A DNA stretch of 64,000 nt from Candidatus Latescibacterota bacterium (GTDB taxonomy: Bacteria; Latescibacterota; UBA2968). Shown here in pieces: positions 1-64,000 of the stretch (within the stretch, counting starts at the first letter, position 1; each line of letters starts with the position of its first letter). A program made the position numbers and the translations under genes. The stretch is from assembly GCA_965116885.1 (NCBI GenBank), contig OZ220741.1, forward strand, positions 5,216,001 to 5,280,000, given 5' to 3'. The notes under the pieces are model-generated. The model had not been told where the DNA came from, did no database searches, and saw nothing but the letters and a program-made list of their open reading frames with translations.

Positions 1-23
1 CCCTTCTGCAACGGTCTTTTTTC

Positions 24-52
24 TTGAATAATATACAAATGTGCAGTATATT
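24..52 (+). promoter_or_regulatory. sigma70-type promoter with overlapping inverted repeat (candidate operator)
   Basis: TTGAAT (24-29), 17 bp, TATATT (47-52); AATATAC (30-36)/GTATATT (46-52) is a perfect 7-bp inverted repeat. Confidence 0.55.
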
Positions 53-87
53 CTTTCAAAATATTGAAACGAACAGAAGGCAAAAAT

Positions 88-861
88 ATGCCATCATTGC
101 ACATTGACGAGACCAGTGTAAGATCGGTGCTCATCCCTCAAAATCCACCCGGCGAACCCATAACGGAATACACACTCAACCCCTATTCCGGCTGTGGCAT
201 GGGATGTGCCTATTGCTATGTAATGAAATTTCCATTCGCCTACGAATATCCCAAAGCATGGGGTGAGTGGGTACAGCCAAAGATGAACGCGCCTTTTTTA
301 TTGGGCAAGGCGCGTGCCAAAATTTATGGGCGAAAAATTTTCATGGGATCCGCGACCGACCCCTATCAATACATTGAGCGGAAATATCGATTGAGCCGAC
401 GCTGCTTAAAAGTGCTGGTGGACTGCAATTTAAAGGCTCTAACCGTGCATACGCGTAGTCATCTGATTTTGGACGACCTGGATTTGTTAAAGCAATTTGG
501 CAGTCGATTGCGGATAGGATTTTCCGTGCCGACGAACGACGACCGAGTTCGCAAACGCACAGAGCCAAAAGCACCGAAAATCGGCGTGCGTCTCAAAGCG
601 ATGAAACAATTGCGCGAAGCTGGCATTCGCGTCACCGCATCGCTCGCCCCCGTACTGTATTGTCAACCGCGCCAATTCGCCGAACAAATAGCCGAAGCAG
701 CCGACGGGGTATATTTTGGCAAGATGGATTATACGGACAGGACTGGAATAGCGTCCATGCCAAGAGCGCGACGCTATTTTAACAGTCTGACATATCGAGA
801 ATTGATTGCAGAACTCAAAGCGGAATTAATCAATGTGGGAATGTTGAAAAACGAAAAATGA
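88..861 (+). CDS. Radical SAM protein, spore photoproduct lyase-like (SPL/Rv2578c family)
   Basis: LNPYSGCGMGCAYCY (CxxxCxxC), ATDPYQ..E motif; ATG at 88 after AGAAGG preferred over TTG at 64. Confidence 0.85.
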   Translation: MPSLHIDETSVRSVLIPQNPPGEPITEYTLNPYSGCGMGCAYCYVMKFPFAYEYPKAWGEWVQPKMNAPFLLGKARAKIYGRKIFMGSATDPYQYIERKYRLSRRCLKVLVDCNLKALTVHTRSHLILDDLDLLKQFGSRLRIGFSVPTNDDRVRKRTEPKAPKIGVRLKAMKQLREAGIRVTASLAPVLYCQPRQFAEQIAEAADGVYFGKMDYTDRTGIASMPRARRYFNSLTYRELIAELKAELINVGMLKNEK

Positions 862-868
862 TTTACCC

Positions 869-2278
869 TCATCCTCCTCCACTCGCCGCCGTAATAAATC
901 GCCTCTCCCTTTGACTTTTGAGCACCTGTCGTTCAATTTCCTCTGGATCACCCCAAATTTCCAATAGCCGCTCGCGCATAGCATCGCGTATTTCTCGGTG
1001 TTGTGCCGACTCTGACAGATCGTTAAACTCATTCGGATCTTCTGCAATATTGAACAACTCGAGCGGATCTCCCGGGCTCATATTGAGTTTGTAATCGCCC
1101 TTCTTAAGCATACCCACGGGACGGATAACACCGTGCGCGAGGTATTCGCAAAAGGCTTCATCCTTCCACGTCTCAGTCTCACCATTGATCAGTGGCAAAA
1201 GGCTATCGCCATCCAGAGGCGCAATATCCATCGAAGCGCCAGAGGCTTCGATTATGGTAGCCACGAGATCAACGAGTGAAACATTTTGCGCGACGCGCAA
1301 ACCACCCGGAATATGCCCGGGCCAAACAATCTGAAGAGGCACGCGGGAGGACGCTTCATACATATTTGATTTGCGCCACATACCGTGTTCACCATTCATT
1401 TCCCCGTGATCTGAGGTATGCACGATAATCGTATTTTCAAGCTGACCGGTTTCTTCGAGCGCATCGATGAGCCGGCCTATTTTTTCGTCCAAATACGTGA
1501 TAAGCCCGTAATAACCCGCGCGTCCTCTGCGCACGAGTTCCTCGGGAAAATCAGTCATACCAAACATCAGGCGCAGGCGTTTGTAAACCGGGTGCATATT
1601 TTCCAGATGGCCTTCGGGGACATCGGGCATATCGATTTGATCCCGCGGATACATGTCCCAAAACCGCCGCGGAACCACAAGCGGAAAATGGGGTGCAATA
1701 AACCCCACATTGATACACCATGGCTGTTCTTTGCGAGCGGGATCTTTGATATACGCGAGAGCAGCCTCTTCAACCTGATCATCAACCTGTATCTCAGTCG
1801 TTGTACCCGGCCCCGCTTGTGCAATACCATTCCATGGCTTTTTCGCCTCAACAACCCCCGCATCCCAATTGCCCTCGCCGCGCGGAACCCCATTCTTTGT
1901 CCACAATTCCGCATGCAAATCGCGCGCGAGTTGTGTGCGAAAACCGTGCAATTGATCGAGACCACAAAAGTGCTGTTTACCCGATATCACAACATCGTAA
2001 CCGACATTTCGCAAGCGATGCGCCCACGTAACCGTATCCGACGACATGGGAAAACCATTGTCATAAGTACCGATACGACTGATATAACGCCCCGTCATAA
2101 ACGACATGCGCGATGGACCGCAAATCGGCGAATTACAATAGGCATTATCAAACGTGACCCCCATATCGGCCAGGCGATCCATATTGGGCGATTGCACCAG
2201 TGAATGCCCGTGAATACTGCTGTATTGAGGGGCGTGCTCATCAGACATAATAATCAGAATATTGGGCTTATCAGACAT
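869..2278 (-). CDS. Sulfatase (choline-sulfatase-like, Cys-type)
   Basis: PNILIIMSDEH N-terminus, CGPSR formylglycine motif, GKQH, SDHGE...WRKSNMYE. Confidence 0.9.
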   Translation of the reverse strand: MSDKPNILIIMSDEHAPQYSSIHGHSLVQSPNMDRLADMGVTFDNAYCNSPICGPSRMSFMTGRYISRIGTYDNGFPMSSDTVTWAHRLRNVGYDVVISGKQHFCGLDQLHGFRTQLARDLHAELWTKNGVPRGEGNWDAGVVEAKKPWNGIAQAGPGTTTEIQVDDQVEEAALAYIKDPARKEQPWCINVGFIAPHFPLVVPRRFWDMYPRDQIDMPDVPEGHLENMHPVYKRLRLMFGMTDFPEELVRRGRAGYYGLITYLDEKIGRLIDALEETGQLENTIIVHTSDHGEMNGEHGMWRKSNMYEASSRVPLQIVWPGHIPGGLRVAQNVSLVDLVATIIEASGASMDIAPLDGDSLLPLINGETETWKDEAFCEYLAHGVIRPVGMLKKGDYKLNMSPGDPLELFNIAEDPNEFNDLSESAQHREIRDAMRERLLEIWGDPEEIERQVLKSQRERRFITAASGGG

Positions 2279-2293
2279 AAATGCTCCTGTTCT

Positions 2294-3331
2294 TCACGCC
2301 GAAATCACATCCACAGGTTCACCGGCATGATCGGCGAGTGCGGTATCAAAAATATTTTCAAGCGTACACTGCGGTTCGTATCCAATGAGTGTGCGCGCCT
2401 TGCTATTATCAGACCAATAGACCCACTGCATGGGAACCTCAACCGCAAAAAGGGGAACACCCGTTATCTCCGCGAGATACTCTGCAACCTCGGGAAAAGC
2501 GAGCGGCCGGTAAATCGGCGCATTGAACGCCTCGCCAACCGCAGCGGGATGGTCCAGCGCACAAATACACGCCCGCGCAGTATCGCGTGCATCAGAAGGC
2601 GACCACATCCACGGACGCCCCTCGCGACCGGTAACAGCACATGGTTGATCGGGACGCTCGGCGCGATCGAGCATATCCCGTGCAATAGCCGCGCCATCGG
2701 GATGATAAATACCACTTTCCGGATTATTCGCAGCATCGCGGATGCGCCCTGCCACAAACTGAACATTCCAACGCCCCAGCACTTCTTTGCCCGCAAACAT
2801 GCCAGAAGGGCGAATAATGGACAATTGGAGATCATGTCCATTCATATAGCCTTCGGCCATTGCTTCGTTGATATATTTCAGCGTGCCATAAAGCCCACGC
2901 GGGCGTTTGGGATGGATTTCATTCACCGGCTGATAACAGGGCGGAATATGCTGATTGCCCATCGGATAAACCGCATCGGTACTGACATGTACAAACCGGT
3001 GGAGTTTATCGGCAAATGGTACTGCCGCTTCAAAAAGATTGTACGTACCCGTAACATTAATCTCGTAAAACGTCTGATTATCCATACCGCGCGGTGGACC
3101 CAGAATATTTGCCGTATGGACAACCGCATCTACCCCATCTACAATACCGCGACACAACGCCGCATCTCTAAGGTCGCCTTCGATCTTTTCAATATCAAAT
3201 GGATCGAGTTTGAATTTCTTGGGATCGTCGGGAAGAATCAGCGCGCGAACATCATCTCCGCGCTCAACCAACTGCCTGACCACATTCGCGCCCAAACGCC
3301 CCGTAGCACCCGTAACGAGGATTTTACTCAT
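2294..3331 (-). CDS. NAD-dependent epimerase/dehydratase (extended SDR)
   Basis: ILVTGATGRLG Rossmann motif, HVST, YGTLK catalytic YxxxK. Confidence 0.88.
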   Translation of the reverse strand: MSKILVTGATGRLGANVVRQLVERGDDVRALILPDDPKKFKLDPFDIEKIEGDLRDAALCRGIVDGVDAVVHTANILGPPRGMDNQTFYEINVTGTYNLFEAAVPFADKLHRFVHVSTDAVYPMGNQHIPPCYQPVNEIHPKRPRGLYGTLKYINEAMAEGYMNGHDLQLSIIRPSGMFAGKEVLGRWNVQFVAGRIRDAANNPESGIYHPDGAAIARDMLDRAERPDQPCAVTGREGRPWMWSPSDARDTARACICALDHPAAVGEAFNAPIYRPLAFPEVAEYLAEITGVPLFAVEVPMQWVYWSDNSKARTLIGYEPQCTLENIFDTALADHAGEPVDVISA

Positions 3332-3362
3332 AGTTTACCTCTGATAAATTCTCTATCTGTGT

Positions 3363-4220
3363 TCACACTTCTACCTTCTCCCCCGACACCTGCGACTTCT
3401 CGAGCGCCTCGAGCACAGCAACAGGCGTGAGAATTGAGCCATCTGTCTCATCTGTCTCACCCGTACTGAACATGCGGCAAAAATCGAGAACACCCGTCAG
3501 ATACGTATTCTCATCGTATCCAATCACGCGATCAGCGCGTCCCTTTTCCCCAATCACAGAAACGTGGAAACCCACGCGACCCTCGCCGATGAGATTCATC
3601 GTTGAAATCGCGCCACTCGCAGAATAAAGCGTCGCCGTGTGATTTTGCTCCCCGCGATTGAGCTGTACATGCGTAATATCTTGATCGAGCAAGCGCACGA
3701 CCATATCGACCTGATGAATCCCATAAAAAAAGACACCGCCGTATTCAGAATCAATATCGCAAGGCCCTGTCGAAACAACTGAAATAATGCGCCCGAGTTC
3801 TCGAACATCCTCTTGCAACTGTGCGAAAGACGCCTGCTTGGGCAAAACTGAAAAAGAACACACAGGCACATCGAGCTCACGCGCTCGAGCCAGAAACTCT
3901 CTGCCTTCATCAAGACGATAGCAAAACGGCTTATCGACAAAAAGTGGAATTTTGGCCTCCAGCAACGGACGCACCGCGAGCAGGTGATATTTGGGGTGGC
4001 GATGATCCACAATAGCCGCATCGACCTGCCCAATCATATCTTCGGGCTCCTCCACAATATTGGGAATCAGCCCTCGATCCTGTGCATCTTTCGCATCGTC
4101 CGGCGTCTCTCCCCAAACATGGGTAACACTAAAACCGGACACCAGTCTATCAATATTAATCGTCTTTGCAATCGCCACCGTATGGCTATTCTCCGCCCCA
4201 ATAATACCAATATTAGGCAT
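3363..4220 (-). CDS. Gfo/Idh/MocA family oxidoreductase
   Basis: IGIIGAENSH N-terminus, FVDKP motif, FYGIH. Confidence 0.8.
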   Translation of the reverse strand: MPNIGIIGAENSHTVAIAKTINIDRLVSGFSVTHVWGETPDDAKDAQDRGLIPNIVEEPEDMIGQVDAAIVDHRHPKYHLLAVRPLLEAKIPLFVDKPFCYRLDEGREFLARARELDVPVCSFSVLPKQASFAQLQEDVRELGRIISVVSTGPCDIDSEYGGVFFYGIHQVDMVVRLLDQDITHVQLNRGEQNHTATLYSASGAISTMNLIGEGRVGFHVSVIGEKGRADRVIGYDENTYLTGVLDFCRMFSTGETDETDGSILTPVAVLEALEKSQVSGEKVEV

Positions 4221-4240
4221 CGTATTACTCCTTTTGGTTG

Positions 4241-4350
4241 TCAGTTATCAGCGATCAGCCCCACCCTGCCCCTTTTTTGTTCATCTGCGGATCAAACGGC
4301 GGGCGACCCGGTGGGATCGCCCCTACACATCTGCGTCATCTGCGGATCAA
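4241..4350. repeat. Composite intergenic repeat: TCAGnnn heptamers, GTAG-type REP and ATCTGCG direct repeats
   Basis: TCAGTTA TCAGCGA TCAGCC (4241-4260); minus-strand GTAGGGGCGATCCCACCGGGTCGCCC (4301-4326); TCATCTGCGGATCAA at 4281-4295 and 4336-4350. Confidence 0.75.
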
Positions 4351-5588
4351 CTCCACAGCCTATCATTCACCTGTTCCTCATCCCACGCATCTGTCGGTTC
4401 AAAATAGCCCGGCAAATTGGGATTGATGTGCTCTTTAATCGCTTCTTCATTCAAATCAACGCCGAGTCCGGGTGTGTCGGGCACCTGAATATAACCATTT
4501 TGAACAATGGGATTGGGCAGACCCGTAACGAGCGTATTCCACGGTGGATAATCAACGGCGTGGCATTCCAGAACCAGAAAATTATTTGTCGCAGCCGCGC
4601 AATGCACACTCGCCATCGTCGCAACCGGCGTCGCCGCCATATGCAGAGCCATCGCAATACCGTGTTCTTCCGCATAATCCCCAATCCGCTTAGTTTCGAG
4701 AATCCCCCCCGACGTGGCGAGATCCGGATGAATAATAGAAACGGCCTTATTATGGATCAACGGCTTGAAATGTTCCAAAAGATAAATATCTTCACCCGTG
4801 CAAACCGGGGTCGCTGTTGCGTTCTTGAGGCGCGCCCATTGATCGGTCAGTTGCCATGGAATCATATCTTCCAGCCATGCGAGATTAAACCGCTCGAGTG
4901 CGCGCGCAAGGCGAATACACGACTCCACATTGATATGCCCAAAGTGATCCGCAGCCAGAGGAATCTCATACCCCACAATATCGCGCACAACTTCTACATA
5001 CTGAACGAGAACATCAATCCCCTTATCGGTAAACTGAATACCCGTAAAAGGATGCATAACCTGCGAAGTTTCCAGCATGCCCGCGGGGGAAGACACCGTA
5101 CCCGAAATATCTTTGAGCAAACGCACACCAATATCCATCTTCAAAAAAGTAAAACCCTGCTCCATACGCGCCTTCAAGCGATTGCCCATCTCTTCGGGAT
5201 CCGGCGTTGTGTGAGTATCGCAATAAATGCGGATCTGATCGCGAAATTTCCCACCTGCGAGCTGATAACAGGGCACGCCATAAGCCTTACCCGCCAGATC
5301 CATCAAAGCCATCTCCACGCCGCACACACCGCCCCCCTGCCGCGCATGCCACCCGAACTGTTTAATCTTGCGAAACAGCTTATCCACATTGCAGGGATTT
5401 TCACCCAAAAGCTGACGCTTCAGTTGCAAAGCGTAAATATGACTGGCCCCATCTCGCACCTCTCCCAAACCATAAATACCCTGATTGGTATCCAGGCGAA
5501 TGAGCGTAGAGCGCATAGGCACACCGGAAATATTGACAACGCGCATATCGGTAATTCTGAGATCTGATGGGGATGAATGAGTATTCAT
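4347..5588 (-). CDS. Mandelate racemase/muconate lactonizing enzyme family protein
   Basis: GVEMALMDLAGKAYGVPCYQLAGG, WLED, TGED, PGLGVDLN. Confidence 0.9.
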   Translation of the reverse strand: MNTHSSPSDLRITDMRVVNISGVPMRSTLIRLDTNQGIYGLGEVRDGASHIYALQLKRQLLGENPCNVDKLFRKIKQFGWHARQGGGVCGVEMALMDLAGKAYGVPCYQLAGGKFRDQIRIYCDTHTTPDPEEMGNRLKARMEQGFTFLKMDIGVRLLKDISGTVSSPAGMLETSQVMHPFTGIQFTDKGIDVLVQYVEVVRDIVGYEIPLAADHFGHINVESCIRLARALERFNLAWLEDMIPWQLTDQWARLKNATATPVCTGEDIYLLEHFKPLIHNKAVSIIHPDLATSGGILETKRIGDYAEEHGIAMALHMAATPVATMASVHCAAATNNFLVLECHAVDYPPWNTLVTGLPNPIVQNGYIQVPDTPGLGVDLNEEAIKEHINPNLPGYFEPTDAWDEEQVNDRLWS

Positions 5589-5612
5589 AAAATTCTCCTG
5601 TGTCTTCTTATA

Positions 5613-6818
5613 TCACGGTCGCATAGGCGATCCATCCGGTGCCCGCGTTTGCGTCCACTGAATAATCTCATCTTCGGGCGGGTATTTTGCAGCGAGAACT
5701 TCGTCAATATCAATGCCCAGACCGGGATTATCGTTCGGATACATATAGCCCTCGCGCACCTCGGGCAAACCGGGAAAAATATCATAGACGAGATCGTTGA
5801 AACGACACCACTCCTGAATGCCGAAATTGGGCGCCCACAGATCCAGATGTAAATTTGCCGCGTGACCAACAGGTGATGTATCGCCAGGTCCATGCCACGC
5901 CGTTCGCACATTGTACATATTGGCATAAGCAGCGACATTGCGCGCCGGGGTAATCCCCCCCATCTGGCTGACGTGCATGCGAATAAAATCAATGAGCCGA
6001 TCTTGAATAAGAGGCATCCACTCGTGCGGATGATTAAAAAGCTCACCCATCGCCAGGGGTGTGGCACACTGCGCGCGCATGTGGTGAAAATACGCATTGT
6101 CTTCCGGCGCGAGCGCGTCTTCCAAAAAGAAAAGTTTAAAAGACTCTACATCTTTGGCGAACTGGATCGCATCAACCGGACGCAAACGCTCGTGAATATC
6201 GTGCAAAAGCTCAATCTCAGGCCCGATCTCCGCACGCACATGCTCAATCATATCGCACATGCGGCGGCAATATTCTCGCGGGTGATAATAAGCACCATCG
6301 GGCGCACCATCGGGTTTTTGAATCGTATCTGACTGACCGCCGTACCCACCCATCTGCACGCGGATGTGGCGATAGCCCTGTGCCATATAATGACGCACGC
6401 TATCCACCACTTCGTATTTGTCGCGGCCACTGGCATGAGCATACGTATCTGCTGCCTCTCGACACTTCCCACCCAGAAGTTGATACACGGGCATACCCGC
6501 GCGTTTGCCCTTAATATCCCACAACGCCTGATCCACCCCCGATATGGCATTATTGAGCACAGGGCCGTTGCGCCAGTACCCATTGACCATGCTCATCTGC
6601 CAAATTTCCTCAATGCGATCTACGTCGCGTCCAATAACAAAAGGCTTGAGATGCTTTTCAATAGCCGTACGCACCGCGTGAAATCGCTGCGTAAATGTCG
6701 CGCATCCCAACCCGTAAAGACCGGGTTCTGACGTAATGATTTTGACAATAACGAGCCGCGAACCCGCAGGCTGCGTCACAATGGTTTTGACATCTTGAAT
6801 GGTTACAATTTCTGGCAT
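5613..6818 (-). CDS. RspA/ManD-like acid-sugar (mannonate) dehydratase, enolase superfamily
   Basis: GLYGLGCATF, YWRNGPV, LLHDIHERL, FFLED, MGE, WHGPGDTSPV, FGIQE. Confidence 0.85.
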   Translation of the reverse strand: MPEIVTIQDVKTIVTQPAGSRLVIVKIITSEPGLYGLGCATFTQRFHAVRTAIEKHLKPFVIGRDVDRIEEIWQMSMVNGYWRNGPVLNNAISGVDQALWDIKGKRAGMPVYQLLGGKCREAADTYAHASGRDKYEVVDSVRHYMAQGYRHIRVQMGGYGGQSDTIQKPDGAPDGAYYHPREYCRRMCDMIEHVRAEIGPEIELLHDIHERLRPVDAIQFAKDVESFKLFFLEDALAPEDNAYFHHMRAQCATPLAMGELFNHPHEWMPLIQDRLIDFIRMHVSQMGGITPARNVAAYANMYNVRTAWHGPGDTSPVGHAANLHLDLWAPNFGIQEWCRFNDLVYDIFPGLPEVREGYMYPNDNPGLGIDIDEVLAAKYPPEDEIIQWTQTRAPDGSPMRP

Positions 6819-6833
6819 ATCTACTCCAATCTT

Positions 6834-7874
6834 TCACAGTCCTTCGGGCAACGCGAGATCAAAGCGCCGCGCGGCTTTGCGGAGTTTTTCCGCTGTACCC
6901 ATCGGAATGGGAATACCTTCGGCAGAGCGTTCGGCAAGGGTGCGATTTTCGGGTTCCCCGGGCATGAGAATATCGTCAAAGCCATCTGCTCTCGGCAGTG
7001 CTTTGAGTTCATCAATCAGATTATCGACGTGGTCTTTATAATCATCCAAATCAACAAAAAAGGAAATATCAATCGCAGCGACAATGCCGTTTTGCTTTTT
7101 CAAACTCTCGCCCCCGCGCAATACGGGAACGAGCAGAGGATTATCGACCATCAAACTGGACAAACACTGAAAAATAAGGGCAAGACCCGATCCCTTAGGA
7201 CCACCTGCCGGACGCAGGATAACCCCCTTACGCGCATCCGTCGTCGGATTGCCCGCGGCATCGAGTGCCCAGTCTTCGCCCAGCGGCACGCCCTTATCCT
7301 GCGCGAGCTGAAGTTTGCCCCCCGCTGCCACACTCGTCGCCATATCGAGACTGATGGGATCGCGTTTATTCGCCGGAACTGCAACGGCTATCGGACTATT
7401 GTGTACGCCCGCTACCTTCGCGCCAAAAGGAGCCATATTGGGCGGACTACAAACAATGGCAATACCCGCAAATCCCTCCTGTGCCGCCATCAAAGAATAA
7501 TAAGCCATTGCGCCCTGATGCGTGACATCGCTGAGCAACACCCATCCGATCCCCACATTTTTTGCCTTCTCAATGGCTTTTTTCATCGCAGGAACAGTCG
7601 CCACAGGTCCAAGAGCGCGGTCACAGGCGATATGGGCAACCGCTGGTGACTCTTTCACGACGCGAATATTGGGCCGAGGATTCATCGCGCCTGTCTCAAT
7701 ATTGTTGAGATACGAAATAATGCGCAAAACCCCGTGCGAGTCAACCCCGCGCAGATTCGCCCAAATAAGCACTTCTGCTTCTATGGCGGCGTCTTCGGGC
7801 GGCATACCTGCGTTTTCAAAAACCGATTGGATAAACGGTTCAAGGTGTTCTGCGCGAATGCGAATGTCCGACAT
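6834..7874 (-). CDS. Ldh_2 family (malate/lactate/ureidoglycolate) dehydrogenase
   Basis: GVDSHG, DMATS, GGPKGSGL, MPGEPE. Confidence 0.9.
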   Translation of the reverse strand: MSDIRIRAEHLEPFIQSVFENAGMPPEDAAIEAEVLIWANLRGVDSHGVLRIISYLNNIETGAMNPRPNIRVVKESPAVAHIACDRALGPVATVPAMKKAIEKAKNVGIGWVLLSDVTHQGAMAYYSLMAAQEGFAGIAIVCSPPNMAPFGAKVAGVHNSPIAVAVPANKRDPISLDMATSVAAGGKLQLAQDKGVPLGEDWALDAAGNPTTDARKGVILRPAGGPKGSGLALIFQCLSSLMVDNPLLVPVLRGGESLKKQNGIVAAIDISFFVDLDDYKDHVDNLIDELKALPRADGFDDILMPGEPENRTLAERSAEGIPIPMGTAEKLRKAARRFDLALPEGL

Positions 7875-7905
7875 GGCAATCCTTTCTAATAGGCTTCAAG
7901 AGACC

Positions 7906-7970
7906 TTGACTTTGAAAATTTTTTCCGCTATGCTGTCTGACAAATTAGTTTCGCGTTTTTGAAGCGTCAA
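7906..7970. promoter_or_regulatory. Pair of closely spaced sigma70-type promoters for the divergent catabolic operons
   Basis: + strand TTGACT(7906-7911)-17-TATGCT(7929-7934); - strand TTGACG(7970-7965)-17-TAATTT. Confidence 0.55.
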
Positions 7971-8022
7971 GATAATAAATGCCAATGGTAAAAAAGAAAA
8001 ACAACTTCTGGAGGGCCTACTT

Positions 8023-9582
8023 ATGAAACAGAGCTTTGAATATTATCGGACATTGCGAAAAGAGATGGATGCGTGGTTAGATCAGAGCCGTCGCATGGAC
8101 CCGCCGAGCAGGCATGGCGGAGGCGAAGACGAAGCGAACTATTCGCTGGCCTGGTTCCCCCACTATCTCATCACCGGAAATGACGGGGTGCGAGAGCACT
8201 TTGAACACCTGCGCGATATGCTCGCCGGATGGGTGGAACGGGACTGCCTGCACGGTTATGAACCCGAAGCCGAAGCCCATCACGGAACCGAACCGTTTCT
8301 GCTCTTTTTGCCGCGTTACCTCGGATTATTTCCAGAAGATGAAAAAGCAAACGCACTACTACAAGACGCTGCCGAACACATCGGCAACTGGGTCGAGGGC
8401 ATCCCAGAATGGTTTGACTGGGAGCGCAACCGGTTTTACGGATATTATATCGGCACGCGCACAGTCGGGCGAGACGACGGCTACGACGCCGAAATTGCCG
8501 AGCACTTCCGCTTTGTCCACATTGCCCTTGCCGCACACAGAATGACGGGGCAAGACCGGTACCTGGACTGGGCTTTGCAATACGGCAAGCGCCGGGCAGA
8601 AATGATTGTCGCCATACCAGATGGTCCCTTGCCCATTGCCTGGGATGCAAATGGACAACCGAGATTTGGCAGGCAGGCAACTGGACAACAAAAAAAGGCG
8701 GCGCAAGCCGGGCATCACGTCCCTGGCGACCCGCTCATCGGAGTCGAAGTCCTGCTGGCTTCCGGCGTCATATACGCCCTGGGAGATCTGTTCGAAGCAT
8801 CTGGAGACGCTGTATTTCACCAGGCGGCGCGGCGAATTGCAGAACCCATGGTCAGCGAATTGCTGGACCCGTATTCGGACCCCGGCGCAGCGGCGATCTC
8901 CTATTTTCGACGACAATTCTCCGATCCCTCCCTGGATGATGCAATCCAAGCGCAAATCGCGCGTTTTCCCGACCTACAAGAAGGCGAATTGGCAATGGTC
9001 TTCCCACAGGATCGCCGGCGCGATTGGCCCGGCGTGGGCAAGCGCGCCGACATGACGTATTGGGGAATATGGAATCGCGATGGCTCCGTAACGCCCACAA
9101 CAGAACCGAGCACAGCGGCACTAACGCTGGCCTATCAGGTGACGGGTGATGAACACTATGCCGAACGCGCATTAAAACAGGCGGCAGACAAGCTGACGAT
9201 GGTACGTCGGGTGCTGCGCGGTGGTAGAGAACACGCCGATATGGGTGGCGCAGTCTGTTCGACAGCGGCTGGACACGGACGCAACTGGGGCATTGGACCC
9301 GTAACCGGATGTTACGGCCCATTGCTTTTGGGCACGCGAGAAGTAAAAAGCAAAGTGACGCCAACAGTCGAAGTAAAACACGCCAATGGCGAGCGTGGCG
9401 TTCCCAATCAAATCCTTCCACTCGTGATCCATTCCGGAACAGATGTGGATGGCGTGATGTTTTACAATGGCGGCGACTCAGACATCTCATTTTCGTGGCG
9501 ATTTGAGAACAACGGATGGCAGGTCCTCACCGTGGAAGCCGACGCAGTTGTCAATGTGGAACTGACAGGGGTCCTGGCATGA
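8023..9582 (+). CDS. Hypothetical 519-aa protein, possibly (alpha/alpha)6-barrel fold
   Basis: Long ORF with GGAGG RBS; repeated helical motifs (TGQDRYLDWA, SGDAVFHQAA, TGDEHYAERA) like six-hairpin glycosidase-type proteins; ATGA overlap with next gene. Confidence 0.7.
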   Translation: MKQSFEYYRTLRKEMDAWLDQSRRMDPPSRHGGGEDEANYSLAWFPHYLITGNDGVREHFEHLRDMLAGWVERDCLHGYEPEAEAHHGTEPFLLFLPRYLGLFPEDEKANALLQDAAEHIGNWVEGIPEWFDWERNRFYGYYIGTRTVGRDDGYDAEIAEHFRFVHIALAAHRMTGQDRYLDWALQYGKRRAEMIVAIPDGPLPIAWDANGQPRFGRQATGQQKKAAQAGHHVPGDPLIGVEVLLASGVIYALGDLFEASGDAVFHQAARRIAEPMVSELLDPYSDPGAAAISYFRRQFSDPSLDDAIQAQIARFPDLQEGELAMVFPQDRRRDWPGVGKRADMTYWGIWNRDGSVTPTTEPSTAALTLAYQVTGDEHYAERALKQAADKLTMVRRVLRGGREHADMGGAVCSTAAGHGRNWGIGPVTGCYGPLLLGTREVKSKVTPTVEVKHANGERGVPNQILPLVIHSGTDVDGVMFYNGGDSDISFSWRFENNGWQVLTVEADAVVNVELTGVLA

Positions 9583-10556
9583 AATATCGCACCCTGGGAG
9601 AGACCGGCCTCAAAGTATCGGAAATTGGATTGGGTGCCTTTCCCATCTCTGGAAAACAACAGCGAGCAGATGGAAGCATTGAAGTCTGGTCGGGCACAAG
9701 CGATACGGAATCCATCGCGCTGATCCATCGCTGTGAAGAACTCGGGGTAAACTTAATCGATTCTGCGGAGGGCTATGGCGACGGACACAGCGAAGAACTC
9801 GTCGGACAAGCACTACAGGGACGGCGAGATAAATGGATCATTGCGACCAAAGTGCAGCCAAACCGGGACATCGACCAGAACGATGAACAATCGGTACACA
9901 ACCGAATTGTCGAAGCATGCGAAAACAGCTTGAAACGCATGCAAACGGATTTTATCGACATTTATCAACTGCACGCGATCCCACACGAATGGGCCATGCC
10001 CGCCGTCATGAAAACCCTCGAAAAATTGCAACGAGAAGGCAAAATCAGGTGGTACGGTATCTCGACCAACAACCGCGAAGCCATCGATAAACTACGGGCA
10101 TTGGGACCCATCCATATTTTGCAGATCGGATACAATTTGTTGGAACGCAGCGCCGACGCATTATTGCACTGGTCAAAAAAAGAAAAAATAGGCACACTCA
10201 TCCGCGTACCCCTTGCAAAGGGCCAATTGACTGGAAAATACTTTGGACAAAATGCCGAGCAAATACCGCAAAATGATCTGCGATACGAGCGGTTTCAGCG
10301 TCCCGAAGTACAAGAAGGATTAAAAAATTTGCCCGAACTTTTGTTTTTACAAACAGAACAACGAACCATGGCACAGGCAGCTCTGCGATTTGTATTGGAT
10401 CACCCCGGCGTTTCATGCGTCATTGCCGGCGCAAAAAATCGACAACAAGTTGAAGACAACACAGCGACATCAGACATGCCACCGCTCACACATGAAGAAC
10501 TATCTCGCGTTCTTCCCATCGCAGATGCAATTGGCACAGCGGGATGGATTGGGTGA
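9579..10556 (+). CDS. Aldo/keto reductase
   Basis: MKYRTLGETGLKVSEIGLG, DSAEGYG, ATK, IDIYQLH; start at 9579 rather than 9516. Confidence 0.92.
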   Translation: MKYRTLGETGLKVSEIGLGAFPISGKQQRADGSIEVWSGTSDTESIALIHRCEELGVNLIDSAEGYGDGHSEELVGQALQGRRDKWIIATKVQPNRDIDQNDEQSVHNRIVEACENSLKRMQTDFIDIYQLHAIPHEWAMPAVMKTLEKLQREGKIRWYGISTNNREAIDKLRALGPIHILQIGYNLLERSADALLHWSKKEKIGTLIRVPLAKGQLTGKYFGQNAEQIPQNDLRYERFQRPEVQEGLKNLPELLFLQTEQRTMAQAALRFVLDHPGVSCVIAGAKNRQQVEDNTATSDMPPLTHEELSRVLPIADAIGTAGWIG

Positions 10557-10571
10557 ATCAGGAGGAACATC

Positions 10572-11711
10572 ATGAAAATCACCGCACTAAAAACATTCAT
10601 TGCGTCCACAACGGGAAATTTTTTCGTCAAAGTCGAAACAGACGAAGGCATTTACGGCCTGGGAGAAGCGGGCGTAATACGTCGCGGAACTGCGATAGCC
10701 GAAGTGATCCGTTCGTTTTCCCCAGACGTTATTGGGCAAGACCCCTTTCGGATCGAACATTTGTGGCAGGTCATGTTTCGCGGCGGATTTTTTCCTGGCG
10801 GCGTGGTACAGTCATCGGCAGTAAGCGCCGTGGATATCGCGCTCTGGGACATAAAAGGCAAAGCCCTGGGCGTACCCGTCTATGAACTACTGGGCGGCAG
10901 AACCCGCGACAAAGTGGCGTGTTATCCGCATGTTGGCGATAAGAACAATATCGACCGCCTGGTCGCAAATTGTGTGCAACGACAGGAGGAAGGCTGGAAA
11001 TTTGCCCGATGGAGCATGAGCGATCCCACAGACCCCAATGTATTTGAACCTTCGCGCGCCGTGCGTTATGGCATCGAACAGGTAAAAGCCGTGCGCGAAG
11101 CCTGTGGCGATGAATTCGAAATCTGCGTAGATGTTCACACGCGACTGGATCCCACCTGGGTCATTGCATATTGCAAAGGCGTGGAACCCTATCGCCCATT
11201 TTTTATCGAAGACCCATTGCGAAGTGAAAGTCCACAGAGCCTGCGCCTCGTGCGACAAAATACACATCTGCCCTTAGCCATCGGCGAACAATTCGATAGC
11301 AAGTGGAAATTCCAGCAAGTAATCGAAGAAGATTTGATGGACTACTGCCGCGTTGACCTCTGCATTGCGGGCGGTTTAACCGAAGCAAAAAAGATCGCAG
11401 GCTGGTGCGAGGCACATTATATTCACCTGGCCCCCCACAATCCGCTGGGACCCGTGTCAACAGCCGCGTGTTTGCACCTGTGTCTCTCGTCTTCTCTCGT
11501 CGGCGTACAGGAATTGCCCAGACCACCCATGACCACCTTGACAGACGTATTCCCCAAACAAATGCCCTATGCCAACGGCCATCTGCTCGTCCCTGAAGGA
11601 CCGGGATTGGGCGTTGAATTTAACGAAGACGCGATTGCAGATGCATCCCCTCCCGAACCCTCTACAGGATGGGGTTACCGCCGCGAAGACGGATCGTACG
11701 CAAATTGGTAA
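10572..11711 (+). CDS. Mandelate racemase family dehydratase (DgoD-like), copy A
   Basis: VDIALWDIKGKALGVPVYELLGG, DVH, FIEDP, IGE, PHNPLGPV. Confidence 0.9.
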   Translation: MKITALKTFIASTTGNFFVKVETDEGIYGLGEAGVIRRGTAIAEVIRSFSPDVIGQDPFRIEHLWQVMFRGGFFPGGVVQSSAVSAVDIALWDIKGKALGVPVYELLGGRTRDKVACYPHVGDKNNIDRLVANCVQRQEEGWKFARWSMSDPTDPNVFEPSRAVRYGIEQVKAVREACGDEFEICVDVHTRLDPTWVIAYCKGVEPYRPFFIEDPLRSESPQSLRLVRQNTHLPLAIGEQFDSKWKFQQVIEEDLMDYCRVDLCIAGGLTEAKKIAGWCEAHYIHLAPHNPLGPVSTAACLHLCLSSSLVGVQELPRPPMTTLTDVFPKQMPYANGHLLVPEGPGLGVEFNEDAIADASPPEPSTGWGYRREDGSYANW

Positions 11712-11771
11712 AAAGGAGTATTAAAGATAAAGTATCTACGGCGAATGGTATCCGACCCTCAGCATTGGCAA
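11712..11771 (+). pseudogene. Deletion remnant of a duplicate of the Tsx/OmpK-like porin gene
   Basis: AAGGAGTATTAAAGAT matches the RBS/start of the porin at 16571-16586; 11729-11771 matches 16826-16868 at 42/43 nt. Confidence 0.85.
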
Positions 11772-11854
11772 CAGCGGCGGGCGGATCGAACGCGAGTATG
11801 GCCTGGGTGTATGCATACCGCCAACGCAGTACTGTGCGAAACTGAGGATATCCA

Positions 11855-14800
11855 ATGAAAACCTGCATTTTTCATTTTGCTATTTTTTTTGGTCTCATTC
11901 TATCGCCGCTGGCTGTCGTCCATGCTTCGTCCTCACCACCCGACAGCGTGCATTTCTGCTTGCCCTTCGATTACGAACAGTGGCGGCGGGATCATCCCCT
12001 TCCCGCCGCCAAGCGGCCAGCGGACCTGAATGTGGGCGAGCCGCGCACGGTGCGGATGATCTACTTCCTGCCGAATGACCGCCCGTATCGTGCGAAGGTG
12101 GTTCAGGATATGAAAGACAGGATCCGCGAGGTTCAGACATTCTATTCCGTATCCATGCAGGCGCGCGAACACGGGGACAGGACCTTCCGCCTTGAGACCG
12201 ATGCCGCGGGAGAACCGACGGTACACCAAGTGGATGGGCAACACGCCGATAGTCACTATCTTGACAATACATTCGAAAAGGTCCTGGACGAGACGGAGCA
12301 GACCTTTGACTTGAAACGGAATATATATCTTGTCGTAATCGACATCAGTACAGATGTCATTGATAGAGCAGCGGGAGGCAAAGCATTTCAGAACGGAAAA
12401 ACCGGCGGATTTGCGCTGGTTACCAGTGACGAAATGGATCCGTGGAATTACCACAATGTTGTCAGCCACGAATTGGGCCACACCTTCGGGTTGCAGCATG
12501 ATTTCCGCGCCCAGGCGTACGTTATGTCGTACGGGAACTTGCCAGAATCACAAATATCTGCGTGCAACGCCGGGTTTCTGGCCGCGCATACCTATTTCAA
12601 CCCGAATATTCCAACTGAAGCGGGATCACTTCCTACCATTGAACTGGTTTCTCCACTAACCTATCCGGAAGACACGGAGAGCGTCGCTGTCCGGCTCGAA
12701 GCCAGCGATTCAGATGGACTTCACCAGGTGATCCTGTTCACAGAAGACCGTGGAACTGAAGTGAAGTCGTGTCGCGGGTTGGCGGGAGAAAGAGAGGCCA
12801 CCGTTACAATTGATTATAACGGCGTAATTCCATCTCAGCACAATTGGGGAATATTTTCGAGTCTTTCCGATCCTCGTGTGCATCCGGTTGCGGTCATGGT
12901 CGCTGATGCGGCAGGGAACACGAACCATACGGAATTCACTCTTTCGGCCATCGAATCCGAATCGACGCTCCCCCGTCCTCAAGCTCTTGAAATAATCTCT
13001 GGAGATAATCAGCGAGGCACACCCGGTTCCGCATTGTCGCAACCCCTGGTTGTCGAAGTGAGGGATCAACACGGTAATCCGTTACCGGATGCAACCGTCG
13101 TCTTTACGGTTACTACAGGAGACGGTAAACTCAGCGGGAGGTTCACGCTGGAGAATGTAACAACCGATGCCAATGGCCGGGCAGAGCTTTTGCTTACCCT
13201 CGGTCCCGGCCTGGGCACAAACGCCGTTAAGGTATCTATAGAAGAACACTCGGAAACGTTTCACGCGGTGAGTCATGGACAATCCGTCACGCCCCCGAGC
13301 ATGGACGGTGCTTCACTTACATGGCAGCTACCCTACGGCGCAGTTGCCCGCCTGGGAACGGGCCGCCTCAGCCAGACCGAAAGAGCGGTTGTCTTTTCAC
13401 CCGACGGTCAACTCCTCGCCGTGGCAAAAAAAACGGGTGTCTGGGTTTACGATATCTCTACGTCCAAGCCGCTGGCACTGTTTCCCGCCGAGAAGGCGAT
13501 CAATTCCCTGGCGTTTTCGTCCGACGGAAAAACCATCGCATTTTCGGAGTTTATCTTCAACTTCCACGGTGGGGAAAACATCAACGTGCAGCTATGGGAC
13601 GTGGCAACCGGCACACAGACTGCCGCCATCGCTCAGGAAGACTGGAGCAAAGCAGTCGCCTTTTCGACAGACGGTACGCTACTGGCTACGGCGAATATAG
13701 ACGAGACCGTCACGCTGTGGAACGTGGCGACGCAGCGCAAGGTCGCTACCCATCAAGGCAAGCTCACCTCTACAGGGGCGGATTACCCCCTCCCTATGTC
13801 GTTTTCCCCAGATGACGCAATACTCGCTTTCGGGTCCAAACATGGAACCGTCAACCTGCTGGACGTATCAACGGGCACGCAGACTGCCAGCCTTGAAGGG
13901 CATACATATCCGGTCACGTCCATTTCCTTTTCCCCAAATGGTGCCACCCTTGCTTCCGGGTCGTGGGATAGAACGGTCAGACTCTGGAACGTGGCGACAC
14001 GTGAGAATATCGCCACCCTGAAAGGGCATACCGACAGGGTCAATTCCGTCACGTTTTTACGCGGCGGCACCACCCTTGCTTCCGGGTCGGACGATGGCAC
14101 GATCAAGCTGTGGGACGTGACGACAAATAGAAATACCACCACCTTCGAAGGACATACCGACGGAATTGGCTCGGTGGCGTTTTCATCTCAATCGAACACG
14201 CTCGTCGCAGGTGTTATCGACGGCTCAATCAAGCTGTGGGACGTAGCGTCGAGGGGCGTTATCAATGACCTCGATAAGGGAGGCTCGTTCACGTCCGTGG
14301 CGTATTCAGGAGACGGGACGATCCTCGCTCTGGGGTCAGATCGAACGATCAGGTTGTGGGACGTGGCAACAGGCACTGAAGTCGCCGTGCTCGAGGGCCA
14401 CACCGAGAAGATCAGTTCTCTGACATTTTTGCGCGATGGCAAAACCCTGGCCTCGGGGTCGCACGGCGAAGTCTATCTTTGGGATGTGGCGGCGCGACTT
14501 AAGATAGATTTCCTGTCAAGACCCGGATGCAGGATCGCGCATCTCACCGCGTCACCCAACGGGAAAACAATCGCTTCGGGAGGGATAAATGAGATCGTCT
14601 TGTGGGACCTGGAGACCGGCGCGCAGACCGCTATTGCTTACCCCACAAAGACCGTATCGTTTTCGCCCGATAGCAAGACACTCGTTTCGACTGGTTTCGA
14701 TAGGCTAATTCAATTTTGGGACGTGGACACACAGGAGAATATCGCCACTCTGGATCCAGATCCGGCTGACCCGACCATGGGTCAGCTTGGTAGTCAGATG

Positions 14801-15352
14801 TTGTTTTCTCCCGACGGGACGCTACTCGCCTCGGCGCTGAATTATGGTCCGCGGTTAAGTGTCTCTATCAAACTGTGGGAGGTGAGCACGAAAGCAGTTA
14901 TCGCCACCTTTGAAGAAATCGGAGCGGGTCAGATCCATTCCGCAGCGCTTTCCTCCGACGGCAGGCTGTTCGCCGTCGGGACAAACAATGGCGCAATTCT
15001 GCTGGTGGACACTGTGAAGAGAGAAAGCGTGACAACCCTGCGGCAGCCGAGTTCGGTTGTTTCCTTGTCGTTTTCGCCCGACGGTAGGGTGCTCGCCTCC
15101 GGGTCGGAGGATGGTACGGTGCTGCTGTGGGACGTTGCGCCTTACCTTGCGCCATCTATCCCCAACCCGGACTTCAACAGCGACGGGACCGTGGACATAG
15201 CCGATTTCCTGCTGTTCGCTGGCGCGTTCGGTCTGAGTCGGGGCGATGCGGGATATGACGCGCGGTTTGATCTGGATAGTGATGGCACAATTGGGTTTAG
15301 CGATTTTCTAATCTTTGGCGAAGCCTTTGGCAAAAAAGTGCCATCCAATTGA
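11855..15352 (+). CDS. Secreted multidomain protein: metzincin-like Zn peptidase, Ig-like (Big_1) domain, WD40 repeats, C-terminal dockerin-like EF-hand pair
   Basis: Signal peptide ending VHA; HELGHTFGLQH with YVMSYG Met-turn; ISGDNQRG..PLVVEVRD Big_1 signature; many LASGSxDxTVxLWDV repeats; PDFNSDGTVDIADFLLFAGAFG...DLDSDGTIGFSDFLIF. Confidence 0.85.
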   Translation: MKTCIFHFAIFFGLILSPLAVVHASSSPPDSVHFCLPFDYEQWRRDHPLPAAKRPADLNVGEPRTVRMIYFLPNDRPYRAKVVQDMKDRIREVQTFYSVSMQAREHGDRTFRLETDAAGEPTVHQVDGQHADSHYLDNTFEKVLDETEQTFDLKRNIYLVVIDISTDVIDRAAGGKAFQNGKTGGFALVTSDEMDPWNYHNVVSHELGHTFGLQHDFRAQAYVMSYGNLPESQISACNAGFLAAHTYFNPNIPTEAGSLPTIELVSPLTYPEDTESVAVRLEASDSDGLHQVILFTEDRGTEVKSCRGLAGEREATVTIDYNGVIPSQHNWGIFSSLSDPRVHPVAVMVADAAGNTNHTEFTLSAIESESTLPRPQALEIISGDNQRGTPGSALSQPLVVEVRDQHGNPLPDATVVFTVTTGDGKLSGRFTLENVTTDANGRAELLLTLGPGLGTNAVKVSIEEHSETFHAVSHGQSVTPPSMDGASLTWQLPYGAVARLGTGRLSQTERAVVFSPDGQLLAVAKKTGVWVYDISTSKPLALFPAEKAINSLAFSSDGKTIAFSEFIFNFHGGENINVQLWDVATGTQTAAIAQEDWSKAVAFSTDGTLLATANIDETVTLWNVATQRKVATHQGKLTSTGADYPLPMSFSPDDAILAFGSKHGTVNLLDVSTGTQTASLEGHTYPVTSISFSPNGATLASGSWDRTVRLWNVATRENIATLKGHTDRVNSVTFLRGGTTLASGSDDGTIKLWDVTTNRNTTTFEGHTDGIGSVAFSSQSNTLVAGVIDGSIKLWDVASRGVINDLDKGGSFTSVAYSGDGTILALGSDRTIRLWDVATGTEVAVLEGHTEKISSLTFLRDGKTLASGSHGEVYLWDVAARLKIDFLSRPGCRIAHLTASPNGKTIASGGINEIVLWDLETGAQTAIAYPTKTVSFSPDSKTLVSTGFDRLIQFWDVDTQENIATLDPDPADPTMGQLGSQMLFSPDGTLLASALNYGPRLSVSIKLWEVSTKAVIATFEEIGAGQIHSAALSSDGRLFAVGTNNGAILLVDTVKRESVTTLRQPSSVVSLSFSPDGRVLASGSEDGTVLLWDVAPYLAPSIPNPDFNSDGTVDIADFLLFAGAFGLSRGDAGYDARFDLDSDGTIGFSDFLIFGEAFGKKVPSN

Positions 15353-15430
15353 TCTATTTGCGCGCTCAACGTCACAATGTTTTAATACAACTCAGCATCT
15401 GTATGTATCCGTCTTTTCAGGAGGACTATC

Positions 15431-16570
15431 ATGAAAATCGCCGCATTAAAAACATTCGTCGTTCCCACAACGGGAAATTTTTTCGTCAAAGTCGAAACAG
15501 ACGAAGGCATTTACGGCCTGGGAGAAGCGGGCTTAAAGCGTCGCGGAACCGCGATTGCCGAAGTAATCCGCTCGTTTTCCCCAGACGTCATCGGACAAGA
15601 CCCCTTTCGGATTGAACATTTGTGGCAGGTCATGTTTCGCGGCGGATTTTTCCCGGGCGGCGTGGTACAGTCATCGGCAGTGAGTGCTGTTGACATTGCG
15701 CTCTGGGATATCAAAGGCAAAGCCCTGGGCGTACCCGTCTATGAACTCCTGGGCGGAAGAACCCGCGACAAAGTGGCGTGTTATCCGCATATTGGCGAAC
15801 GGGACAATATCGACCGCCTGGTCGCAAATTGTGTGCAACGACAGGAAGAAGGCTGGAAATTTGCCCGATGGGGCATGAGCGATCCCACAGATCCCAATGT
15901 ATTTGAACCTTCGCGCGCCGTGCGTCACGGCATCGAACAGGTAAAAGCCGTGCGCGAAGCCTGTGGCGATGATTTCGAAATCTGCGTCGATGTACACACG
16001 CGACTGGACCCCGCCTGGGTCATTGCATATTGCAAAGGCGTGGAACCCTATCGCCCATTTTTTATCGAAGACCCATTGCGCAGTGAAAGCACACAGAGCC
16101 TGCGCCTCGTGCGACAAAACACGCATCTGCCTTTGGCCATTGGCGAACAATTTGATAGCAAGTGGAAATTTCAGCAGGTAATCGAAGAGGACTTAATGGA
16201 CTATTGCCGCGTTGACCTCTGCATTGCAGGCGGTTTGACCGAAGCCAAAAAAATCGCGGGCTGGTGCGAGACACATTATATTCACCTGGCCCCCCACAAT
16301 CCACTGGGACCCGTGTCAACAGCAGCCTGCTTGCACCTGTGTTTATCCTCTTCTCTCGTCGGCGTACAGGAATTGCCCAGACCTCCCATGACCACCTTGA
16401 CAGATGTATTCCCCAAACAAATGCCCTATGCCAACGGCCATCTGCTCGTCCCCAAAGGACCGGGATTGGGCATTGAATTTAACGAAGACGCGATTGCAGA
16501 CGCATCTCCTCCCGAACCATCCACGGGCGCGGGATTCCGCCGTGAAGACGGATCGTACACAAATTGGTAA
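15431..16570 (+). CDS. Mandelate racemase family dehydratase (DgoD-like), copy B
   Basis: Same length (379 aa) as 10572-11711, 21 substitutions by my count (about 94% identical). Confidence 0.9.
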   Translation: MKIAALKTFVVPTTGNFFVKVETDEGIYGLGEAGLKRRGTAIAEVIRSFSPDVIGQDPFRIEHLWQVMFRGGFFPGGVVQSSAVSAVDIALWDIKGKALGVPVYELLGGRTRDKVACYPHIGERDNIDRLVANCVQRQEEGWKFARWGMSDPTDPNVFEPSRAVRHGIEQVKAVREACGDDFEICVDVHTRLDPAWVIAYCKGVEPYRPFFIEDPLRSESTQSLRLVRQNTHLPLAIGEQFDSKWKFQQVIEEDLMDYCRVDLCIAGGLTEAKKIAGWCETHYIHLAPHNPLGPVSTAACLHLCLSSSLVGVQELPRPPMTTLTDVFPKQMPYANGHLLVPKGPGLGIEFNEDAIADASPPEPSTGAGFRREDGSYTNW

Positions 16571-16584
16571 AAGGAGCATTACAG

Positions 16585-17367
16585 ATGCGGAAACAACAAC
16601 ACTCCGGCCTGCTCGCACTGATCGCTTGCATCCTCCTGCTGCCAGCCGAGGGAATCGCCCAAACCTCATTCCAATTTCAATACGGCAAACTCACAAACCC
16701 GTTTTCCGGAGACGCGGAATACACCACGATCCTCACCGTACAACAGGCAGCGCAGTGGCGATATGGAGACAGTTTCTTTTTTATCGATTTTCTGGAAGAT
16801 GGCGTTCCGGACGGCTTCAACGACAAAAGTATCTACGGAGAATGGTATCCGACCCTCAGCATTGGCAAACTCGCGAACACAGAGTTCAACCTCGGTCCGA
16901 TCAGAGATATCTCCATAATCGCTGGATTCAATGCCGACTCCGATGCCAATGTCCTCAAATACCTGCCCGGCGTCCGGGCTTCTTGGAACGTACCGGGCTT
17001 CTTCTTTGTCAACACCGACCTGACCGCCCTGATCGACGCCAGCAGCGGCACAGCGCACGGCGGTGCGCCCACAACGAGCAACAGCTTTGTATTCGACATC
17101 AATTGGGGGGCTGCCTTTGGAACTGGCGGTCAGTCCTTCGGTTTCTTCGGCCATGCAGAGTACATCGGCTCCCAGACCAACGAATTTGGCAACGAAGTCA
17201 AAGGCTGGATCCTCGCGCAACCACAACTCACATGGGACTTGAGCAAAGCGATAAACGGCGAGGGCAACACGCTCTTTGTCGGCATAGAATACCAGTACTG
17301 GTGGAACAAACTCGGCACCACCACTACCGAAAATGTCGTACAATTACTGGTCGTGTGGCAACTCTGA
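16585..17367 (+). CDS. Tsx/OmpK-like outer-membrane channel protein
   Basis: Signal peptide, WRYGDSFFFID, IYGEWYPTLS, VGIEYQYWWNKLG, aromatic C-terminal strand; ATG at 16585 after AAGGAG. Confidence 0.78.
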   Translation: MRKQQHSGLLALIACILLLPAEGIAQTSFQFQYGKLTNPFSGDAEYTTILTVQQAAQWRYGDSFFFIDFLEDGVPDGFNDKSIYGEWYPTLSIGKLANTEFNLGPIRDISIIAGFNADSDANVLKYLPGVRASWNVPGFFFVNTDLTALIDASSGTAHGGAPTTSNSFVFDINWGAAFGTGGQSFGFFGHAEYIGSQTNEFGNEVKGWILAQPQLTWDLSKAINGEGNTLFVGIEYQYWWNKLGTTTTENVVQLLVVWQL

Positions 17368-17390
17368 TTTAAAACAAAAGGAATTTCACC

Positions 17391-18647
17391 ATGAAAGTGC
17401 GAATCGGCATCATCGGGTGTGCGCGAATACTAAACGCCCATCTGCGTGGCTATAAAATCCTGCAAGAAAACGATTTTGGCGACCTATTTCAAATCGCGGC
17501 TTTGTGCGCGCGCAAAGAAGAAGACGCCCATCGCTTCCGCAAGCGAGGCGAAGGACCCGGTCCCCGCCCAGCACCTGTGGATGCACCTGGGGACCCACTC
17601 AATGCGCCGCATTCGTTTATCAGTGATCTGCATCCCGATAGCGATGCAGAAGTGTACACCAATTACAACGAAATGTTAGAAAAGGGCAAAATCGACGCAG
17701 TGATCATCTTGACCGGACACGACAACCACCACAGCATCGCCATAGACGCCATGAGAGCAGGCAAACACGTCTCGGTCGAAAAACCAATGGCGATCTCGGT
17801 CAAAGCAGCCCAGCGAATGTGCGAAGTAGCCGACGAAACCGGACAAATCTTGAGTATTGACGAAAATGTGAATTTCAATCCCTCTACCTGGGCCAGCAAA
17901 TGGGCAGTTGACAAGGGCCTCATTGGCGACGTGCAAATGCTCTATCGCGGCGTCATCGGATTTCGCAATTCGCGTCCAGACCTCGTGGCCGCGCGAACGC
18001 CCTGGCGCCAGAGCAAATTGGGCGCAGGTGGAGGCGTTGCCATCGACCTGGGCGTCCACCTTTTTAACGGCGTCCGCACAATTTGTGGACCCGTAAAATC
18101 CGTTCAAGCCCTGTGGAGAACGCTCGAACCGATGCGCGTCTTGATGTCCGACGACGATCGCGCCGTAGTCGATCAAATCGAAAATCAAGTGGATGATGCT
18201 TTTTTTACCAACTTTGAATTTGAAAATGGCGGCATCGGACACATGGCTGTATCGAGAAGTGCGCGGGGAACACAGGTCGGCGTACCTGGCGGCACGAATA
18301 TTTGGGGCAGCAAAGGGGCGATTTCAAACGGACAATTATTTGGCGAAGACAGCACATCGGAAAATGTGGAAGATCGATTTCAACGCGAAGCCGAACCCTC
18401 GCATCTGGGCGAGATCATGCCGGGTGGAATCACCGACGCATTTGCGCTTGAAAACCTGAACTGGCTGCAAGCCATCACAAACGGCAAACCCGTCCAGATG
18501 AGCGGCGAAGAAGGCACTATCGATCTGGCATTGAGCTATGCGATCCTCGAATCGGGCTTGCTCGGACGCGCCGTCACTTTAGACGAAATGCTAAAAGGTG
18601 AAGTGGATGAGTATCAGAAAGAAATCAACAATTACTACGGATTATAA
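17391..18647 (+). CDS. Gfo/Idh/MocA family oxidoreductase
   Basis: IGIIGC, GKHVSVEKP, GGGVAIDLGVH. Confidence 0.88.
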   Translation: MKVRIGIIGCARILNAHLRGYKILQENDFGDLFQIAALCARKEEDAHRFRKRGEGPGPRPAPVDAPGDPLNAPHSFISDLHPDSDAEVYTNYNEMLEKGKIDAVIILTGHDNHHSIAIDAMRAGKHVSVEKPMAISVKAAQRMCEVADETGQILSIDENVNFNPSTWASKWAVDKGLIGDVQMLYRGVIGFRNSRPDLVAARTPWRQSKLGAGGGVAIDLGVHLFNGVRTICGPVKSVQALWRTLEPMRVLMSDDDRAVVDQIENQVDDAFFTNFEFENGGIGHMAVSRSARGTQVGVPGGTNIWGSKGAISNGQLFGEDSTSENVEDRFQREAEPSHLGEIMPGGITDAFALENLNWLQAITNGKPVQMSGEEGTIDLALSYAILESGLLGRAVTLDEMLKGEVDEYQKEINNYYGL

Positions 18648-18661
18648 TCCTGGAGCACGCG

Positions 18662-19423
18662 ATGAAAATCTCACCAGCACACCAACAACAATTAGACGAA
18701 CAGGGCTATGTCATCATCCCCGATGTACTCTCTGAAGCCGAGATATCGCACTACCGCGCACTATTGCTGGACCTCGCCGAACAAGAGCGCGGAGACGGCT
18801 CGGGACGGGTACATACCAGTGGCAGGGGCCAGCATGTGCGGTGGCTGGTGAACAAGGGAAAACCATTTGAAAAGCTGGTGGCACATCCCAAAGTCGTGCC
18901 CTATTTTGAATATATGCTCGGCGAAGATTATACCCTCAGCACACTCACATCAAACATGATTTACTCAGGTGCCGAAGACAACGCGTTTCACGTCGATAAT
19001 GCACTGGGCAAAATGCCAGAACCACTGCCCTCATTTCCGATGTTTGTCAACAGCCTGTGGCTCCTGAACGACTTTACCCCACAAAACGGGGGCACGCGCT
19101 TTGTACCCGGCAGCCATCGGTTCTTAAAAAAGCCCCCGCCAATAGACCATCCACACGCCCTATGCCATCCCGACGAAATGCGGCTCTCGGCCCCAAAAGG
19201 CTCGGTATTCTTGTTCAACGGCGCAATATGGCACGCCACAGGAGCCAACCGCACAGATGACGCCCGCGTGTGCCTGATCTGCTTCTGCTGCCGATCATTT
19301 CTAAAGCCCATGTTCGATTTTGTACACTACCTCAAACCCGAAGTGGTGGATCGAGCCACGCCGGAAATGAAGCGCATCTACGGATTTAATTCTCAACCCC
19401 AGTCGCCGGATGTGCGCGATTAA
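18662..19423 (+). CDS. Phytanoyl-CoA dioxygenase (PhyH) family Fe/2OG dioxygenase
   Basis: EQGYVIIPDVL, HVD, NGGTRFVPGSH, IWHATGAN...R. Confidence 0.88.
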   Translation: MKISPAHQQQLDEQGYVIIPDVLSEAEISHYRALLLDLAEQERGDGSGRVHTSGRGQHVRWLVNKGKPFEKLVAHPKVVPYFEYMLGEDYTLSTLTSNMIYSGAEDNAFHVDNALGKMPEPLPSFPMFVNSLWLLNDFTPQNGGTRFVPGSHRFLKKPPPIDHPHALCHPDEMRLSAPKGSVFLFNGAIWHATGANRTDDARVCLICFCCRSFLKPMFDFVHYLKPEVVDRATPEMKRIYGFNSQPQSPDVRD

Positions 19424-19448
19424 ACTGATCTCACAAAAGAGGCAAGCC

Positions 19449-20591
19449 ATGAAAATTACCGATGTCAAAGCCACAACATTAAAAGGCTACAAAGATTGGA
19501 ACTATGTAAAAGTAGAAACCGATGCCGGCATATCGGGCGTGGGCGAAGCGCATCCGGGCGAAGGCATAACCGACGCGGTGACAAAGCGCTTGCGCCCCAT
19601 GCTCATCGGGCAAAACCCCCTGAATGTCGAGCCACTCTACACGCGGATGCTCGACCGCAACACCGGACAATCTACCGCAGGGATACTCCTCGGTGCAATC
19701 GGCGGCGTGGAAACTGCACTCTGGGATGTTGCGGGCAAAGCCATTGGCGTGCCCATCTATCAATTACTCGGCGGAAAGTATCGAGACCGACTGCGGATGT
19801 ACGCCGATGTGGGCAGAGGGCGAAATCGACAAAACACCCCCGAGACCTGGGCCGAACGCGCAAAAGAAGGCGTGGCAGATGGATTTCAGTCCATCAAATT
19901 CGACATCGACGGATCGGCAAATGAATTGCAACACGACCCCGTAGATCGCGGGTTATCACTCGCCGAATTGGACAAAATGGAAGCCATGGTATCCGCAGTC
20001 CGCGACGCCGTCGGATACGACATTGACCTGTGTATTGACTGCCACGGGAAATACAATGTGCGCGACGTACTCTTACTCGCCCAGCGCCTGGAAAAATTTA
20101 ACCTGATGTTCCTCGAAGACCCCGTACCCCCAGAAAATATCGACGCCATGGGCAAAGTAACAGCTTCGACATCCATACCGATCTGCACGGGCGAATGGGT
20201 CCACCGCAGAGATGGATTTCGCGGGCTAATCGAGAATCAAGCATGTGACATGCTACACATCGATATCTCAGCGACCGGAGGCATGCTGGAAGGCAAAAAA
20301 ATCGCAGACCTGGCAGACCTGTACTACATGCCCGCCGCATTCCACAACATCGTATCGCCGCTGGGCATGGTAGCATCCGCGCATGTAGGCGCAACCGTGC
20401 GAAACCTCCACACCCTGGAACTGCCCTACCACGCAGATCAGATAGAATGGCGCTGGGACCTCGTAATCAGCGATGAGCCATTAATTCAGGATGGACAATT
20501 TGTGCTCCCAGAAAAACCGGGTCTCGGCGTAGAATTTAACGAGGATTTGGCGCGCGCACATGTGAAAGAAGGGTATGATTTCTTTGATTAG
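19449..20591 (+). CDS. Mandelate racemase family dehydratase
   Basis: GVETALWDVAGKAIGVPIYQLLGG, KFD, DCH, FLEDP, TGE; ATG at 19449. Confidence 0.9.
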   Translation: MKITDVKATTLKGYKDWNYVKVETDAGISGVGEAHPGEGITDAVTKRLRPMLIGQNPLNVEPLYTRMLDRNTGQSTAGILLGAIGGVETALWDVAGKAIGVPIYQLLGGKYRDRLRMYADVGRGRNRQNTPETWAERAKEGVADGFQSIKFDIDGSANELQHDPVDRGLSLAELDKMEAMVSAVRDAVGYDIDLCIDCHGKYNVRDVLLLAQRLEKFNLMFLEDPVPPENIDAMGKVTASTSIPICTGEWVHRRDGFRGLIENQACDMLHIDISATGGMLEGKKIADLADLYYMPAAFHNIVSPLGMVASAHVGATVRNLHTLELPYHADQIEWRWDLVISDEPLIQDGQFVLPEKPGLGVEFNEDLARAHVKEGYDFFD

Positions 20592-20594
20592 TCG

Positions 20595-20622
20595 TTGACA
20601 AGGGATAGTAGATTTCTATATT
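20595..20622 (+). promoter_or_regulatory. sigma70-type promoter
   Basis: TTGACA(20595-20600)-16-TATATT(20617-20622). Confidence 0.5.
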
Positions 20623-20671
20623 CATGCGGCTTTTGAAAAACTATAGACTTACATAGAACTAAGGAGGCATT

Positions 20672-21829
20672 ATGGAACTCAACATCGGCATGATCGGATA
20701 TTCATTCATGGGCAAAGCGCACAGCAATGGATTCCGCCAACTGCCCGCGTTTTTTCCCGAACTCGGTGTAACACCCGTATTAAAAGTAATCTGTGGACGC
20801 AACCTCGACGCCGTAAAAGACGCGGCTGAAACATACCAGTGGGAAGAATACGAAACCGACTGGGAAAAAGTCGTCGATCGAGACGACATCGACGTCATAG
20901 ACATCTGCACACCCGGCGATCAGCACCTGCCCATGGCACTCGCCGCATTGAAAGCTGGCAAACACGTCATCTGTGAAAAACCCCTCACAAACACCCTCGC
21001 AGAAGCCAGAGAATTGTTGGCCGTGGCTGAAAACACCGACAAAAAAACCATGGTTGCATTCAACTACCGCCGCGTACCCGCGGTGGCATTGGCGCGGCAA
21101 TTGATCGCCGAAGGGCGGATTGGGGAAATTTATCACTGGCGCGCCGTGTACTTGCAAGACTGGATCATCGACCCCGACTTTCCACTCGTCTGGCGATTGG
21201 AAAAAGACAAAGCCGGTTCGGGACCGCACGGCGATTTGAACGCGCATATCATCGACCTCGCCCTGCATCTCGTAGGCGATATCGACAGCGTAGTCGGCGC
21301 AGATACCACCTTCATCAAAGAACGCCCACTACTCGAAGCCGTTGATGGGGGCCTGGGGGCGCAAGGCGGCGAACAAATGGGCCAGGTAACCGTTGACGAC
21401 GCCACCATGTTTTTGGCCCGGTTCCAAAACGGCGCACTCGGCACATTTGAAGCCACGCGCTTTGCCGCCGGACGGCGCAACTACAACCATTTTGAAATCA
21501 ACGGAAGCAAAGGCAGCATCGCATTCAACCTGCAAAAAATGAACGAATTGCAATTCTATTCGCGCGACGACGAAGATCACATCCAGGGCTTCCGAGAAAT
21601 TATCGTAGGAGAAGGCAGCCAACCCTTCATGGGCGCGTGGTGGCCCCCGGGACACATCATTGGCTGGGAACACACATTCACGCACGAATTCAGAGACTTC
21701 TTTGAAGCAATTGCACAGGATGGAACCTTTTCCCCCGACTTTGCCGAAGGCACAAAGGTACAGGCCGTCCTGGAAGCCGTAGTCGATTCGGCAGCGTCAA
21801 AAACCTGGCAAGACGTACCAAAAATTTGA
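20672..21829 (+). CDS. Gfo/Idh/MocA oxidoreductase, levoglucosan dehydrogenase-like subfamily
   Basis: IGYSFMGKAHS, CEKP, FNYRRVPA, YLQDW, DLNAHIID, WWPPGHIIGWEHTF. Confidence 0.85.
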   Translation: MELNIGMIGYSFMGKAHSNGFRQLPAFFPELGVTPVLKVICGRNLDAVKDAAETYQWEEYETDWEKVVDRDDIDVIDICTPGDQHLPMALAALKAGKHVICEKPLTNTLAEARELLAVAENTDKKTMVAFNYRRVPAVALARQLIAEGRIGEIYHWRAVYLQDWIIDPDFPLVWRLEKDKAGSGPHGDLNAHIIDLALHLVGDIDSVVGADTTFIKERPLLEAVDGGLGAQGGEQMGQVTVDDATMFLARFQNGALGTFEATRFAAGRRNYNHFEINGSKGSIAFNLQKMNELQFYSRDDEDHIQGFREIIVGEGSQPFMGAWWPPGHIIGWEHTFTHEFRDFFEAIAQDGTFSPDFAEGTKVQAVLEAVVDSAASKTWQDVPKI

Positions 21830-21870
21830 ACTATATTCTAAAAGAAGACAGCGAGTAATTTGAGCTGTCT

Positions 21871-21940
21871 CACGGATAAACGCGGCTGCTTACCGTGTTA
21901 AAAGCCTTTTATCTGCGTTCATCTGCGTTCATCTGTGGAT
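21871..21940. repeat. ATCTGCGTTC decamer repeats with complementary upstream arm
   Basis: ATCTGCGTTC x2 + ATCTGTGGAT (21911-21940); CACGGATAAACGCGG (21871-21885) is near-complementary; same family as 4281-4350. Confidence 0.65.
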
Positions 21941-21957
21941 CCAAACAGGAGTGAAAA

Positions 21958-22956
21958 ATGGCAAGACCAGTTACGTTATTCACCGGACAGTGGGCGGACT
22001 TGACACTGGAAGTCATGTTGCAAAAAGCCAGAGACTTTGGCTATGACGGCGTGGAACTCGCATGTTGGGGCGACCACATGGACGTGCGCGAAGCCGCATC
22101 GAACGACGGCTATGTACGCGAAAAAAAGGAATTGCTCGAACAATACAGCATGCAGTGCTTCGCCATTAGCAATCACCTGGCAGGGCAGGCCGTATGCGAC
22201 AATATCGACGAACGGCACGAGGCGATTTTGCCGCCCCATGTATGGGGCGATGGCGACCCCGAAGGCGTGCGACAACGCGCCGCCGAAGAAATGATAGCAA
22301 CAGCCGAAGCCGCAAACGCCATGGACCTGACCGTGGTCAATGGCTTTACCGGATCCTCAATCTGGCATCTGTTGTATTCTTTCCCCCCGGTGTCACCCGA
22401 TCAGATCGACGCGGGATTTAGCGACTTTGCAGACCGCTGGAACCCGATTCTGGACGTATTCCAAAAAAACGGCGTGCGATTCGCACTCGAAGTGCATCCA
22501 ACGGAAATCGCATTTGATATAGCTTCGTCTGCCCGGGCATTAAAGGCACTGGAAAACCGACCGGAATTTGGCTTCAATTACGACCCCAGCCATCTGGTCT
22601 ATCAAAATGTGGATTACGTTGGCTTTATCCGCGAGTTCAGCGACCGAATCTATCACGTCCACATGAAAGATTCTTACCTGTCGCCCAACCCCAAACGCGC
22701 GGGTATATTTGGTGGGCATACAAATTTCGGCGATCCAGACCGCAGTTGGGATTTCCGCTCGGTGGGTCGCGGCAGCGTGGATTTCGAAGAAATTATTCGC
22801 GCATTAAACGACATTGGCTACGATGGACCGCTCTCCGTCGAGTGGGAAGATTCGGGCATGGACCGCGAACACGGCGCGACTGAATCCTGCGCCTTTGTCA
22901 ATGAAATCGACTTTGAACCCTCAGAAGTCGCATTTGACGCGGCGTTTGAAGAATAG
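21958..22956 (+). CDS. Sugar phosphate isomerase/epimerase (xylose isomerase-like TIM barrel)
   Basis: [31 protein letters not shown] metal ligands. Confidence 0.88.
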
Positions 22957-22959
22957 CTT

Positions 22960-23037
22960 TCAGCAGTCAACTTTCAGCGGTCAGCCCTCCCATCCACCAC
23001 CCCAACAGGGCGGAATAGTGAGGGCTGACATTTTTTT
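22960..23037 (+). repeat. TCAGCnn heptamers followed by a hairpin and T-tract
   Basis: TCAGCAG TCAACTT TCAGCGG TCAGCCC; GTCAGCCCTC(22980-22989)/GAGGGCTGAC(23020-23029) then T7. Confidence 0.55.
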
Positions 23038-23049
23038 GGGGAATACACA

Positions 23050-24603
23050 ATGGCACGTTATCTATTTCTCGCACTATTGATGTTAATAACCGCTTGTGAA
23101 CAACAGACCGGGCGCACGGTTGTATTTGGGCGCGGTGGCGATTCCGTGGGACTGGATCCCGCGCTGGAGACAGACGGCGAATCGTTTAAAGTATGCGATA
23201 ATATTTACGAAACACTCGTCGCATTTGTGCCCGAACGCACCGACCTCGCACCCGGATTAGCCACTTCTTGGCAGGCATCAGAAGATGGTTTGACCTGGAC
23301 ATTTCAGTTGCGCGAAAATGTCGTCTTCCACGATGGCACGCCCTTTAATGCCGATGCCGTCGTCTTTTCACTCGCGCGGCAATTCAAGCCCGATCACCCT
23401 TTCAACAAAGTAGAAGGCGCGTATCAATACTGGGCAGGCATGTCCATGAGCGACATCGTAAAAGATGTCCGCAAAATAGACGACATGACCGTATCTATTG
23501 ACCTGAAACGCCCCAACGCACCCTTCCTCGCAAATCTGACAATGAATTTTTGCGCCATCGTCAGCCCTGTTGCCGTCGAAAAATGGGGAGCTGATTTTGC
23601 TCGGCATCCCGTGGGCACAGGCCCGTTTCGCTTTGTCGAATGGATAAAAGACGACCGCGTTGTATTGGAACGCAACCCCGATTATTGGGGACCTGCCCCC
23701 AAAATTGATCGCCTGATTTTTAGAAGCATTCCCGAAAATTCCGTCCGACTAATCGCCCTGACCCAAGGATCTATCGACGGCATGGACAACCTCGTGCCAG
23801 ACTTCTTACCGACAATTGAATCAGATGAAAATCTCGCCTTGCTGTCCCAGCCGGGGATGAACGTGGGCTATCTGGCGATGAACATGGACAAAGAACCATT
23901 CCAGAACCTCAATGTGCGGCGCGCCATAAACCACGCGATCAACAAACAAGCTCTGATCGACAACCTGTATCAGGGATTGGCCATTCCAGCGGTCAATCCC
24001 ATTCCGCCGACGGTCTGGAGCTATCGGCAAGAAACACCCGGCTATGAATACGACCCGGAAAAAGCCAGAGCACTCCTATCCGAAGCGGGATTTCCAAACG
24101 GATTCAAAACCACCCTCTGGGCCATGCCCGTACCGCGTCCCTATATGCCACAACCCCAGAAAATCGCCCAGGCGATCCAGGCCGATCTACAAACAGTTGG
24201 CATCGAAGCTGAAATCGTCACTTATGAATGGGGAACATATCTGGATAAAGTTCAGCGCGGGCAGCACGATATGGCATTGCTGGGCTGGACCGGAGACAAC
24301 GGCGACCCCGACAACTTCCTCTATATTCTGCTGGACAAAAGCGCGACTCAAATGCCAGCCAATAACATCTCCTTTTACCGCAGCGACCCCTTGCACGACG
24401 TGTTGGTGGCCGCCCAAAAGGAATCCGACAAAACAAAACGCACAGCCCTGTATCAAAAGGCACAAGAAATCGTCTTTCACGACGCCCCCTGGGTCCCCCT
24501 CGTACACGCGACCCAAACAGCGGCATTCCGCACCCGCGTCAAAGGCTTTAAGCTACACCCCACCGGGAGCAAATGGTTTCACGATGTGATGATTGAAGAA
24601 TAG
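23050..24603 (+). CDS. dppA: Dipeptide/oligopeptide ABC transporter substrate-binding lipoprotein (family 5)
   Basis: Lipobox ITAC, LATSW..SEDGLTWTFQLR, PVGTGPF, AMPVPRPYMP, GWTGDNGDPDNF (DppA-like). Confidence 0.85.
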   Translation: MARYLFLALLMLITACEQQTGRTVVFGRGGDSVGLDPALETDGESFKVCDNIYETLVAFVPERTDLAPGLATSWQASEDGLTWTFQLRENVVFHDGTPFNADAVVFSLARQFKPDHPFNKVEGAYQYWAGMSMSDIVKDVRKIDDMTVSIDLKRPNAPFLANLTMNFCAIVSPVAVEKWGADFARHPVGTGPFRFVEWIKDDRVVLERNPDYWGPAPKIDRLIFRSIPENSVRLIALTQGSIDGMDNLVPDFLPTIESDENLALLSQPGMNVGYLAMNMDKEPFQNLNVRRAINHAINKQALIDNLYQGLAIPAVNPIPPTVWSYRQETPGYEYDPEKARALLSEAGFPNGFKTTLWAMPVPRPYMPQPQKIAQAIQADLQTVGIEAEIVTYEWGTYLDKVQRGQHDMALLGWTGDNGDPDNFLYILLDKSATQMPANNISFYRSDPLHDVLVAAQKESDKTKRTALYQKAQEIVFHDAPWVPLVHATQTAAFRTRVKGFKLHPTGSKWFHDVMIEE

Positions 24604-24652
24604 ACGATCAATGTATCGGACATCTTTTTTTAGGGAATAGAAAATCTCACAG

Positions 24653-24687
24653 AAGCCCAACGGCCTCTTCCAAACCGTTGGGCTTTT
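24653..24687 (+). terminator. Intrinsic terminator after dppA
   Basis: AAGCCCAACGG/CCGTTGGGCTT stem followed by Ts. Confidence 0.7.
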
Positions 24688-25035
24688 CCTATTAGAGCCT
24701 CAATGGAACAGGTCAAAAGATTTAAAAATTGCCTATCAGTGTGGGTTTGTGTCTTTATCGACTTTTAGCAGGGCGTGCAAGACAAAAAAATAAAACCACG
24801 TATAAAAAAATGGAAACTGGGACAAATTCTGAACGTTAGGACAAAGGTTTGGCATTGATTTTAGAAACGTTTGTGTCGATTTTTTATAAATGTCAGTAAA
24901 AAAGTACCGTTCACGCAAATTAAGGTGTCTCAGATGTGATGCCAGGCACTATTTATACAAATGTCCTGACCGACCAGCCGGGCAAATCTGTTCACACTAT
25001 TGTGTAACTGAAGTCTTAAATGAAAAGAGAAACCA

Positions 25036-27792
25036 ATGCGTAACCTGATTTTGTTCACACTATCCACACTCGCGTTTTTAATACATCCGCTATTTCTTCC
25101 AGCGCAAAATAGCTTTTCTTTTTCCATAGAGGCGAACAGTGCGACGGGTGATCAAGCGATCACATCTGTTAATGTATCCCCGGACTTTGATGGCGATGGT
25201 ATGGTTGGCTTCTCTGACTTTTTGGCGTTTGTAGGTCTGTTTGGGTCACGTCAAGGCGATGGAAGGTATGAAGCGAAGTATGACCTGGACAGCGACGGCG
25301 CAATTGGATTTGCCGATTTTCTGATCTTTAGTGCCAGCTTTGGCAAAGAGGTATCTTCCCCAGGGGATGATGCAACGCAGGTTGCCATTCCGGATGCGAG
25401 CCTGCGTGCTGTTATTGCGGACAGTCTCGGCAAGGCGAGCGATGCGCCAATCACGCAGGCAGAGATGGCGACCTTAACTCACCTTGCTGCTCGGAACAAG
25501 AATATTCGCGATCTGACCGGGCTTGAGTTTGCTATTAATCTGACAGCGTTGGATCTCGAAGGAGAGGGAGTGGGTGTGGATGGAGAGTGGGTGAACAGCA
25601 ACGAGATATCCAACCTGTCGCCGCTATCTAATTTAACCCGTCTGGAACGACTGTATCTTTCCGGCAACAGCATATCGGATGTAGCATCGCTATCGAACTT
25701 GACCAATCTGGAAGCGCTGTGGCTTGACGTCAACAGCATATCGAATGTGGCACCGCTATCCAACTTGACCAGCCTAATAGGACTGGAGCTTTCCTTCAAC
25801 AGCATATCGAGTGTGGCACCGTTATCTAACTTGACCAGCCTAAGATCACTGACTCTTGCTGGCAACAGCATATCGAATGTGTCTGCACTGTCAGGATTAA
25901 CCAGTCTGGAATGGCTGGATCTTTCCTTCAACAGCATAGCGAATGTGGCGCCGCTATCTAATATGACCAGCCTGATAGAACTGGAGCTTTCCGACAACAG
26001 CATATCGAGTGTGGCACCGCTATCTAATTTAACCCGTCTGGAATGGCTGGGGCTTTCCGACAACAGCATCTCGGACCTCGCACCGCTGGTGGCAAATGCG
26101 GGATTGGGTGAAGGAGATTGGATTGAAGTAAGGAACAACCCCTTGAGTGCCACATCAATCAACACCCACATTCCAGCCCTTCAGAGCAGAGGGGTTAGTG
26201 TACTCTATACCCGTAGTGGCGGTAGTGGAGGCGGTGGTGGTGGCAGTGGTGGCAGTGCAACGGACGTTGTCATTCTGGATGAAAACCTGTATGAGGTCAT
26301 TGCGAACAGTCTCGGCAAGGCGTTCGGTGCGCCAATCACGCAGGCAGAGATGGCGACCTTAACTCGCCTTGATGCATCGAACGCGAATATTCGCGATCTA
26401 ACCGGGCTTGAGTTTGCTATTAACCTGACAGAGTTGGTCCTCGGTGTAGACGAAGGGAGCTTGTGGAAGGAGAACATCAATGAGCTACTCAACAACCCTT
26501 CGCTATACTTGACCTATATAATAGAACTATGGATTAACTTTTCCTTCAACCTTTCCCTCAACAGAATATCGGATGTGACACCGCTATCTAACTTGACCAG
26601 CCTAAGATTCCTGGATCTTTCCTATAACAGCATATCGGATGTGACGCCACTATCTAACTTGACCAATCTGGAAGTGCTGGATCTTTCCGGCAACAGCAGA
26701 TGGGAAGAGGTAGTGACGCCACTATCGGATGTGACGCCACTATCTAACTTGACCAATCTGGAAGTGCTGGATCTTTCCGGCAACAGCATATCAAATGTGA
26801 CGCCACTATCTAACTTGACCAGCCTAAGGACCCTGGATCTTTTCAAAACCAGCATAGCGAATATGTCTGCACTGTCAGGATTAACCAATCTGGAAGTGCT
26901 GGATCTTTCCTACACAAGCATATCGGATGTAACACCACTATCTAACTTGACCAGCCTAAGATTTCTGGGTCTTGCCAGCAACGGCATATCGGATGTGACG
27001 CCGCTTGTGACGCTTCTATCTAACTTGACCAGCCTAAGATCACTGACTCTTGCTGGCAACAGCATATCGAATGTGTCTGCACTGTCAGGATTAACCAGTC
27101 TGGAATGGCTGAATCTTTCCAGCAACAGCATAGCGAATGTGGCACCGCTATCTAACTTGACCAATCTAAGATGGCTGACTCTTATCGAAAACAACATATC
27201 TGATGTGATACCACTATCCAACTTGACCAATCTAAGAGCTCTAACTCTTATCGAAAACAACATATCTGATGTGACACCACTATCCAACTTGACCAATCTG
27301 GAATTGCTGGATCTTTCCCGCAACAGCATAGCGAACGTGACACCACTATCCAACTTGACCAATCTAAGATGGCTGACTCTTGACGACAACAACATATCGG
27401 ATATGACACCGATATCTAATTTGACCCGTCTGGTAGTGCTGCAACTTGACGACAACAGCATATCGAATGTGACACCGATATCTAACTTAATCAACCTGAT
27501 AGATCTGGATCTTTCCAGCAACAGCATCTCAGACCTCGCGCCGCTGGTGGCAAACACGGGATTGGGTGAAGGAGATGAGGTTGATGTGAGCAACAACCCC
27601 TTGAGTGCCACATCAATCAACATACATATTCCAACCCTTGAGAGCAGAGGGGTCGAGGTAGATTTTAGCGCATCGAAGCCCACTGTGAAAAACAAAGAAC
27701 TGAGGATGCCCCTCCGGATGATAGAACCGTTTGGAATGAAAAAATGGAAGGTGGGCGATAATTTGAAAAAAGATCGCTTGAATAATTTTTGA
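25036..27792 (+). CDS. Secreted internalin-like leucine-rich-repeat protein with N-terminal dockerin-like EF-hand pair
   Basis: Signal peptide; PDFDGDGMVGFSDFLAFVGLFG...DLDSDGAIGFADFLIF; two capped LRR modules of 22-aa repeats (NSISxVxPLSNLTxLxxLxL) joined by a Gly/Ser linker. Confidence 0.9.
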   Translation: MRNLILFTLSTLAFLIHPLFLPAQNSFSFSIEANSATGDQAITSVNVSPDFDGDGMVGFSDFLAFVGLFGSRQGDGRYEAKYDLDSDGAIGFADFLIFSASFGKEVSSPGDDATQVAIPDASLRAVIADSLGKASDAPITQAEMATLTHLAARNKNIRDLTGLEFAINLTALDLEGEGVGVDGEWVNSNEISNLSPLSNLTRLERLYLSGNSISDVASLSNLTNLEALWLDVNSISNVAPLSNLTSLIGLELSFNSISSVAPLSNLTSLRSLTLAGNSISNVSALSGLTSLEWLDLSFNSIANVAPLSNMTSLIELELSDNSISSVAPLSNLTRLEWLGLSDNSISDLAPLVANAGLGEGDWIEVRNNPLSATSINTHIPALQSRGVSVLYTRSGGSGGGGGGSGGSATDVVILDENLYEVIANSLGKAFGAPITQAEMATLTRLDASNANIRDLTGLEFAINLTELVLGVDEGSLWKENINELLNNPSLYLTYIIELWINFSFNLSLNRISDVTPLSNLTSLRFLDLSYNSISDVTPLSNLTNLEVLDLSGNSRWEEVVTPLSDVTPLSNLTNLEVLDLSGNSISNVTPLSNLTSLRTLDLFKTSIANMSALSGLTNLEVLDLSYTSISDVTPLSNLTSLRFLGLASNGISDVTPLVTLLSNLTSLRSLTLAGNSISNVSALSGLTSLEWLNLSSNSIANVAPLSNLTNLRWLTLIENNISDVIPLSNLTNLRALTLIENNISDVTPLSNLTNLELLDLSRNSIANVTPLSNLTNLRWLTLDDNNISDMTPISNLTRLVVLQLDDNSISNVTPISNLINLIDLDLSSNSISDLAPLVANTGLGEGDEVDVSNNPLSATSINIHIPTLESRGVEVDFSASKPTVKNKELRMPLRMIEPFGMKKWKVGDNLKKDRLNNF

Positions 27793-27838
27793 CACCTCGG
27801 TTTTCGCACCACCGAGAAATCACTTTGTGGTCACAAAT

Positions 27839-27877
27839 AAAAACGGCAGTGAACTGTAATACTCACCGCCGTTCTTT
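27839..27877. terminator. Probable bidirectional terminator between LRR gene and doc
   Basis: AACGGCAGTGA/TCACCGCCGTT stem with A- and T-rich flanks between convergent genes. Confidence 0.6.
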
Positions 27878-27985
27878 ATATTTTTGTGTTAGATTAAGAA
27901 ACAGATTGCAGCACGCAACACCTGTACTGGCTCTCGCCTTATCTACCCCGTCTAATTTTAGACGCTCCGATAACAGCGTCCCCTT

Positions 27986-28372
27986 TTATCTCACTTCATC
28001 AATATGATCCGTCAACCATTCGATCAGTTTATTACGAGAAACATCCCCTGAAGCAAGTCCTAAAATGACTTGTTCCTGATCATCTACGGAAGCATAAATT
28101 TCATATCCATTCAGGACCAACATGACTTCCATAGCAGCATGTCCTACTCGCTTGTTTCCATCAATGAACGGGTGATTTTGAACCAAGGAAAAACTCAATG
28201 CAGCAGCTTTTTCAATCAGAGTCGGGTAAAGATCACGACCTCCAAACGTCATATGGGGCTGGGCGATGGCTGATTCCAATCCGCCGAGGTCACGTAACCC
28301 CGTCGATCCACCACTTTCTTCAATAATACGCCGATGAAGTTCTAACACTTCACTCAGACTGATATAACGCAT
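27986..28372 (-). CDS. doc: Death-on-curing (Doc/Fic) family toxin
   Basis: HPFIDGNKRVG motif, GLRDLGGLESA, LYPTLIEKAAAL. Confidence 0.9.
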   Translation of the reverse strand: MRYISLSEVLELHRRIIEESGGSTGLRDLGGLESAIAQPHMTFGGRDLYPTLIEKAAALSFSLVQNHPFIDGNKRVGHAAMEVMLVLNGYEIYASVDDQEQVILGLASGDVSRNKLIEWLTDHIDEVR

Positions 28373-28563
28373 TAACTCAACCTTCGATAGAGTCCTCGAT
28401 TCTTCTTCAGGACATGCTCTGCAGCGTGCTCAAAGTCTGCATCTGAATGTAAAAGGTCGGTTAATGCTGCCTTAGCCAATTTCTCCACAGGAACATTCAG
28501 TCGTTTAGCGGTCGCTTGTAAGCGTTTGACCTCATTTTCGGATAAATCCACAGAAAATTTCAC
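28372..28563 (-). CDS. Putative antitoxin (ribbon-helix-helix-like) of the Doc toxin
   Basis: 63 aa, TAATG overlap with doc, C-terminal KKNRGLYRRLS helix typical of Doc partners. Confidence 0.75.
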   Translation of the reverse strand: MKFSVDLSENEVKRLQATAKRLNVPVEKLAKAALTDLLHSDADFEHAAEHVLKKNRGLYRRLS

Positions 28564-28653
28564 ATTTTGTCTCCCAATAAAAAATATTTTGAGCTATATG
28601 TGCATCTCGTTGATCCAACTATCCCACCCTTCGACATAAATAATGCTTAATTT

Positions 28654-28682
28654 TTAGTAACAATAAATAACACGATTGTCAA
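28654..28682 (-). promoter_or_regulatory. sigma70-type promoter of the TA operon
   Basis: Minus strand TTGACA(28682-28677)-17-TACTAA(28659-28654). Confidence 0.5.
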
Positions 28683-28753
28683 GGGTTTAGTTATATTTGA
28701 GTTCATTCCGCTTTTAAAACTCTATTCTCATCACCTTCTCAAAATCGCTTCCC

Positions 28754-29764
28754 ATGCACATCTACATCCTCAAAAGACTACTGGCACTGATCCCCACCCT
28801 ATTGGGCATTACAGTGCTGGTATTTTTTATGGTCCATCTCGTACCAGGAGATCCCGCACAGATCATGCTGGGCGAACGGGCAAGTGCCGAAAGTCTGGCA
28901 GCCTTGAGACGCGATCTGGGTTTAGATCAGCCCTTGCATGTGCAATTCGGACGCTATCTATCCGACCTGGTGCAAGGCGACCTGGGCAGGTCCATTAAAT
29001 CGCACGAACGCGTATCCGTCGAACTAATGGCGCGTTTCCCCGCCACCATGGAACTCACCTTCGCGAGCATGGTATTCGCCTGCATACTCGGCATTGGTGC
29101 AGGAGTAGCATCCGCAGTTCGACGCGGCACCTGGTGGGATTATATCGGCATGACAGCATCCTTAGCAGGCGTCTCAGTGCCAATATTCTGGCTGGGATTA
29201 TTGCTCATCCTCGCCCTTGCAGTCTCCCTACCGCTATTCCCCGTCTCCGGACGGCTCAGCTCCCATGTATTTATACCCACACTAACTGGATTCTACCTTA
29301 TAGATAGCTTGATCGCAGGTGATCTTCCCAGTTTTGGCGACGCACTCTGGCATTTGATCTTGCCGGGCATAACCCTGGGCACCGTGCCCGCCGCTGTTAT
29401 CGCGCGCATGACCCGGTCGAGCTTGCTGGAAGTCCTGCGCGAAGATTATGTACGCACCGCCTGGGCAAAAGGCTTATCTGAACGGGTCGTCATCTTGCGT
29501 CACGCACTGAAAAACGCGTTCATCCCCGTCTTAACCGTAATCAGCTTGCAATTCGGTTATCTACTGGGCGGCGCCGTCTTAACCGAAAGCATCTTTGCCT
29601 GGCCCGGGGTCGGGCGCTGGTTGCTCCTCTCGGTTTACGCACGCGACTTTCGGGCAATACAAGGGGGCGTACTAATCGTCGCTACGACCTTTGTCCTAAT
29701 CAACTTAATCGCAGATCTATTATACGCCTATCTGGACCCACGGATCAAATACGGTAAGGAATAA
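28754..29764 (+). CDS. dppB: Dipeptide ABC transporter permease
   Basis: YILKRLL, PGDPA, GLDQPL, HLILP, EDYVRTAWAKGL (EAA loop). Confidence 0.9.
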   Translation: MHIYILKRLLALIPTLLGITVLVFFMVHLVPGDPAQIMLGERASAESLAALRRDLGLDQPLHVQFGRYLSDLVQGDLGRSIKSHERVSVELMARFPATMELTFASMVFACILGIGAGVASAVRRGTWWDYIGMTASLAGVSVPIFWLGLLLILALAVSLPLFPVSGRLSSHVFIPTLTGFYLIDSLIAGDLPSFGDALWHLILPGITLGTVPAAVIARMTRSSLLEVLREDYVRTAWAKGLSERVVILRHALKNAFIPVLTVISLQFGYLLGGAVLTESIFAWPGVGRWLLLSVYARDFRAIQGGVLIVATTFVLINLIADLLYAYLDPRIKYGKE

Positions 29765-29773
29765 CGCCTCACA

Positions 29774-30643
29774 ATGGCACACATTCAAGACACCTTACAA
29801 ACACCACCGCAAACCACCGCGCTATTGATCTGGCAGCGCTTGCGAAAAAACCGTCTCTCCCTTGTGGGCAGTATATTGATCGGAGGCTTTCTACTCCTGG
29901 CATTCACAGCGCCATTAATCGCTCCCTCCGATCCAATGGCGCAGGCACTCTACAATCGACTATCGCCCCCAACGCTCGAACACCCGTTCGGCACAGATGA
30001 TTTTGGCCGAGACATATTGAGCCGCGTCATCTATGGCGCGCGGATCTCTCTGCGCGTTGGCGTATTCGCCGTACTGATCGCCCTCATACTGGGCACCTGC
30101 ATCGGAGTCGTCGCTGGCTATTGGGGGGGATGGACAGATCAAATATTGATGCGTCTGATGGACCTGCTACTCGCCTTTCCGAGCATATTGCTCGCAATCG
30201 GCATCGTGGCTATTTTGGGACCCGGCCTGGAAAATGCCATGTTGGCCGTCGGCATTGTGGCTATGCCGCAATATGCGCGCCTGATTCGCGCGTCCGTCTT
30301 AACCGTGCGAGAAACCGATTATGTCATGGCCGCACGCGCTCTGGGAGCATCGGATTGGCGCATACTATGCGTAGCCGTCTTGCCCAATTGTCTCGCCCCA
30401 CTGATCGTCCAAGCGACATTGGGATTGGCAACCGCGATCCTCGACGCTGCTGGACTGAGCTTTCTTGGCCTGGGCGCACAACCCCCAACACCCGAATGGG
30501 GGGCGATGCTGAGCCAGGGACGCGAACTGATTGTGCGCGCACCCTGGGTACTCACCTTTCCCGGAGGAGCGATCTTTTTCACAGTACTGGCATTTAATCT
30601 GGTTGGCGATGGTCTGAGGGACGCGCTGGATCCAAAGGCTTAA
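29774..30643 (+). CDS. dppC: Dipeptide ABC transporter permease
   Basis: HPFGTDDFGRDILSRVIYGARISL, LSFLGLG, GDGLRDALDP. Confidence 0.9.
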   Translation: MAHIQDTLQTPPQTTALLIWQRLRKNRLSLVGSILIGGFLLLAFTAPLIAPSDPMAQALYNRLSPPTLEHPFGTDDFGRDILSRVIYGARISLRVGVFAVLIALILGTCIGVVAGYWGGWTDQILMRLMDLLLAFPSILLAIGIVAILGPGLENAMLAVGIVAMPQYARLIRASVLTVRETDYVMAARALGASDWRILCVAVLPNCLAPLIVQATLGLATAILDAAGLSFLGLGAQPPTPEWGAMLSQGRELIVRAPWVLTFPGGAIFFTVLAFNLVGDGLRDALDPKA

Positions 30644-31875
30644 TTCAATTTTTCCATCGGACCGAGAGCGACAAGCGCGGGATCCGCATCGAGAGGATAT
30701 TGTTCGAGATAATCGGCAATGCGTTCTGGCGTAACGGCATCGATCTCCGCGCGTTCTTCTTCAAGCGTTTTGAGCGGCGTATCGGTACTTAGACTACCCA
30801 CAATTTGAGAGAAGCGAGAAAGACCATTTTCCCCACTGCAAATAATACCCGTAGCCTGCTTGGTCTTGGCGCGTTGGAGCGCGTCACTATCAATACCATT
30901 CTTTAAATCCGCCATTTCGCGCCGCACAATATCGAGAACCCGAGACACATTTTGCGGATCCACGGACAGATAAACGTAAAAAAGCCCGGCATCACTAAAA
31001 TTGATATACTCTGCCGATGCTTCATCGGCCAAACCCTCTTGAATAACAGACCAGTAGAACCGGCTATTGGTCGATGCGCCCAAATAAACAGAAAGCAGAT
31101 CTGCAGTCGGGGCATGATCATCGGAAGATGACGGCGCGGGAAGCGCGAGCGCGATATGTTCGCGCGCCACACCATCGCGTTGCACAACGCGATTTGCAGC
31201 GTGAAAAGTCGGGATAGATTGCTCCCGACCATTATCAGACACCTGCCAGTCTCCGCAATGTGCTTCAACGGCGCGAATAATCTCATCGCGATCAAACGCA
31301 CCTGTAATGACAAACGTGAGGTTATTGGGACCATAGCGCCGCTGGTGATATTCCGCCATCAAATCGCGGGTAATAGACTTCACCGTATCCTCTGTACCCA
31401 GCACACTCTGCCCTAAGGGATGGTCGCCAAAAGCCTCTTGAATGAGATCGTCGATAATAAGCGCGTCGGGCTGGTCGTGATACATCGCAATCTCTTCGAG
31501 AATAACCTTCTTTTCCATATCAAATTCATCCGATGGCAAATTGGCGCGCATCATATCGCTGAGAATCTCGATAGAATCCGTTGCCCGATCACTTTGCACC
31601 CAGTGAAAATAGGCCGTACCTTCCCACCATGTGTAGGCATTCCACATAGCGCCCAGATCATCGACATCGAGCGAAAGTTGCCGCCAGTCGCGCTTGGGTG
31701 TCCCCTTGAAACACATGTGTTCGAGAAAATGTGAGATCCCCAAAAGGTCTGAAGCTTCATCGCGCGATCCCGTTTGGGCAAAAAATCCCAGCGCAGCCGA
31801 ACGAATGCGTGGAATAGTTTCAAAAACAAGCGTGAGACCATTATCGAGGGTATGCGTGGAAAACGGTGAAGACAT
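30640..31875 (-). CDS. M16B peptidase, zinc-binding subunit
   Basis: GISHFLEHMCFKGT (HxxEH), EKKVILEE. Confidence 0.9.
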   Translation of the reverse strand: MSSPFSTHTLDNGLTLVFETIPRIRSAALGFFAQTGSRDEASDLLGISHFLEHMCFKGTPKRDWRQLSLDVDDLGAMWNAYTWWEGTAYFHWVQSDRATDSIEILSDMMRANLPSDEFDMEKKVILEEIAMYHDQPDALIIDDLIQEAFGDHPLGQSVLGTEDTVKSITRDLMAEYHQRRYGPNNLTFVITGAFDRDEIIRAVEAHCGDWQVSDNGREQSIPTFHAANRVVQRDGVAREHIALALPAPSSSDDHAPTADLLSVYLGASTNSRFYWSVIQEGLADEASAEYINFSDAGLFYVYLSVDPQNVSRVLDIVRREMADLKNGIDSDALQRAKTKQATGIICSGENGLSRFSQIVGSLSTDTPLKTLEEERAEIDAVTPERIADYLEQYPLDADPALVALGPMEKLN

Positions 31876-31890
31876 AAGTTGCTCCGCAGA

Positions 31891-31945
31891 AATTAAGAAT
31901 TAGGAATTGAGAATTAGGAGTGCGAATCAGGTGAAGCGTGAAGTA
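31891..31945. repeat. AATTAGG-type heptamer tandem repeat
   Basis: AATTAAG AATTAGG AATTGAG AATTAGG then TGAAGCG TGAAGTA; reverse complement resembles 37532-37566. Confidence 0.7.
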
Positions 31946-31971
31946 TGGAACGGTTAGGCCCAGTCCCCTTT

Positions 31972-32835
31972 TCACAGATTCTTCGCCATGGCAATAGCTT
32001 CGTGCTCGGGCAGATAGGGCACATCCGCGCGATCCCAACTGCGCCTGCCAGCGACGCAGTGAATACCCATTAATTGTCGTTTTTGGGGTGTATCGGCCCA
32101 ATTGACAATGCTTTGCGGCGGCGAATTGGCGATCCATTTTTTTACGAAAAAGGGCATATAACCATAAATAACGATACGCCGATCCATCGCACTGGTATTG
32201 GCACATCCCGTATGCCAGCAGACCACGTTCCACAGCACGGCATCGCCAGCATCGAGAGTCATCTTCTTCATATTGGGCATGGTTTCCAGAGCATCTCTCG
32301 AATATTCTTCTTTGGGCGGATAATCCGGATTTGTGTGCGTTCCAGGTACCAGTGAAAAACATCCCATGTCTTCGGTCTGATCGTCGATAAAATAAAAAAC
32401 CTTAATCTTGAGCGTATATTGCGGATGTGTCCAGGGCGGCCAGTCTCTGTGCCAGGACGTATGGGCAGCCGTGCCTGCATGGTGATTGTGATAGAGCATT
32501 TCCATCGCCTGATAATCCGGGCCGACGATATTCTCGACATAGGGAATAACACTGGGATTATTGGCCAGATCGAGAATGGTCTCATCTGTATCAAAATCCG
32601 GGCGAATAGTATGCGCGTGCGGCCCATTGCCATAGCCATTTCGGAACTTGCCGAGCCGGAGTTCATCTTCCCGCTCTGCGAGCGTCTCTGCCTCGCGGTG
32701 TTCAAAAGCCCGTCGCACCCGATCCAAACCGATGGGTTCAATGGCATTTTTAATCACGATATACCCATTTTCATCGTAAAAAGCGCGCTCTTCATCGGTT
32801 GGCGCCGAATATTGTATTGCATCAATTGTTGCCAT
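31972..32835 (-). CDS. PhyH family Fe/2OG dioxygenase
   Basis: ENGYIVIKNA, WHRD, LVPGTH, CWHTGCAN...R. Confidence 0.88.
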   Translation of the reverse strand: MATIDAIQYSAPTDEERAFYDENGYIVIKNAIEPIGLDRVRRAFEHREAETLAEREDELRLGKFRNGYGNGPHAHTIRPDFDTDETILDLANNPSVIPYVENIVGPDYQAMEMLYHNHHAGTAAHTSWHRDWPPWTHPQYTLKIKVFYFIDDQTEDMGCFSLVPGTHTNPDYPPKEEYSRDALETMPNMKKMTLDAGDAVLWNVVCWHTGCANTSAMDRRIVIYGYMPFFVKKWIANSPPQSIVNWADTPQKRQLMGIHCVAGRRSWDRADVPYLPEHEAIAMAKNL

Positions 32836-32873
32836 AAATTGCTCCTGTGAAAATTGGGTGAACCGCTTGTCTC

Positions 32874-34106
32874 TTAGCCCTTCAGCGGTCGAGGTCCCAA
32901 AACCAGTAATGTGCCAGGTCTTGGGGGAAAAGTCTCAATATATTGCGGAATCTGATCGAGGGTAACGGCATCAATACCTGTGGCAATTTCGTCAATCGTT
33001 CGCACATGTCCTTCGAGAAATAAATCTTCAATGATACCGCCAGCACGGCCCTCGGGCAAATCGCCAATGGTAAAAAGCCGCCCCTTGAGCACTGTTTTGG
33101 CGCGAATGAGTTCTTCAGCGGTGACATCGCAGCGCAATCGCGCGAGTTCCGACTGGCAGACATCCAGGGTCTCCTGAGCGCGATCAGCAGTAGTCCCTGC
33201 ATAAACCGCCATCAGACCGCCGCCGCGGTATGCCTGGTAAAAAGCCGACACACTATAGGCCAGACCGCGTTTTTCGCGGACCTCTGTAAATAATCGGCTC
33301 GATCCACCGCCAGAAAGAATGGCGATAGCGAGTTGTCCTGCGTAATAGAGATCGTGACCTCTTGGAACACCACAAGAGAGCGCACAAATATGGGCTTGTT
33401 CCGATGGCTTTTCGTGATGTACACTGCGGTCGGCAATAGAAATGGGATGGACTTCCCCCCCATCTGCTGATTCACCTGTCCACCCGCCAAAAACATCGCC
33501 AATAGTCTCGATCACACTCTCCGCATCCAGACCGCCTGCAACCCCAATGAGCAAATGGGCTGGCCTGCAATGTGCATCCCAATGGCGGCGAACGCCCGCA
33601 GGTGTAATAGCCGATACGGTATCGGGTTCGCCGAGGGGGATTCTACCCATCGGTGAGCCAAGCCCCGCCTTATAGGTCATATACATGGCCTGTTGTATGG
33701 GGTTGTCCTCCATGCGTTTGAGTTCCTCAAGAGTGATGGTCTTGGCGATCTCGACCTGGTCACTGGGAAAAGACGCACTGCGAAAAAGTTCGGCATAAAG
33801 TTCAAGTGCGGGTTTGAACTTGTCGGGCAGGACTTGCGCGAGAAAAGAGGTATGTTCGACAGAAGTCGAAGAACTGCGCCTTATCCCAAGACCATCAAAA
33901 GTGTCAAATATAGCGCGTGCGTCATGCCTGGGCGTACCCTTAAAAAGGACATCTTCTGCAATATGCGTAATACCCAATCTGTCGTTGGGATCGTCTTTCG
34001 CGCCAAAAGTAAAACGGAACGCAACAACAACCGATTGCGCGCCGGGCATGGGTTCGACAACCGCGCGAATGCCGTTGTCGAGGGTATAAATTTGTGGCTC
34101 AGACAT
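32874..34106 (-). CDS. M16B peptidase, non-catalytic subunit
   Basis: HIAED replaces HxxEH; retains SSRLFTEVREKRGLAYSV; ATG at 34106 after GAGGA. Confidence 0.85.
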   Translation of the reverse strand: MSEPQIYTLDNGIRAVVEPMPGAQSVVVAFRFTFGAKDDPNDRLGITHIAEDVLFKGTPRHDARAIFDTFDGLGIRRSSSTSVEHTSFLAQVLPDKFKPALELYAELFRSASFPSDQVEIAKTITLEELKRMEDNPIQQAMYMTYKAGLGSPMGRIPLGEPDTVSAITPAGVRRHWDAHCRPAHLLIGVAGGLDAESVIETIGDVFGGWTGESADGGEVHPISIADRSVHHEKPSEQAHICALSCGVPRGHDLYYAGQLAIAILSGGGSSRLFTEVREKRGLAYSVSAFYQAYRGGGLMAVYAGTTADRAQETLDVCQSELARLRCDVTAEELIRAKTVLKGRLFTIGDLPEGRAGGIIEDLFLEGHVRTIDEIATGIDAVTLDQIPQYIETFPPRPGTLLVLGPRPLKG

Positions 34107-34126
34107 TGTGGTCCTCAAATAATAAT

Positions 34127-34186
34127 GTAAGGGCAGTGCCTCTGTAACCGCCCAAAGGATGCAGGGCGATATCTCTGCGCTCGCCC
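34127..34186 (+). repeat. Degenerate GTAG-family REP doublet
   Basis: GTAAGGGCAGTGCCTCTGTAACCGCCC and GCAGGGCGATATCTCTGCGCTCGCCC resemble the REP at 4301-4326. Confidence 0.5.
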
Positions 34187-34269
34187 AATTGGTTTTTATG
34201 TAATAACATGAATATATATTGTCAATAGATATTGTTACACTTATCCCTTTTCAGGAGGTCATCATTTTC

Positions 34270-35244
34270 ATGAACATCAAAGTTGAAAATTTGCGTGCGT
34301 TGTGCCAGTCTATCCTGACCGATCGCGGACTCGACGCGGCTGACGCGCATATTGTGACAGATATTTTGATCGAAGCCGAATTGCGCGGGCGCCCAACACA
34401 TGGGATGATCCGCCTGCCCGCCATTGCCGAGCGCGTATCTCAAGGAACTCAATCCCCCATGATCATAGAAAAAAATACGCCAGCTTATGCCCTCATCAAT
34501 GGACGGGATAATCTGGGCTATCTGGTGGCACATCGATGTGCGTGCGCCGCGATTGACAAAGCCAAACAAAGTGGCGTAGGCATTGTGGGGGCGCGCGACA
34601 CGAGCCATAGTGGGATGTTGGGATATTACGCCTCAATGATTGCCGATGCGGAACAAATCGGACTGGTTATGTGCAACACAGGTCCGCGCATTGTCCCCTG
34701 GGGCGGGCAACAACCCGTGCTTGGGACAAATCCCATCGCTGCGGGATTTCCAACAGTAGAGGGCCAGGTGTTAGTCGATTTTTCTTGTGCGGCGATTACC
34801 AATGGCGAAATATTGATGGCACTCAAAGACGGCAAAGAGATCCCCGCAGGACGCGCATTGGGACCAGATGGCAAGCCGACAACCGCCCCCGAGCAAGCGC
34901 GTGCAGGTGGGGCCTTGCCCTTTGGCGAACACAAAGGATATGCTCTGAGTGTGATGATTCAACTCTTCTCTGGCGTATTGCTCAATGCTGCCCCCGTGCC
35001 TGAAATGGGAAAAAATTACGGGATTTTCATGCTGGCCATTGATCCCTCAATTTTTTTGGGAATGGACATCTTTCAATCGGGCGTTAGCGAAGTCATCCAC
35101 ACCATTAAAAATTCAATGCCCGCAGAAGGCATAACCGAAATTTTGATCCCGGGCGAGCGCGCATTTAGAGAACGCTCGACGCGGATACAGTCGGGCGTGG
35201 ATATCGACGATGAATTAATGGAAGAACTCCAGCAATTAGTGTAG
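34270..35244 (+). CDS. Ldh_2 family dehydrogenase
   Basis: GRPTHG, SHSGMLGYY, LGTNPI, GEHKGYAL, LIPGE; ATG at 34270 after AGGAGG. Confidence 0.9.
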   Translation: MNIKVENLRALCQSILTDRGLDAADAHIVTDILIEAELRGRPTHGMIRLPAIAERVSQGTQSPMIIEKNTPAYALINGRDNLGYLVAHRCACAAIDKAKQSGVGIVGARDTSHSGMLGYYASMIADAEQIGLVMCNTGPRIVPWGGQQPVLGTNPIAAGFPTVEGQVLVDFSCAAITNGEILMALKDGKEIPAGRALGPDGKPTTAPEQARAGGALPFGEHKGYALSVMIQLFSGVLLNAAPVPEMGKNYGIFMLAIDPSIFLGMDIFQSGVSEVIHTIKNSMPAEGITEILIPGERAFRERSTRIQSGVDIDDELMEELQQLV

Positions 35245-35269
35245 AGATGTCCCTCTCGCCTCTTTACCC

Positions 35270-35298
35270 TTGACAGCCTGAATGGGGTTGGCTACCTT
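35270..35298 (+). promoter_or_regulatory. sigma70-type promoter upstream of the riboswitch
   Basis: TTGACA(35270-35275)-17-TACCTT(35293-35298). Confidence 0.7.
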
Positions 35299-35307
35299 TC
35301 CGTTCCG

Positions 35308-35494
35308 CAAGGGTAGAGGCGCGAGCGATCATCAGTATGCGGCACAGGAGGCGAAACGGGGCACTGCTCCACTGTGCCGACAAAAAGGGATCGTTCGCCG
35401 AAGTCCTGACCTGTTTCGCCGCAGGGCAGGGCTGGTTCAGTGGATAATATCTGTTGAATTGTCACGGGAAAAGTTTCCGTGGAGAGCTCTCTTG
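35308..35494 (+). ncRNA. Lysine riboswitch (L-box)
   Basis: AGAGGCGC, AGTA/AAAGG internal loop, GCCGAAG, TGTC...GGAGAGCT core; P2 GCGAGCGATC/GATCGTTCGC, P2a CGGCACAG/CTGTGCCG, kissing GGCGAAAC(35350-57)/GTTTCGCC(35413-20), P4 and P5 hairpins; upstream of dapA. Confidence 0.9.
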
Positions 35495-35518
35495 TTCGCG
35501 AGATTTTCTGCTGCGTTC

Positions 35519-35557
35519 AGCGTCTGGCGATGCCCTTGAGAAGCCAGCGCTTTTTTT
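35519..35557 (+). terminator. Riboswitch expression-platform terminator
   Basis: AGCG(T)CTGGC/GCCAGCGCT stem followed by T7. Confidence 0.8.
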
Positions 35558-35586
35558 ATAGCAGAATGCAGAAACTGGAGGTTTTT

Positions 35587-36615
35587 ATGTTGAAAGGATG
35601 TCATACGGCGTTAATCACCCCCCTGACTGCTGACCATGCCCTGGACCAGGACGGTCTGGAAAAACTGGTGGCATTTCAAATTTCTGAAGGGATTGATGGC
35701 CTTTTGGCCTGCGGCACGACGGCTGAGAGTCCAACTCTGAGCAATGATGAACAAAGCTTGATAACGCGCGTAGTGTGCAGCCAGGCCAGAGAACAGTGCC
35801 GCGCCATTGGAGGAGCGGGCAGCAACTCCACTGCAAAAACCTTAAAAGCAGCCGAATACGCCGCGCAAGTGGGTGCGGACTCCATCCTGCTCGTCGATCC
35901 CTATTACAACGGACCGAGTTCTCTGGAAATTCGCAAAGAATACGTCGAACCCGTGGCCCGTGCATTTCCCGAATTGGACATGATCCCCTATGTCATACCT
36001 GGCCGGTCCGGCACAAAATTGCTCCCCGAAGACCTCGGCATCTTATCTTCCGAATACAAGAATGTGAACACTGTGAAAGAGGCTACAGGCGATCTGGACA
36101 ACATGGCGCGCACCCGCGAATGTTGTGGCGATGTATTTTCGATCATGTCCGGAGACGACGACAAAACATTTGACATGATGACCAGTGACCAGATTGACGC
36201 CGCGGGTGTAATCAGTGTGATTTCCAATGTGGCCCCCGGTCCTGTGACAAAAATGGTACACGCCCTCCAGAGCGGAGACATGGCCGAAGCAAATCGCCTG
36301 CACGCCGCACTGAAACCCTTATTTGGGATGGTCGGCGTTGTATCCGAAGAACAAACACCTTATGGCGTGACAGAAGTCAAGGCGCGCAATCCATTGCCGG
36401 TAAAAACCCTGATGAATATTTTGGGCATGCCAGCCGGGCCGTGTCGCCAGCCATTGGGAAAAATGAACCGCGCTGGACTGGATATCGTGCTGGGCATTGC
36501 CCGCGAAGTACAGGCCAATAACCCAGAGGTATTCGCACCCGTAGCGTCATTTTTTGGTACAGACGTAGCGCAACGCTTAAACGATGATTCGGTACTGGAA
36601 AGACTGGTGTATTGA
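35587..36615 (+). CDS. dapA: 4-hydroxy-tetrahydrodipicolinate synthase
   Basis: TALITP, CGTTAES, GAGSNST, PYYN, VKEATG, SGDD; ATG at 35587 after GGAGG. Confidence 0.93.
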   Translation: MLKGCHTALITPLTADHALDQDGLEKLVAFQISEGIDGLLACGTTAESPTLSNDEQSLITRVVCSQAREQCRAIGGAGSNSTAKTLKAAEYAAQVGADSILLVDPYYNGPSSLEIRKEYVEPVARAFPELDMIPYVIPGRSGTKLLPEDLGILSSEYKNVNTVKEATGDLDNMARTRECCGDVFSIMSGDDDKTFDMMTSDQIDAAGVISVISNVAPGPVTKMVHALQSGDMAEANRLHAALKPLFGMVGVVSEEQTPYGVTEVKARNPLPVKTLMNILGMPAGPCRQPLGKMNRAGLDIVLGIAREVQANNPEVFAPVASFFGTDVAQRLNDDSVLERLVY

Positions 36616-36618
36616 TCA

Positions 36619-36647
36619 GTAGGTGCGGGTTTAAAACCCGCACCTAC
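36619..36647. repeat. Perfect GTAG-type REP palindrome
   Basis: GTAGGTGCGGGTTT-A-AAACCCGCACCTAC. Confidence 0.8.
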
Positions 36648-36664
36648 TATTTTTCGGAGCGATT

Positions 36665-37471
36665 ATGATTAAGGTGGGTATTTGTGGTATTGCCGGGCGG
36701 ATGGGACAGCGAATTTCTCATCTGACCCTCGAAGCCGAAGGACTGGATTTGGGCGGTGGCGTCGAGTTTCCAGGTCATCCCGTAATCGGAAGAGACATTG
36801 GCGAAGTAATAGGCGTTCCTCCCAAAGGTATATCAGTGGTGGATTCGGTCGAGACGATGACGGACAATGTCGATGTAATCACGGCATTCACTGCGCCTCC
36901 CGACCCGACAGTTGTCGCAGCAGAAATAGCTGGACGCGCTGGCGTACCGATGGTCATTGGCACAACGGGTTTGTCGCCCAATCAGGTCGAGACCATGACA
37001 CATGCCCTGAAAGACGTGGCCTGTGTATTCGCACCCAATTTTAGCGTAGGTGTAACAGTATTAGTGCAACTCGTCGAAGAAGCTGCGCGCATTCTGGGCG
37101 GCGATTACGATGCAGAAATCGTCGAAGCACACCATCGATTTAAAACCGATGCGCCATCGGGAACGGCTTATGCACTGGCCGAAGCCGCAGCAAGGGGATT
37201 GAATCGCAACTTGCAAGAAGTAGGCGTATATGGTCGCTATGGCGATACGGGTGCACGGACAAGCGAAGAAATCGGCGTACACGCCATTCGCGCTGGCGAT
37301 ATCGTCGGCGAACATACGGTCATGTTCGGGGGCATTGGAGAAACCATCGAACTCGTCCATCGCGCTCAAAGTCGCGATACATTCGCCTCTGGCGTGATTC
37401 GGGCCATCCCCTTTGCCTTTGAAGCCACCCCGGGGATGTATGACATGCGCGATGTATTGGGGTTGAGGTAG
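36665..37471 (+). CDS. dapB: 4-hydroxy-tetrahydrodipicolinate reductase
   Basis: GIAGRMG, IGTTG, APNFSVG, EAHHRFKTDAPSGTA. Confidence 0.95.
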   Translation: MIKVGICGIAGRMGQRISHLTLEAEGLDLGGGVEFPGHPVIGRDIGEVIGVPPKGISVVDSVETMTDNVDVITAFTAPPDPTVVAAEIAGRAGVPMVIGTTGLSPNQVETMTHALKDVACVFAPNFSVGVTVLVQLVEEAARILGGDYDAEIVEAHHRFKTDAPSGTAYALAEAAARGLNRNLQEVGVYGRYGDTGARTSEEIGVHAIRAGDIVGEHTVMFGGIGETIELVHRAQSRDTFASGVIRAIPFAFEATPGMYDMRDVLGLR

Positions 37472-37531
37472 GAAGGATGAAGGGTGAAGTGCAGATCGAA
37501 ATTGGCAATGATTTTGGTTGGGGTTGGATGG

Positions 37532-37566
37532 CCTAATTCGCAATTTTTAATTCCTAATTCCCAATT
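37532..37566. repeat. CCTAATT-type heptamer tandem repeat
   Basis: CCTAATTCGCAATTTTTAATTCCTAATTCCCAATT just upstream of an RBS. Confidence 0.65.
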
Positions 37567-37587
37567 GATTTATCGAGGAGGAAATTC

Positions 37588-39495
37588 ATGAGTGTTGATG
37601 TGCAGGCGGCATTTGATGCCGGACAAACCCTTGCTGTGGCAGACCGGATTTTAATTTCACCACAAGCGGGTTCTTTGCAGAGCCGCGTAGATGAACTTTT
37701 AGATGCAATTGAGAATAGCGGCGCCTCTGGCGATTTAATTTCCAAGACATTGATTCAGCTGGGCATGAACTTTGTCGGACGCGATGCCGAGATTGTTGGA
37801 TATGGCGCTGAGGAAATAGACGCTGCGCTCGACAGCGTGTTGAACGCGCTCGATAATTTGGAAGGCGACCACGCCACAGGTGTTGTGGATGGCTTTTTGG
37901 CCGACATGAAATCTGTGAACCTCGCCGATAGTCTTTCGGGATTATTGGCCGAGCGGATTGAGTCAAACCTGGATGGGGGCAATCCCGCCCGATCATTTCT
38001 GGAATTGCTCAAAACCAATATGCGCGGCGGTGTGTATTGGCAGATGATCGGTGAAAATATCTGTAAATTTGGCAATGACTTTGCACGCGGTCTGGAATAC
38101 TTGCGGCACTACGGCTTTTGTCAGGTCTCGACAAACCCGGTATTGGCTGCCAAAGCATTTGACGAAGACCCCTCGCTGGACGATGAACTCAAAGCCGAGA
38201 TCACCAGGCACGACGAGTGGAAAGCCGATCCCGAAAAATATGCCGATGACATTGTAATGGCTGCCACACTGATTGCGCTGTGGCCCAATCTTTCAATCTT
38301 TCGGCCTCTGGCGATGCATACGGGACTGAAAGACTATATGGTGAGCTTTCAACTCAATCCCAATATCGCAGATCAGGCCGATGCCAGCATCGAAGATGCG
38401 CGCAACGCATATCGCATTGCCGATGACTATTTGAAAGGATATGACAAATTATTGGGCGTCAGCGATATAACTCTGGATCCCAATATCGTATTCAAGGTCG
38501 GTGGTGGACACGAAGCAGCGCGAAAAATCACGACCGTGCTCAATAGCGAAGGCGTTGGTACAAATAACACGGTCGTTTACACAGTGGCACAGGAAGTGCA
38601 ACTCGTCATCGATGCCTTTGAAGGCAAAGCCAAAGCGGCACAGGCGGGCAAGCAAGTGGTGAGAACTTATGAAACGAACATGGGGGGACGGTTTGTAAGC
38701 CATTTGCGCGAGGTAGAAGCCGAAAAGCTATTCGGCGCATTATCAGAAGATCGCGCCAGTGAATTGCTCGGCGAACTCGCTTCTGATCTGGAAGTCGATA
38801 TATCCGAAGGGACATTGACAGAACAAGTGGTAGAAATATGTTCTTATGCCCACCTGAAGTCTCTGGATCATCCCGTAATCTTAAAAGTTGCCGAAGCGGC
38901 CGGGCAGTCTTCAGAAGCAATTGTGCAACTCGAAGCCGATCTAAAAAAAGCGGGAACAGTCATTGCACGGCGTGTACATTGGATTTTCTACGCGCCTGAA
39001 AATCGGCCCAAATGGGTTGCCTACCTATCCGATACCTACGGTTTGTCAGAAGATCAGGCACAGTGGATTTTGGCTTCAATGGACGTGTTGCCCGCGTCCA
39101 AGCGCGTCCCCGATGACACGCTTCACGCACTGGGCGCAAACATGTGCCATACAGAATTTCCCAATCATCAACGCGCCGTTCAACTCGTGTCAGAAGAACC
39201 CGATTTTGACCTGGACGAACTCAGGGGATCAATCGGCCATGAATACGAACCCGGCGTAGCACAGCGACTTTACGAATTACCCGATTTCCAGAAAGGCTAC
39301 GATCTGACGCCCTCGCTGAAGAATTTTCTCGAAAACGAGGTTCAAATTGATCTGAGCGGCTGGCAAACGCGGGGCATGGAACCCGGCGACTGGCCCGAAT
39401 TTGGATCGGTTCAAAAAACCACCACCGAGTTTAAGGCTGCGTATGACGCATTTTTAGTGCGATGCGTTGAACTGGCCAAAGAAGTTGCTGGATAA
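37588..39495 (+). CDS. Transaldolase-family protein, unusually long (635 aa)
   Basis: VSTNPVL (cf. TTNP), VSFQLNP, NIVFKV (Schiff-base Lys), TNNTVVYTVAQ. Confidence 0.7.
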   Translation: MSVDVQAAFDAGQTLAVADRILISPQAGSLQSRVDELLDAIENSGASGDLISKTLIQLGMNFVGRDAEIVGYGAEEIDAALDSVLNALDNLEGDHATGVVDGFLADMKSVNLADSLSGLLAERIESNLDGGNPARSFLELLKTNMRGGVYWQMIGENICKFGNDFARGLEYLRHYGFCQVSTNPVLAAKAFDEDPSLDDELKAEITRHDEWKADPEKYADDIVMAATLIALWPNLSIFRPLAMHTGLKDYMVSFQLNPNIADQADASIEDARNAYRIADDYLKGYDKLLGVSDITLDPNIVFKVGGGHEAARKITTVLNSEGVGTNNTVVYTVAQEVQLVIDAFEGKAKAAQAGKQVVRTYETNMGGRFVSHLREVEAEKLFGALSEDRASELLGELASDLEVDISEGTLTEQVVEICSYAHLKSLDHPVILKVAEAAGQSSEAIVQLEADLKKAGTVIARRVHWIFYAPENRPKWVAYLSDTYGLSEDQAQWILASMDVLPASKRVPDDTLHALGANMCHTEFPNHQRAVQLVSEEPDFDLDELRGSIGHEYEPGVAQRLYELPDFQKGYDLTPSLKNFLENEVQIDLSGWQTRGMEPGDWPEFGSVQKTTTEFKAAYDAFLVRCVELAKEVAG

Positions 39496-39548
39496 ACGGT
39501 TCACAATGCAGATATCAGCGGGGATGAGGCTGTTACCCAGAACTCGTA

Positions 39549-40118
39549 TCACTCATCCCCGCTTTTCATCTGCGCGTCTAAAATAGCACTTCCCTCCCTA
39601 TTCTCTCTCATGCGGGCAAAATACGATTCTTCGTGCCCTTCTGCCGAGAGCACCATCACATCCCGCATATATTCACCACTCTCATCCCTCTGTTGCTCTA
39701 ATCGCAACATCATCACATATTCTGTTCCCGGGTCGCGTAGCCAGGGCACCAGGGGATCTACATCAACCAGCTTTCGAGGTTCTGCCCCACTAAAATCCAC
39801 ACCTGTGGAAGTATGAACGGTAAACTTAATCTGCTCATTGCGCATATCGTAAACCACCTGCCCTTTTTCCACAAAATTTCTTTGAATATGGGGCTCCTGC
39901 ACCGTCAGTGAATACGTACTGTCGCTGAGTACGAGAATGGTAATTTCTCGATCCAGATCATCTTCTCCACGTATCCCGGTCTCGCTCCCGGCATACATAA
40001 ACCATGCGCCCATTGGCGTATCCAATTTTTGTCGTGTCGCAATTTGCTCTTTCTTTTTTTCCTCCCCAGCACATGCCGCGATCAGACACAATAATACCAT
40101 ACCCAATACCTGTTTCAT
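39549..40118 (-). CDS. Hypothetical lipoprotein
   Basis: MKQVLGMVLLCLIAAC lipobox after GGAGG; true start 40118. Confidence 0.7.
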   Translation of the reverse strand: MKQVLGMVLLCLIAACAGEEKKKEQIATRQKLDTPMGAWFMYAGSETGIRGEDDLDREITILVLSDSTYSLTVQEPHIQRNFVEKGQVVYDMRNEQIKFTVHTSTGVDFSGAEPRKLVDVDPLVPWLRDPGTEYVMMLRLEQQRDESGEYMRDVMVLSAEGHEESYFARMRENREGSAILDAQMKSGDE

Positions 40119-40188
40119 AAACCCTCCATATATAAAAACGGCCCAAACAAAAATTTGGACCGCTCGCCTATTTTCCGTGTGATGTACA

Positions 40189-41343
40189 CTATCCTCCAAA
40201 TGCTTCTTTAAAGCGCTCAAAAAAACCTTTCCCACCCTCTGGAGGCTGAATGTTTTCCAATTTGGCCAACTTGGCAAACAACTCCTCTTCTTCCCGGCTC
40301 AATTTTGCCGGCGTCCAGACCGCCACGCGCACGAGTTGATCGCCCGTGCGATATCCATCCAATTCGGGAATGCCCTTACCGCGCAATCTAAAAATCCGCC
40401 CCGATTGTGTACCCGCAGGGATCTTCATACTCACGCGACCAGTCAGGGTCGGCACTTCTATATCTGCGCCCAGAGCTGCCTGGCTAAAACTGATGGGCAA
40501 ATCGTACACAATATCGTTACCGTGTCTTTCAAAATATTCGTGTTCTTCTTCTTCCACAAAGACCATACAATCGCCCGCAGGCCCGCCATTTGGCCCGGCA
40601 TTGCCCTGCCCCCGCAGCGGAATATAATTGCCTTCGGAAATACCTGCGGGGATATTGACCGAAAGGTCCTTCTGCTTCTTCACTCGTCCTTGTCCGTGGC
40701 AACTGTCACATTGCTCGCGCACCACGTTTCCATTGCCATTGCACTGCGGGCAAGTTGTGACATTGACAAACTGCCCAAACAAGGAGCGCGTCGCCTGCCG
40801 AATCTGTCCCACGCCACCACACATATCGCAGGTTACGGGCGCACTTCCCGGTTTTGCCCCAGCACCTCCACACGTATCACAGGTTTCCAAACGCGATAGC
40901 CGAATGGTTTTTTGAGCACCCTCGGCAATCTCCTCTAAGGTCAAACTGATCGAAATCCTCAAATCCTCACCGCGATTTGACCGCCGTGGGCTGCGCCGAC
41001 CAAACAAATCGCCAAAAATGCCTCCGCCAAAGATCTCATCCAGATTGGAAAAAATATCTTGAAAATCACCGGCATGCGAAAAGTCTGACCACTGAAAGCC
41101 ACCGCCCCGGAAGGTACTGCTGACGCCTTCGTGCCCAAAGCGGTCATACGCCTGTCGCTTTTGTGCATCCATCAGCACTTCATAAGCTTCGGCGCCTTCT
41201 TTGAACATTTCCTCTGCCTGGGGATTGTCCTTATTGCGATCCGGGTGATATTTCAGTGCGTGCTTGCGATAAGCTTTCTTAATCTCATCTTCCGAAGCTC
41301 CGCGATCCACCCCCAATATCTCGTAATAATCTCTTTTGGCCAT
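40189..41343 (-). CDS. dnaJ: Chaperone DnaJ
   Basis: HPD J-domain, G/F region, four CxxCxGxG repeats. Confidence 0.97.
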
Positions 41344-41405
41344 TGACCTTTCCCATCAACATGCAAAAAGAGCCGCGCTGTTGCGACCCTGTTTATTTTT
41401 TCAAT

Positions 41406-42062
41406 CTAACTTTTATCTGCCTCCGCGTCCTCTTCCTGGACCTCCGGTGCAGGCTTGCCCTGGCTTACCACCACTTTCGCCGGTCGCAGCACCTTATCGC
41501 CCAGACTATATCCTTTTTCAATCTCATCTGAGACAATACCGACATCGTGGACTTCAGATGGCATTTGCATCAATGCCTCATGCACATTCGGATCAAATGG
41601 TTTGCCAACAGTCTCAATTTCTTTCAGATTGCGATTGTAGAGCACGCGCGGAAATTGCTCCATAATCATTTTTATGCCTTCTTGAAAGCCCTCCGACTCT
41701 GTATCCCCATTTTCGCTGTGTGCCAATGCGCGACCAACACCATCTAAAATGGGCAATAAATCGCGAATCACATCTTCGCTGGCAGATTCTACAAGAATCT
41801 CAAATTCTCGCGCCCTGCGTTTTTTGTAATTCTCAAACTCAGCGGCAAGACGCATCCACCGCTCTTTGTACATTTCGGCTTCTTCGCGGGCCAAAAATAA
41901 GGGAGTAGCCTCTATCTTCTCCTTTGGCTCCTCCGATTCATCAGTCTTCCCATTAACCTCATCTTTCGCTACCTCTACCTCCGCACCTTCCGACACATCC
42001 CCATCTTCCACGACTTCTTCTTCCAGTGATATTTCTTCTTTTTTTTCTTTTTTCTGCGCCAT
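41406..42062 (-). CDS. grpE: Nucleotide exchange factor GrpE
   Basis: AEFENYKKR, FDPNVHEA, LRPAKVVV. Confidence 0.95.
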   Translation of the reverse strand: MAQKKEKKEEISLEEEVVEDGDVSEGAEVEVAKDEVNGKTDESEEPKEKIEATPLFLAREEAEMYKERWMRLAAEFENYKKRRAREFEILVESASEDVIRDLLPILDGVGRALAHSENGDTESEGFQEGIKMIMEQFPRVLYNRNLKEIETVGKPFDPNVHEALMQMPSEVHDVGIVSDEIEKGYSLGDKVLRPAKVVVSQGKPAPEVQEEDAEADKS

Positions 42063-42085
42063 GATTTTTCAACAACTCCTTTACC

Positions 42086-43111
42086 TTACCTGCGATCCAA
42101 CATCTCTTCTGTCAGATTTGCCATATATTGCACCAGAGGAACGAGCCGCCCATAGGGCAATCGCGTTGGCCCAATAATCCCGATAACACCCGACACATTG
42201 CCCACCGAATACGTAGAAGTCAGCAAACTGCAATCCTTGAGCGCGGGCGATTCGTGTTCATCTCCAATCGTGATGGAAATACCCGCATCGCGCGCGCGGT
42301 CACTCAACAAATGCGCTACGTATTCACGAGCTTCCAGCATACCAATCAGACCGGCCAGACGTTCACTGGAAAAATCGGGCTGACCAAAAAAATTGCGCGT
42401 ACCATCCATATGCAGATCGGCACTGCTCGGAAATCTGAATAAATGATCGGCACTATTGGCAAGCAAATGCAACAGCTTAGGAGACCCAGACGATGCGGAC
42501 GCAAGCCGTTCTTTGACAGACGCCATAATCTCGCCTATAGTAAGCCCAGAAAGCCGCTGGTTGACCACCCGCCGCGTTTCTTCCAACTCGTTTTCTTCAA
42601 TTTCTGAGTCGATTTCGACAACCATAGTCTTGACCAGTCCAGACCGAATAGTCATCACCGTCAGCAGCTTGGATTCGCTCAACTTGAGCATTTCTAAACG
42701 CTCAAAAATGCCCTGGGTAAATTGAGGGCCAAGGGCAATACCCAGATTGTGCGATACATCGGCCAAAACTTTGGACACTTGCACCAATAAATCATCGGCG
42801 TTGCCCTCTCGCAACCGCTCAACACTATCCCGAATAGACTGCTGTGCAGCCTCGGCGAGTTCCTCCCGATTCATCAGCATATCGACATAGTACCGATATC
42901 CCTTATCGCTCGGCACCCTCCCGGCTGAAGTGTGAGGCTGGTACAAATAGCCTTTTTCTTCCAGGTCGGCCATCGAGTTTCGAATGGTCGCCGCGCTGAG
43001 TCCCAAATCCATCTTGGAAATTGTGCGCGACCCCACTGGCTCGCCCGTGGTGACATAAGTGCCAATTAAAATATCGAGAATTGCTTTTTCCCGAAGTGTC
43101 AGTTCGGTCAT
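42086..43111 (-). CDS. hrcA: Heat-inducible transcription repressor HrcA
   Basis: GEPVGSR, SAATIRNSMADLE, QPHTSAGRVP, IGPTR. Confidence 0.96.
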   Translation of the reverse strand: MTELTLREKAILDILIGTYVTTGEPVGSRTISKMDLGLSAATIRNSMADLEEKGYLYQPHTSAGRVPSDKGYRYYVDMLMNREELAEAAQQSIRDSVERLREGNADDLLVQVSKVLADVSHNLGIALGPQFTQGIFERLEMLKLSESKLLTVMTIRSGLVKTMVVEIDSEIEENELEETRRVVNQRLSGLTIGEIMASVKERLASASSGSPKLLHLLANSADHLFRFPSSADLHMDGTRNFFGQPDFSSERLAGLIGMLEAREYVAHLLSDRARDAGISITIGDEHESPALKDCSLLTSTYSVGNVSGVIGIIGPTRLPYGRLVPLVQYMANLTEEMLDRR

Positions 43112-43238
43112 AGCATGTCCCTTTCCGTCTGAATGAAAGGGGAAGAAAACGACCTATCCGCGTTGATACAAATCGAATATGCAAAATAGTTTAGTCTATG
43201 ATATATATAGGAAGAGCCAGCGATTGTCAAGCCCCATC

Positions 43239-43277
43239 AAAAAACGGGCTGGCCGACTTATCTGACCAACCCGTTTT
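43239..43277 (-). terminator. Terminator downstream of the CxxCH/dockerin protein gene
   Basis: AAAACGGGCTGG/CCAACCCGTTTT stem. Confidence 0.6.
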
Positions 43278-43299
43278 CGATCTCAGACCTGTCTATTTT

Positions 43300-44958
43300 T
43301 TAACCTCCATCCACTGGCTTGCCAAAGGCATCGGCAAAGAGCAAAAAGTCGGAAAATGCGACCCTACCATCCCCGTCCAAATCAGCCGCGGCATTGTATC
43401 CCGGCACCCCCTCGCTCGTGCCAAAAGCAGCAGCAAAGAGCAAGAAATCGGAGAAATCGACATTCCCGTCACCATTCAGATCAGCACTGCGCGTCTGAGA
43501 CGGTGCATGCCGTATCACGATTAACGCTTGAATTGTGGTCTCGGAAAGAGGCAATCCCAAAACAGAGACGGTATCTCCCACCATCAGATCAGAAATGGGA
43601 AAAATAAGTTGGATAAGATCATCAATATTGCCGGAAAAAAATATGGCAATAATATCCTCAGGGTTCCGCTGATCGAGAGTAATCATCAAAGCCTGTGAGA
43701 CATCCACGCTCACCTGTTGACCATTGCGTTGGATGGAAAACGAATTCGTTTCAGCATTCACACTCTGAACACTGACCGCTCGAATGTCAACGGGTTCCGG
43801 CGGCGTTTGCAGCATAATTTGCAAATCAGTTACACTGGCACCATTGACCACTTGAATCAGTGCCCCGGGATCGACTTCACCTGTGAAGAGATTGATGCCA
43901 GAAAAATGAGACATCGTCACAACATTTCCATCTCCATCAACCACATCTTGACTGAGACTGAGGGCATACGCCCCATCCGGCACATATTGCAACGCAAACG
44001 CCAGTTGTTCCGGGAGGGATTCAGCAGGACTAAGGGGAGAAACGCGCACAATAGCGGATAAAGCCAGAGCAAAGAGATCCTCGTCCCCGTCATCACCAGC
44101 AGAAGCGAGTAGCGCAGCCAATACGTCGGGCTTGTACAGGGTGGCTACTCCCGGTTCACTGATCTGCACACCTTGCGGCAAGACAGCGGTCCCAGAAACA
44201 ACGGCATCTGGCAATGCCACCGTCCCGAAGAAATACTGCTGTACGTCGCTCAACATCATCCCTGCGCCCGAACCGCCAATGATCATCTGATAGGTCGCAT
44301 CCGCGGACAAATTGAGGGTGGCTGTCACTTTCAGGCGATCTTCGCTGACGGCCAAATCCGTTGCCGTTGCGAGCAAAGCAAAGGGAAATGCCAAAATCTC
44401 AACATTTTCAATCGCAATCCCTTCTACAGGGTCAAGAGTGACAATGAGTGGTTGATCAAATGTAATTTCAATCGGCTGCATCCCACTCGGCACGACCGAC
44501 CCCATCATATTGCTCATCATCGCTTCCGAGATTGTCACGCCGCCAATCACAACAGAAGTCGCCGAAGGCGCACCTCCGGGCGGTGGCATCTGCATAAAAC
44601 TATTGGGATCCCCGGGATTTGTCACCGGAATACTCGCATCTATCGTACCATCGCCATCGGGATCACCCAATTCTTGACCATTGGACACGCCATCGCTATC
44701 TGAATCGAGCATTGCGAGCATGGCATTCCACACAACCTGCCCGCTACGACCGGGCTGCGTTAGATAATTGTTGTTGATATCCCTACCAAAAGGCGTGAGA
44801 GTACCACCGCCACCTGGATTCACATGACACGAAGCACATCCAAGTGCCCTGCCATTGGGTAGCTGATCAACCCGTGCTGGACGGGCATCTGCCTGTCCCC
44901 ACCCAACAAAAACAAGGACCAGGACCGTTAGTACTCTGTGAGAGTTCAACCGCGACAT
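43300..44958 (-). CDS. Secreted protein: N-terminal CxxCH temptin-like domain, Ig-like and DUF5666-like regions, C-terminal dockerin-like EF-hand pair
   Basis: Signal peptide ending ADA; LPNG..CASCHVNPGGGG..PFGRD..W..DSDSDGVSNGQELGDP; ADLNGDGNVDFSDFLLFAAAFG...DLDGDGRVAFSDFLLF; ATG 7 nt after GGAGG. Confidence 0.75.
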   Translation of the reverse strand: MSRLNSHRVLTVLVLVFVGWGQADARPARVDQLPNGRALGCASCHVNPGGGGTLTPFGRDINNNYLTQPGRSGQVVWNAMLAMLDSDSDGVSNGQELGDPDGDGTIDASIPVTNPGDPNSFMQMPPPGGAPSATSVVIGGVTISEAMMSNMMGSVVPSGMQPIEITFDQPLIVTLDPVEGIAIENVEILAFPFALLATATDLAVSEDRLKVTATLNLSADATYQMIIGGSGAGMMLSDVQQYFFGTVALPDAVVSGTAVLPQGVQISEPGVATLYKPDVLAALLASAGDDGDEDLFALALSAIVRVSPLSPAESLPEQLAFALQYVPDGAYALSLSQDVVDGDGNVVTMSHFSGINLFTGEVDPGALIQVVNGASVTDLQIMLQTPPEPVDIRAVSVQSVNAETNSFSIQRNGQQVSVDVSQALMITLDQRNPEDIIAIFFSGNIDDLIQLIFPISDLMVGDTVSVLGLPLSETTIQALIVIRHAPSQTRSADLNGDGNVDFSDFLLFAAAFGTSEGVPGYNAAADLDGDGRVAFSDFLLFADAFGKPVDGG

Positions 44959-45074
44959 AAACAATCCTCCTGAAGAGGGTGATAATTAGAGACAACACGA
45001 CGTAGCGTCTCATTTCGGAAAATGTAGAACATGTCCCATTGAAAGGCAACCGCTTTCTCAATAAAAAAATTAGC

Positions 45075-45102
45075 TTGCAACTTACAGAGAAATGTTTATA
45101 AT
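45075..45102 (+). promoter_or_regulatory. sigma70-type promoter for glnA
   Basis: TTGCAA(45075-45080)-16-TATAAT(45097-45102). Confidence 0.45.
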
Positions 45103-45309
45103 TAGATCTTGTTTTTTTCGCATTTTTCTATAATTGAATCTTGTCATAGGGCATCATCGCCCGACAGTGTAACACATATTTAATACATGAGAAATCACGC
45201 GGAAACAAACACCATCTATATTTCGTGCCGATATGTTGGGTCGGCAAAACTGTCGATCCTTTCATTTTTCAATACCAGGCCACTTTTCTCACAATGAAAG
45301 GAGCAGAAT

Positions 45310-46728
45310 ATGGCCCAAACGCCACAAGATGTTCTTGCAATGATCGCAGATCAGGGCATTAGAGTTGTCGATTTTCGCTTTACCGATTTTCCAGGACATT
45401 GGCAGCATTTTACTGTCATGGCCTCTGAGATCGAAGAAGAAACCTTTGAAGACGGACTCGGCTTTGACGGATCCAGTATTCGCGGCTGGCAAGCCATCAA
45501 CGAATCGGACATGCTCGTCATACCCGATCCTGCCACAGCGTTGATCGATCCTTTCCTCGAAGAACCCACACTCGTGATGATCTGCAATATTGCCGATCCC
45601 ATCACCAAAAGCGGCTATTCGCGCGACCCGCGTTCGGTCGCTCAAAAAGCCGAAGCCTATATGCAATCCACGGGCATTGGCGATACGGCATTCTTTGGTC
45701 CAGAAGCCGAATTTTTTGTCTTTGACGACGTGCGCTTTGGCGAAGGGGCAAACCACGCCTTTCACAGCGTAGATTCAGTTGAGGGCTACTGGAACTCCGG
45801 CACAGATGAAGGCCCCAACCTCGGTTACAAACCCCGCCACAAAGAAGGCTACTTCCCCGTGCCGCCTCACGACACGCTGCAAAATATACGCACCGAAATG
45901 GTCCTGACCATGGAAGAGGCTGGCATTGATATAGAAGTTCACCACCACGAAGTATCAACCGGCGGTCAGGGCGAAATCGACATCCGGTTCTGCCCGATGG
46001 TCACATGCGCCGACAGAATGACATGGTACAAATACATCGTCAAAAACGTGGCGCACAAACACGGTAAAACCGCCACCTTTATGCCCAAACCCCTCTTTGA
46101 AGACAACGGCACGGGCATGCACACGCACCAGAGCATCTGGAAAGGCGATGAGCCTCTCTTTGCCGGATCGGGATACGCGGGCCTGAGCGAAATGGCACTG
46201 CACTATATCGGCGGCATTCTCAAACACGCCGATGCGTTGATCGCATTGACCAACCCGACCACCAACTCGTTCAAGCGTCTGGTCCCCGGATATGAAGCTC
46301 CGGTCAATCTCGCCTACTCGCAGCGCAATCGCAGTGCTGCAATACGCCTCCCGATGTATTCTCAAAGCCCCAAAGCCAAGCGCGTCGAATTTCGGTGCCC
46401 AGATCCAAGTGCCAATCCCTACCTGGCTTTCGCGGCCATGTTGATGGCTGGCCTGGACGGCATTCAAAACAAAATTGATCCAGGGGATCCGCTCGACAAA
46501 AACCTCTACGATCTCGAACCGGAAGAAGCGGCATCCATTCCACAGACACCGGGTTCACTATCCGATGCCCTCGACGCTCTGGAAGCAGATCACGACTTCT
46601 TACTCAAGGGTGATGTCTTTACCGAAGACGTAATCGAAACCTGGATCGATTACAAGCGCGAAAACGAAGTTGACGCCATCAACCAGCGTCCTCATCCACA
46701 CGAATTCGCACTTTATTTCGATGTGTAA
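45310..46728 (+). CDS. glnA: Glutamine synthetase type I (GSI-beta)
   Basis: [37 protein letters not shown] adenylylation site. Confidence 0.97.
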
Positions 46729-46754
46729 TTTGTAAGTCGTTCTTAGATGTACAG

Positions 46755-46791
46755 AAAAGCAGGTGGTTAGACCTCAACCACCTGCTTTTTT
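46755..46791. terminator. Bidirectional intrinsic terminator
   Basis: AAAAGCAGGTGGTT/AACCACCTGCTTTT between convergent genes. Confidence 0.85.
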
Positions 46792-46822
46792 ATTAGCTCC
46801 GTCCCCTAATTTTTAATTCGTC

Positions 46823-47611
46823 TCAATCCCTCAACTTCGTCTTCTCATCCCACCTCACCACATCCAGATGTTTTTGTGAAAAGCCAATCGCATCCCGAAC
46901 ATCGGCACCGCGCATATCGGCATTATCAAACTGGGCTTTGTAGAGATCGGCTTTCTGCATGCGGGCGCGCTGGAGATTGGCCTGGCGCAAATCCACTTTG
47001 ACGAGATCGGCATCCTGAAGTCTGGCACTTTGCAGATTAGCTCCTCTCAAATTGGCATCGGTCAAATCCGATTTTCTGATATCGGCTGTACGCAAGATGG
47101 CATTTTCGAAATCCACTTTGACCAATATAGCCTCCGATAAATTGGCCTTGTAAAAATTCGCGTTTTTGCATCTGGCTCCTCGCAAATTGCATCCCACCAA
47201 TTTTGCCTCCTCAAAATTTGCGCCTTCCATATTTGCACCGCTGAGATCTGCCAATTCCAAATCAGATGGCGATACCTGTGCACCTTTCATATTCGCTCTC
47301 GTGAGGGTCGCATTCTGCAAAAACGCCCCACACAGATCGGCCTCTTCGAGGTTTGCATCGCGCAAATTAGCCTGTAAAAGACGCGCGCGCTGTAAGTTCG
47401 CGCCCGATAAATTGGCACCCCGTAACTGCGCGCCACTGAGAATGACTTCGCGCATATCGGCATGTTGCAATGCGGCATCTTGCAATTCCGCTCGGTTTAA
47501 ATTTGCACCGACCAGATCAGCGCGCGCTCCCGCTGTCCCATTGGACGCTATCCAGGCTTGATGTTGTGCAAGAATCTCGCGCACCTGTGCAGGTGAAAGA
47601 GTTATGGGCAT
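46823..47611 (-). CDS. Pentapeptide repeat protein
   Basis: Continuous A(N/D)LxxA repeats after an N-terminal HQAW..G.RADL cap. Confidence 0.92.
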   Translation of the reverse strand: MPITLSPAQVREILAQHQAWIASNGTAGARADLVGANLNRAELQDAALQHADMREVILSGAQLRGANLSGANLQRARLLQANLRDANLEEADLCGAFLQNATLTRANMKGAQVSPSDLELADLSGANMEGANFEEAKLVGCNLRGARCKNANFYKANLSEAILVKVDFENAILRTADIRKSDLTDANLRGANLQSARLQDADLVKVDLRQANLQRARMQKADLYKAQFDNADMRGADVRDAIGFSQKHLDVVRWDEKTKLRD

Positions 47612-47627
47612 TTGATTTCTCCCGTCG

Positions 47628-48194
47628 CTAAATTCTGATGACTTCGTTTTCGGTTATGATTAAATCCATCTTCACATCATGTGGCTCGGCAGGCACGCGG
47701 TCTATGATTTGAAAACCATAAGATAAACCGATTCGAATAGCTTCAGTCTGTACCAAAAACCGGTCATAATATCCCCCCCCCGATCCAACCCGATGACCCA
47801 GGCGATCAAAAGCGATGCCCGGAATAAGGACGAGGTCAATGGTATGAGGCAGCAGCACCATTTCGGGATTTGGAACCGGTTCGCGCAAGCCATAACGCAC
47901 AGGTCGCAGATCACTCAGTCCCAAAATCGCTTGAAAATCCATACCCCCCTCTTCCCGCGTAACGGGTACTCCTACCTGCTTGCCGCTACCAATTGTTTTT
48001 TGAATCACAGTTCTTGTATCCACTTCATTTTTTATGGACACATAACAGGCAATACGCCGTGCAAGTTGGTATGCTGACATACCGATCAACCGGCGATAGA
48101 TACGCAAACTCTTCTCGCGAACAGCCCGTTCGGGCATTTGGATACGCTCGGAGCGAAGGCGACGTTTCAGATCTAACTTTGTCATAATAACCAC
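47628..48194 (-). CDS. 5-formyltetrahydrofolate cyclo-ligase
   Basis: EVDT, GLREP, IPGIAFD..GHRVGSGGGYYDRFL, EPHD; start may be ATG at 48185. Confidence 0.92.
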   Translation of the reverse strand: MVIMTKLDLKRRLRSERIQMPERAVREKSLRIYRRLIGMSAYQLARRIACYVSIKNEVDTRTVIQKTIGSGKQVGVPVTREEGGMDFQAILGLSDLRPVRYGLREPVPNPEMVLLPHTIDLVLIPGIAFDRLGHRVGSGGGYYDRFLVQTEAIRIGLSYGFQIIDRVPAEPHDVKMDLIITENEVIRI

Positions 48195-48265
48195 ACAACC
48201 AAATAATTACCATCGCAAGGAACTGCTTCCGTACCGTCTCGAATGATTCGTTTCTCGCTTCTCGC

Positions 48266-48294
48266 TTGACTTTAATAAATTAAACTGTTAAAAT
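48266..48294 (+). promoter_or_regulatory. sigma70-type promoter (extended -10) for uppS operon
   Basis: TTGACT(48266-48271)-17-TAAAAT(48289-48294) preceded by TG. Confidence 0.65.
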
Positions 48295-48375
48295 TTCACA
48301 ACATTTTTAATGATATTTTATCGGTGTTTGGGTGTGCAAGTTGAATTTTTCATTATTAATAATATGATTAATAAT

Positions 48376-49215
48376 ATGGAAGACACACATATAAACTGCT
48401 CTCGTGATTGTACTCAGCTTCAAGATAGGCTAAAAGCGCGCGGCAACCTGCCGTCGCACATTGCGATAATAATGGATGGCAATGGACGGTGGGCGCAGCA
48501 ACGAGATTTGCGCCGCACAGATGGGCATCGGTCTGCCCGCGAAACCGTGCGCGATATTGTGCGTGCCTGTGGCGAACTCGAAATAGATATTCTCACCCTG
48601 TTCACCTTTGGCACAGATAATTGGCGTCGGCCCTGGTCAGAAGTGTTGTCACTGATGCAATTATTGCGCGATTGTTCACACGAAGAACTCAATGAGTTGC
48701 AGGAAAACAATGTGCGTCTCATTGCAACCGGCGATATGGAGCGGCTGGTCAGGCACTCGCGTAAAGCACTTAAAAATGCCATTCGCGAAACGGCTAATAA
48801 TACGGGACTTACGCTTAATCTCGCATTGAGCTACGACGGTAAGAGCGATATTCTTCAAGCCGCACAAAGCATTGCTGTCGATGTCGCACAGGGGCGCATT
48901 TCACCAGACGCTATTGATGCCGATTTATTTTCTAAACGCCTTTATACGGGTAATTTGCCCGACCCCGATTTATTGATTCGCACCAGCGGCGAAGTGCGCT
49001 TGAGCAATTTTATGCTCTGGCAGTGTGCTTATACCGAATTCTGGTTTACAGATGTACTATGGCCCGATTTTAAGCGCGAGCACCTCTACGAAGCCATCCG
49101 CAGTTATCAAAATCGAGAACGGCGGTTTGGCAAAACAGGACTTCAATTGCGCGATGAAACGCTCGCAAGCAAAACCAATGGGTCTTCGGAGGACTTGTGG
49201 CAAAGTCCAATCTAA
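48376..49215 (+). CDS. uppS: Undecaprenyl diphosphate synthase
   Basis: HIAIIMDGNGRW, NWRRP, PDPDLLIRTSGEVRLSNFMLWQ, RERRFG; exact start uncertain (48364/48376). Confidence 0.95.
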   Translation: MEDTHINCSRDCTQLQDRLKARGNLPSHIAIIMDGNGRWAQQRDLRRTDGHRSARETVRDIVRACGELEIDILTLFTFGTDNWRRPWSEVLSLMQLLRDCSHEELNELQENNVRLIATGDMERLVRHSRKALKNAIRETANNTGLTLNLALSYDGKSDILQAAQSIAVDVAQGRISPDAIDADLFSKRLYTGNLPDPDLLIRTSGEVRLSNFMLWQCAYTEFWFTDVLWPDFKREHLYEAIRSYQNRERRFGKTGLQLRDETLASKTNGSSEDLWQSPI

Positions 49216-50009
49216 TCCAGCGCGTATTGGCAGCAGCCGTTTTTGGTCCAGTTTTGGTGGTGTTATTCTGGTTGGGTGACTATTGGCTATTTATAATGTG
49301 GTGCGGTGTGGTCTCTATAGGCACCTGGGAATTTTATCGCATGCTATCTCAGAAAGGGCTGTACCCCTGGACGGGATTTGGCATTGTTATATCCCTCTCC
49401 TGGTGCGCTGTCGCTTATGTTATTGGGCCAACTGCTTTCGCATTTTTTTTTCTCGTATTATTGCTCTTGATGTTCAGCATCGCCCTGTTTCGAGACGCCA
49501 CAGGCTATCGCCTGCTCAATGCAGGCGGCACGCTTTTAGGTGTGCTTTACGTCGGTTTTTTGGGCAGTTTTGTTCTCATAGTGAGAAACTCATTGCCCTT
49601 TGGTGCGTCAGAACAGGGGCAAGTTGCTGTTCTCATCTTACTGGGGATTTGGGCCAATGATACAATGGCCTATTTTTTTGGACGGTGGTTTGGCCGATGG
49701 CACCCCTTTCCCACAATCAGCGCGGCGAAGACCGAAGCCGGATTCATCGGAGGTCTTCTATTCGCACTTTTGGTAACAGGACTCGGCGGACAGGTCCTCG
49801 GGCTGTTTAATATAACCCAAAGCCTCATACTCGGCCTTCTCATTGGCATTGGGGCATCTTTGGGAGATCTCGTTGAATCTATGATTAAACGAGATATGGA
49901 CGTCAAAGATACGTCGGAACTGATCCCTGGACACGGTGGCGTGCTGGATCGCTTTGACAGTGCTTTTTTTGTTTTTCCACTTGTTTATCTTTATTTTCAA
50001 TTTTTATGA
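49197..50009 (+). CDS. cdsA: Phosphatidate cytidylyltransferase
   Basis: GDLVESMIKR..VKD...IPGHGGVLDRFDS. Confidence 0.95.
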   Translation: MAKSNLIQRVLAAAVFGPVLVVLFWLGDYWLFIMWCGVVSIGTWEFYRMLSQKGLYPWTGFGIVISLSWCAVAYVIGPTAFAFFFLVLLLLMFSIALFRDATGYRLLNAGGTLLGVLYVGFLGSFVLIVRNSLPFGASEQGQVAVLILLGIWANDTMAYFFGRWFGRWHPFPTISAAKTEAGFIGGLLFALLVTGLGGQVLGLFNITQSLILGLLIGIGASLGDLVESMIKRDMDVKDTSELIPGHGGVLDRFDSAFFVFPLVYLYFQFL

Positions 50010-51160
50010 TAAAACGCGTTGCCCTTCTCGGATCCACAGGCTCTATCGGCACAAACACGCTACGTGTTTTGAATAGCCTATCCGACCGATTTGAACTGGT
50101 GAGTTTATGTGCCGGACGCAATGTCGAGTTGCTGTGTGAACAAGCCGAGCAATGGCGCCCTAAGCGCGTTTGTATTGCTCAGGGGGCAAAAGAGGTCCAG
50201 GCGCGTCTTGCCCCACTGGACATTGAAGTACTCGAAGGCAACGCGGGCTTGCAGGAACTGTCTGTCGATCCCGATACCGACCTGGTCATTAATGGCCTGG
50301 CGGCAGGCGTGGGACTGCGCCCTACGCTATCTGCTGTGCGCGCGGGCAAAGATGTGGCAATTGCCAATAAAGAGACACTGGTTGTCGCAGGGCATCTGGT
50401 AACTGCATGGGCCAAACAGACCGGCGCCACATTATTGCCGATCGACAGTGAGACAACGCCGCTGTGGCAATCGTTGCAAGAGACGAACCGAGACGAGGTC
50501 AAACGCATTTTACTGCCCGCCTCGGGCGGTCCTTTTTTTGACTATACACAAAAGCAAATGGCGAGTGTTTCACGCGACCAGGCACTCAATCATCCCACCT
50601 GGCAGATGGGACCAAAAATTACGATTGACTCCGCTACATTGATGAATAAAGGCTTTGAAGTGATCGAAGCGCAATGGTTTCTCGATTTGCCGATCTCGAA
50701 AATCGATGTGATTATTCATCGGCAGTCTATTGTGCATTGTCTTATCGAATACGTGGATGGCGGCATGATGGCGCACCTGAGTACACCCGATATGCAGTTG
50801 CCCATTCATCAGGCTCTGGTACACCCCGAAAAGCTACCTACACAGATTGAACGCCTGGATCTGACAAAGGTCGGCACATTGAGTTTTTTCCAGCCCGATA
50901 CAGACCGATTTCCCTGTCTTCAATTGGCATATCAGGCCGTAGAACAGGGCGGAACTGCGCCCGCTGCACTCAACGCTGCCAATGAAGTCGCCGTATATGC
51001 TTTTCTCGATGGCCGCATCGGATTTCTCGATATCCCTCGTGTGATTGCACAAACCCTTGATGAACACGAGGCATCTGAAGATACCCTCGAGGCGATCTTT
51101 GACACAGACCGCTGGGGGCGAGTCCGTGCAAATGAACTGATTTGTTCACTTGAATCATAG
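50006..51160 (+). CDS. dxr: 1-deoxy-D-xylulose 5-phosphate reductoisomerase
   Basis: LGSTGSIG, ANKE, ASGGPF, HPTWQMGPKITIDSATLMNKGFEVIEA, NAANE. Confidence 0.95.
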   Translation: MIKRVALLGSTGSIGTNTLRVLNSLSDRFELVSLCAGRNVELLCEQAEQWRPKRVCIAQGAKEVQARLAPLDIEVLEGNAGLQELSVDPDTDLVINGLAAGVGLRPTLSAVRAGKDVAIANKETLVVAGHLVTAWAKQTGATLLPIDSETTPLWQSLQETNRDEVKRILLPASGGPFFDYTQKQMASVSRDQALNHPTWQMGPKITIDSATLMNKGFEVIEAQWFLDLPISKIDVIIHRQSIVHCLIEYVDGGMMAHLSTPDMQLPIHQALVHPEKLPTQIERLDLTKVGTLSFFQPDTDRFPCLQLAYQAVEQGGTAPAALNAANEVAVYAFLDGRIGFLDIPRVIAQTLDEHEASEDTLEAIFDTDRWGRVRANELICSLES

Positions 51161-51174
51161 AAACGAGGTTTCCC

Positions 51175-52500
51175 GTGATCGTCGATCTTCTCTACTTCTT
51201 TTTTGTCCTGGGCGTACTGGTTTTTGTTCACGAACTCGGGCATTTTTTGGTGGCCAAAAAATCGGGCATCAGAGTTGAGGCTTTCTCACTTGGATTCCCG
51301 CCCAAAGCAATAGGCGTAAAAATTGGTGAGACCGAATACTGCCTTTCGTGGTTGCCATTAGGGGGATATGTCAAAGTTGCCGGCATGGCCGACTTTGGTC
51401 ACGAAGAAGGCAAGGGTAAGCCCTGGGAGTTTCAGTCTAAGCCGCGATGGATTCAGATGGCCGTGATGGTTGCCGGACCGGCAATGAACTTTTTTCTGGG
51501 CTTTTTGCTATTGCTCACTATGTATATGTCGGCGGGCGAATACGCATTTTTAGACGATTCGCGCGTGGGTGAAGTTAAGACAGACTCGCCCTTCTATACG
51601 GCAGGCCTAAGACCGGGAGACCGCATTTTAGCCGTTGGAAATACAGCGGTAAATAACTGGGACGAAATGGAAGATGCGTTTCTCCTTCAAGCCGGTGACG
51701 TCATACCCGTTGAAATTGAACGCATCCCTGCCTACCGGTCAGACAGAACCGAGCGATTGACGATTTCTGTCGATTTGACCTCCCCCCCCCGCGAAGGTCT
51801 GGGACTGGGATATTATATGACCACAGAGGTTGGAGGCGTGATGCCCGGAATGCCAGCCGCAGAAATTGGACTGCAACCGGGCGATGTGATTACATCGGTC
51901 AATGATGTCCCCGTCACGATGTGGTGGGAGATGAGCCGCGAGATTTCTGTGCAACCCGGCGTGGAAATTTCATTGACCTGGCAGCGCAATGGTGAAGAGA
52001 TGACGAAGCAGATTATTCCCGCCTCTCAAACTTTTAATGGCGAAACCGTGGGGCGCATTGGCATTGATTTGGCTTCCAAACGCAATCCCATTTCCTTTTT
52101 TAAGGCCGTGCGCCGCAGTGCAACAGAAACCATCAATTTGTCAACAGCCATTTTTGGATTTGTCAAAGGCCTGGTCATAGGACAAGAATCCAGCAAGAAT
52201 TTGGCTGGACCTGTGGGAATTTTCCAGATGGTGGGCCAAAGTGCCGAGCGAGGTTTCTCCTATCTGCTGTGGTTTATGGCCATGCTCAGCATTAATCTGG
52301 GCGTACTCAATCTGCTACCCATTCCCATGCTCGATGGAGGCCATCTCACCATTCTCACGATAGAAGGCATTATTCGTCGGGATTTATCTGCGCGACACAA
52401 AGCCTGGCTCCAGCAAGCCGGATTTGCATTTTTGCTCTTCCTGATAATTTACGTAACCTTCAACGATATCGGACGTATTTCCGGATGGTTTGGAAACTAA
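51175..52500 (+). CDS. rseP: RIP metalloprotease RseP
   Basis: HELGH, PLGGYV, two PDZ domains, NLLPIPMLDGG. Confidence 0.95.
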   Translation: MIVDLLYFFFVLGVLVFVHELGHFLVAKKSGIRVEAFSLGFPPKAIGVKIGETEYCLSWLPLGGYVKVAGMADFGHEEGKGKPWEFQSKPRWIQMAVMVAGPAMNFFLGFLLLLTMYMSAGEYAFLDDSRVGEVKTDSPFYTAGLRPGDRILAVGNTAVNNWDEMEDAFLLQAGDVIPVEIERIPAYRSDRTERLTISVDLTSPPREGLGLGYYMTTEVGGVMPGMPAAEIGLQPGDVITSVNDVPVTMWWEMSREISVQPGVEISLTWQRNGEEMTKQIIPASQTFNGETVGRIGIDLASKRNPISFFKAVRRSATETINLSTAIFGFVKGLVIGQESSKNLAGPVGIFQMVGQSAERGFSYLLWFMAMLSINLGVLNLLPIPMLDGGHLTILTIEGIIRRDLSARHKAWLQQAGFAFLLFLIIYVTFNDIGRISGWFGN

Positions 52501-52531
52501 AGCTCCTTGGATATACCAGAGATTGAACGAC

Positions 52532-52563
52532 AAAATCCCCCGCAAAAATGTGGGGGATTTTTT
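52532..52563. terminator. Bidirectional terminator
   Basis: AAAATCCCCCGCA/TGTGGGGGATTTT between convergent genes. Confidence 0.8.
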
Positions 52564-52653
52564 ATTTCCAACCAGATCCAGACTCCGGTCTCCAGTCCCT
52601 GTCTCTCACGTTAACTGGTCTGGACTGTGACCTGCTATACACTGTTCTACGTC

Positions 52654-52995
52654 TTACCTTTCATCTTTCTTTTTCGTCTTTTGAAATGCCTCCATCTCAC
52701 GCTCTGCGTTCTCGCCAAATCGCTGCTGAATCAGGGCAATGAGCGCATCCCATTTTTCGGGGTGATCCCGACGGTCTTTGAGAAATTTCTCAATATCGGC
52801 TTGTGTGATGCCCTGTCGTTTGAATAGTTTTTTTCGTTCCACCAGCAGCGAGTCAGGCGCGAGCGCATAACGGCGGTGAAGTTCCATCGCATCTGCAAAC
52901 AACTCGATAAATTTCTTATCCGATAGCTCTGGCGTCGAAGTGATTGCGCATCCAATCGCACTGAGCAAGAGACACCAGAGAAGCACTTTTTTCAT
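52654..52995 (-). CDS. Hypothetical small lipoprotein
   Basis: MKKVLLWCLLLSAIGC lipobox, helical body. Confidence 0.6.
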   Translation of the reverse strand: MKKVLLWCLLLSAIGCAITSTPELSDKKFIELFADAMELHRRYALAPDSLLVERKKLFKRQGITQADIEKFLKDRRDHPEKWDALIALIQQRFGENAEREMEAFQKTKKKDER

Positions 52996-53102
52996 AACAG
53001 AGTCCCAAAGAGAGAATCCCACAGAGGTCCTTCCGCAATTCCCTCAAAATACGTCACAATAATGCATACATATAAATAACTTATTTTTTATAGATAAAAC
53101 AA

Positions 53103-53168
53103 TTGACTTTTGAAACGCGAATTACTAATTTAAGCCAGGTGGCGTATTGTGGTGGATTGTGGTGGATT
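53103..53168 (+). promoter_or_regulatory. dcw promoter with three MraZ-binding repeats
   Basis: TTGACT(53103-08)-17-TAATTT; GTGGCGTATT GTGGTGGATT GTGGTGGATT (53139-53168), 10-bp period GTGG. Confidence 0.8.
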
Positions 53169-53225
53169 TTATTTTTTTATATATCACTTTGTAAAATAAC
53201 AATTTAGATCTCTCAGGCTTCTCAG

Positions 53226-53672
53226 ATGTCCGATAACTGTCCAGAGTTTTATGGCGACTTTGAAAATATCCCCATCGATACCAAGGGTCGCTTAATTGTT
53301 CCTGCAGCATTTCGGAACGCGCTGCCCAGTGGCGTAAGCTCAATTATTGTCACGCAGTGGTTTGATGGTTGTTTGGCCGCGTTTGATCCCGATGGATGGC
53401 GGCGGATCATTGATCAACTCCGCAACATGGGACACTCACAAGTCCAGTCAAGACAATTAGTTAGAGCAATGGCAGGACGCGCATCTGAGGTAAAACTCGA
53501 CCGCCAGGGGCGTGCATTGATCCCCCGAAAGCGTCTGGATTCGGTCGGTATTACAGATCGCGCAACGCTGGCAGGCGCCGTTGATTGTATTGAAATTTGG
53601 GATCCCGATAAGTATAACGAAGCTCAAAATGCCGTTAATATGGAAGAGATAGCTGAAGGATTGGAACGGTAG
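53226..53672 (+). CDS. mraZ: Transcriptional regulator MraZ
   Basis: IDTKGRLIVP and LDRQGRALIP duplicated motifs, IEIW. Confidence 0.93.
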   Translation: MSDNCPEFYGDFENIPIDTKGRLIVPAAFRNALPSGVSSIIVTQWFDGCLAAFDPDGWRRIIDQLRNMGHSQVQSRQLVRAMAGRASEVKLDRQGRALIPRKRLDSVGITDRATLAGAVDCIEIWDPDKYNEAQNAVNMEEIAEGLER

Positions 53673-53750
53673 AGAATATTCCGAAACAAGGAATAAATAT
53701 TCGGAATAAATATTCATACAATTAACAACTAATATAAAAAACAACAAGTT

Positions 53751-54725
53751 ATGCACCAAAAGGCTCCAGAGTATCACGTTCCGATCTTGGGGCCAGATGT
53801 GTCAAAATATCTCATAACTGACCCCAATGGAATTTATGTCGATGCGACTTTGGGAGGCGGTGGACACGCTGAAATTGTGCTCAAGCATCTGGGGCCTGAT
53901 GGCAAATTGATCGGCATTGACCGCGATCCCAAAGCCATCGAAGTCGCGACAAAACGTCTGACTCCATTCAAAGATCGGGTTTCTACAGTGCAAGCACCGT
54001 TTTGGAATCTCCGACACATTTTGGCAGAACAGGACCTTGCGACAATCACGGGCATTTTATTCGATCTGGGTCTTTCGTCTCACCAGATTGACAATGCCGA
54101 CCGGGGATTCAGTTTTCAACAGCGCGGTACACTCGATATGCGTATGGGGCCCGATGCAAAATGCACGGCACACGAGGTGGTCAATGCGTATTCGCAGGAA
54201 GATTTGACCCGCATCATCAAAACTTATGGTGAAGAACGCGCTGCTGCCCGCATCGCCCGAGCAATCTGTGAAAACAGACCTCTCAATTATACGGATGATC
54301 TGGCCGATGTAATTGCGCGGCACAGCTATGGGCCTCGAAAGCAAAAGACGCTTGCGCGGGTATTTCAAGCGCTTCGCATTGAAGTGAACGATGAATTGAC
54401 ACATCTTGAAGACGCGCTCCAAACAGCTATTGATCTACTCAAACCCGGTGGGCGCATTGGCGTCTTGACTTACCATTCGCTGGAACACCGCGCTGTCAAA
54501 CGGGTTTTTGAACTGGGTACGCGCGATTGTATTGGGCCTGTTAATCTGCCCATATGTGCCTGTGATCGCCTGCCCGTATTGACCTTGCCGGGAAAGCGAG
54601 CCATTCGACCAAATCGGACAGAAATCGCTCAAAATCCACGGGCACGCAGCGCAACACTTCGCGTGGCGCAACGCCTCGGTGTTTCCGCTCAGCCCTGGTT
54701 GTGCCATCGAGGACCTCTGTCGTGA
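53751..54725 (+). CDS. rsmH: 16S rRNA m4C1402 methyltransferase
   Basis: HVPIL, DATLGGGGH, DLGLSS, FQALRIEVN, NPRARSA. Confidence 0.95.
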   Translation: MHQKAPEYHVPILGPDVSKYLITDPNGIYVDATLGGGGHAEIVLKHLGPDGKLIGIDRDPKAIEVATKRLTPFKDRVSTVQAPFWNLRHILAEQDLATITGILFDLGLSSHQIDNADRGFSFQQRGTLDMRMGPDAKCTAHEVVNAYSQEDLTRIIKTYGEERAAARIARAICENRPLNYTDDLADVIARHSYGPRKQKTLARVFQALRIEVNDELTHLEDALQTAIDLLKPGGRIGVLTYHSLEHRAVKRVFELGTRDCIGPVNLPICACDRLPVLTLPGKRAIRPNRTEIAQNPRARSATLRVAQRLGVSAQPWLCHRGPLS

Positions 54726-55015
54726 CTTCAGAATCGCGCCCGCCCTGGGGAATTTATCGCTCTGGTTTTTTATCGGTTATTCTCCTCGTTTCGGGATTGC
54801 TCATTTATATGTGGGGACATGTAGAAACCCTGAATCAGGGGCGTGAAATTGATCGGCTGCGTGCAGAGAAAAAAAACCTCTTGCACCAGCAAGAACGACT
54901 CCTGGCACGTACAGCGAGTTTGAAGCAGAGCAGTCGCATTCGCGATATTGCCGTTCGAAAATTGGGCATGGTGTTTCCGAGTGATCCACCAAAAAATTTG
55001 TACTTGAGTCGGTAA
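54701..55015 (+). CDS. ftsL: Cell division protein FtsL
   Basis: Single TM, leucine zipper, RIRDIA..LGM; position between rsmH and ftsI. Confidence 0.8.
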   Translation: MPSRTSVVTSESRPPWGIYRSGFLSVILLVSGLLIYMWGHVETLNQGREIDRLRAEKKNLLHQQERLLARTASLKQSSRIRDIAVRKLGMVFPSDPPKNLYLSR

Positions 55016-57093
55016 TGAATATTCGCTTAAGAATAATCGCGCTTTTCGGTATAGGATTCGCGCTACTTTTGGCGTTTCGGCTGGTTTCCCTACAGGTCTG
55101 GTCTGTAGAGGCATACACTGACCAGGCGCGCAGTCAGCATGTCAAGAAGCGGGTTTTGCTCGCAGAGAGAGGGCGCATTTTTGACCGACGCGGCCGGGTG
55201 CTGGCGACAAATCTCGAATCCCAATCGTTCTTTCTCAACCAAATATCTGATAGAGACAGCCTGCGTTCGCTCGCCATTCGATTCTCTCGACAATCTGGGC
55301 GCGATGAAGCAACTCTCCTGAAGAAGGTTGATCAATCGCGCTCCTTCGTATGGCTCGCCCGTCAAGTCATTGATGCACCTACCGGATTGCCAGAAAGTAT
55401 CGGACGCATTGTCGAGATGCGACGCAATTATCCCATGGGGGCTCTGGCGGGTCAGGTATTGGGATATACCGATACCGATGGCCTGGGAATTGAAGGCATT
55501 GAACGCGCTTTTGATCCAATCTTGAGAGGTGAACCAGGTGAGTTATCCGCACGCGTTGACGCGAGAGGTCAAATGCTCAGCACACTCGGTGCAGTTCGGC
55601 AGATGCCTAAAAATGGCGATGATATCACCCTCACCATCGATGCCGATTATCAGGCCATTGCAGAAGAAGAGTTGCTAAAAGGCATGCAGAAATTCGATGC
55701 TAAAAGCGGCATTGCCATTGTGATGGAACCCCATACGGGTGAAATTTTAGCACTGGCAAACGCGCCTTTTTACGATCCAAATGATTTTTCAAAATCAGAA
55801 CTCTGGATACGGCGCAATCGGGCGGCAACCGATCAGTTCGAGCCGGGATCGACCTTTAAGGTTGTAGCATTTGCCGCCGCGCTCGAAGCCGGTTTGGTTG
55901 AGCCAGAAGATAAAATTTTCTGTGAAAATGGCAGAATGCGTATCGCTGGCGGCAAAATACTTCGAGACTCACATCCCGAAGGCTGGCTGACCGTGCGAGA
56001 AGTAATGGAAGAATCGAGCAATATTGGTACGGCTAAAATCGCGCGTAAAGTGGAAAAAGGTCCCTTATATCGCCAGATGCGCTTATTTGGCTTTGGCGCA
56101 AAAACAGGTGTGGATTTGCCGGGCGAAGTCAGCGGTCAACTTCGCCATCCAGATAAATGGTCAGCACGATCATTGGAAACCCTTTCCATAGGGCAAGAGA
56201 TTGCCGTGACCGCCCTTCAGGTCGCTGCTGCTTATAGCGCGATTGCCAATGGAGGGCGATTGATGACGCCGCGTATTTTCTTAAGAGCGTCTCGTAAGGA
56301 TTCCACAACGGAAGAAGGATCGCGCAGACCTATTCGACGGGTGATATCGCCCGAAACAGCGCGTACTCTTACCAGTTTCCTCGAAGGCGTTGTCAGTCAT
56401 GGTACCGGTAAAAATGCGCGCATACCCGGTTTCCGTGTTGCGGGAAAAACCGGAACAGCGCAGCAAGTGAAAGAAGGACAACCCGGATACGATCCCAATC
56501 GCTACATTCCGTCTTTTGTGGGTTTTTTGCCCGTCGAACGCCCCGAACTGTTGTGTTTGGTAGCCATAGATAGTCCTAAAAAGATCCACTGGGCAAGTCT
56601 GGTTGCCGCGCCTGTTTTTAAACGTATTGTACAGCGAATTTTGAGTCTGCGGCAAGCTCCTCTGCGCCACAGCGCCCCCCTGCTCGATGAACAGCCGCCT
56701 CCGTCTCCACGCGCCGACATTCATCTGGTGGGTCTTTCGCGGAAAGCTGCCACAGATGCTCTGAAACGTCTGGGAATGACCTATCAAATTGTGGGCGAAG
56801 GAGACCGCGTTGTTGGACAGCATATCGACATTGAAGAAAATAATGTCTCGTTGTTTTTAGGTTCTGCGCCTATTGCCACTCCCGATTACCGCACAGAGGC
56901 CAAAGGTTCAGACTCGCTTTACATGCCCGATGTGCGCGGAGCACCCGTGCGGCAGGCGGTTGCACAATTGACACAGATGGGGTTTCAGATCAAAATTTCG
57001 GGTAGTGGGCGGGTGATCGCACAGTCGCCCGAACCGGGTGTACCCGTAAAACCGGGAACATTATGTACGGTCGAATGTAAACGAGAAAGCTGA
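55015..57093 (+). CDS. ftsI: Class B PBP FtsI with C-terminal PASTA domains
   Basis: RGRIFDR, EPGSTFK, SSN, KTGT; MPDVRG PASTA repeat. Confidence 0.93.
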   Translation: MNIRLRIIALFGIGFALLLAFRLVSLQVWSVEAYTDQARSQHVKKRVLLAERGRIFDRRGRVLATNLESQSFFLNQISDRDSLRSLAIRFSRQSGRDEATLLKKVDQSRSFVWLARQVIDAPTGLPESIGRIVEMRRNYPMGALAGQVLGYTDTDGLGIEGIERAFDPILRGEPGELSARVDARGQMLSTLGAVRQMPKNGDDITLTIDADYQAIAEEELLKGMQKFDAKSGIAIVMEPHTGEILALANAPFYDPNDFSKSELWIRRNRAATDQFEPGSTFKVVAFAAALEAGLVEPEDKIFCENGRMRIAGGKILRDSHPEGWLTVREVMEESSNIGTAKIARKVEKGPLYRQMRLFGFGAKTGVDLPGEVSGQLRHPDKWSARSLETLSIGQEIAVTALQVAAAYSAIANGGRLMTPRIFLRASRKDSTTEEGSRRPIRRVISPETARTLTSFLEGVVSHGTGKNARIPGFRVAGKTGTAQQVKEGQPGYDPNRYIPSFVGFLPVERPELLCLVAIDSPKKIHWASLVAAPVFKRIVQRILSLRQAPLRHSAPLLDEQPPPSPRADIHLVGLSRKAATDALKRLGMTYQIVGEGDRVVGQHIDIEENNVSLFLGSAPIATPDYRTEAKGSDSLYMPDVRGAPVRQAVAQLTQMGFQIKISGSGRVIAQSPEPGVPVKPGTLCTVECKRES

Positions 57094-57096
57094 GAT

Positions 57097-58551
57097 ATGC
57101 GCCTGAGAGAACTGCTATCTGACGTGCCAGATGTCGTGAGGACGCGCGGAAATAATCCCAATATCGGGGGTATTGCAACCCATTCTGGACGCGTCAAAGA
57201 AGGCGATCTATTTGTCGCACTCAGCAGCGATGGGAGCCTTCCTGATCGACATCCGTTTATTTTTCAGGCGGTTCAGGCTGGTGCTCGAGCCATTGTTGCC
57301 GAACGCGATGTCGATGTAGGAGATACGGCTTTTGTTCAAACGACCGACACGCACCGCGCACTTGCACACATTGCCCATCGCTTTTACAACAAGCCGAGTA
57401 AGCAGTTGAAAATGATTGGTGTTACGGGCACCAATGGCAAAACCTCGACTGTTTATCTCATTCGCGCTGTGCTCAATGCGGCTGGTTTGGCGCCGGGTTT
57501 GATTGGAACTATTGAGCACGACCTCGGCATAACACGCGAAATATCGCATAATTCTACGCCGCAGGCTCACGACTTACACCGCATGTTTCGCGCTATGGTC
57601 GATGCGAGTTGCCGGTCAGCCGTGATGGAAGTGACCTCACACGGGCTGGCGCAAAACCGCGTGTTGGGCATTGATTACGAAGTTGCGGTATTTACCAACC
57701 TGACGCGTGATCATCTGGATTATCACAATACACCTGGCGCCTATTTGGCTGCCAAGGCACGGCTCTTTGACAATCTCAGATCGGATGCTTATGCAGTCGT
57801 CAATACAGACGACGCGGCATCGAAAATATTGATGCAAAAATGTTCGGCACACTTGTTGAGCTATGGACGATTAGAAGATGCGACAGTACGCATTTTAGAG
57901 GGCAGCACTTCGCAGGGTGGTACGCGACTTTGCTTGCAAACACCGCGAGGAAAAATAGATCTGGAACTGGCACTTCAAGGTGACTTTCAATTGTACAATG
58001 CCACTGCAGCTGTCACTGCTGGCCTCGCGTTGGAGATCGAACCTGACATCATCGCAGAAGCTTTGCGCGAAATTCGAATTCCAGGTCGTTTTGAAGGCAT
58101 TGATTGCGGACAAAATTTTGGGGTATTTGTCGATTATGCACACGCGCCAGATGGGCTAAAAAATGTGCTGCAAACCGCGCGTGCATTTGCCCGAGGGCAA
58201 TTGATTTGCGTATTTGGTTGCGGAGGAGATCGCGATAAGGGCAAGCGCCCTGTGATGGGCGACTTGTCTGCAAAGTTGGCCGATCTATCTGTGGTGACAT
58301 CAGATAATCCTCGCACCGAAGACCCCGATGCCATTATTGCCGATATTTTGCCCGGTCTGGGCGATGCTCCGCACATCGTTGAACCCAATCGCCGGCGGGC
58401 AATTGAAAAAGCCATTGCAAAAGCGCGGGCAGGCGACCTCGTGCTCATTGCGGGTAAGGGGCACGAAAATTATCAGGAAACCAATGGGATTAAAGCCCCT
58501 TTTGACGATCGGGAAGTTGCACGGGAAATACTCGAGTGCAAAGTGGGGTGA
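57097..58551 (+). CDS. murE: UDP-MurNAc-tripeptide synthetase (meso-DAP type)
   Basis: GTNGKTS, NLTRDHLDYH, DYAH, DNPR, GKGHE. Confidence 0.95.
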   Translation: MRLRELLSDVPDVVRTRGNNPNIGGIATHSGRVKEGDLFVALSSDGSLPDRHPFIFQAVQAGARAIVAERDVDVGDTAFVQTTDTHRALAHIAHRFYNKPSKQLKMIGVTGTNGKTSTVYLIRAVLNAAGLAPGLIGTIEHDLGITREISHNSTPQAHDLHRMFRAMVDASCRSAVMEVTSHGLAQNRVLGIDYEVAVFTNLTRDHLDYHNTPGAYLAAKARLFDNLRSDAYAVVNTDDAASKILMQKCSAHLLSYGRLEDATVRILEGSTSQGGTRLCLQTPRGKIDLELALQGDFQLYNATAAVTAGLALEIEPDIIAEALREIRIPGRFEGIDCGQNFGVFVDYAHAPDGLKNVLQTARAFARGQLICVFGCGGDRDKGKRPVMGDLSAKLADLSVVTSDNPRTEDPDAIIADILPGLGDAPHIVEPNRRRAIEKAIAKARAGDLVLIAGKGHENYQETNGIKAPFDDREVAREILECKVG

Positions 58552-59933
58552 TGGGTTATATGGAAGGGTTAACACTATCAGATGTAATTGAATCGACCCA
58601 TGGTCATTGGATTGGAAAGAATGATCCTTCCGCTATTGTGCCAACAGGGGTCAGTATTGATACAAGGACGCTCAAACCGGGCGAAATTTTCTTTGCATTG
58701 CCCGGTGAAAAGGTCGATGGTCACCAATTTTTGGACGCTGCATTTGCCAGAGGAGCCTGTGCTGCGGTAGTCACAAGGTCTGGTGCTCGGGAATCGCAGC
58801 AATCAGAACTGTTGGTCGCTGTCGATGCCCCCGATTTGGCTCTGGGCGATCTGGCGCGGTCTTATCGCAGGCGTTTCGACATTCCCGTTATTGGTATTAC
58901 GGGTAGCAGTGGCAAAACCACAACTAAAGATATGGTCGCTGCTGTTTTGAGCACGCGGTATCGGGTTTTGGCCACAAAGGGAAATCTCAATAGCAGACTG
59001 GGGGTACCGCTCACCTTATTCAACCTGTCGGCACATTGCGATGTCGCAGTTATTGAAATGGGCATTAGCGAACGCGATGGCATGCACTATCTGTGCAAAA
59101 TTGCGCAACCGACCATCGGCATGATAACCAATATCGGACCAGCACATCTCGAGTTTTTCGGCTCTGTAGAGGGTGTGGCAAAAGCCAAAGGGGAACTTCT
59201 GGAATATCTAGACGAGTCTTCTATGACTATCTTGAATCTCGATGACCTGTTTTTGTCCAAGGAGATAGTAAAAGTTAAGGGGAGACTCCTGGGCATTGGC
59301 ATCGAACAGATATGTCAATTTCGTGGGGAGGGACTCAAACTAGATCAGAAGGGTTTTGGTCATTTCTCTCTACAGGGCCATTATTTTCACCTGTCAATTC
59401 CGGGCAAGCACAATGTGTATAACGCGCTGATGGCCGCAACGGCAGGTTGGGCACTCAATGTGCCCCTACAAGATGCGGCAAAAGCACTTGAAAATTTCAC
59501 ATTGACCGAATTGAGAAGTCAGGTGCTGGAACACAATGGGATTCGCCTGATCAACGACACTTACAACGCCAATCCCGCATCGATGGGGGCGGCGCTTGAG
59601 ACCTTATCGCAAATCGAAGTGGATGGTCGGAGAATCGCAGTAGTGGGGGATATGCGCGAATTAGGAGCAATGACCCACGACGCACATCGGGCATTGGGGC
59701 GCGAAGCTGGCAATCGGCAAATTGACGCACTCTTCGCGCTGGGCGACCTGGCGGAGGTGGTCGTTGACGGGGGGCGCGAAGCAGGTATAGATCAGGCGTG
59801 GGCTTATGCAGACCGGGATGCGTTAACCAGCGCATTGCAGACTTATTTGAAGCCTGGAGACTTGATGCTCATCAAGGGATCACGCGGCATTGCAATGGAA
59901 AGAATAGTTACAGCACTGGGATTTGAAATGTAA
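58551..59933 (+). CDS. murF: UDP-MurNAc-pentapeptide synthetase
   Basis: GSSGKTTTK, EMG, AHLE, NDTYNANP, KGSR; TGATG overlap with murE. Confidence 0.95.
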   Translation: MGYMEGLTLSDVIESTHGHWIGKNDPSAIVPTGVSIDTRTLKPGEIFFALPGEKVDGHQFLDAAFARGACAAVVTRSGARESQQSELLVAVDAPDLALGDLARSYRRRFDIPVIGITGSSGKTTTKDMVAAVLSTRYRVLATKGNLNSRLGVPLTLFNLSAHCDVAVIEMGISERDGMHYLCKIAQPTIGMITNIGPAHLEFFGSVEGVAKAKGELLEYLDESSMTILNLDDLFLSKEIVKVKGRLLGIGIEQICQFRGEGLKLDQKGFGHFSLQGHYFHLSIPGKHNVYNALMAATAGWALNVPLQDAAKALENFTLTELRSQVLEHNGIRLINDTYNANPASMGAALETLSQIEVDGRRIAVVGDMRELGAMTHDAHRALGREAGNRQIDALFALGDLAEVVVDGGREAGIDQAWAYADRDALTSALQTYLKPGDLMLIKGSRGIAMERIVTALGFEM

Positions 59934-59985
59934 TTAAGGCACGAGGATGGGGTGGTCTGCTCATCCCTTATCTCTTACCTTTTTT

Positions 59986-61191
59986 ATGACACTGACAAAC
60001 GAACAAAGAGATGATCGAACCTGGATTCTGTTGCTGCTCATTGTGGTTATGCTGGTGGGCTTTGGTACAGTAATCGTGTATAGTGCCAGTTCTGGATTGG
60101 CACAACTACAATTTGACAACAGCAATTTTTTTCTCAACCGCTGGGCCATCCGCATGGCCATCAGTTTGGTTGTGATGGTTCTGCTGATTCACATAGACTA
60201 TCGCGTCTGGCGCAAAAAGGCGCGCTTGATGCTGGCCGTAGCTTTTGCTTTTTTACTCGTGTTGCTCATCCTCAAGCTATTTGGCATCGGTGGGGTGCGA
60301 GGTGCATATCGCTGGATACCATTGCCGGGTGGGCAATTTCAACCCGCCGACATGATGCGCGTGGTGCTGGTGCTTTATCTGGCCGATTCCCTGACGCGCC
60401 GCCAGGATGTAATTGAAAATTTCAAATCGGGCTTTTTACCGCATGTCGTGATCATCGGCACAGCAATGGTGATGATTTTGATGCAACCCGATTTGGGTAC
60501 GGCAATGGCGATTGGGCTGACCTGTGCATTGATGCTCTATCTGGGCGGGGTGCGGTTGCGACACCTCATAGCGACATTCGCAGGTCTTTTGCCTATTCTG
60601 TATGTAATTGTTTTTGTTTTTGGGTATCGCCGCGAGCGCGTAATGACGTTTATATTTCCCGGCGACGATGCGCAAAATACGGGATATCAGATTGCGCAGT
60701 CCCTTCTCGCCCTGGGCAGTGGTGGATTTTGGGGCACGGGCTTGGGACAGGGCCAGCAAAAATATTTCTTTTTGCCTGAGCCCCATACCGATTTTGTATT
60801 TAGCATTGTTGGTGAAGAACTCGGTTTGTGGGGCACCCTGCTCGTTTTAATTTTATTTTTAATTTTTGGTCGGTGCGGACTTCGCATTGCTCGCACAGCC
60901 CCCGACACCTTTGGTTTTTTATTTGCTTCTGGCATTACCATTACGATTCTGATTTATGCTCTGATCAATATGGGTGTAGCTACCGGGTTGCTGCCTGTCA
61001 CGGGACTTCCCCTTCCCTTTATCAGCTATGGTGGTTCATCCTTGATGTTTACACTCTCCGCGACAGGTGTGCTCATTGGCATTGGACGGGCAAGTACTCG
61101 AAACAAAACCCGTCACTCACCTGCTGCATCGCAAACCAGTCCCCGGCACGCGATGTACAGACGACATCACCTCATCACTCCCCGACGTTGA
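59986..61191 (+). CDS. ftsW: SEDS glycosyltransferase FtsW
   Basis: YSAS, GAYRWI, FQP, QPDLG, LPEPHTDF, LPFISYGGSS; alternative start 59947. Confidence 0.93.
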   Translation: MTLTNEQRDDRTWILLLLIVVMLVGFGTVIVYSASSGLAQLQFDNSNFFLNRWAIRMAISLVVMVLLIHIDYRVWRKKARLMLAVAFAFLLVLLILKLFGIGGVRGAYRWIPLPGGQFQPADMMRVVLVLYLADSLTRRQDVIENFKSGFLPHVVIIGTAMVMILMQPDLGTAMAIGLTCALMLYLGGVRLRHLIATFAGLLPILYVIVFVFGYRRERVMTFIFPGDDAQNTGYQIAQSLLALGSGGFWGTGLGQGQQKYFFLPEPHTDFVFSIVGEELGLWGTLLVLILFLIFGRCGLRIARTAPDTFGFLFASGITITILIYALINMGVATGLLPVTGLPLPFISYGGSSLMFTLSATGVLIGIGRASTRNKTRHSPAASQTSPRHAMYRRHHLITPRR

Positions 61192-61202
61192 ACGATTTCA
61201 AA

Positions 61203-62564
61203 ATGGTCTCATTCGACGCTGGAACCCGGGTGCATTTTATAGGCATTGGCGGCATAAGCATGAGTGCGTTGGCCGAATTGCTCGCCGCACGAGGATGCCT
61301 CATTTCGGGTTCTGACCGGCAGGACTCGCCGATCATCCGGCGTTTGGAACAACTCGGTATTCCCGTGCGCATTGGACATGCGCGCAGTGCCATCGCTGGA
61401 GCCGACTGCGTCGTTTATACATCGGCGACGGATTCTGAGAATCCCGAAAGAAAAGCGGCGCGGGAAAACGGCATCCCTCTGTTGCGCCGTGCAGAATTAC
61501 TCGGTCAACTCGTGAATCCACATCCCGCGATATGCGTGGCGGGCACGCATGGCAAGACCACCACAACGGCAATGATCTCGACCATGCTCAGCACTGCAAA
61601 CCAGGATCCCACAACTCTTGTAGGGGGTGTGATTTGCGGCTGGGAGACCGCGTTGCACATTGGTAATGGCGCGCTTTGGGTGGTAGAAGCCGACGAATAC
61701 GATCGCTCTTTTTTGACATTAAAACCCAAAATTGCCGTGGTGACAGCACTGGAAGCCGATCACCTCGACTGCTATGAAGATATGAATGACATTCGCGCGA
61801 CTTTTGAACAATTTGTCAATACCCTGCCCGACGATGGCTGTGCTGTATTGTGTGCCGACTCCCCCGAGATACGCCTGCTCAATCTCGATGGGCGATATGA
61901 AAAAATAACCTATGGCTTGACAGGCGGCGATCTTCGCGCAACGAATATTGAACAAGATGGTTTTGGGGTGGCCTTTGACGTATTAAAAAAAAATAAGCGG
62001 TTGGGGCGCACGCGCCTTCAAGTGCCGGGCAAACACAATGTGACTAATGGCCTATCAGCACTTGGAGTTGGCGTGTATGTCGGCCTCAATTGGGAAGAAA
62101 TTTGCAGTGGTATGGAAGCATTTCGAGGTGTTCATCGTCGGTTTGAAATACTCGGCAAAGCACAGGGGATCGCGGTGATTGATGATTACGCTCATCACCC
62201 CACAGAAATTGCCGCTACAATTCAGGCTGCGCGGGCGGGATGGTCTGGCCGCCTTGTGGTCGCTTTTCAACCGCATTTGTACACCCGCACGCGAGATTTT
62301 GCGCGAGATTTTGCCCAAGTGCTACAACGGGCCGATCGCGTGTGGATCACCGATATTTACCCCGCGCGAGAAGAACCCATTGCGGGTGTTGATGGAAAGT
62401 GGCTTGCCGATCAGATTCCCGGCGCAAATTACGCACCTGCGTTAAATGATCTAAAATCGGCATTGTTAAACGAATTGCACGCCGACGACCTGCTCCTGGT
62501 TATGGGCGCTGGGGATATTGAAACAGTTGCCCGCGATATTTACCAAATCCTTAGAGAAATATAA
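61203..62564 (+). CDS. murC: UDP-MurNAc-L-alanine ligase
   Basis: HFIGIGGISMS, GTHGKTTT, EADE, DHLD, DDYAHHP, FQPH; alternative TTG start 61188. Confidence 0.95.
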   Translation: MVSFDAGTRVHFIGIGGISMSALAELLAARGCLISGSDRQDSPIIRRLEQLGIPVRIGHARSAIAGADCVVYTSATDSENPERKAARENGIPLLRRAELLGQLVNPHPAICVAGTHGKTTTTAMISTMLSTANQDPTTLVGGVICGWETALHIGNGALWVVEADEYDRSFLTLKPKIAVVTALEADHLDCYEDMNDIRATFEQFVNTLPDDGCAVLCADSPEIRLLNLDGRYEKITYGLTGGDLRATNIEQDGFGVAFDVLKKNKRLGRTRLQVPGKHNVTNGLSALGVGVYVGLNWEEICSGMEAFRGVHRRFEILGKAQGIAVIDDYAHHPTEIAATIQAARAGWSGRLVVAFQPHLYTRTRDFARDFAQVLQRADRVWITDIYPAREEPIAGVDGKWLADQIPGANYAPALNDLKSALLNELHADDLLLVMGAGDIETVARDIYQILREI

Positions 62565-62568
62565 GGCA

Positions 62569-63486
62569 ATGTACGATGCACGACGCGATTTGCTCGCGAG
62601 AGAGATTCAAAGCCAATGCCGGGGCAAGCTCAAGCGCGATGAACCCCTCGCCAAACATACAACATTTGGGTTGGGCGGCGCAGCGGACCTCTTTTTTTCA
62701 CCGGCCGATCTCGGTGATCTGGCCATTGCTGTCCCCCTGATCAAAGACGCCGGGCTTCCAATTTTTCCGCTGGGCGGAGGAACAAATACGCTCGTGCGCG
62801 ACAGCGGATTCCGCGGTCTGGTCATTTCACTTACAACGGGCGCGCGACGCATTGAGATTGGAGATGACGAAGGCGTCATACAGGCGGGGGCGAGCACTCA
62901 GGTGGTATCTCGGCAATGCCAGCGGGCAGGCAAAACGGGATTGGAATTCGGATGCGGAATTCCCGGTACCATCGGCGGCGCAATATGGGGCAATGCCGGT
63001 GCCTGGGGCGGGGAAACGATGGATTGTGTAAACTGGCTGCGCGGTATTGATCTCAGAACGAGTCGAGAAATTTACCTCGAGCAATCCGACATCTCTTTTG
63101 GATATCGACACACTGATTTGCCCGATGATCTGCTCATTGTCGAAGCTGGATTTCGACTTGCAGAAGGTGATCCCAAAACCATTGCCGCTGAGATGGATCG
63201 CATGCTATCAGAGCGCAAGAGCACGCAACCGCTGTCAAACCGCAGTTCGGGGTGTATTTTTAAGAACCCACCAGGGCATTCTGCGGGAGCTCTCATCGAC
63301 AGTGCCGGATGCAAAGGGATGGCGATAGGGGCAGTGAAAGTTTCGGATGTACACGCCAATTTTATGGTCAACCTCGGCGGGCATTCCACCGAAGATGTGC
63401 TCGCGCTGATCGCACGGGTTCAAAAGCGCGTTTTTCAGGTTCACAAAATTGAATTGGAGACAGAAGTAGGAATATTAGGTGAATAA
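62569..63486 (+). CDS. murB: UDP-N-acetylenolpyruvoylglucosamine reductase
   Basis: GGGTN, IPGTIGGA..GNAG, FGYR, SGCIFKNP, HANF. Confidence 0.95.
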   Translation: MYDARRDLLAREIQSQCRGKLKRDEPLAKHTTFGLGGAADLFFSPADLGDLAIAVPLIKDAGLPIFPLGGGTNTLVRDSGFRGLVISLTTGARRIEIGDDEGVIQAGASTQVVSRQCQRAGKTGLEFGCGIPGTIGGAIWGNAGAWGGETMDCVNWLRGIDLRTSREIYLEQSDISFGYRHTDLPDDLLIVEAGFRLAEGDPKTIAAEMDRMLSERKSTQPLSNRSSGCIFKNPPGHSAGALIDSAGCKGMAIGAVKVSDVHANFMVNLGGHSTEDVLALIARVQKRVFQVHKIELETEVGILGE

Positions 63487-63572
63487 TGAACTTTTTCCAG
63501 GAGGGTTTTATGTCGGGATATAAACCAATCTACATATCTCACAGGTCTAAAAATATACCGGACGCGGTGAAC

Positions 63573-64000
63573 ATGACCCTGGACACAACCCCTAAACCGC
63601 AGAAGAGCCCGCGAAAGCTCGCGCGCTGGGTAATTGTTATGACGCTGATGAGTCTGCTGGTTGTGGGTATCCAAAATGCCTATTCATCTCTGGCAGATTC
63701 AGATTTCTTTCTCATGACACATATCCGAGTCCACGGCAACTCCATGATGTCTGAAGCTGAGGTCGTGACTCTTTCACAATTGCAGGTAGGCACAAATCTT
63801 TTTGCATGTGATATAACATCTGCAACGGAACGCGTGGCACAACACCCCGTAGTTAAAAAAGTGTTGCTACATAGAGAACCACCGGCAACACTGGTCATTA
63901 GCATCGAGGAACGCCACCCTGTTGGGCTGTTGAACACGCCCAATGGTTTGATGGGGCTGGATGAGTCCGGCAAAATTTTTCTCCTGCCTCCTGCTGCGCA
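63573..64000 (+). CDS. ftsQ: Cell division protein FtsQ/DivIB (truncated by window end)
   Basis: Hand translation: TM segment then POTRA (IRVHGN..GTNLF..HPVVKKV..REPPATLVISIEERHP); not in the ORF track because no stop in window. Confidence 0.85.
   Translation, partial: MTLDTTPKPQKSPRKLARWVIVMTLMSLLVVGIQNAYSSLADSDFFLMTHIRVHGNSMMSEAEVVTLSQLQVGTNLFACDITSATERVAQHPVVKKVLLHREPPATLVISIEERHPVGLLNTPNGLMGLDESGKIFLLPPAA

Follow-up and report, generated by a model that had tools for sequence, protein, structure and literature searches.

It was found that three exported proteins encoded in the window, i.e. the whole stretch of 64,000 nucleotides analysed here from a Candidatus Latescibacterota bacterium, carry dockerin modules, and that the same genome encodes three cohesin proteins with sorting domains for type IX secretion (T9SS). 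The dockerins of the cargo proteins probably plug into these three T9SS-anchored cohesin carriers, which would make up a non-cellulolytic surface display system. As judged from the sequences, the three cohesin modules are likely the receptors of the dockerins in the window.

Dockerin modules in the window

Gene 1 (11855..15352, plus strand; an ORF of 1165 residues in translation) has a signal peptide at about residues 1-24, recognised by eye, and a reprolysin-like metzincin at residues 65-249 (Reprolysin_5, 33.6 bits with a cut-off of 27; Reprolysin_4, 29.2 with a cut-off of 22), with the motif HExxHxxGxxHD near residue 205. Next come a Big_1-like domain at residues 398-462, whose Big_1 score of 33.4 bits falls short of the 34.9 required, and WD40 beta-propellers at about residues 505-1100 (Pfam WD40, 266.8 bits), and the dockerin is C-terminal (15167..15349, plus strand; Pfam Dockerin_1, 24.3 bits). 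Gene 2 (25036..27792, plus strand; 918 residues in translation) has its dockerin at the N-terminus, directly behind a signal peptide seen by eye at about residues 1-23 (residues 49-106, 25180..25353, plus strand; Dockerin_1, 21.2 bits). Two blocks of internalin-like leucine-rich repeats (LRR) with a Gly-rich linker between them occupy about residues 113-841 (LRR_4, 237 bits). Since the NCBIfam internalin models score far under their cut-offs, the likeness is one of LRR architecture only. Gene 3 lies in a minus-strand ORF at 43300..44964, of about 552 residues from the likely start, an ATG at 44958. It has a signal peptide by eye, a Temptin_C domain at 44653-44883 (minus strand; 40.8 bits with a cut-off of 27), about 380 residues that match no family in the profile search, and a C-terminal dockerin (43303..43485, minus strand; Dockerin_1, 37.3 bits). 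The sequence-only reading called gene 3 a heme protein, which stays putative and comes from one CxxCH within the Temptin_C domain. That reading was right that all three proteins have signal peptides, which look like Sec signals by eye and by a crude hydrophobicity rule, and that their payloads (metzincin, Big_1-like and WD40 domains; LRR; Temptin_C) are unrelated according to Pfam.

The window modules are dockerins by Pfam score, by profile comparison with the PDB and by predicted fold, as that reading had proposed. Two of the three isolated modules pass the Dockerin_1 (PF00404) cut-off of 22.9 bits and the gene 2 module falls just below it; genome-wide, 37 of 67 matches were flagged above the cut-off, 27 of those by their own score. 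The translations contain the paired repeats that had been described, a DxDxDG loop followed by an F-x-D-F-L-x-F-x-x-x-F-G helix. In each module, a segment of some 22 residues, made up of a 12-residue calcium-binding loop and then a helix, occurs twice in tandem, which is the arrangement used to recognise dockerins. In the column statistics of 59 modules, the consensus D-x-D-x-[DN]-G-x-V-x-[FI]-x-D-F-L-x-F-x-x-x-F-G occurs twice per module, and the two repeats are near-symmetric. The profile of the 59 modules had its best PDB match, over both repeats, in the Cel48 dockerin of Pseudobacteroides cellulosolvens (2y3n_B, E 1.9e-13), and the X-dockerins of A. cellulolyticus ScaA came next. An AlphaFold2 model of the dockerin alignment, whose first row is the gene 3 module, had a pLDDT of 92.5. 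In Foldseek, the domain is too short for any match of this model to reach E<=1e-3; chains with a dockerin filled ranks 1-24 (TMq as high as 0.82, rmsd 1.2-1.5). A role as ordinary EF-hand calcium sensors that dock to nothing is very improbable for the modules: Pfam EF-hand models also match the loops at about 24-30 bits, and the search of the PDB with the profile lists calmodulins at about E 1e-7, but the calmodulin matches have no single significant stretch, dockerins are better by six orders of magnitude, and the model superposes on dockerins with a TMq of 0.7-0.8 and on EF-hand proteins with a TM of about 0.25. The low values for calmodulin, troponin and GCaMP (TM 0.21-0.31, rmsd 7-11) speak against the helix-loop-helix fold of an EF-hand pair.

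Is gene 3 an insert between conserved genes, as had been suggested? Among 20 relatives searched, the order hrcA - gene 3 - glnA is colinear over the full 4643 bases in seven genomes of the same genus (86-92% identity) and was found as two adjoining pieces in eight more. The order is kept within the genus, and gene 3 is no recent insert. Contigs from three RNA-library runs, two of them labelled sponge metagenome, were compared with positions 39500-47000 of the window. In one run, near-exact matches lie on the adjacent genes hrcA-grpE-dnaJ and glnA, with no contig on gene 3. Another run has short contigs at 43312-43557 (about 8% differences) and 43669-43823 (about 3%). Such contigs cannot give an expression level, the libraries may contain DNA, and the matches are only a weak hint as to the habitat.

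A dockerin family of 71 copies

With an HMM built from the three window modules, the module was found in 71 of 41,372 six-frame ORFs. The window modules score 78.9, 79.6 and 77.8 bits (genes 1, 2 and 3; E 1e-21 to 4e-22) and by these scores belong to one family of 71 copies. The module is N-terminal in 33 ORFs and C-terminal in 31, and 7 have it at an internal position. A signal peptide was called in 68 of the 71 by a crude hydrophobicity rule made for this study, which is not a trained predictor. Of the three without one, at least one has a Tat-type RRDF motif. The mean identities are nearly equal among N-terminal modules (55%), among C-terminal modules (53%) and between the two (52%), which excludes separate N- and C-terminal dockerin classes.

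According to Pfam, the cargo includes 12 LRR proteins, 6 WD40-type propellers and 11 polysaccharide-active proteins; a peptidase domain is present in 5, of which 3 are also counted under LRR or propellers. The kinds of cargo are LRR and WD40 proteins, glycosaminoglycan lyases, sulfatases, peptidases and many proteins of no known kind, and 12 of the 16 LRR_4-bearing ORFs of the genome have the tag. Plant-wall glycoside hydrolase domains occur in only 2 of the 71 cargo proteins (GH10 and GH113), and the Pfam tables show no cellulase family among the 71. The count and partner catalogue that had been called for gave 71 ORFs, nearly all with export signals, and the Pfam census bears out the expectation of a non-cellulosomal cargo rich in eukaryote-like repeats.

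Cohesin carriers and the proposed route to the surface

The sequence-only reading saw no cohesin in the window. A cohesin HMM made for this study matched exactly three ORFs in the genome, and the three count as confident, one of them also by fold. The Pfam PF00963 scores are 47.9 bits for carrier A, 32.7 for carrier B and 23.4 for the minimal anchor, which is 0.7 bits short of the 24.1 cut-off and is 39% identical to carrier B over the cohesin and tail (E 8e-47). In each carrier, a type A T9SS C-terminal sorting domain follows the cohesin directly. The two giant carriers, of about 1230 and 1615 residues, are encoded in tandem and each also has a divergent dockerin about 20 residues upstream of the cohesin. 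The minimal anchor consists of a signal peptide, a cohesin and a sorting domain in 268 residues and has no dockerin of its own. In a model of the C-terminal 319 residues of carrier B, the cohesin part (pLDDT about 80-90) is predicted to have the flattened beta-sandwich (jelly-roll) fold of solved cohesins. The structure search gave 268 PDB matches at E<=1e-3 with cohesins on top (2w1n, E 1.6e-12; 2vo8, TMt 0.87, rmsd 1.9). The family profile of the minimal anchor matched in the PDB only through its FlgD-like tail, with no cohesin. Carrier A has a candidate fourth cohesin towards its N-terminus, which was rejected at 17.7 Pfam bits and an hhalign probability of 0.57% (E 0.1). For binding in cis within the giants, the Doc-Coh-CTD model has confident domains but a pTM of 0.47 and disordered linkers (pLDDT <50), and it shows no readable inter-domain contact.

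The proposed non-cellulosomal scaffold stood in part: the genome has cohesins and a non-cellulolytic cargo, but the cohesin HMM found no multi-cohesin scaffoldin in the whole genome, and three single-cohesin carriers take its place. With cohesins present, the tag on exported proteins and a dockerin fold, the outcome is in all three respects the reverse of what the reading had named as speaking against it.

The T9SS assignment has several parts. TIGR04183 (cut-off 23 bits) scores 31.2 on the minimal anchor and 40.3 on carrier B, and the tail of carrier A matches Pfam Por_Secre_tail (25.6) and FlgD_ig (43.5). SprA is present (634 bits with a cut-off of 200), together with a PorU-like gene (261+78 bits, under 420) and a PorV-like gene (155 bits, under 250) that directly adjoins one gene for a dockerin protein and one for a sorting-domain protein. 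GldM had no match in this genome, nor in any control genome in the same search. Several points weigh against the proposed display: three confident cohesins stand against 71 dockerins, the minimal anchor cohesin and the gene 2 module are each just below the Pfam cut-off, the profile of the minimal anchor matched no PDB cohesin, and the PorU-like and PorV-like genes are below curated cut-offs.

Including 40 relatives, the cohesin, the dockerin and the Doc-Coh-CTD module were found in all 41 genomes searched within the order. The minimal anchor has at least 5045 homologues at E<=1e-5 among 8000 scored, with a strongly conserved length of 268-269 residues, and its family is named, if at all, "hypothetical" or "T9SS sorting domain protein". 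According to the proposed mechanism, the cohesin carriers would be exported by Sec, pass through the SprA translocon and be fixed on the outer membrane, and the dockerin-tagged cargo would plug into them in a calcium-dependent manner. The outcome would be an exchangeable, non-cellulolytic display of this whole range of cargo, the repeat proteins, the enzymes and the proteins of no known kind alike.

How would the cargo arrive there? The dockerin cargo has Sec or Tat signals and no sorting domain, and secretin, GspE and GspF were not found in the closed, 98%-complete genome, whereas, of 14 known genomes used as controls, 6, 13 and 13, respectively, gave a match. This weighs against the proposed display. 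It is possible, at rather low probability, that the cohesin-sorting-domain proteins are secretion adaptors and not surface receptors alone, which bind folded cargo in the periplasm and carry the complex through SprA by their T9SS signal. The missing secretion genes are in line with such export, as are the 41 genomes searched, all of which have SprA and only 5 a secretin. The secretin-less genomes have more dockerin matches (median 30 vs 12) and fewer cohesin matches (median 3 vs 9) than the others, but this contrast may represent only 2-3 evolutionary events among kin. About 12 sorting-domain proteins in the genome include no enzyme, and the enzymes and adhesin-like proteins bear dockerins instead; the position of the PorV-like gene also fits. 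The review PMC9251779 describes the T9SS as transporting folded proteins. However, a narrow literature search found no case in which the T9SS carries a non-covalent partner along, cargo reaching about 2180 residues would need to pass through the pore, and vesicles or an unrecognised pathway could carry the cargo. I give a similarly small chance to the further idea that these proteins are adaptors which open the T9SS to more substrates, in a lineage whose type II secretion was lost. In that case, a dockerin of 60 residues would stand in for the covalent sorting domain at the C-terminus, and folded proteins of the periplasm, by the dozen and with Tat substrates among them, would cross on three carriers and end in surface display.

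Alternatively, the dockerins may act without cohesins, as calcium-dependent tags that stabilise periplasmic or released proteins or bind them to a matrix, while the few cohesins serve only the divergent dockerins of the giants. The ratio of 71 to 3 and the closeness of dockerin and cohesin in both giants would suit this, and many diderms keep sulfatases and exo-acting enzymes in the periplasm. It is nevertheless unlikely: cohesin and dockerin co-occur in every one of the 41 genomes searched, the minimal anchor is conserved in length and lacks a dockerin, the cargo dockerins form a tight symmetric family as one shared receptor would predict, and the Doc-Coh-CTD model, with no fixed inter-domain arrangement, offers nothing for cis-binding.

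Comparison with known systems

The proposed surface display by T9SS-anchored carriers shares several features with the clostridial type I cellulosome: the dockerin repeats a 22-residue calcium loop-helix unit and is internally symmetric, the cohesin is a beta-sandwich, one genome encodes secreted dockerin proteins by the dozen, and the surface proteins carry single cohesins. The clostridial references are 2y3n_B, the closest solved dockerin, and the C. thermocellum OlpA and OlpC complexes (3ul4, 4dh2). Unlike the clostridial system, which is anchored by SLH or sortase in a monoderm, the present one has a T9SS sorting-domain anchor in a diderm, and 33 of 71 dockerins are N-terminal. Membership among cellulosomes was rejected, as there is no multi-cohesin primary scaffoldin and the cargo, which includes GH10 and GH113, shows no cellulase family in the Pfam tables. 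In Clostridium perfringens, non-cellulosomal pairs of cohesin and dockerin join glycoside hydrolases that attack animal glycans, not cellulose. They provide the closest solved cohesin folds and a dockerin match (NagH/NagJ 2ozn; cohesins 2jh2, 2vo8, 2w1n), but with only 10-23% identity to the carrier B cohesin, and there enzyme docks enzyme in a Gram-positive pathogen without such a surface anchor.

T9SS-anchored cohesin-dockerin systems have already been predicted in print for Cloacimonadota. The relevant parts of Williams et al. 2021 (PMC8542988) describe an in silico prediction of a cellulosome-like complex in "Ca. Stygibacter", also an FCB-group diderm, with signal-peptide dockerin enzymes including an S8 peptidase and a cohesin protein whose conserved C-terminal domain is tied to T9SS-type attachment. 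That complex has one 3755-residue scaffoldin with tandem cohesins and CBM2/CBM3, whereas here three single-cohesin carriers face 71 dockerins with mainly LRR, WD40 and glycosaminoglycan-active cargo; those parts of the account do not raise the problem of crossing the outer membrane. For Latescibacteria, the same phylum-level group, secreted "cellulosome-affiliated enzymes" tied to cohesin-dockerin assembly were reported by Farag et al. 2017, as cited in a passage of PMC7081726. The words dockerin, cohesin and cellulosom- are absent from Youssef et al. 2015 (PMC4454575). Nothing relevant was found in the literature searched on dockerins and cohesins of Poribacteria, nor, judging by titles and abstracts, on dockerins in sponge symbionts.

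If the binding holds, the type IX pathway would here support a surface display of the plug-and-socket kind, with a payload of eukaryote-like repeat proteins and animal matrix glycan enzymes and no cellulases. The displayed proteins may interact with a host, and the system would give a concrete, testable mechanism for presenting such proteins in an uncultured bacterium that is probably a sponge associate. Since type II secretion genes are lacking, it also poses a sharp experimental question, how dockerin cargo crosses the outer membrane. Naming the family of the 268-residue anchor as a cohesin receptor would better the annotation of many genomes.

The paired-repeat modules of the window

The sequence-only reading had described one dockerin-like tag on three secreted proteins, and the translation of the three stretches agrees with it exactly. 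Each module is a pair of repeats, and each repeat has a 12-residue D-x-D-x-[DN]-G calcium loop plus an F-x-D-F-L-x-F-x-x-x-F-G helix; about 12 residues join the two. The module is C-terminal in gene 1 (11855-15352, plus strand, 1165 aa) and gene 3 (43300-44958, minus strand, about 552 aa), and lies straight behind the signal peptide in gene 2 (25036-27792, plus strand, 918 aa). When the genome was split into 41,372 six-frame ORFs, an HMM made from all three modules recovered each of them at E ~1e-21. Chance is excluded.

Are these modules dockerins or plain EF-hands? On the isolated window modules, Pfam Dockerin_1 scored 37.3, 24.3, and 21.2 bits (cut-off 22.9). When 59 modules of this genome were turned into a search profile, the best match was the Pseudobacteroides cellulosolvens Cel48 dockerin (2y3n_B, E 1.9e-13, both repeats covered), followed by the Acetivibrio cellulolyticus ScaA X-dockerins (1e-10), while calmodulins reached only ~1e-7 with no single significant stretch. 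An AlphaFold2 model built from the same alignment has a pLDDT of 92.5. In Foldseek, ranks 1-24 for this model are dockerin-containing chains, mostly cohesin-dockerin complexes (TMq up to 0.82, rmsd 1.2-1.5), while EF-hand proteins show a TM of only ~0.25; with so short a domain, no match reached E<=1e-3. The profile search and the Foldseek comparison speak against the plain EF-hand that would have refuted the sequence-only reading. The three window modules are genuine dockerins.

As had been read from the sequence, the payloads are unrelated. Gene 1 carries a reprolysin-like metzincin, a Big_1-like domain (33.4 bits, not reaching the cut-off of 34.9), and WD40 propellers; gene 2 carries an internalin-like LRR array; gene 3 carries a Temptin_C domain containing CxxCH, followed by about 380 residues without a family match. 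The LRR part of gene 2 is an internal duplication of two blocks, each with the same N-terminal and C-terminal cap motif, separated by a Gly/Ser-rich linker. The putative heme site of gene 3, its CxxCH, falls within Temptin_C (44653-44883, minus strand, 40.8 bits), and a diheme model scores only 16 bits against a cut-off of 300.

Gene 1 is flanked by two MR/MLE enolase-superfamily genes (10572-11711 and 15431-16570) encoding proteins of 379 aa each with 94% identity, a direct duplication around gene 1. Gene 2 lies within peptide ABC transporter genes (23050-30643), between an SBP_bac_5 solute-binding gene and two permease genes; behind it, a 128-aa Fic/DOC gene (27986-28372, minus strand) lies in the same interval. 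Gene 3 is placed between hrcA-grpE-dnaJ and glnA. Each of the three genes had been regarded as an insert between conserved genes, a view that fails for gene 3, which is syntenic across the genus and is thus not a recent insert. On window 39500-47000, hrcA-grpE-dnaJ and glnA are matched by contigs from RNA libraries, two of which are labelled sponge metagenome; in one RNA run, 1-3 positions differ per 300-680 bases. These near-exact contigs on neighbouring genes give a weak hint of a sponge habitat.

Dockerin proteins across the genome

The genome is a single contig of 5.56 Mb with an estimated completeness of 98%. A genome-wide count, proposed in the sequence-only reading, was performed with an iterated HMM of my own, and the dockerin module was found in 71 ORFs: right behind the signal peptide in 33, C-terminal in 31, and internal in seven. 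The N-terminal and C-terminal copies form a single family, and the two repeats within the module are almost symmetric. Nearly all of the tagged proteins have a predicted export signal: a self-made crude hydrophobicity rule detected a signal peptide in 68 of the 71. At least one of the three ORFs failing this rule, a DUF1501 protein, starts with a Tat-type RRDF motif, which was also found in a dockerin-bearing sulfatase. Part of the cargo would accordingly be folded before its export.

Cargo classes were assigned from Pfam, with each of the 71 proteins entered once. There are 12 LRR proteins, six WD40-type propellers, 11 polysaccharide-active proteins (PL8 chondroitin lyase, chondroitinase B, three DUF4955/pectate-lyase-like proteins, sulfatase, DUF1501, BNR_4, esterase, GH10, and GH113), two peptidases outside the other classes (S8 and M8), 12 members of other families (GSDH, SNase, HmuY, YHYH, redoxin, and others), six proteins with Ig-type domains only, one Temptin_C protein, two cohesin carriers, and 19 proteins having a dockerin without any further family. 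M10, M66, and reprolysin-like peptidase domains occur on proteins already entered in other classes. The dockerin is present on 12 of the 16 ORFs with LRR_4 repeats in the genome. GH10 and GH113 are the only classical plant-wall enzymes among the cargo. In agreement with the non-cellulosomal interpretation, the 71-dockerin system is not a cellulosome. At genome 961618-963061, the 3′ end of the GH10 gene, which already has an N-terminal dockerin, is overlapped by an ORF of 87 aa; the partly degenerate dockerin in this ORF may be a frameshifted second one.

Cohesin carriers

A search for cohesins had also been suggested, and an HMM made from Pfam Cohesin matches revealed exactly three cohesin ORFs in the genome. 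Carriers A (genome 1016718-1020467, minus strand, 1250-aa stop-to-stop frame) and B (genome 1020490-1025574, minus strand, 1695-aa stop-to-stop frame) are tandem giant ORFs. At the end of both, a divergent dockerin is followed, after about 20 linker residues, by a cohesin and then by a type IX secretion (T9SS) sorting domain. Carrier C (genome 4084152-4084994) is a minimal anchor of 268 aa composed of a signal peptide, a cohesin, and a sorting domain, and nothing else. Pfam Cohesin scores of A, B, and C are 47.9, 32.7, and 23.4 bits (cut-off 24.1), and carrier C shares 39% identity with carrier B over the cohesin and tail (E 8e-47). The modelled cohesin of carrier B matches solved cohesins, the best being non-cellulosomal ones of Clostridium perfringens (2w1n, E 1.6e-12; 2vo8, TMt 0.87). 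The type A sorting domain TIGR04183 scores above its cut-off on carriers B and C. A further cohesin-like stretch in carrier A was without support. Judging from these sequences and models, the cohesins on T9SS-sorted carriers are plausible receptors for the dockerins.

Immediately downstream of carriers A and B lies a 722-aa ORF (genome 1014536-1016701) whose only family match is a T9SS sorting domain; the three genes form a tandem of T9SS cargo. With E<=1e-5 as the threshold, 5045 of the 8000 scored are homologues of the minimal anchor. Among the matches listed, those closest to it are 268-269 aa in length, labelled Latescibacterota or Gemmatimonadota, and unnamed, "hypothetical", or "T9SS type A sorting domain-containing protein". 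Among the 120 listed, many have no cohesin entry in their precomputed Pfam annotation.

Crossing of the outer membrane

How could the cargo meet its carriers? SprA, the T9SS translocon, has a clear match in the genome, and PorU-like and PorV-like genes score under the curated cut-offs. A search for GldM gave no match in this genome or in any control genome. Directly downstream of the best PorV-like gene (genome 5787-6755, 155 bits) lie a dockerin-GSDH gene and the gene of an FG-GAP protein that has a T9SS sorting domain. The genome encodes about 12 sorting-domain proteins, namely the three cohesin carriers, four Cache-domain, two LTD, and one FG-GAP protein, and two without an assigned family; none of them is an enzyme. 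A secretin, a GspE-type ATPase, and GspF were not found in the genome, by searches that did detect them in 6, 13, and 13, respectively, of 14 known genomes used as controls. Proteins of the dockerin cargo bear Sec or Tat signals but lack a sorting domain, so they have no recognisable path over the outer membrane.

One reading is that the cargo docks on the carriers after release. In a bolder reading, the carriers would bind cargo that has folded in the periplasm and bring it out via SprA. Transport of folded proteins by T9SS is established (PMC9251779). A limited literature search turned up no report of such co-transport with a carrier.

Is this arrangement common in the order? In the own genome and 40 others of the order (two families, eight genera), cohesin, dockerin, SprA, and the dockerin-cohesin-sorting domain module of the giant carriers were found in all 41. 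A secretin is present in five of the 41 genomes and in none of the 21 of the own genus. Genomes with a secretin have 8-24 dockerin matches (median 12) and those without have 11-60 (median 30), versus medians of nine and three cohesin matches. The kin compared are not independent, and perhaps two or three events underlie this contrast.

Cohesins and dockerins outside cellulosomes, from all domains of life, are reportedly reviewed by Peer et al. in 2009. As predicted from sequence and models, the present system follows a known assembly principle in a non-cellulolytic form; predictions of this principle had been made before for related uncultured bacteria. PMC8542988 predicts a cohesin scaffoldin with T9SS-type anchoring and dockerin enzymes in Cloacimonadota, and Latescibacteria are mentioned for "cellulosome-affiliated enzymes" (Farag 2017, as cited in PMC7081726). 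What is added here is a complete count of the dockerins of a closed genome, the lack of type II secretion in that genome, and the finding that all confident cohesins are on T9SS cargo, while the dockerins sit on enzymes and repeat proteins.
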